Notes: generated by a model not told the origin, from the letters alone. Shown: positions 1 through 25,845, counted from the stretch's first letter. The stretch: DNA of 25,845 nt from Paramicrosporidium saccamoebae KSL3 (GCA_002794465.1 MTSL01000191.1:1-25845), one strand, 5' to 3'. Translations and numbers: made by a program.

Positions 1-216
1 AACAGGGGTGGTTATCAGGATTGCCGATTATAACCAGATATTGCTTAGTAAAATCTTAGTCTATGGGATCAAAGCTCTTCAAATCTTACTGCAAACCCCA
101 TACGGATCAAGACCCCTCAATTATTATTGTCAACCTCACACGGACCACAGCCCCATAATTCATACTACCAACCTCGCGCACATCAAACCCCCCACTATCA
201 CAAACACTATTTTTAA

Positions 217-1025
217 TTACGAGTCTTGGTGTGTTCGATAAAATTCTTGCAGATTGTACTTTTTAAACGCATGATATGAAGGTAAAATGCTGATCCCACA
301 CATTCCCTTGAAAACTTGGACCATGATGACAAAATCAGGCTTTTCTAGATCAACCTTGTGCTTTGGTCCAACAATGTCGGCCATAAGATCTATCACAGTC
401 CTTTTGTCAAATTGATTACTTAGCCGAGATTCAACAATGACGGCATATGTTCTTCGCGGTCCGTCAGTAGTATGGAATGTAGGGCTAATCAATGATGACG
501 ATTCCCTTCTAAGGTCTTCAATTGATGCCTTGAATATACGGGATAGCGGAATTAATCTTTGACAAAACCTAAAATCACCAAAACCTTGGGGAGGATTTAC
601 CGTGCGGCATTCACAGCTCCTGTGTCAGTTTTCCGGAATAAACTTCCTATGAGACTGACTGGATCGCCGATACTGGGCAGGGTCTTGATGAACACCATAC
701 AGTTGAGCTCTCCCATGCCAATGGCCTGATACTGTCTGGTCGATGTATTCTTCAATTCGGCAACCTCCTTGGCAATCTCATCAGCAAAACTTGCTGGTGG
801 CGCGGCGCTATCTGCAGACTCGGCCAGAGGACTAGTTCCGAGCTCGTCCAGTGCTTTGTCCAGCAGCTGAGATATTTCAGAGGTGCATCGAGCCTCTTGA
901 TTCCGAGAGCATGTAACCATTACTCCCATCATTCCCGGACAAACATCAAAGCTCTAAATCATTAGAAGTAAACCATAGTCAACTTTTCCACGCGATCCCT
1001 TCCTAAAGCGACCATCCTTGCCCAT
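217..1025 (-). CDS. TAN1: THUMP-domain tRNA acetylation adaptor (Tan1/THUMPD1)
   Basis: Spliced model with introns 954-983 and 569-600 reads MGKDGRFRKGSRGK-SFDVCPGMMGVMVTC...AAR-FCQRLIP...HKVDLEKPDFVIMVQVFKGMCGISIL...KKYNL, which are typical Tan1/THUMPD1 motifs. The first exon is less certain (GTT donor). Confidence 0.88.
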
Positions 1026-1039
1026 CAGGTTAACCCTAT

Positions 1040-2119
1040 TTATTTATTCGTAACATTCGAATAGTAATCATGAAGATACCTGTAGATAAAATCCAATTGC
1101 TCCTAATAACATTAGTTGCCGACTAAAAGGGACGAATACAAAGGTCTCTACCATGTCATTTCTACAGTGTCGAAATTCAATAATCGTTTTCAAGACCGGA
1201 TCATCTGCAACATTATTATCAAACCCGTTGGACAAGAGTGAATGCAGGACACAAAAAGTCCCCGTTCTCCCGATCCCAGCACTAGACACACGCATGAGTA
1301 TTAGATAGGGTTTTACCTGCAATGAACTACAATGGGTACTGCAGCTTGGTTAATAAGCTCTGCCTCGCAACAACGGAGCAGACTGGTCATGATGTCAAAA
1401 GTTACGGGGACACCATGATCTGGCCAAGTCGTATAATGAATCTGTGTCACAACCCTCTCTTCATCATTTAGAGTCAACCTAAAACGGCGTTGGATCATAT
1501 CTCCCTCTACTAAATCCACTTCTTGCTCCAGCTCGACAACAATTCCCGCAAATGTCAAAGGATGTTCTTCCAAAGGCCAATACTGCTCACACTAATGTCA
1601 GCATCGTGATTTCGTTCTACTTTGCGTTTCTGGACTTCCACCAGCATAATAATCAGGTGAACATTTTGTTCCCAGATCATGTGCCAAAAATCTGCAAATG
1701 TCGATGGAATCGGTGCCTGTGATGCTATATACGAGGTGGCAACGCCCTCTATCTAAAATCAAGCTAAGTCTCGGCACCTTGGAACTACGTTCATATGAGA
1801 GGCGTTTATGTACTCGTCACTTCCTTGACTCCCCTTGTAACGGAGCCTCACGCGATGATGTTCGTCTACCCATGAGATTCGAGAATCAATTACAAGGAAT
1901 TCGGTGGAGGTATCTGTTCTTGTATCGATAAGTTTCGTTGAACCGCCGATATTCATCATCAGTCCAGGTTGGAATCGAGTGGGTACGGGACATTAATTCC
2001 TAGGTAGTGTAGTCTATAACAGGAGGTGATACTGCAGCCTTTTGATCAATAATTTGCCCAGGACTATTTTCCGCAGAGAAGACATTTTTCAGGAATTCTG
2101 GATAAAAAGAGTCGGGCAT
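1040..2119 (-). CDS. Classical non-receptor protein tyrosine phosphatase
   Basis: Six introns (2000-2032, 1866-1893, 1753-1788, 1592-1620, 1282-1316, 1103-1139) restore the PTP motifs in order: KNRY..IPYEHHRVRL, YINASHM, YIASQAP, DFWHMIWEQ, KCEQYWP, WPDHGVP, HCSAGIGRTG, MVETFEQLDFIY. Confidence 0.93.
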
Positions 2120-2133
2120 TTACTAGTACCAAC

Positions 2134-2154
2134 AATATATTTTTTAAATATATT
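2134..2154. promoter_or_regulatory. AT-rich TATA-like tract in the 69-bp divergent PTP/ATP synthase f spacer
   Basis: AATATATTTTTTAAATATATT lies between two head-to-head ATGs (2119 on -, 2189 on +). Function is inferred from position only. Confidence 0.4.
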
Positions 2155-2188
2155 CCCTCCAAAGTCCCCGTTGACACTCCGACTTACT

Positions 2189-2504
2189 ATGGTTCTCTCT
2201 GCCTCGCGTTTATTTTCCACAGAGCCGAATTATTTGAAACAAGAGATCCATGAACTCGGCAAGACCAAGGTAAGCGACTTGCCAAAGACTGGAGGACAAG
2301 TGAAGAAAATATCCCGTGGTCTGTGGACTCGTTACACTGAGCGTTTCTTTGTGCGCGGAGGCGGTAGTTTTATGCCAGTGTTTCATATCATGCTTGGGAT
2401 TGGCATTCTCGGCTACAGCTGGGAATATTCTCACCTGAGTAGAAAATTGCATTTATATTGATCGTGTAGAGCACCAGCGTGATCATCCCGAAGAAGCACA
2501 TTAG
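2189..2504 (+). CDS. ATP17: Mitochondrial F1Fo ATP synthase subunit f
   Basis: Reads MVLSASRLFSTE (presequence-like)...GLWTRYTERFF...PVFHIMLGIGILGYSWEYSHL, then intron 2439-2469, then KHQRDHPEEAH*. The C-terminal TM segment GY.xEY.HL(K/R)H matches subunit f. Confidence 0.8.
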
Positions 2505-2623
2505 CTACTGAATAAATGTCTCCCTGCATCCGCAATAGGTAGGAAGGATGCTGCAGAATTGCCCATCTCCGCACAGACAAATGATGAAAAGATAATAATT
2601 TTGTTTAGCATTAATTTGTCGGC

Positions 2624-5363
2624 ATGCTTACTCGCCACAAGAAGGAGGAAGAAAGCGGTAGTCGCCTTGTCCATGACAATCTTATTGTTTAGGAGAACTT
2701 GGAATATTCACCCATATCGACAAGGCACTTGTTATCCAGGATGCCAAAATATTCAATGAAACCCCATTGAAAACTGCGAAATGTGTCACCGTTTTGACTA
2801 AACTCCTCTACCTTCTCTACCAGGGAGAGAAGCTCACTGCCAAGGAAGCAACCAACGTGTTCTTTGCCGTCACAAAGGCCTTCCAATCAAAGGATGTATG
2901 GTCAGAATATCATGACTAATTGTGTAGCCCAATTTACGCCGCCTGATTTACTTGGTTATCAAGGAACTGGCCGGGACCGCTCAGGATGTCATTATGGTCA
3001 TTAGCAGTCTCACTCAGGATATGAACACTATGCCCGTTTTTAAAGCAAATGCTATTCGTACGTTGGGAACCGTTGTGGACTCTACAATGATATCAGGAGT
3101 GGAGCGTGTGATTAAGCAAGCCATTGGAGATAAAAGCTCAAGTGTTGCCAGCTCAGCATTGACAACCTCTATTCATTTCCATGGTGAAAATCGTGAAGCA
3201 GTGAAACGCTGGCTTCCTGAGGCACAAGCATCCCTACAAGCGGGCCATGGTAAAACGATTGCACAGTATCACGCTCTCGGCCTGCTCTATCTCATCAAGC
3301 AGAATGACCGAATGGCCTTGAGTAAGCTCGTCCAGCAGATTCAAACTCAATCCAACAACATGCTCGCCACATGTTTAAATCTTCGGATCTATGGATTTCT
3401 GCTCTCGCTAGACTCTTCCCTGAGTGCCACGCCGCTTGATCTGAAGCCGTTTTTGCGATTGAGAGGGAAGGGTGATATGGTTTCCCTTGAGGCAGCCCGC
3501 ATTATTTGCGAGTTCAATGACCTATATGCTGGAGATGTCGCTTTTGCTATTACAACTCTCCAAATGTTCCTGAGTTCTGGCCGACCTTTGCTGCGCTTTT
3601 CTGCCATCCGTGCTTTGAATGACTTTGCTAATGTCGCACGTGAGCATGTTGCCGTTTGTAATGTGGACATTGAGGGACTGGTGGCCGATTCGAATCGTAA
3701 TGTTGCTACCTTGGCCATCACTACCCTTCTAAAGACCGGCAATGAGGCCAGTGTAGATCGTCTCATCAATCAAATCATGGGTTACGTTTCCGAGATTTCC
3801 GACGAGTTCAAGGTCATTGTAGTTGATGCTGTGCGCTCCTTGGGTCTCAAGTTCCCGAACAAGCACAAGACCATGCTGCAGTTCCTGGGAAACGTCTTAC
3901 GTGAAGAGGGTGGACTTGAGTACAAGGAAGCTACCGTGGATGCCATCTGCCAGCTGTTGGCAAATATTCCGAGCGCACGAGAGCCAGCTTTGGCACATCT
4001 CTGTGAATTCATCGAAGACTGCGAGTATCCCAAGTTGACAGCACAGATCCTGCATCTTTTGGGAGAAGAAGGTCCCCGTAGTGAGAATCCGGCAAAGCTG
4101 ATCCGCTACATTTATAACCGCCTCATCCTTGAGGACGCAGTCGTTCGTGTTGCTGCGGTCGGCGCCCTTACAAAACTTGCCGCCACCTGTCATAATCTCA
4201 AGGATGGAATTGTTTCCATTCTCAAACGCTGCCTGGATGACGATGAAGACGATGTCCGCGATCGTGCAGCCGTCAGCATCCGTGGATTGGAAGACGAAAA
4301 TATCGCTCAGGAATATTTCCTCATCGACGAAGCCTATGATTTGGCAGCCTTGGAGGCTCAGCTGATGGACTATGTTAACCAATCCGAGGCTGCATTCTCG
4401 GTTCGTCCATTTGACATTGACTCGGTGCCCACTGTGCCTAAAGCAACCTTGTTTGAAAAGGCTCGGGCCGAAATGATTGCTGCTACAGCTGCTACTAACG
4501 AGGTTGCATCTAATAAGCTGAACGCAGGGTCACCCACTGGAGTGGATCAAGTTGTTCCAGCCAACATTGCCACCCGGATCGATGAGATGCCTCAGTTTGC
4601 CGAATTTGGCCCCCTCTATTCCACCTCGGCTGCTGTTCCATTGACAGATGCTGAGACTGAATATGTTGTGAATGCTCGCAAACACATCTTTGCGGAACAT
4701 CTTGTCATTGAATTTGAATGTCGTAACACTGTGCGTGAATTGGTCCTGGAAAACGTGCAAGTTCAAGTTCAAGTGCAATCAGCCTCTCATCTTGAGCCTC
4801 TTTTCGCTCTCCCAATCTCCAAGCTATCATACGACGAGCCAGAATGCTCATACGTCGCTTTCAAGTCCAGCTCTAGTGAGCGCCCCGAAGCTACCTTTGT
4901 ATGCTCTCTTCGTTTCACAGCAATTGAAGTTGATCCCAACACTGGAAGCCGTATTGGACGCGGCAGCACCGACGAGTATCCAGTCGAGTCCATTGAACTC
5001 GGCTTGAGCGATTATATTCGATACCGGGATGTACAAGACTTTGGTCAAGACTGGAACACTCTGGAAAATGAACATATTGAAACTCTGGAATTGCCCTCGA
5101 TGCGTAGCATCTCCGAAGCTGTCAAGGCTGTGGCAGAGTTGGTAGGTGTCCGCGCTCATCGCGGGTCTGACCGCGTTGATCTTAGCACAAACACGCATTC
5201 TCTCCTGATGAATGGTTCCATTTATATGAGGGGACATTCGCTGGGTGCTAATTTTGCGATCCGAGCGAGATTTGCCGAGGGTACTTCGGGGATTGCAGTG
5301 GAACTTGCGGTTCGTTCCGTTGACCCTGATGCTACCATGGCTATTATTAGCGCTGTTTGCTAA
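2624..5363 (+). CDS. SEC21: Coatomer subunit gamma (gamma-COP)
   Basis: Introns 2658-2692 and 2896-2927 join MLTRHKKEEESGELGIF...KAFQSKD-PNLRRLIYLVIKEL to the 803-aa ORF, which contains EFKVIVVDAVRSL, HLCEFIEDCEY, YIYNRLILE and ETEYVV..KHIF. Confidence 0.97.
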
Positions 5364-5564
5364 TCGAAGGAGAATTATAAAAGTAAACTATTACGAGGTT
5401 GACATCATGTTGTAAAGAGGGGGATTAGTGGTATATTCAGCAAGTTATGTCGTTGGCGAGACGTTCAATTGTGGATCGATCTGACTACAAGTCTGCAATA
5501 CGCGAGTCCTGGTCCTTCTTTATGGACTAACTGCGGCGCGGCCAGATTATTTGCTGTATTACGA

Positions 5565-5584
5565 ATGGATGGATGGATGGGTGG
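5565..5584. repeat. Short (ATGG)n microsatellite
   Basis: ATGGATGGATGGATGGGTGG in the SEC21-MCMBP spacer. A similar tract lies in the EF-2 intron (about 25715-25730). Confidence 0.7.
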
Positions 5585-5658
5585 AGTATTATAGCCTCAT
5601 CACTACTAAAGAATGTGAGATTGGTCGTTTGCTTCACACTAACTCGTAACTATAGTGA

Positions 5659-7119
5659 TTATATTTTTGCAAGAATGAGAGCTCGTTTAAAATGCTCCAT
5701 AGACATTTGATTACATCCACAGCTTGCTGAAATCAGTCGAGAGATATTTAGCACGCGACTAAGATGATTCGGGTCAGCAGCGTCACCATTCCCGGCTTTG
5801 CGCTGATCAACATAAAACTCTTCAATCTCTCTGGCAGTCTCCTCAGTAATATCCACATCGATAGCTCGGCAATACTGAATGTATCCAGCAAAGGCTGCTG
5901 GTGCATCAGTGGGATCTAATTTGATAAAGTTGGTAGCGACAATAAAATCTTCAATTGGCAAGATACTTTTTCCGTGAGAAAGAGAGATAATTGGCACATT
6001 TGTGTGCACCGAAATGGGCTGGCCTCCAAAGTCGTATTGCACAGTCTGATGCATTATCATGTCGATAAGGGCCTGCATGTTCTTGGAGGCTCGTTCGGTG
6101 AGCTTCCCAGGAACAAGAGCACGCTCATCAATAATCACCAATGTCCCTGAGGGAATCTGCAAGACGCCCTGCTCCAGGACTCCCGATTCGTAATTCATCT
6201 TGGATGCAAATTCACCGGTTTCGAGCTCCTGGGGAGACAATTTGATCAACTTAGAGTAGGGAACAAGTTCTGTCAAGAATTCCACGAGACCTTCATATTT
6301 AGCATCATGTTGCAATCTAATGTTCAGCGGATAGTGCCCAATCAAAAGAGATGTTAAAAGTCCTGGCGACCTGCTCGAAATGCGAGACATTAAGGCTAGC
6401 AGCAACTTTTCAGATCCACTAGAATCGAATCCGCACGAGGTGAAAAATTTCAAGCAGGCATCTTTCGTGACACTGGCATCTCTCGTGGCGCTGGCGTCCC
6501 AAGAACTTGGAATCCGGCGAGGGACCATTTGCAGAGCATGTATTGTCGGCAAATTGTGAGGATATTCAGCATCCAACTCAAATTTGCCTTGAAAAATTCC
6601 ATAAATATCAACAAGTTCATTGACTTTGGTGTCAGCGCCGTCATACAAGAACACGAGATGCTTGGACGTTTGGATCTCGTCTCGACATGGGGGGGACGAA
6701 ACTACTACCATTTTGCGTCCAGTAATTCCGGAAAATTGCACAATTCCGTGTTCCAACTCGCCTTCCAACGAGAAGAGACCTGTTGGGCGGACATTTCCAT
6801 CGCTGTCAAGTCCTAATGGGACGAAGAACTGGTCACCAACAGAGTCGTGCTGAATCATGGCTGTCAATCGAACCAACTGCCCATCCTGAAGCTGTGGCTC
6901 TGTAGTAGATAACTGAGGGATTCTATCGAGGTCGTGCTCTGGAAAGCACTCGACAAATGACCTGGTAAGTAGTTCTAGGATATCACTGAATTGCGAGTTT
7001 AGGTCATGTCCACTTGACGCTAATAATCAGTCACATGGCTCACAAATGGTACAGATAACAGAGTCTAAGCACTTTTTGGGAAACTTAATATATTCGTCTT
7101 GCTCGAATTGAAGCGTCAT
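5659..7119 (-). CDS. MCMBP: Mini-chromosome maintenance complex-binding protein (MCMBP/Mcb1)
   Basis: Intron 7020-7052 links MTLQFEQ... to RIPQL...LVRLTAMIQ and to the degenerate MCM AAA+ block MNYESGVLEQGVLQIPSGTLVIIDE...QTVQYDF...LSHGKSILP. Confidence 0.88.
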
Positions 7120-7244
7120 GGCGACTGGTTATAAGACGAAATTGGTTAGAGGCCTGGTCATAAGGAGTTTAGATTAGTATATATGCTTACTGCTTACCCA
7201 CCGTGCTTATGGCACATATTAATGTTCGCAACTCTGAATGCACA

Positions 7245-8834
7245 ATGATATTGCTCCTCTTGGCATCCTTATTCCATGTGGGTAGGACGATCAAGATTTC
7301 TGCAAGCCCGAGACAGCTGCACTTTCGTCTGTGCAATGATGAAAAGCCTTTGATCTTGGCCTCTCTCGAGTATAATGACGAAGAAAATGTGGTCATAATG
7401 GCGCGACTCTTGGGCTGTAAAGAAATCCCTGTAACGGCATACTATGCTGCTTATGATGAAGAATCAGAGCAGTTTCTTGCAGAATTGCTAGCCGATCGGC
7501 TACTGGAACATGTCTTTCCGCATCCGGAATTGCATCCATACTTTTTTCCAGTGAGCCAGCTCGCCAAAAATACCTTTCTTCGAAGCTTTATTCTTGAAAA
7601 TTTTGACAGATATTCTCCTGGTGTTGTATATTTAGGGAAGGATGCAAAAAATATCTATGATGACGAACAACTCAGATATCTGCTTAGTCCAGTTGTGCGA
7701 TTCCCAAATTTACTAGGTGATGTCGAGGCTGGAAGGATGGCCTGGAAGCTAGGGCTCGACAGCGGCTGGGAAGTTGACTGTTCAGACACGCTAGATAAGC
7801 TGATAGCAAAGATCGAGCAAAACTGTGATATCAATCTTTTGCTCATTGGTGCACTGAGTATCCCCTTTGAAACTCTGGCTAGCCACATTGACCGAACATT
7901 GGAAAACGAGACCTTGTCCATTCTTTCCAATTTCCTGTCGGAGGGCACATGGATGAATGCGTACCAATCTTTCCTTAGCATTATAAAGGAACGAACCAGT
8001 AATGGTTCTGAAGCGAGAGTGGCATTGTGGCATGGACGTTTGTTGTTGGGAGCACTAGCTGTGCATCCAGAGCAGTCACACGTCTTAAAACGGTTTTTTA
8101 TTGAGTACTTTACCTCGTACGATCTAAGACTAATTCCTCCGTATATTGCATCAAAAATTGTTGAACAATTTCGAGAAACAAAGAGACTGAATTTTACAGA
8201 GGAGTTAGACCCTGATTTGATCGAGCTGTTGTCGTCAATAGAGGATCTCTTTTCTACAAAGGAAGGATTCTGGGGCGGAGTAAGTCAATATGCCAAACGT
8301 TTTAGCCTTGCCCTTGAGGGAGGGCGCCAGTTTGATTTCCCGACATATGCATGTGACACGAATGCGGCTGTTCGTTTCTTTGCCGAAGGGAAGATTGGTA
8401 GAGGCGAAAAGGTATTATTCCATGGATTTCCCACAAGACCGCTGCTATTGCAGCACTCTGACGGAAAAATATCAAAGTGTCATGATATGGTCCTATTTCT
8501 AGAAACTATGACTGACCTAGTGTTCATCGAGTCAGGAGTGTTTACTTTGGTGACAGATGGGCTCGCGATCGCATCTCGTGACGGAGCTCAGAATGCTGAT
8601 TTCTGGGTCACCGTCGGCCGTCTGCTAATATATAATCTTATTTACCGCAGCAAAATTGGGGTGAGGCTAAGTGGAAACTTTTGGCGTGGCATCTATAATG
8701 GAATGAATCCATTGCAAAATGCCATGTCAGGAAACATGCCGCGCAATCCAATGAGAGTCATCGCATCTGAATTATATGCATTGGAATTTACATACTACTT
8801 TCCAAAGCACATAATGTTACCTGTAGCCCCTTAA
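7245..8834 (+). CDS. Intronless orphan protein, probably secreted, with a C-terminal HECT N-lobe-like segment
   Basis: About 1.6 kb of open frame. The ATG at 7245 gives a hydrophobic N-terminus, MILLLLASLFHVG; an alternative in-frame ATG lies at 7209. The C-terminal DFWVTVGRLLIYNLIYRSKIGVRLSGNFWRGIY resembles a HECT N-lobe helix. The CDS is likely real, but the function is unknown. Confidence 0.7.
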   Translation: MILLLLASLFHVGRTIKISASPRQLHFRLCNDEKPLILASLEYNDEENVVIMARLLGCKEIPVTAYYAAYDEESEQFLAELLADRLLEHVFPHPELHPYFFPVSQLAKNTFLRSFILENFDRYSPGVVYLGKDAKNIYDDEQLRYLLSPVVRFPNLLGDVEAGRMAWKLGLDSGWEVDCSDTLDKLIAKIEQNCDINLLLIGALSIPFETLASHIDRTLENETLSILSNFLSEGTWMNAYQSFLSIIKERTSNGSEARVALWHGRLLLGALAVHPEQSHVLKRFFIEYFTSYDLRLIPPYIASKIVEQFRETKRLNFTEELDPDLIELLSSIEDLFSTKEGFWGGVSQYAKRFSLALEGGRQFDFPTYACDTNAAVRFFAEGKIGRGEKVLFHGFPTRPLLLQHSDGKISKCHDMVLFLETMTDLVFIESGVFTLVTDGLAIASRDGAQNADFWVTVGRLLIYNLIYRSKIGVRLSGNFWRGIYNGMNPLQNAMSGNMPRNPMRVIASELYALEFTYYFPKHIMLPVAP

Positions 8835-8887
8835 GAGCGACAATAGCCATGGTCAATTAAAGCACGATAAACTATGTTGTATAATAT

Positions 8888-10195
8888 CTACTTGATATGA
8901 TGCTGTTCAAGATGGATTGAGACCTCGTCATCTCGGAAACTGTGCGAGATAATCATCGTTCCCCAAGACGACTCCTTGTCGAGTGAAGTCTTTCGTCCGA
9001 CATGCTGAAATAAGTTGGGTAGTCTGAACAGCTCCTGATACCGCCAGCCATTCTTCTTTTCTTCAAGCGCAATAAACTTGCGAAAGTGCAGGTCTTTTTT
9101 TGGAAGTTCTTCCAGTCTATTGCCTGCCTCAAACTCGGTAAACTCGTTACTGATGTAGTCTCGGAATATCCTGAGCTCCTTTTTGGGATACACATTGGCT
9201 ACGCAAGAAGCTCCGATGTGTAAATCATGGACACCATTGGGATAGGTGAAAATGGTGTACTTTCCTAGTAAAACAATGAACGTTCCAAGCCCTACAAGAA
9301 GCGTGGCAAGGGAAGTCAGATTCGGCCTCAAAACAAAGTCACCTCTGCCGATAACCTGCGACTGTATTAATGCAACGTACCTGCGCTCCGTGAGCCTTAG
9401 ATACGCCTTCTGGCCAAGGCCGATGACAGAAATGACAATGGCCGCGAGCGTGATCGTAAAGAAAATAATAAGTATGACATCAGACGGAACCTGAACATTC
9501 CAAGTAATCCACTCAAAGGTAGAGAACAGCCTTAGTACCATCCAACGCTTGGGACTGAGGGATAAGAGGCTTAGGGTGGATAACAAGTCCTCTGCCCAAC
9601 GAGCAGATGCGACCGCGTCATCCTCCAACAGCAAAACAAACTCGCACCCCGAATCCAGTGCCGAATCCATTACCAGCATGTAATCAATCGTTTCCTTTAC
9701 AAAGTTCTCGTGTTCCTTATATTTGTCTGGATGTCTGTCGACCCGATAAGCCGCATCCTTCACCACCAAGAGATCTGCCAGAGCTGCAGCTTCCGTGTTC
9801 TGAGCCAAGGGAAGACTGAGGTTGTGGATCGTTATCCGTATCTTATTTTGCAGACGAATCGGGATCCGGGTCAGCAGGGCTGCCACGGTCTGAGTAAGGT
9901 ACCCCTCCGGTCTCGTGACTGATAAAATGTCTACGCAGAGGTATTTAGCAGAATCCATGTTGAATAGGGGCCCTTTGATTCCGTTGGCCTGCATGGATTT
10001 CCTCAAATCCTTCAAAGCTTTGGGGCTCTCCCTGATGCGCGACCTTTCCAGTCGCTTTAGTCGGTCAATGTCGTGTCGGTAATACAATGAATGAGGAAGG
10101 CTCCTACCAAATATGGCTAGCAAAATATGGAGAGGCACAAGTAGCAGTGCAATGAGGAGCAATTGTTGCGAATTCCATAGAGGCCAACTCTTCAT
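8888..10195 (-). CDS. PGAP4/TMEM246-like GT-A fold glycosyltransferase (GPI GalNAc transferase family)
   Basis: N-terminal TM, then HSLYYRH, KETIDY, VLLLEDDA (DxD-like), LRLF, two inserted TM helices ending LLGKY, KD, and PNLFQHVG..SL. The motif order parallels human PGAP4 (HSYFYLRH, KEKQDY, VLMVEDDA, LKLY, LVGRH, KD, PNLVKHIG..SSL) as I recall it. Confidence 0.78.
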   Translation of the reverse strand: MKSWPLWNSQQLLLIALLLVPLHILLAIFGRSLPHSLYYRHDIDRLKRLERSRIRESPKALKDLRKSMQANGIKGPLFNMDSAKYLCVDILSVTRPEGYLTQTVAALLTRIPIRLQNKIRITIHNLSLPLAQNTEAAALADLLVVKDAAYRVDRHPDKYKEHENFVKETIDYMLVMDSALDSGCEFVLLLEDDAVASARWAEDLLSTLSLLSLSPKRWMVLRLFSTFEWITWNVQVPSDVILIIFFTITLAAIVISVIGLGQKAYLRLTERRYVALIQSQVIGRGDFVLRPNLTSLATLLVGLGTFIVLLGKYTIFTYPNGVHDLHIGASCVANVYPKKELRIFRDYISNEFTEFEAGNRLEELPKKDLHFRKFIALEEKKNGWRYQELFRLPNLFQHVGRKTSLDKESSWGTMIISHSFRDDEVSIHLEQHHIK

Positions 10196-10673
10196 TAATG
10201 ATCTCAGTAGTGGCTGCGCTGTAACGATTATATCGTGTTATAAATGAGCAAAGTTGATTGGCCAAAAAACTATCTGCCAATCGCTACATTTCTAGCATGC
10301 AAATCATTGGTTCTTTCCCCCCATATTGAGATAGGTGCGAGGAGCCTAATGCCCGGCTTATAATTATAGTACGTTAAGTAAATCCATCTGCCATCATGGA
10401 TTGAGTTTTAAAGTAATTGCACGATGGCCATGATACTTGTCAGAGATGATATCGGCACTATAAACTTTGAAAAAGTAAGCGGCCCAATATAATAGGTTGT
10501 ACTGTGTCGGGTGCCGATTCGAAATGCATTTCAGCAGGATTACATTGTAATTTTTATGCACTCAAATCAATTTAAAATGTTTTCTAACAGTATCATATTG
10601 TCGTTACTATCGTGCAAGCCCGATTCAAGGCATCTTCCAACAGGACCATTAAGACTCCCATAATACAAAGTTA

Positions 10674-11138
10674 CTAAAAGTCTTCATCCTCATCGTCGAG
10701 GGCCGGGCGTCTTTGGAATTTTATCTTAGACTCTTGGGATTGCTGCTGTACATTAATGTTTTCTAAAAGCCCCACCAAGTCATTTTCTGTCAACTGGCCG
10801 GTAGGAGAGCTTCCACGCAGCCGACCGCTTCGGGCAGCATCGATTATCAAGTCTTCCAAGGCCCTACCACGTTCCGGCTTTACCATAGTAATGCGCGACA
10901 CTATATTTATCATACAATCACCAACTTGAACCATACATCTCTGACGAGCATCACTAGAAAGTATGCGTAACAGGATCTCGCTTCGCATTTGCTCATGCTT
11001 CTCTTGCTCGGCCATTTGCTTCCTCCCCGCATCAGGTCCCTAAAAATTTAGTAATAAACGATTAATAGTAACTGCTTGCGCTTGCATTTCTGCCAACCGC
11101 CGAGCACGAATAGCCGCCAACTCGGAATCCTCTGCCAT
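10674..11138 (-). CDS. PDCD5: Programmed cell death protein 5 family (PDCD5/Sdd2)
   Basis: Introns 11040-11072 and 10901-10936 give MAEDSELAAIRARRLAEMQ...ILSSDARQRLSRITMVKPERGRALEDLII...ENDLVGLLE...KIKFQRRPALDDEDEDF. Confidence 0.93.
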
Positions 11139-11375
11139 TGATTACCCCGGACGGCTCATCGAGAAATCGAATATGTTGCGATCGTGTAAAGTGGTGGATT
11201 GATTGACGGGTTGGGAATGGATCAACCTCTTCGGTAACAGTCATAGACACTCAACCAACGGAATTTGGTTGCATTTGTGAGTCTACAAGCTGATGGTAAA
11301 GGCTGTTGTTTGCCTAGTGCAAATAACAATGATGACTGGGTTCGTTGTGGTTTTCCTATTGCGCGATAATAAAAC

Positions 11376-11475
11376 TGTGACGTAGAGGTAGAGGATTGAT
11401 TAGTTGGGTATGTGACGTAGAGGCAGAGGGTTGATTAGTTGGGTATGTGACGTAGAGGCAGAGGGTTGATTAGTT
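11376..11475. repeat. 35-bp tandem repeat, about 2.9 copies
   Basis: Unit TGTGACGTAGAGGCAGAGGGTTGATTAGTTGGGTA starts at 11376, 11411 and 11446. Copy 1 has 2 substitutions and copy 3 is truncated at 30 nt. Confidence 0.95.
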
Positions 11476-11598
11476 TAGAAAAGACCTAGTTGCTGGGTAT
11501 TTGAGGACAGTGAGATGTGTATCCATACTATTCTAGGATTAGCAGTGAACAATCCTCCCTTCCCGTCTGTGGTATCATCCACACTACGCGACAAAACT

Positions 11599-13233
11599 CT
11601 AATTGGATGTATTGCTCCAGTTACGCTTAATATTGGTGCGGACTTTACGTATATTGGGAAGGGGTCCTGAAAATCTGCTGCTTGGGCTCATGTATGGAAC
11701 ATTCTGGTGATCCGGATGGGCTCTTGAAATTAGCGAATTTGGAAAATGGAACCCAAGCCTAAATACCAGCGTGTATAGTGCTTTTTGGGTAAGCTGTCCC
11801 AGTCGCATAGGGGTTATAATCTCCATCATCTGATTAATCGGATCCACTGACCGAACTAAAGCAGCGCCAAACACTTCGGGGACAAGATCACCGGCTCTGA
11901 CTCTTGACACTCGTAGTGAATTCACCTCAAACAGAGTGTGACACTGCATCTCGGTGGCCAGGCCAACAACCGCATGGTTCAATAATGCGAGGAAGGTTGC
12001 TCTTTCAGCAAACTCAAAAGGACTGGAAAGAAGAATGCGGATTCGACGAAACGGTACCACAATGGGAACGAATTCAGAAAGTGTCCTGGTAAAGTCGTAT
12101 TTGAGATATTCGCTGGTGGGGTCTTGGTGAAAGTAGGAAAGCCAAACCAGATCGCGAAGGTCCCTCGGATTCGTTCTTGTTCTATCCGAGTCCTTTCCAG
12201 ATGCTTTAGCGGGATGTATAGATGCCACAGATACGAGTTCGTCCCTTGCATATGGGACCGCCTCTGTGAATTTTGCTTCCGGGATGTCGTACAATGCTTC
12301 CCAAATATATTCGGGCACAGAATCGTCGAGTGTAGGAGAGTCAGCCTTCATTGCAATAATATGGGATGGCCGGCACTCTTGGAGAATATTTTGTAGTAAC
12401 AAGAAGCCCATACCAGTAATCCATCCCATCGTGTTGACTATCAGAGGAATGCCAGCATGGCTATACTGTCTTTTGTAAATGTCAATTAGTGATTTGCAGC
12501 AATCAAAGTAGCAGCGGGGGCTGCGATCAACGCCGGAGAGACCTAGGTAGCGCATGTGATCCACCGAGCCAGAATGTCTTATGGGAGGGCCGAGTAGAGC
12601 ATCTGTAACAATTCCTAGGGATGAAAATCCCGGCGGCGCAAATTCAGTTTGCCCACAATCAAGGTCCATGTGGGCCACTTTACAATAAGAATTAAGCAGC
12701 TGATTGACGATGAATCGGCCAAAAGTAGACTTGCCAACCTTTCGAGGGCCGCAGATGAGGATTATTGGCGGGCTGGAATTCTCAATCGTCTTTGGCAGAG
12801 ACGACGCAAGCCTACACCATTCCACAGGCTCCCTAAAATAAAGATAGTCCCCTTCAGGATCCAATGCATAGGACTCTTTCGAGCCAACAGGCTATACAAT
12901 TATAGTCTCCAGACATATATCATACAATTCCTAGCGCACTTCCTCCCTGAGAAAGACGCAAATCTTCGAGACCATTAAAAACTGACGCAATCCCCAAAAT
13001 GGCATCCGCTGAACTATCTGGATTTTCCACAAAAAGGAGACTGGTCGTGGGAGGTGATACTATTCTTTGGGTCGCATCCCGAGGTGATAGCGTTCTACCA
13101 AATACATGGATATTTCCCGAAATGGCCTTTACATAAGCCTGGCCTATAACATATCGTCTCTGAAGGAATTTAGTCAAAATGTGGTGTGTACCTCTCCTGG
13201 CTTTAGACAAACATTCTGAAACACGGGCTCCAT
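11599..13233 (-). CDS. GRC3: Polynucleotide 5'-hydroxyl kinase (Grc3/NOL9, Clp1-like P-loop)
   Basis: Introns 13160-13191 and 12892-12925. N-terminus MEPVFQNVCLKPGE-RRYVIG, Walker A GPRKVGKST, then MDLDCGQTEFAPPG, PLIVNTMGWITGMG and a C-terminal KVRTNIKR. Confidence 0.92.
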
Positions 13234-13295
13234 TGGCCCCAGCCGAATAGTAGGGTGCCAGGGTCAAGGTGGCTTCTATTCCAAACGCAACTTTT

Positions 13296-14978
13296 ATGAC
13301 CATCACACAGGCGTCTCCACGGTCTGCAGAGTCTGGTACTATGCGTCACCTAGACAGCTTTAAGGAACTCAAGGTTCTTTACGAGGCACCTCTTACACAG
13401 CTACTGGACATTTTTCCTCATTGGACGGAGGAAGACCTAGTGGCCGCCTTGTCAGATCTGAAGGGTGACCTTGAGATGGTAATCGACCGTATCTCCGAAG
13501 GTATCCACATCTTCAAATAATATCTAACGTACGTAGGTCACATAAAGCCTTGGGCTAAAAGCGGAAAGAAGCCGGTCAAAAGAGACGTTAGTACTGAGCC
13601 CTTTATCCGTAGAAATTATCGCAAGAATCCTCCCGTGGAACGGCAAGTCCTAAATAAGGAACCCATCCGGCCTGAAAGACCTCACGATAAGCAGCAAGCA
13701 AGCGCTAATACAGTAGAAATTGTAACACGGCCGTCCGAGGCTAACGCCGCTCCAGAGCCAGCTACTTCCAATAATGTTCTGGAGAATTCCAAGACGACAG
13801 AAGCCAAGTGTGCCGCAAACGTAAAGAGATACACCAGCATCAACTCTGAAAATGCAAAGACCAAGGCTATTGATCCCAAGGGGGTGCGTCATATGCAAAC
13901 CAAAAAAGACAGCGTCGAATTATGTGAGGGCTCTCTTGTACATGAAGAAAAACTTGCTCATTTTGTGTCTTCTATCGTGGAGGAGGAGGCTGTTCATGCT
14001 GCACCAATAGTGCAGATGCCAAAGACCCTGTCTTCGAGAATCTCCAGTAGCATCGCCGTCCAGCAGCCCGTCGTTGTGCTGCCGCTAAAGGCAACCGTTC
14101 GGCCTGGTCTGTCTGTCAACTTTGGTGCTGCTAACCAAAGCTCACTTGGTGGACAGACACAAATCGTCCGAACCCTTGACAATTCATTGAATGCTATGAA
14201 TCACATTGCCTCTCCTGAAACTGCCACTCCCAGATACACTTCAACTAGTGTCGAGGCGACCCTGCTTTCTAGCCCAAGAAATGAGTCTTCCGATGTCACA
14301 GGTGCCCGGCGTAGCCAGCCCATCCAAAGACCTGTGCAGTCTGCAAATCGCGACAACTATATGACTCCTCCTCCTGGATTAGCGAGCGAGATCAGCCCTC
14401 TGGAAACTCATTTTGTGTCTCATGGGTCATCCTATACTAATGCCAAGGCCGCCTCTCCGGTTAACCGCTACTCACAATATCCGTCTGGTGGATCACACTA
14501 TTCGCACGACGACATTGCTGATGCATCATATTACTCTCAAGGCTCACGCCCTCATTATCAACAGTCTTTGACACAGTCGGTGCCGCCTGCAACCAACTTT
14601 TCTCGTTCGATGGATTTTAACAAGCCTTCAGTAGAAAATGGTCGCCCAGCACAGCCATTCGGGGCCCCTTGGAATACTTATGCCAATCCTCAGGGTCAAC
14701 ACGGGAACTATTACCCGAACACCCATTATTCACAGCATGTTTACCCTGAAGCCTCGGCCTACCATCAGCAGCCCCATTACTCAGTGCCGCCCGCCAATCG
14801 CTACTCTAATCAACCACCCAACACTTTGTACAATTCTACAAATCCCTACGGCGCTGGCGGTTTCTACGGTGGAGTAAATGACCAGAACTTTGGTAACCAG
14901 CAGGCGCCACGTAGTGGAACGCAGCCAGCTTCTCGCCAAGTGTTCTCGGGCACATTTCCCCAGACAAAGAATCTGTAG
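13296..14978 (+). CDS. CUE-domain protein with a low-complexity C-terminus (Def1/UBAP2-like)
   Basis: LTQLLDIFPHWTEEDLVAALSDLKGDLEMVIDRISEG, intron 13501-13536, then HIKPW. This matches the Def1-type CUE pattern and is followed by a S/P/Q/N/Y-rich tail. Confidence 0.75.
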
Positions 14979-15054
14979 GACATAAAATGGTGACGCACTT
15001 TTATATTTCTGCAATTGCACAGTTAAGTTTTTCTAAATACACAGCCCGTTGCAG

Positions 15055-15856
15055 TCATCTACAATTGCAATCACAGCCCGGGCAACGCAGGTTGGGATTT
15101 GCTGTCAAGATACGGTCAAAGCAGTCCTGGTGTGCAATATACGAGCAACTATCGTTGATACAGGTAAAGCTCTATGATGCAAACACTAGCAGAGTGTCCT
15201 ACCTTGGTAGTAACTAGATTTTTACAAATTCCACAGTCAAAAAATAAGCCTTCCTCTCGCAAATAACCCTCAAGCTCGGCCGTTGTTCTTGGACCGATCA
15301 TCAGTTTTCCCGATGTGCTACACAAGATGATCAACTATGACTGAATTACGTTCGCACAAGCCAATAATCAGCAACAAGTGAATCCATCAAGTCCTCACAT
15401 TGCTTTTTTGTCAGCTCGCCGCTAGCTTGAGTCATGGCATCCAGAATTGATGCTCGATACTGGGAAGAGTCCGAGATGAATCGCAACTGAATATTCATTA
15501 GATGACAGGCCGTAGAAGTCTACCAGACGCTTAAAGCACTCTACTTGTTCAAGCGTGTATTGTGTGGCAAGCTGGGCAATATTATCGGCGAGCGTGTTGT
15601 AAATTGCCCAGACGTGAGAGCTACTCTCAAAGGAGTACATCTTTCGAAGTTCTATATGGTATGGCCGGAGGGTGTCTCGTATGAGGTTGAATAAAGCGAG
15701 AAATTCATCCGGAGACAAATCATCTAAAAAAGTGAGTCGCTCCAATGGCCACATACTTTCGTCAAGAACGGCACGAGCAAAGTTTAGCGCCCTTTCGTCA
15801 CTCACAAGCCTTTCTTTAAATAGCCATTGGACCAGCGTGGGAATGGCAGCTTCCAT
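15055..15856 (-). CDS. NSE1: SMC5/6 complex non-SMC element 1 (winged helix plus RING-like domain)
   Basis: Introns 15487-15523, 15318-15349 and 15172-15202 give ...LTKKQCEDLMDSLVADYWL...IGPRTTAELEGYL...CGIC...TCINDSC...HQDC...CPGC, the Nse1 C4HC3 finger. Confidence 0.9.
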
Positions 15857-15872
15857 CTGACCCTTGACGCCA

Positions 15873-16856
15873 ATGCCAAAGTCCCCAGACAGCATTTCTG
15901 AATCTCGATACCAAACGCTGGAGACACTTATCTGTGGCGGGGTTGCAGGAAGTGTGGCAAAGACTGTTATCGCACCATTTGACCGTGTCAAGATTCATTT
16001 TCAAGTCCAAAACCCTGCTCTTTCTCCGTACTCTGGCCGGTTAAGAGGTGTTTTCCATGCACTACAAATGATTTACAAATCCACCGGAATTACCGGAGTC
16101 TATAGGGGCCATTCGGCTATGCTACTAAGAATATTTCCATATGCCGCCATCAACTATTTGTCTTACGAAACATTTCGTCGGGGCCTATACGAAGGGGAAC
16201 CTGTGGGGCAAGTAGCTTGGTGGAAGCGGATCTTGGCGGGCTCTTTAGCGGGCTCTGTCGCTGTTTCCTGCACCTACCCGCTGGACATAATTCGCGTCCG
16301 CCTCGCCTTTGATTTATCCACTAAGAAAGGAGAAGCCGGCCTCCGAAGATATGTACAATCTTTTCAGACTGTAGCATCGGCCCTTGCTTCTGAAGGCAGA
16401 AAGTTATTTGGGTTTCCCTTGGCTGGATTTTATCAAGGATTCCTTCCAACACTTGGAGGGATCCTTCCTTACGCAGGTGTTTCATATTTTTCCTTTGAAA
16501 GTCAAAAATCCGCGTACCGCACCCATATAGCCAGGAACGAAGATGCTGATATTCCACTGGCTCTTAAACTTATAATGGGGATGCTATCCGGCGCATTGGC
16601 CCAAACTGCTGCATATCCACTCGATGTCGTTCGTCGCAGAGCTCAAGTTTTGCGCGTCGCTCCTCATTTGAGAAAAATTCATTCTGGTCGTCCATCTGCT
16701 CTTCAAATACTAGCAGCTGTCCTTCGAGAGCATGGTGTTCGGGGTTTATTTGCCGGTCTGAGTATCAATTATTTAAAGGTCGCTCCTGCAACCGGAGTCT
16801 CTTTTGTGATCTATGAATTTATGCGAGAGAACATATTTCACATGCCGCGTATTTAG
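15873..16856 (+). CDS. LEU5: Mitochondrial carrier, coenzyme A transporter family (Leu5/SLC25A16/SLC25A42)
   Basis: Three carrier repeats (APFDRVK, YPLDIIRVR, YPLDVVRRR) plus GHSAMLLRIFPYAAINY, GILPYAGVSY and GLSINYLKVAP. Intronless. Confidence 0.9.
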   Translation: MPKSPDSISESRYQTLETLICGGVAGSVAKTVIAPFDRVKIHFQVQNPALSPYSGRLRGVFHALQMIYKSTGITGVYRGHSAMLLRIFPYAAINYLSYETFRRGLYEGEPVGQVAWWKRILAGSLAGSVAVSCTYPLDIIRVRLAFDLSTKKGEAGLRRYVQSFQTVASALASEGRKLFGFPLAGFYQGFLPTLGGILPYAGVSYFSFESQKSAYRTHIARNEDADIPLALKLIMGMLSGALAQTAAYPLDVVRRRAQVLRVAPHLRKIHSGRPSALQILAAVLREHGVRGLFAGLSINYLKVAPATGVSFVIYEFMRENIFHMPRI

Positions 16857-16917
16857 AAATGGCTGCTATGGCACAAATTGTACGTAGATTTATATTCTGG
16901 TAGTGCGTTTTGCGGAA

Positions 16918-17973
16918 TTAATCCCGCTTTTTGCTAACGCGCTTGAGCTCGTCGGAACTGAGCATTTCATACATTTGAAGTTCGGCCGCCAGCTTTCCCA
17001 TTCTTCGGCGAAGTAGCTCTTGCATCTCTTCATTATTAACAACAGGCTCCATTGCAGATACGAGATGGTAATCCGTTTCCTTGCGGAGGACTGTCTTTGA
17101 TACTGTCTCCATTCTGCCAGCCAGCTCCTTTAATATGGCTTCTGGACTAGCTGGTTTTGCCAATCCAGTAACCTGCCCGAATGCCATACTTGCATACATA
17201 TATGCCTGTCGCCCAATATTCAACTTTTGGTATGTAGGAGTGCGTTTCCATAATCTGATAATGTATCCGATAAGCAAAATCTCATCCGCAGCGGTTGGCA
17301 AAGCTCTGGCAAACTTTCCAGGCCGCATCAAAATATAAAGATCAATGCTTGCCATGCATAATAGTCCGACAAAGCGCCAAAACACTCCATTGCGAGTTCC
17401 AAACCCAGAAGATATCAGAAAAAATATACTTGTCGAAGCGTAGAAAGCAATCCACTCCGCGGAGGCTTGGAGAAAATAATCTTTAATAGAGGCGCTGACG
17501 CTGGATTTCGAGGATGACATACTTACAGCACGAAGCACATCAGGACCATAGCAATCATAGGCGTTCCTGGATGTATCAGCTCCTAGTACTTCGTAAATAT
17601 GCTTGATCTTCATAAACTGTGTCTTGTCACTATTGGGATTTTTGTCAGGATGCAAGCTGATAATGGTGTGACGGAAATGGGTCTTGAGCTTCGTATCGAC
17701 ATCTTGTCTATCAACACCGATTTGGTAGTAGTATGAAGGCACGATGTTTTTGATAAAATCGGCCATGCAGTAAGCAAAATAGGCAACAACCACTAGTGCA
17801 TACACCCGCTGGTAGTGCCGCTGGTATGCGGGGGTTCCTTCCTTGGGTCGATTAGATGGATTCTTGTATTTAAAGCCATAATATTGACCCAGAATAAGTT
17901 TTGCCAAAAAAGGTGGAACAAACAGCCAGAGGACGAGAGTAGAAAGAAAGTCTAGCGTCGAAGACTCGGCCAT
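16918..17973 (-). CDS. Membrane-anchored J-domain (DnaJ) protein of an uncharacterised fungal-type family
   Basis: N-terminal TM segments and PKEGTPAYQRHYQR, then a J-domain with intact HPD (LHPDKN...YEVL...RNAYDCYGP), then further TM helices. Intronless. Confidence 0.85.
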   Translation of the reverse strand: MAESSTLDFLSTLVLWLFVPPFLAKLILGQYYGFKYKNPSNRPKEGTPAYQRHYQRVYALVVVAYFAYCMADFIKNIVPSYYYQIGVDRQDVDTKLKTHFRHTIISLHPDKNPNSDKTQFMKIKHIYEVLGADTSRNAYDCYGPDVLRAVSMSSSKSSVSASIKDYFLQASAEWIAFYASTSIFFLISSGFGTRNGVFWRFVGLLCMASIDLYILMRPGKFARALPTAADEILLIGYIIRLWKRTPTYQKLNIGRQAYMYASMAFGQVTGLAKPASPEAILKELAGRMETVSKTVLRKETDYHLVSAMEPVVNNEEMQELLRRRMGKLAAELQMYEMLSSDELKRVSKKRD

Positions 17974-17990
17974 ATATTATAAATATATTT
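17974..17990. promoter_or_regulatory. TATA-like tract in the 41-bp divergent J-protein/LSC1 spacer
   Basis: ATATTATAAATATATTT lies directly between head-to-head ATGs (17973 on -, 18015 on +). Function is inferred from position only. Confidence 0.4.
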
Positions 17991-18014
17991 CAGGTTAACT
18001 GCATATTAACATCC

Positions 18015-19116
18015 ATGAATTTAGTCGTGCGTGCCACATGTCCCATATTAATCTGCTAGTCCCGCGCTTTAATTACTGCTCGCCTGCGAACCTATTCCAG
18101 TCGTGCTGGAAAACTACCATATGAAGAGACTGTACGTAATTTGGCAATTGGGAAGGGCACAAAGGTCATCTGCCAAGGCTTTACCGGAAAACAGGTACTA
18201 CCAATTACGCAGCGGTGAAACTTGCCATTAGGGAACGTTTCACTCCAGCCAGGCAATTGAGTATGGCACCAATATGGTCGGCGGAGTAACTCCGGGAAAA
18301 GGAGGCCAAACGCATCTCGGCCTTCCAGTTTTCAATTCAGTGTCCGACGCTAAAGCAGCCGTTAATCCAGATGCGACTGTGATTTATGTCCCCCCTCCAC
18401 TGGCAGCCGCCGCAATATTAGAGGCAGTGAAATGTGAGATCCCCCTAATTGTATGCATCACGGAAGGGATTCCACAGCACGATATGGTAAAGGTCACAAG
18501 GGCTCTTCACGAACAAGGCAAATCTCGTCTTCTTGGGCCTAATTGTCCTGGTATTATTCGTCCAGGTGAGTGTAAAATAGGCATCATGCCTGGTCATATT
18601 CATCGAAAAGGCTCAATAGGAATTGTTTCGCGCTCTGGTACTCTCACCTATGAGGCTGTTGCACAGACAACTGCAGCTGGTCTGGGTCAAAGTCTTTGTG
18701 TCGGTATTGGTGGAGACCCGTTCAACGGGACCAATTTTGTTGACTGCCTTAAACTATTTTTGCAAGATCCTGAGACGGAAGGTATAAAGACGTCATTGCA
18801 ATACTGATATATAGGAATTGTTCTTATAGGAGAAATCGGAGGCTCTGCAGAGGAAGAAGCGGCCGATTTCCTACGCAAGCATAACTTGACCCGTGATCGA
18901 CCAAAGCCCGTTGTTTCATTTATTGCAGGACAAACTGCTCCGCCGGGTAGAAGAATGGGGCACGCAGGAGCAATTATCTCTGGTGGCAAAGGAACAGCTA
19001 CCGATAAGATCAACGCTCTCGAAAGCGCCGGAGTGCTAGTCACGCATTCACCAGCAAAGATCGGCGCGACGATGCTCGAAGCAATGAATATTGCCAAGAA
19101 AAGATTCCGGAACTAG
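18015..19116 (+). CDS. LSC1: Succinyl-CoA ligase subunit alpha, mitochondrial
   Basis: Introns 18027-18059, 18195-18231 and 18782-18814 give [18 protein letters not shown]...[16 protein letters not shown]...GPNCPGII...[11 protein letters not shown]...GIGGDPF...GEIGG...RRMGHAGA, with the phospho-His motif intact. Confidence 0.97.
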
Positions 19117-19717
19117 TAATGAGACTCTTTTATAATACACTGTAGAGTTCCCAGTGTGACAGCTCGGGAGATCTGTGATTTTTAAATCTAAAGTCAACCA
19201 TTTCCGTGCGATAACTAACTACAGCCAGTACAGTTGAGAAGAAAATGTATGCTCTACTACTACTTTTAAATGCGACTCGGCTCGCACAATATCGATTTAA
19301 GGGAATGTGCGTTTATAAAAAGATGCACGATCATAGTCTCCCGTCGCTTACAGTTCATGTGCACAACACCAATAATTTTTCAATATTCGGTGCAATAGTG
19401 ATTGTGTTCGTTTTAAGTGCCGTAAAATATTCTGCAAATTAATAGAAATACAGGACCCTGTCTGACTGAATAATTATTGACGGCAATTAGTGTCTCTAGA
19501 ACTCAGTATAGTATAGCTAATTCTGGGCTGTTTTTTAGTGGATAATTTCGATGGCCGCTCGATTTTTCGACTACCGAGCTGAAAGGCCGTTATGATCGTA
19601 ACGCATGTGTACAATATGTAATATAATTACTTCAGTTGATAATACTACTCTCCAGAGGTGCCACAGGCCCCTTTGCTAGTACTTGTGTGCAGACGGGGGT
19701 GCCGAATAATATCCACC

Positions 19718-20503
19718 ATGGCGGTATGCGCCGTACTGAGCTGTTGATTCTTAGGAAGTCAGATTGTACACAAGTAATCAAGAACGAGAGTCATTCGAAA
19801 CTATGGCTGACTTGTATTCAATTTTCATCGCTACCGAGAACTTGGAAAAAGCTTATATTCGCGATACAGTGAGTCATGATGAGTAGGTCTTCGATGTTAT
19901 TCCTCAGCTTATAGATACACACAAGCTTGTGGAAAACTAATCGCACAGTTCAAGACTAGTGTCAATGTGTTAGGGTCCGGCTTTGATGTCAAAGATTTCA
20001 TCAAGCGTTATGACGTATAGTTGCATTCGGGCGAGTAATCTGTATTTAGATTCGCTGTCCAGCGGCTGTTCACAGACTAGTTGAAGTTGGTGTTCCTGCC
20101 ACTACAGAACATACCGCCGCGGCAGATGGAAGTGGAAGTTTAACAAAGCACGTCGCCGAAACAGTCCAGGTATAATTGGGCATTGCTACTGAACCATACT
20201 AGCACTTCATTACGCTATTAGATTCCTTAAAGTTAAATTTAGTGGCGGTGGATCAGATACACCCTCTTCTTGCAGATCTCATGCAGAGTCTTGCACAAGT
20301 CAAGGTTATCCCATCAACATATCAAGGAAAAGCCAGGATTTTGGAGTGGTACTCTAACTCTATTATTTTCACTTTGAAGGTTGAAAAAATTAAACCAGAT
20401 GAAGGCATCGGATGAATTGGCTACTGATGAGGTTCGCCAACTATCATTCGATCTTGAAAGTTCTTTGACAGAATTTCACCGAGTGCTAGCAACAACAAAA
20501 TAG
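19718..20503 (+). CDS. VPS28: ESCRT-I subunit Vps28
   Basis: Not in the ORF track. Five introns (19724-19754, 19883-19914, 20015-20049, 20170-20202, 20349-20379) give MAEVRLY...ADLYSIFIATENLEKAYIRD...EYTQACGKLIAQFK...CPAAVHRLVEVGVPAT...VAETVQHFITLLDSLKL...DQIHPLLADL...WLKKLNQMKASDEL...RQLSFDLE. Confidence 0.95.
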
Positions 20504-20526
20504 TAGAATTTATTCAATTTTTTTTA

Positions 20527-21666
<1,140 letters not shown>

Positions 21667-21705
21667 TCACAGTCTCATCTCTCCGTTTATAGACTTATTA
21701 GAAAA

Positions 21706-21950
21706 CTATTTTTTCTGTAAAAGGTCTTTCTTGAACTCGGCTTCCATGATATCTCGTTCTTTCTGTTGCTTTTCAAGACGGTTTTGCACCTCGCGCCGCC
21801 TTTCTGGATCCAACTTCTACAGCGATCTATAGTTGTATAAGGGTGTACCTGAAGAAATTCGCTCTTGCTAGGGGAATTTACACTGACATAAAGACAGCCA
21901 GCCACCGCTAGCACAGTGGATGCCAGGAGCAATTTTCCAACATTTGGCAT
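21706..21950 (-). CDS. Small single-TM protein, probable complex III assembly factor (Cbp4-like)
   Basis: Intron 21817-21848 gives MPNVGKLLLASTVLAVAGCLYVSVNSPSKSEFLQ-KLDPERRREVQNRLEKQQKER.... The pattern TM + (T/S)P(T/S)..E.L..L.PE.R + charged helix resembles Cbp4. Confidence 0.55.
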
Positions 21951-22067
21951 TAATATTCAGGCCTGGTCTTCTAAAGAGTTCTATTGTGCGATTATGACAA
22001 AATTCATTTACTGAGGGCCAAACCGTGTGACAAGATTCAGTTATTGGGTCAACCCGTGTGAGAAAGT

Positions 22068-23102
22068 TCATTTATTGAGGGCCAATCTATGTGTCAAAAT
22101 CCATTTGCTAAGCTCAACAATCTGGTTGTCATTAAGTGAGCCTGGTCGAGCATCTCGAGGTACAACTTCTGGAAAAGAATCCATTGGAAAATTTTGTTGT
22201 CGAAAGGATGACGAAACAATTTTTCGAGGGTTCAAAAATATTTCTTGCACAGCTCGCTGTAATTCCGTGAATGGTAGCGAAAATGCCGGCTTTTTCACAA
22301 ATCTAACCACTGCTGCATCAACTTTGGGCCGCGGTGTAAACGAATTGCTAGGTACTGTGATGCACATCTCTGTCTCACAATAATGCTGTGCGAGAACAGA
22401 TAATCTGCACCTGTTCGAGTGGCCTTCTTTGGCAACAATTCGCTACACGTTACCCTTGAATTAAATATATACCTCGCCGACTTCCTTTTGGAACATGAGC
22501 AGAAATTCTACAAATTGACAGGAATGTAATAATTGCCCAAAAAGCGTATCCGGAGGATTCGAGATTGCCTGAAGAAGTTTCAAGAGGATAATCGAAGCCA
22601 CCCCAAAGGGGAGATTACCCACGATCTGTATCCTCTTTGGCATAACATCAAAGTAAGAGCCGGGCAACTGAAGAATATCCATGGCATCGCTAAAAGATAC
22701 TCTCAGCTGATCGGGACGAGAGTCCTGCAACTGCTACAAAATTGCTGAGACGCACTGATGATGATTACATTCAAAAACGGACGGAATCGCTCATCCTTTT
22801 CAATCACAACTAGTCGTTTCGGGTTCTGTAGTAAGATCTCACGGGTCAGTCCGCCAGGGCCTGATAAATGAGCGAGTATTTGGATATAATGATACCAGGT
22901 CCGATTTCTATAACCAAATTTTCTGTCAGTGGCTGCTGAAGATACCGAACTATCCTACCTTGTTGAAAGAAAATTAATCAACTGCACTCATACTTAATAC
23001 AGACGGATTTAGAATAAAGTTCTGGCTTAAATTCTTCTTTGCATTCAGACCATAAATGGTGAGCAACTGTTGCAAGGACGGCAGAGGGGGAAGGGACGGC
23101 AT
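22068..23102 (-). CDS. Mitochondrial rRNA adenine dimethyltransferase of the TFB1M/RsmA type
   Basis: Introns 22959-22993, 22861-22895, 22734-22768 and 22443-22472 give MPSLPPLPSLQQLL...AKKNLSQNFIL...VIEIGPGPGGLT...IEKDERF...VGNLPF...MFQKEVGERIVA...RLSVLAQ...FTPRPKVDAAVV. Confidence 0.9.
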
Positions 23103-23170
23103 TACAAGATAATCGCGTTAATAAAATGGTTCTCTTTATTTTATGAGACTGCCACCAGACAATTGCAGGA

Positions 23171-25739
23171 TTACAGCTTGTCTAGGTAGCGATCAAGAGG
23201 AGGAACGTCCTCAGAGAGACCCTTACGCTTGCGAGTAGCACGGACGACGATTCCAGTCTTTGAAGTGGGATCGAGAGCGTTGCCTTGCATAAGCTGCCAA
23301 TGATCAAAGACACACTGAGGGAAGGCCTGGCCAGAAGTATGAGAGCGCAAGTCAGCAGTGAAGCCGAAAGACTCATTTACAGGCAAGTAAGCCTTGATAT
23401 TGAACATGGGCGTACCAGGACGCTGCTCCTCCTGGAAGACGTGACCACGGCGGCGATTGAGCACACCATAGATACCGCCCATAGCACGATCGGGGCACTG
23501 AATCTCAACAAGATAGACAGGCTCGAACAGGGCAGGGTCAGACAGAAGCTGGGAAGCATAGACAACTGAGCGGGCGGCGGGGAGGATTTGACCACCACCA
23601 CGATGGATGGCGTCAGCGTGCAGAGTGACGTCAACAAGATTGAAGCGGCAACCACGGAGATTCTCACCAGCCAAGACACCTTCAGCAGTAGCAAGTTGGA
23701 AAGCTCCACAGAGAGAATCCTTGATTTCAGTCAAGTATTGAACAGCCTTGGTAGTATCAACCAGGACATTGGGTCCAACGCTATGAGGACCAAAGGCCCA
23801 GATCTTACGGGCGCTGTCCACATCCCAACCGTATGTCTCATTAAGATAACGAGCACGAGCCTTGATTTCATCCTTGGAAGAAACCTTGCCAGTTTCAATA
23901 TCCTTGATCATGTCCTCTTCCATGGGCTGAGCACTCATGAAGATACGGTTGTGGTTGTTGGGAGACTTGGCTAGAGCAACCTGAGACGACTCTGAGCGCA
24001 TCGTTTCACAATACTGCACAACGGGGTCAGAGGTGCGGAGAGGTACTCCGGCGTGATCCTCCTCAAGATCCTTGAGACAAATTTCCAAATGGAGCTCACC
24101 GGCACCGGCAACAATGTGCTCACCAGTCTCGGCAGTGGAGCATTGAACACAGGGATCAGACTTGGAAAGACGCTTCAGACCTTCAACAAGCTTGGGGAGA
24201 TCGTTGGGGTTCTTGACTTCAACGGCAACACGCACGACGGGAGAGACAGAGAACTTCATGACCTTCAAGTTATGGGCGACTTCGCTGGTGGTAATGGTGC
24301 CAGATTTCACAAGGAACTGATCAACACCGACCAAACCGACAATGTTACCGGCGGGGCAATCTTCAATGGGCTCGACGAAACGTCCCATCATAAGAACGGT
24401 ACGCTGGATGCTCTTAACGAACAAGTCGTCCTTCTTTCCGGGCTCATAGTTAGGTCCTTGGATGCGAACCTTCTGCCCAGACTTGCAGGTACCAGAGAAG
24501 ACACGACCGAAAGCATAGAAGCGACCCTTATCGGAAGTCGGCACCATCTTGGAGACGTACAACATGAGGGGTCCATTGGGATTGCAGTCGCGGATACCAA
24601 TGGCACACTCATCGTCGATGGGACCTTCATAGAGGGTCTCAGAGCGATACTTTTGAGCAGTCACGGGGGACGGCAAATGGATGGCGAACATTTCCAAGAG
24701 AGCATCAGCAGCAGGGAGGAAGCGACGCATAACCAGCTTCATCAGATCCTTTCCACGGAGCTCATTCTCCTCATGCGTCAGCTTAATATTAAGCTTCTGG
24801 ATCATGTCGGTATATTTCTCAGTGTCATCAGCAAGGATAGACTTGAAAAGCTTGTAAATAGGGTCCAAGACGAACATGTTGAAACCGCGCTGATTTACGG
24901 AGCCATCATCGTTGGATTGATTGGTGGTCCACTTGCGGGTGTTGGCGTTGTAGAAGTTATCACCCCAGAGACGCTCCATCATCTTTGAGCGGTCGACACC
25001 AAACTTCTTGGCATAACGGCAGGCGAACTGATGGAGAGTGAATGCCCATCCATGGAGACCAGATCCGAAGGCAATGTTACCGAGCTCTGGAGAGACTTGG
25101 CAGTTACCAATGGCCTCATCGTAGTAAGTGGCAATGATGACGTTGACAGTCTCAATGACACGCAAGAAGGAAGTGTAGAGGGATTCGGGATCCAACTGCA
25201 GCTCAAGAAGAGCACGATCGACCTTGTTGACAATGAGCACGGGCTTGATACGCTCAGTGAGGGCCTGGCGGAGCACAGTCTCAGTTTGCACACAGACACC
25301 CTCCACACAGTCGACGACAACGAGAGCACCGTCAGTGACACGGAGAGCAGCAGTAACCTCAGACGAGAAATCAACGTGCCCGGGAGAATCAATCAGATTC
25401 ACCAAGAACTGATTACCCTTAGTCTCCTGCTTGACGTCCTCCATAATATCGGGATTAAGCTCAAAGTACATGGAAATGGCAGTGGACTTGATGGTAATGC
25501 AGCGCTCTTGCTCGTCAGCACGAGTATCTGTGAAGCGAGCACCACCACCCTTATCAGAAGCGATGATACCAGCTTTCTGGACCAGAGAGTCGGTCAACGT
25601 CGACTTTCCATGGTCGACATGGGCGATGACGGACATGTTACGGATGTTAGTCGGTACGTCCATGAGTTCACGGACTTGATCGATGGTAAAATTGACCTAT
25701 GGAATTAGAATCATTGGGATGGATGGATGAGCATACCAT
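23171..25739 (-). CDS. EFT1: Translation elongation factor 2
   Basis: ATG (25737-25739), a 40-nt intron (25697-25736), then [48 protein letters not shown], and the diphthamide loop [13 protein letters not shown]. Confidence 0.99.
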
Positions 25740-25834
25740 GGTTGTTCTACCTAAGAACTTGGTGGGCTATCCCCGGCAAACCGGCCATGTCTATCCTCAC
25801 TCTACCAATCAAATGCGAGTCAAAATGGTTTGTG

Positions 25835-25845
25835 TGGGGGGGGGG
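25835..25845. repeat. Poly-G run at the window edge
   Basis: G homopolymer truncated by the end of the window, about 95 nt upstream of the EF-2 ATG. Confidence 0.6.

Follow-up and report, generated by a model that had tools for sequence, protein, structure and literature searches.

Paramicrosporidium saccamoebae (Rozellomycota; sister group of Microsporidia) is a parasite of amoebae. In ciliates, GTA...TAG introns are spliced by a standard set of snRNAs, and loss of U1 components is suspected in Encephalitozoon. The ultra-short-intron animals, myxozoans and Dicyema, are reported to have 'GTa'-only donors together with conventional U2 snRNA and U2AF (PMC13644364). Splice sites are degenerate in intron-rich genomes and strict in intron-poor ones, such as that of the microsporidian E. 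cuniculi, where >50 spliceosomal components were lost and U1 snRNA was not found (PMC3629993). Introns of ~30 nt without strong motifs are reported from Rozella allomycis, and the P. saccamoebae S23 gene is reported to contain a 120-bp intron (PMC6349667).

The window analysed here, bases 1-25845 of P. saccamoebae contig MTSL01000191.1 (25,845 nt), is extremely compact, with 19 genes in 25.8 kb, 83% coding sequence and an intron density of 1.7 per coding kb. The assembly is 7.3 Mb in size, and in the deposited annotation of the locus most of the intron-rich genes are fused or truncated. We identified 37 GT-AG introns with outer coordinates 569-25736, distributed over 15/19 genes (Table 1), with lengths of 28-40 nt (mean 33.3, sd 2.5) and all in sense orientation to their genes, on both strands. 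The donor was GTA in 34/37 introns (92% A at +3), with the three other donors (GTTGAC, GTTACT and GTGCGT) all found in first introns, while the acceptors were TAG (31), CAG (4) or AAG (2), giving 84% T at -3. Donor positions +4 to +6 held essentially no information; a G at +5 was present in 9/37 introns (24%), which equals background (20% G within introns), and the match to the canonical CAG/GTAAGT averaged 4.8/9 positions per intron. The exon showed a weak A(-2)G(-1) signal, and T was favoured at positions -5 and -7. Three more introns, of 33-34 nt and all GTA...TAG, were detected in the adjoining gene just outside the window; the sampled sequence is one locus of ~28 kb. Our gene models were rebuilt independently of the list in the first-pass annotation, and returned the same number and size range of introns, identical outer coordinates, each of its donor and acceptor counts, the background level of +5 G and the restriction of non-GTA donors to first introns. 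Its comparison with ciliate introns was apt. The donor of these ultra-short introns is cut down to GTA in P. saccamoebae, like in ciliates, myxozoans and dicyemids.

Models were built from six-frame ORF pieces, with all frame-compatible GT-AG pairs listed for each ORF junction and the choice between them guided by homology. At most junctions, 2-4 other GT-AG pairs lying only a few codons away were formally viable. Approximately 18 junctions, in the VPS28, PTP, GDP-fucose synthase, TFB1M and succinyl-CoA ligase alpha genes, were fixed by residue-level alignment to PDB or chytrid homologues, 15 of them without a gap and three with a short indel located at the junction or close to it. All 18 start with GTA and two have G at +5, and since these boundaries were set by alignment, the GTA...TAG pattern is, on this comparison, not an artefact of picking the consensus. 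Pfam domains formed single unbroken stretches over most other junctions, and for about half of the 37 introns the exact boundary was placed by parsimony, without residue-level alignment. The weakest calls, unconstrained by homology, are the N-terminal introns of PTP, VPS28, SCSa, COPG, MCMBP and CUE, and above all intron 1 of the CLP1/NOL9-like gene, which was picked up by scanning for GTA...NAG elements that carry a branch motif and brings the total to the 37 of the first-pass annotation. Detection by ORFs is blind to stop-free introns with a length that is a multiple of 3, and one such intron (PDCD5 intron 2) was recovered through homology only, hence the true number of introns may be higher. 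Taken together, the sequence comparisons support these segments being real introns, uniformly tiny and with canonical GT-AG ends.

Table 1. Introns in the window, in order of position. A slash marks the splice junction in protein sequences; domain ranges are given as protein versus profile positions where both are available.
Gene, intron	Position	Strand	Length (nt)	Ends	Junction
THUMPD1/Tan1-like, 2	569-600	-	32	GTAAAT...TTTTAG	Connects long ORF pieces that differ in frame; GTAAAT sole viable donor; THUMP domain found in spliced protein
THUMPD1/Tan1-like, 1	954-983	-	30	GTTGAC...ATTTAG	Non-GTA donor; sole viable GT-AG solution, start exon MGKDGRFRKGSRGK to main ORF
Tyrosine phosphatase (PTP), 6	1103-1139	-	37	GTATTC...TATTAG	MVETF/EQLDFIY vs RPTP-alpha MVQTLEQYEF, gap-free; Pfam Y_phosphatase unbroken, 55-283
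Tyrosine phosphatase, 5	1282-1316	-	35	GTAAAA...GTCTAG	Removal restores catalytic motif VHC/S/AGIGRTGTF, gap-free
Tyrosine phosphatase, 4	1592-1620	-	29	GTAGAA...CATTAG	KRK/CEQYWP; 3-residue deletion vs RPTP-alpha in variable loop; ten formal alternatives, shortest GTA...TAG chosen
Tyrosine phosphatase, 3	1753-1788	-	36	GTAGTT...TTTTAG	YINASHMN/IEGVATSYIASQAP, gap-free; 33-nt alternative adds one residue
Tyrosine phosphatase, 2	1866-1893	-	28	GTAATT...GGGTAG	Sole viable solution; NRYLHRIP/Y/EHHRVRL restored, gap-free
Tyrosine phosphatase, 1	2000-2032	-	33	GTATCA...ACCTAG	Takes out in-frame TAG between start exon and exon 2; N-terminal region unconstrained by homology; 21-nt GTT alternative
ATP synthase subunit f, 1	2439-2469	+	31	GTAGAA...GTGTAG	Spliced C-terminus matches Pfam F1F0-ATPsyn_F to final profile position, 29-84 vs 37-92/92
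Coatomer gamma (COPG), 1	2658-2692	+	35	GTAGTC...GTTTAG	MLTRHKKEEES joined to GELGIFTHIDKALVIQDAKIFNETP; 32-nt GTCGCC alternative possible
Coatomer gamma, 2	2896-2927	+	32	GTATGG...GTGTAG	FQSKD/PNLRRLIYL within single Adaptin_N stretch, 24-527
MCM-binding protein (MCMBP), 1	7020-7052	-	33	GTACCA...TATTAG	Start exon to 455-codon ORF over frame shift; N-terminal part unconstrained by homology
PDCD5, 2	10901-10936	-	36	GTATGG...ATATAG	Multiple of 3, no stop; removal gives one unbroken dsDNA_bind match, 10-121 vs 1-106/106
PDCD5, 1	11040-11072	-	33	GTTACT...TTTTAG	Non-GTA donor; RRLAEMQAQA joined to GPDAGRK within dsDNA_bind Pfam stretch
CLP1/NOL9 (Grc3)-like kinase, 2	12892-12925	-	34	GTATGA...GTATAG	Links 141-codon and 430-codon ORFs; GTATGA only GTA donor
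CLP1/NOL9-like, 1 (probable)	13160-13191	-	32	GTACAC...CTTCAG	Gives start MEPVFQNVCLKPGE/RRYV; Pfam Cupin_NOL9 support marginal
CUE-domain gene (CUE), 1	13501-13536	+	36	GTATCC...ACGTAG	Takes out stop between exon 1 (CUE domain, 18-54) and 485-codon ORF; 48-nt alternative with identical acceptor
Nse1, 3	15172-15202	-	31	GTAGGA...TCATAG	Within complete zf-RING-like match, 185-228 vs 1-43/43
Nse1, 2	15318-15349	-	32	GTAATT...GTGTAG	Restores frame between two ORF pieces; homology support moderate
Nse1, 1	15487-15523	-	37	GTAGAC...ATTCAG	Within SMC_Nse1 stretch, 22-129
Succinyl-CoA ligase alpha (SCSa), 1	18027-18059	+	33	GTGCGT...TGCTAG	Non-GTA donor; MNLV start exon to presequence; 36-nt GTCGTG alternative, no GTA donor in either
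Succinyl-CoA ligase alpha, 2	18195-18231	+	37	GTACTA...CATTAG	Gap-free vs pig enzyme at junction
Succinyl-CoA ligase alpha, 3	18782-18814	+	33	GTATAA...ATATAG	DPETE/G/IVLIGEIGG vs pig enzyme, gap-free
VPS28, 1	19724-19754	+	31	GTATGC...TCTTAG	MA/EVRLY; N-terminus loosely constrained
VPS28, 2	19883-19914	+	32	GTAGGT...TTATAG	Gap-free
VPS28, 3	20015-20049	+	35	GTATAG...ATTTAG	Gap-free
VPS28, 4	20170-20202	+	33	GTATAA...TACTAG	VAETVQ/HFITLL, gap-free; residues either side invariant
VPS28, 5	20349-20379	+	31	GTACTC...TTGAAG	AAG acceptor; W/L between invariant columns W167 and L168, gap-free
GDP-L-fucose synthase, 3	20689-20722	-	34	GTAATC...GTGTAG	Gap-free vs human enzyme across junction GGEIQ/
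GDP-L-fucose synthase, 2	20935-20965	-	31	GTATAA...TTTTAG	LLAKK/A/GEKTF; one-residue indel vs human enzyme in loop adjoining junction
GDP-L-fucose synthase, 1	21103-21136	-	34	GTAACA...ACACAG	DVQNQ/CYYEQYG, gap-free
CBP4-like small gene, 1	21817-21848	-	32	GTACAC...CTGTAG	Pfam CBP4 match (4-59 vs 7-63) in the spliced product of 70 aa spans junction; gene missing in deposited annotation
TFB1M (mitochondrial rRNA dimethylase), 4	22443-22472	-	30	GTATAT...GTGTAG	FQKEVGE/RIVAKEG vs mouse TFB1M, gap-free
TFB1M, 3	22734-22768	-	35	GTAATC...TTGTAG	RFRPFLN/QLQDSRP, gap-free
TFB1M, 2	22861-22895	-	35	GTATCA...TATCAG	Sole viable solution; removal restores SAM-binding motif EIGP/G/PGGLTR
TFB1M, 1	22959-22993	-	35	GTATGA...AACAAG	AAG acceptor; SQNFILNPSVL/S/RIVRY, gap-free at junction
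Elongation factor 2, 1	25697-25736	-	40	GTATGC...CCATAG	Immediately 3' of ATG; sole viable solution, M/ then 841-codon ORF

The first-pass annotation described these introns as reduced to GTA...TAG, which holds for a donor conserved to GTA only and an acceptor that is mostly TAG, but misses a third signal. A branch-like YTRAY motif was found in the last 24 nt of 20/37 introns, compared to an expectation of 8.0 ± 2.7 in composition-matched shuffles (maximum 17 among 500) and 4.9 ± 2.1 in exon segments, and in 13 of these 20 introns the A of the motif is located 6-9 nt from the 3' end. The other 17/37 introns lack YTRAY and display looser variants only (CTCAT, GTGAT, GTAAC etc.), and branch-site use is thus something that we infer.

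These introns are very probably ordinary U2-type GT-AG spliceosomal introns that have shrunk near to the minimum size which the spliceosome tolerates. Each intron would be recognised as a unit (intron definition), with the 5' site offering ~5 pairing positions for U1/U6, made up of the weak A-G at the exon end and the G-U-A after it. U2 may then be engaged by a degenerate YURAY branch site, situated ~21-31 nt 3' of the donor and in most cases 6-9 nt 5' of the acceptor, and the acceptor would be the first YAG past the branch site, usually UAG, without a real polypyrimidine tract. The most likely reason for the narrow spread of 28-40 nt is that introns are driven to a steric lower limit by deletion bias together with selection for compactness, and a dedicated length-measuring device would be unnecessary.

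The first-pass annotation instead proposed length-defined splicing. This would involve remodelled recognition of the 5' splice site, by alteration of the canonical U1 5' end (ACUUACCU) and/or the canonical U6 ACAGAGA box or by loss of U1 components, and we consider it unlikely. The background level of +5 G, the uninformative positions +4 to +6, the low match to CAG/GTAAGT and the small spread in length are all in its favour, as are the spliceosomal losses of the related E. cuniculi. A search for snRNA genes within the 25,845-nt window found none. Conversely, the presence of a branch-site-like signal argues that recognition is not by length alone, while the myxozoans and Dicyema combine GTa-only donors with a conventional U2 snRNA and U2AF, and ciliates handle such introns with standard snRNAs, hence remodelling of the spliceosome is not required. 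The narrow length range is explained equally well by a pile-up at minimal size, without a measuring mechanism.

It is rather improbable that the pattern is peculiar to this locus or to its ascertainment, with broad lengths and ordinary fungal GTRNGT donors genome-wide. The sample is small and the search favoured short introns, as candidates were limited to ≤70 nt in most steps, and the reported 120-bp S23 intron indicates that 28-40 nt is not absolute genome-wide. Against this, the rule holds for 37/37 introns in the window and 3/3 in the next gene, covering 16 unrelated genes on both strands, and all genes with conserved domains close into full-length products with tiny introns only and no long intron required; with 83% of the window coding there is no room for long introns here. 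A further notion is that the interruptions are no introns but frameshifts from sequencing or assembly, pseudogenes in decay, or IES-like DNA segments removed from a somatic genome. In its favour, they are absent from the deposited gene models, and none of ten spliced protein models (0/10) occurs in a 15-billion-protein collection including assemblies of public sequencing runs. The junction analysis effectively refutes this notion, as random errors or decay would not yield insertions of 28-40 nt whose ends are defined, and as IESs, unlike these sense GT...AG segments with their strongly biased +3 and -3 positions, are orientation-independent and bounded by TA. In addition, removal gives gap-free alignments that include catalytic motifs, and two introns coincide in position and phase with those of other fungi.

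These two are in VPS28, where intron 2 shares its position and phase 2 with a 175-nt intron of Batrachochytrium and a 46-nt intron of Amoeboaphelidium, and intron 3 shares its position and phase 0 with a 124-nt Batrachochytrium intron. Judged by this match with a chytrid, at least these two introns, out of the five in VPS28, are old, ancestral fungal introns which have since shrunk. In the aphelid Amoeboaphelidium occidentale, VPS28 contains introns of 36 and 46 nt with GTAA...ATAG ends and without +5 G. Together with the introns of Rozella, these leave the independent origin in this lineage, as put forward in the first-pass annotation, unproven, and the short-intron trait may be older than the P. 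saccamoebae lineage.

The trait in P. saccamoebae is convergent only relative to ciliates, myxozoans and dicyemids. A GTA-only donor combined with ultra-short introns was already known, but is apparently undescribed for P. saccamoebae, where small introns with weak start signals have badly confused the public gene annotation. As retention of 36/37 introns introduces a premature stop, mis-splicing would result in truncated products, or in targets for NMD if that pathway is active.

The gene models of the window were rebuilt without the intron list of the first-pass annotation. Six-frame stop-to-stop ORFs were the starting point, and these showed conserved genes fragmented across different frames in many cases; all frame-compatible, stop-free GT/GC-AG pairs were then considered at each adjacent pair of ORF pieces, with the choice between them based on the spacing of conserved motifs, and the spliced products were tested. 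A codon-usage dynamic-programming gene finder with a GT-AG requirement only was rejected, since it failed on the fragmented genes and selected a few long false introns, because the codon bias is too weak. In public sequence, an intron-free 351-aa DnaJ-domain ORF of the window matches one contig alone, MTSL01000191.1 of the 7.3-Mb Paramicrosporidium saccamoebae KSL3 assembly GCA_002794465.1 (MTSL00000000; Quandt et al. 2017), and the numbering of window and contig record agrees from 1 to 18834 and onward. The window, with a G+C content of approximately 45%, contains 19 genes. The minus strand encodes THUMPD1/Tan1-like, a tyrosine phosphatase, MCM-binding protein, a glycosyltransferase-like membrane protein, PDCD5, a CLP1/NOL9-like (Grc3-like) kinase, Nse1, a DnaJ membrane protein (an intron-free, 351-aa DnaJ-domain ORF), GDP-fucose synthase, a CBP4-like protein, the mitochondrial rRNA dimethylase TFB1M and elongation factor 2 (EF2), while ATP synthase subunit f, coatomer gamma, a 541-aa protein, a CUE protein, a mitochondrial carrier, succinyl-CoA ligase alpha and VPS28 are encoded on the plus strand. 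Coding sequence makes up 83% of the window, and introns were present in 15/19 genes, anywhere along their length, with a density of 1.72 per kb CDS. Neither tRNA genes nor Rfam families, including snRNAs, were detected in the window (Rfam at the gathering threshold and also at E≤1).

All introns were GT...AG on the coding strand (37/37), in genes on both strands. The rebuilding initially gave 36 introns, and a scan for GTA...NAG combined with a branch-like motif added one probable intron of 32 nt close to the start of the CLP1/NOL9-like gene. The first-pass annotation had claimed 37 introns of 28–40 nt, and the rebuilt models gave a set of the same number and length range (mean 33.3 nt, sd 2.5) with the same outermost coordinates and the same ends: 34/37 donors start with GTA (the exceptions being GTTGAC, GTTACT and GTGCGT), and the acceptors comprise 31 TAG, 4 CAG and 2 AAG. 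The loss of the +5 G that it described was likewise reproduced, with G at +5 in 9/37 introns versus 20% G in introns. It had also remarked that the three non-GTA donors are all in first introns, and we counted them likewise; first introns represent 15/37 of the set, giving a chance of approximately 0.07 for all three to be first, and this is not treated as a finding. Lengths were narrowly and unimodally distributed near the minimal spliceable size (<~40 nt) at this one locus (n = 37). Positions +4 to +6 were close to intron composition, and 27 different donor hexamers were present in the first 36 introns scored. There was a weak exonic preference for A at −2 (19/36) and G at −1 (16/36), and an excess of T on the acceptor side at −3 (31/36), −5 (21/36) and −7 (19/36). 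Enrichment of GTA-N-TAG pairs spaced at 28–40 nt was rejected as a test, as the 120 pairs in the window (28 of which are real introns) compare with approximately 190 in shuffles because coding sequence avoids TAG.

The introns had been described as reduced to GTA...TAG, which was correct for the ends, whereas a further signal was detected between them. The motif YTRAY was found within the last 24 nt of 20/37 introns, versus 8.0 ± 2.7 after shuffling of the intron interiors (at most 17 in 500 shuffles) and 4.9 ± 2.1 in exon segments of equal length, and the shorter TRAY in 26/37 versus 13.4 ± 2.9. The putative branch A was located 6–9 nt from the 3′ end and 21–31 nt from the donor in 13 of the 20 YTRAY introns; the other 17 of the 37 introns have looser branch variants only, and the yeast/microsporidian ACTAAC was present in none of the 37. 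A polypyrimidine tract is absent, the putative branch A being separated from the AG by only 6–9 nt, and the T excess at −5 and −7 is modest. Three weak signals, (A)G/GTA, YTRAY and TAG, are thus contained within a tightly limited length, and we infer that recognition would proceed by intron definition via these signals, with use of the putative branch site.

We consider these very probably to be canonical introns of the U2 type whose length has been cut to near the spliceosomal minimum, in a genome that is highly compacted, and which would be spliced via intron definition. The stronger inference once drawn from the degenerate donors, length-defined splicing with altered U1/U6 or a remodelled spliceosome, appears unlikely and is not required. 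U12-type introns were rejected, as none of the introns combines an RTATCCTT donor with a TCCTTAAC branch site near the 3′ end. The CUE intron alone starts with GTATCC, but this is followed by AC and not TT, and a branch-like TCTAAC is located 9 nt from its 3′ end; its U12-like start is probably a coincidence, and no other U12-type candidates were present among the introns. Excision at the DNA level, as for ciliate-type IES, which are TA-bounded with a terminal inverted repeat and lie in either orientation relative to the gene, was also rejected, since the ends (G-TA...TA-G) occur in the sense orientation only and 37/37 follow the gene strand. P. saccamoebae, a fungus relative, is not known to have a germline/soma dimorphism.

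Retention would lead to a premature stop codon for 36/37 introns, with the stop located inside the intron in 26. In five of the six introns of phase 2, GTA[AG] creates a TAA or TAG at once, and the terminal TAG is itself an in-frame stop in five introns, four of which are phase-0 with a multiple-of-3 length. Such built-in stops recall the translational surveillance proposed for Paramecium introns, in a sample that is small and biased. Introns with a multiple-of-3 length contained an in-frame stop in 10/11 cases; stop-free introns of this type escape ORF-based detection and can stay hidden, and therefore the sample supports no claim of their depletion. The sole exception is intron 2 of PDCD5 (36 nt, in frame and stop-free), which was visible through homology only, and which would add 12 residues to the conserved domain if retained; more hidden introns may therefore be present in apparently continuous, long 'intronless' ORFs. 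Sampling bias is a quite improbable source of the pattern as a whole. Approximately 18 junctions were placed by residue-level alignment (15 gap-free), and the donor was GTA in 18/18 of these, with a +5 G in only two.

Most junctions have 2–4 viable GT-AG alternatives within 30 nt, with a single solution at four only. Introns 2–5 of VPS28 were aligned against seven homologues of chytrid, aphelid or other fungal origin, with invariant residues immediately flanking two of the junctions, including one with an AAG acceptor, and the full-length VPS28 model showed 97–100% coverage of homologues and up to 61% identity. Alignments also supported phosphatase introns 2, 3, 5 and 6 (versus RPTP-alpha; intron 4 with a 3-residue loop deletion), GDP-fucose synthase introns 1 and 3 (versus the human enzyme; intron 2 with a 1-residue loop indel), all four TFB1M introns (versus mouse TFB1M) and introns 2 and 3 of succinyl-CoA ligase alpha (versus the pig enzyme), while single Pfam stretches cross the junctions of PDCD5, ATP synthase f, Nse1 (introns 1 and 3), coatomer gamma intron 2 and CBP4. 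The N-terminal introns of the phosphatase, VPS28, succinyl-CoA ligase alpha, coatomer gamma, MCM-binding protein and CUE genes, together with intron 1 of the CLP1/NOL9-like gene, were placed solely by frame restoration and parsimony. Outside the window, the adjoining histone-fold gene past the assembly gap has three GTA...TAG introns (33, 34 and 33 nt), with two of the three junctions within one CBFD_NFYB_HMF match. A look-up of ten spliced protein models for transcript-derived copies found no exact copies in the protein collection. Non-intron artefacts are scarcely credible as an explanation of these interruptions, and sequencing frameshifts were considered and rejected as their cause.

The age of the introns was assessed for one gene, VPS28, with the exon structures of Batrachochytrium dendrobatidis and Amoeboaphelidium occidentale obtained by exact protein-to-genome threading. 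Intron 2 of P. saccamoebae VPS28 (32 nt, phase 2, codon before YT.AC) shares its position and phase with a 175-nt Batrachochytrium and a 46-nt aphelid intron. For intron 3 (35 nt, phase 0, ahead of the CPAA motif), the counterpart at the same position and phase is a Batrachochytrium intron of 124 nt; hence two of the five VPS28 introns have positions shared with Batrachochytrium, and one of these also with the aphelid. The Batrachochytrium introns are GT-AG with TAG acceptors, like their P. saccamoebae orthologues, but are longer and have a +5 G in 4/4 VPS28 donors, which is not conserved in the P. saccamoebae set overall and was found in 0/2 aphelid introns. Judged by shared position and phase, the two VPS28 introns are demonstrably ancestral fungal introns, which shrank from >100 nt to approximately 33 nt. 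In Rozella allomycis, S23 introns of approximately 30 nt without conserved motifs were reported (Whelan et al., PMC6349667), and a 120-bp S23 intron was reported for P. saccamoebae in the same study, so that the range of 28–40 nt is not absolute. Rozella and the aphelids belong to the same broad clade as P. saccamoebae (placed under Rozellomycota in the NCBI taxonomy) and likewise have short introns, with only two introns available from each; Rozella is AT-rich, with 2.5 introns per kb reported in a fungal intron survey. The sequences compared hint that aphelids may also have the pattern of small introns and weak donors, and taken together with the Batrachochytrium positions and the Rozella report, introns that are short and carry weak signals may predate the Paramicrosporidium lineage. 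No Rozella VPS28 was present among the 120 homologues listed.

Ultra-short introns of the GTa type have long been known in ciliates. As in P. saccamoebae, ciliate introns have a narrow length distribution close to the minimum (20–33 nt in Paramecium, as cited in PMC3629993; 15–16 nt in Stentor), only GTA as donor, mostly TAG as acceptor, no polypyrimidine tract and usually a stop codon on retention. Ciliates are Alveolata, however, and unrelated to the fungus-related Rozellomycota; the P. saccamoebae introns are somewhat longer (mode approximately 33 nt), and its genetic code is standard. Myxozoans and dicyemids (median 22–27 nt) are also parasites with compact genomes, in which the 5′ site was cut from agGTaagt to 'GTa', the polypyrimidine tract was lost and a weak A-rich or branch-like signal remains near the 3′ AG, and myxozoan U2 snRNA and U2AF were reported to be conventional (PMC13644364). 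These are animals with introns 5–10 nt shorter than those of P. saccamoebae, and in Dicyema and the non-myxobolid myxozoans nothing but AG marks the 3′ site, whereas T at −3 reaches 84% in P. saccamoebae and a recognisable YTRAY is found in about half of its introns.

Among sequenced relatives for which an analysis of introns has been published, Microsporidia are the closest. The introns of Encephalitozoon cuniculi are similarly very short (22–76 nt) and GT-AG, with the branch site near the 3′ end, but number only about 37, most of them close to the 5′ ends of genes for ribosomal proteins, with strict intron motifs and a heavily reduced spliceosome (PMC3629993). In contrast, P. saccamoebae has 1.7 introns per kb CDS along housekeeping genes and degenerate donors, and differs from the microsporidian type in the share of genes with introns (15/19), the 27 donor hexamers and the lack of ACTAAC. 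High intron density with degenerate donors agrees with a general rule, by which splice signals are weak in genomes rich in introns. We found no description of P. saccamoebae intron length or signals in the literature: the word 'intron' is absent from the genome paper (Quandt et al. 2017) and its supplements, the fungal intron survey included Rozella and not P. saccamoebae, and a 2026 study curating its GTPase genes notes the presence of introns only. Poly(A) RNA-seq for strain KSL3 exists (73 M read pairs; Quandt et al. 2017).

A more speculative extension, which we hold to be rather unlikely, is that 5′ splice-site recognition no longer reads positions +4 to +6 in an intron-dense genome, in Paramicrosporidium and perhaps in the whole Rozellomycota/aphelid grade, and that P. 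saccamoebae represents an intermediate before the extreme spliceosome reduction of Microsporidia. Candidate causes would include a U1 whose 5′ end has changed or is missing, alteration of the U6 ACAGAGA contact, and the loss of U1-associated proteins.

Gene spacing in the window is extremely tight at several places, including 68 nt between the EF2 stop codon and the TFB1M ATG, implying overlapping transcripts or nearly absent UTRs. Two intergenic tandem repeats may be promoter or terminator-region elements, and two intron-like elements within the 600 bp upstream of VPS28 could represent a VPS28 5′-UTR intron or a small unannotated gene. A C-run at the window end abuts the assembly gap, and therefore the EF2 upstream region is incomplete.

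Coordinates of features in the window and in stretches outside it (L001, L003 and L004, each with its own numbering)
Feature	Location	Strand	Details
Outermost intron coordinates	569 and 25736
Phosphatase and next gene	1025-1040	minus	tight spacing; stop codon ends 1040, ATG of next gene at 1025
Without gene model	5364-5658		smaller stretch
541-aa ORF	7209-8834	plus	intron-free; no Pfam match; deposited model identical
Without gene model	10196-10673		smaller stretch
PDCD5 intron 2	10901-10936	minus
Tandem repeat	11376-11475		35-nt unit x2.9, 96% identity; intergenic between PDCD5 and CLP1/NOL9-like gene
Tight gene spacing	13233-13341
CUE intron	13501-13536	plus
Nse1 and mitochondrial carrier	15856-15873	minus/plus	tight spacing; divergent start codons (Nse1 15856, carrier 15873), 16 bp between
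Without gene model	19117-19717		600 bp, between succinyl-CoA ligase alpha and VPS28
Intron-like element	19511-19538	plus	GTATAG...TTTTAG
Intron-like element	19618-19655	plus	GTAATA...CTCCAG, TTGAT branch motif
Tandem repeat	21995-22106		33-nt unit x3.5, 72%; TFB1M 3′ end into spacer ahead of CBP4
Tight gene spacing	23102-23171
C-run at window end	25836-25845	minus	abuts Ns
Assembly gap in contig	L001 1944-2130
Genes mis-modelled in deposit	217-25663; L001 371-1869		most intron-containing genes
A. occidentale VPS28 intron	L003 1565-1600		GTAACT...TTATAG, 36 nt
A. occidentale VPS28 intron	L003 1743-1788		GTAAAG...CGATAG, 46 nt
B. dendrobatidis VPS28	L004 1638-2529		introns 64-175 nt

The deposited annotation, made using MAKER at its default settings and Augustus with Rhizopus oryzae training, has 13 models versus the 19 genes found here, and mis-models most of the intron-containing genes. 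Five gene sets are fused, in and just beyond the window (THUMPD1 with the phosphatase; ATP synthase f with coatomer gamma; the glycosyltransferase-like gene with PDCD5 and CLP1/NOL9; TFB1M with EF2; PEX13 with the histone-fold gene), while GDP-fucose synthase (163 versus 332 aa), VPS28 (80 versus 207 aa), Nse1 (123 versus 233 aa), MCM-binding protein (399 versus 475 aa) and succinyl-CoA ligase alpha (297 versus 332 aa) are truncated, and CBP4 has no model in the deposit. The gene counts published for P. saccamoebae and the gene losses inferred for it, which serve in reconstructions of the origin of Microsporidia, may therefore be affected. A fresh annotation, run with a small minimum for intron length, is warranted. 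With P. saccamoebae, a fungus-related lineage that is the sister group of Microsporidia joins the few eukaryotes with ultra-short introns and GTA-only donors, and the two shrunken ancestral introns show miniaturisation of existing introns and not new gain. Its combination of high intron density with tiny intron size, versus the few, strictly signalled introns of Microsporidia proper, makes for a useful comparison of the joint evolution of splice signals, intron number and spliceosome complexity under genome reduction.
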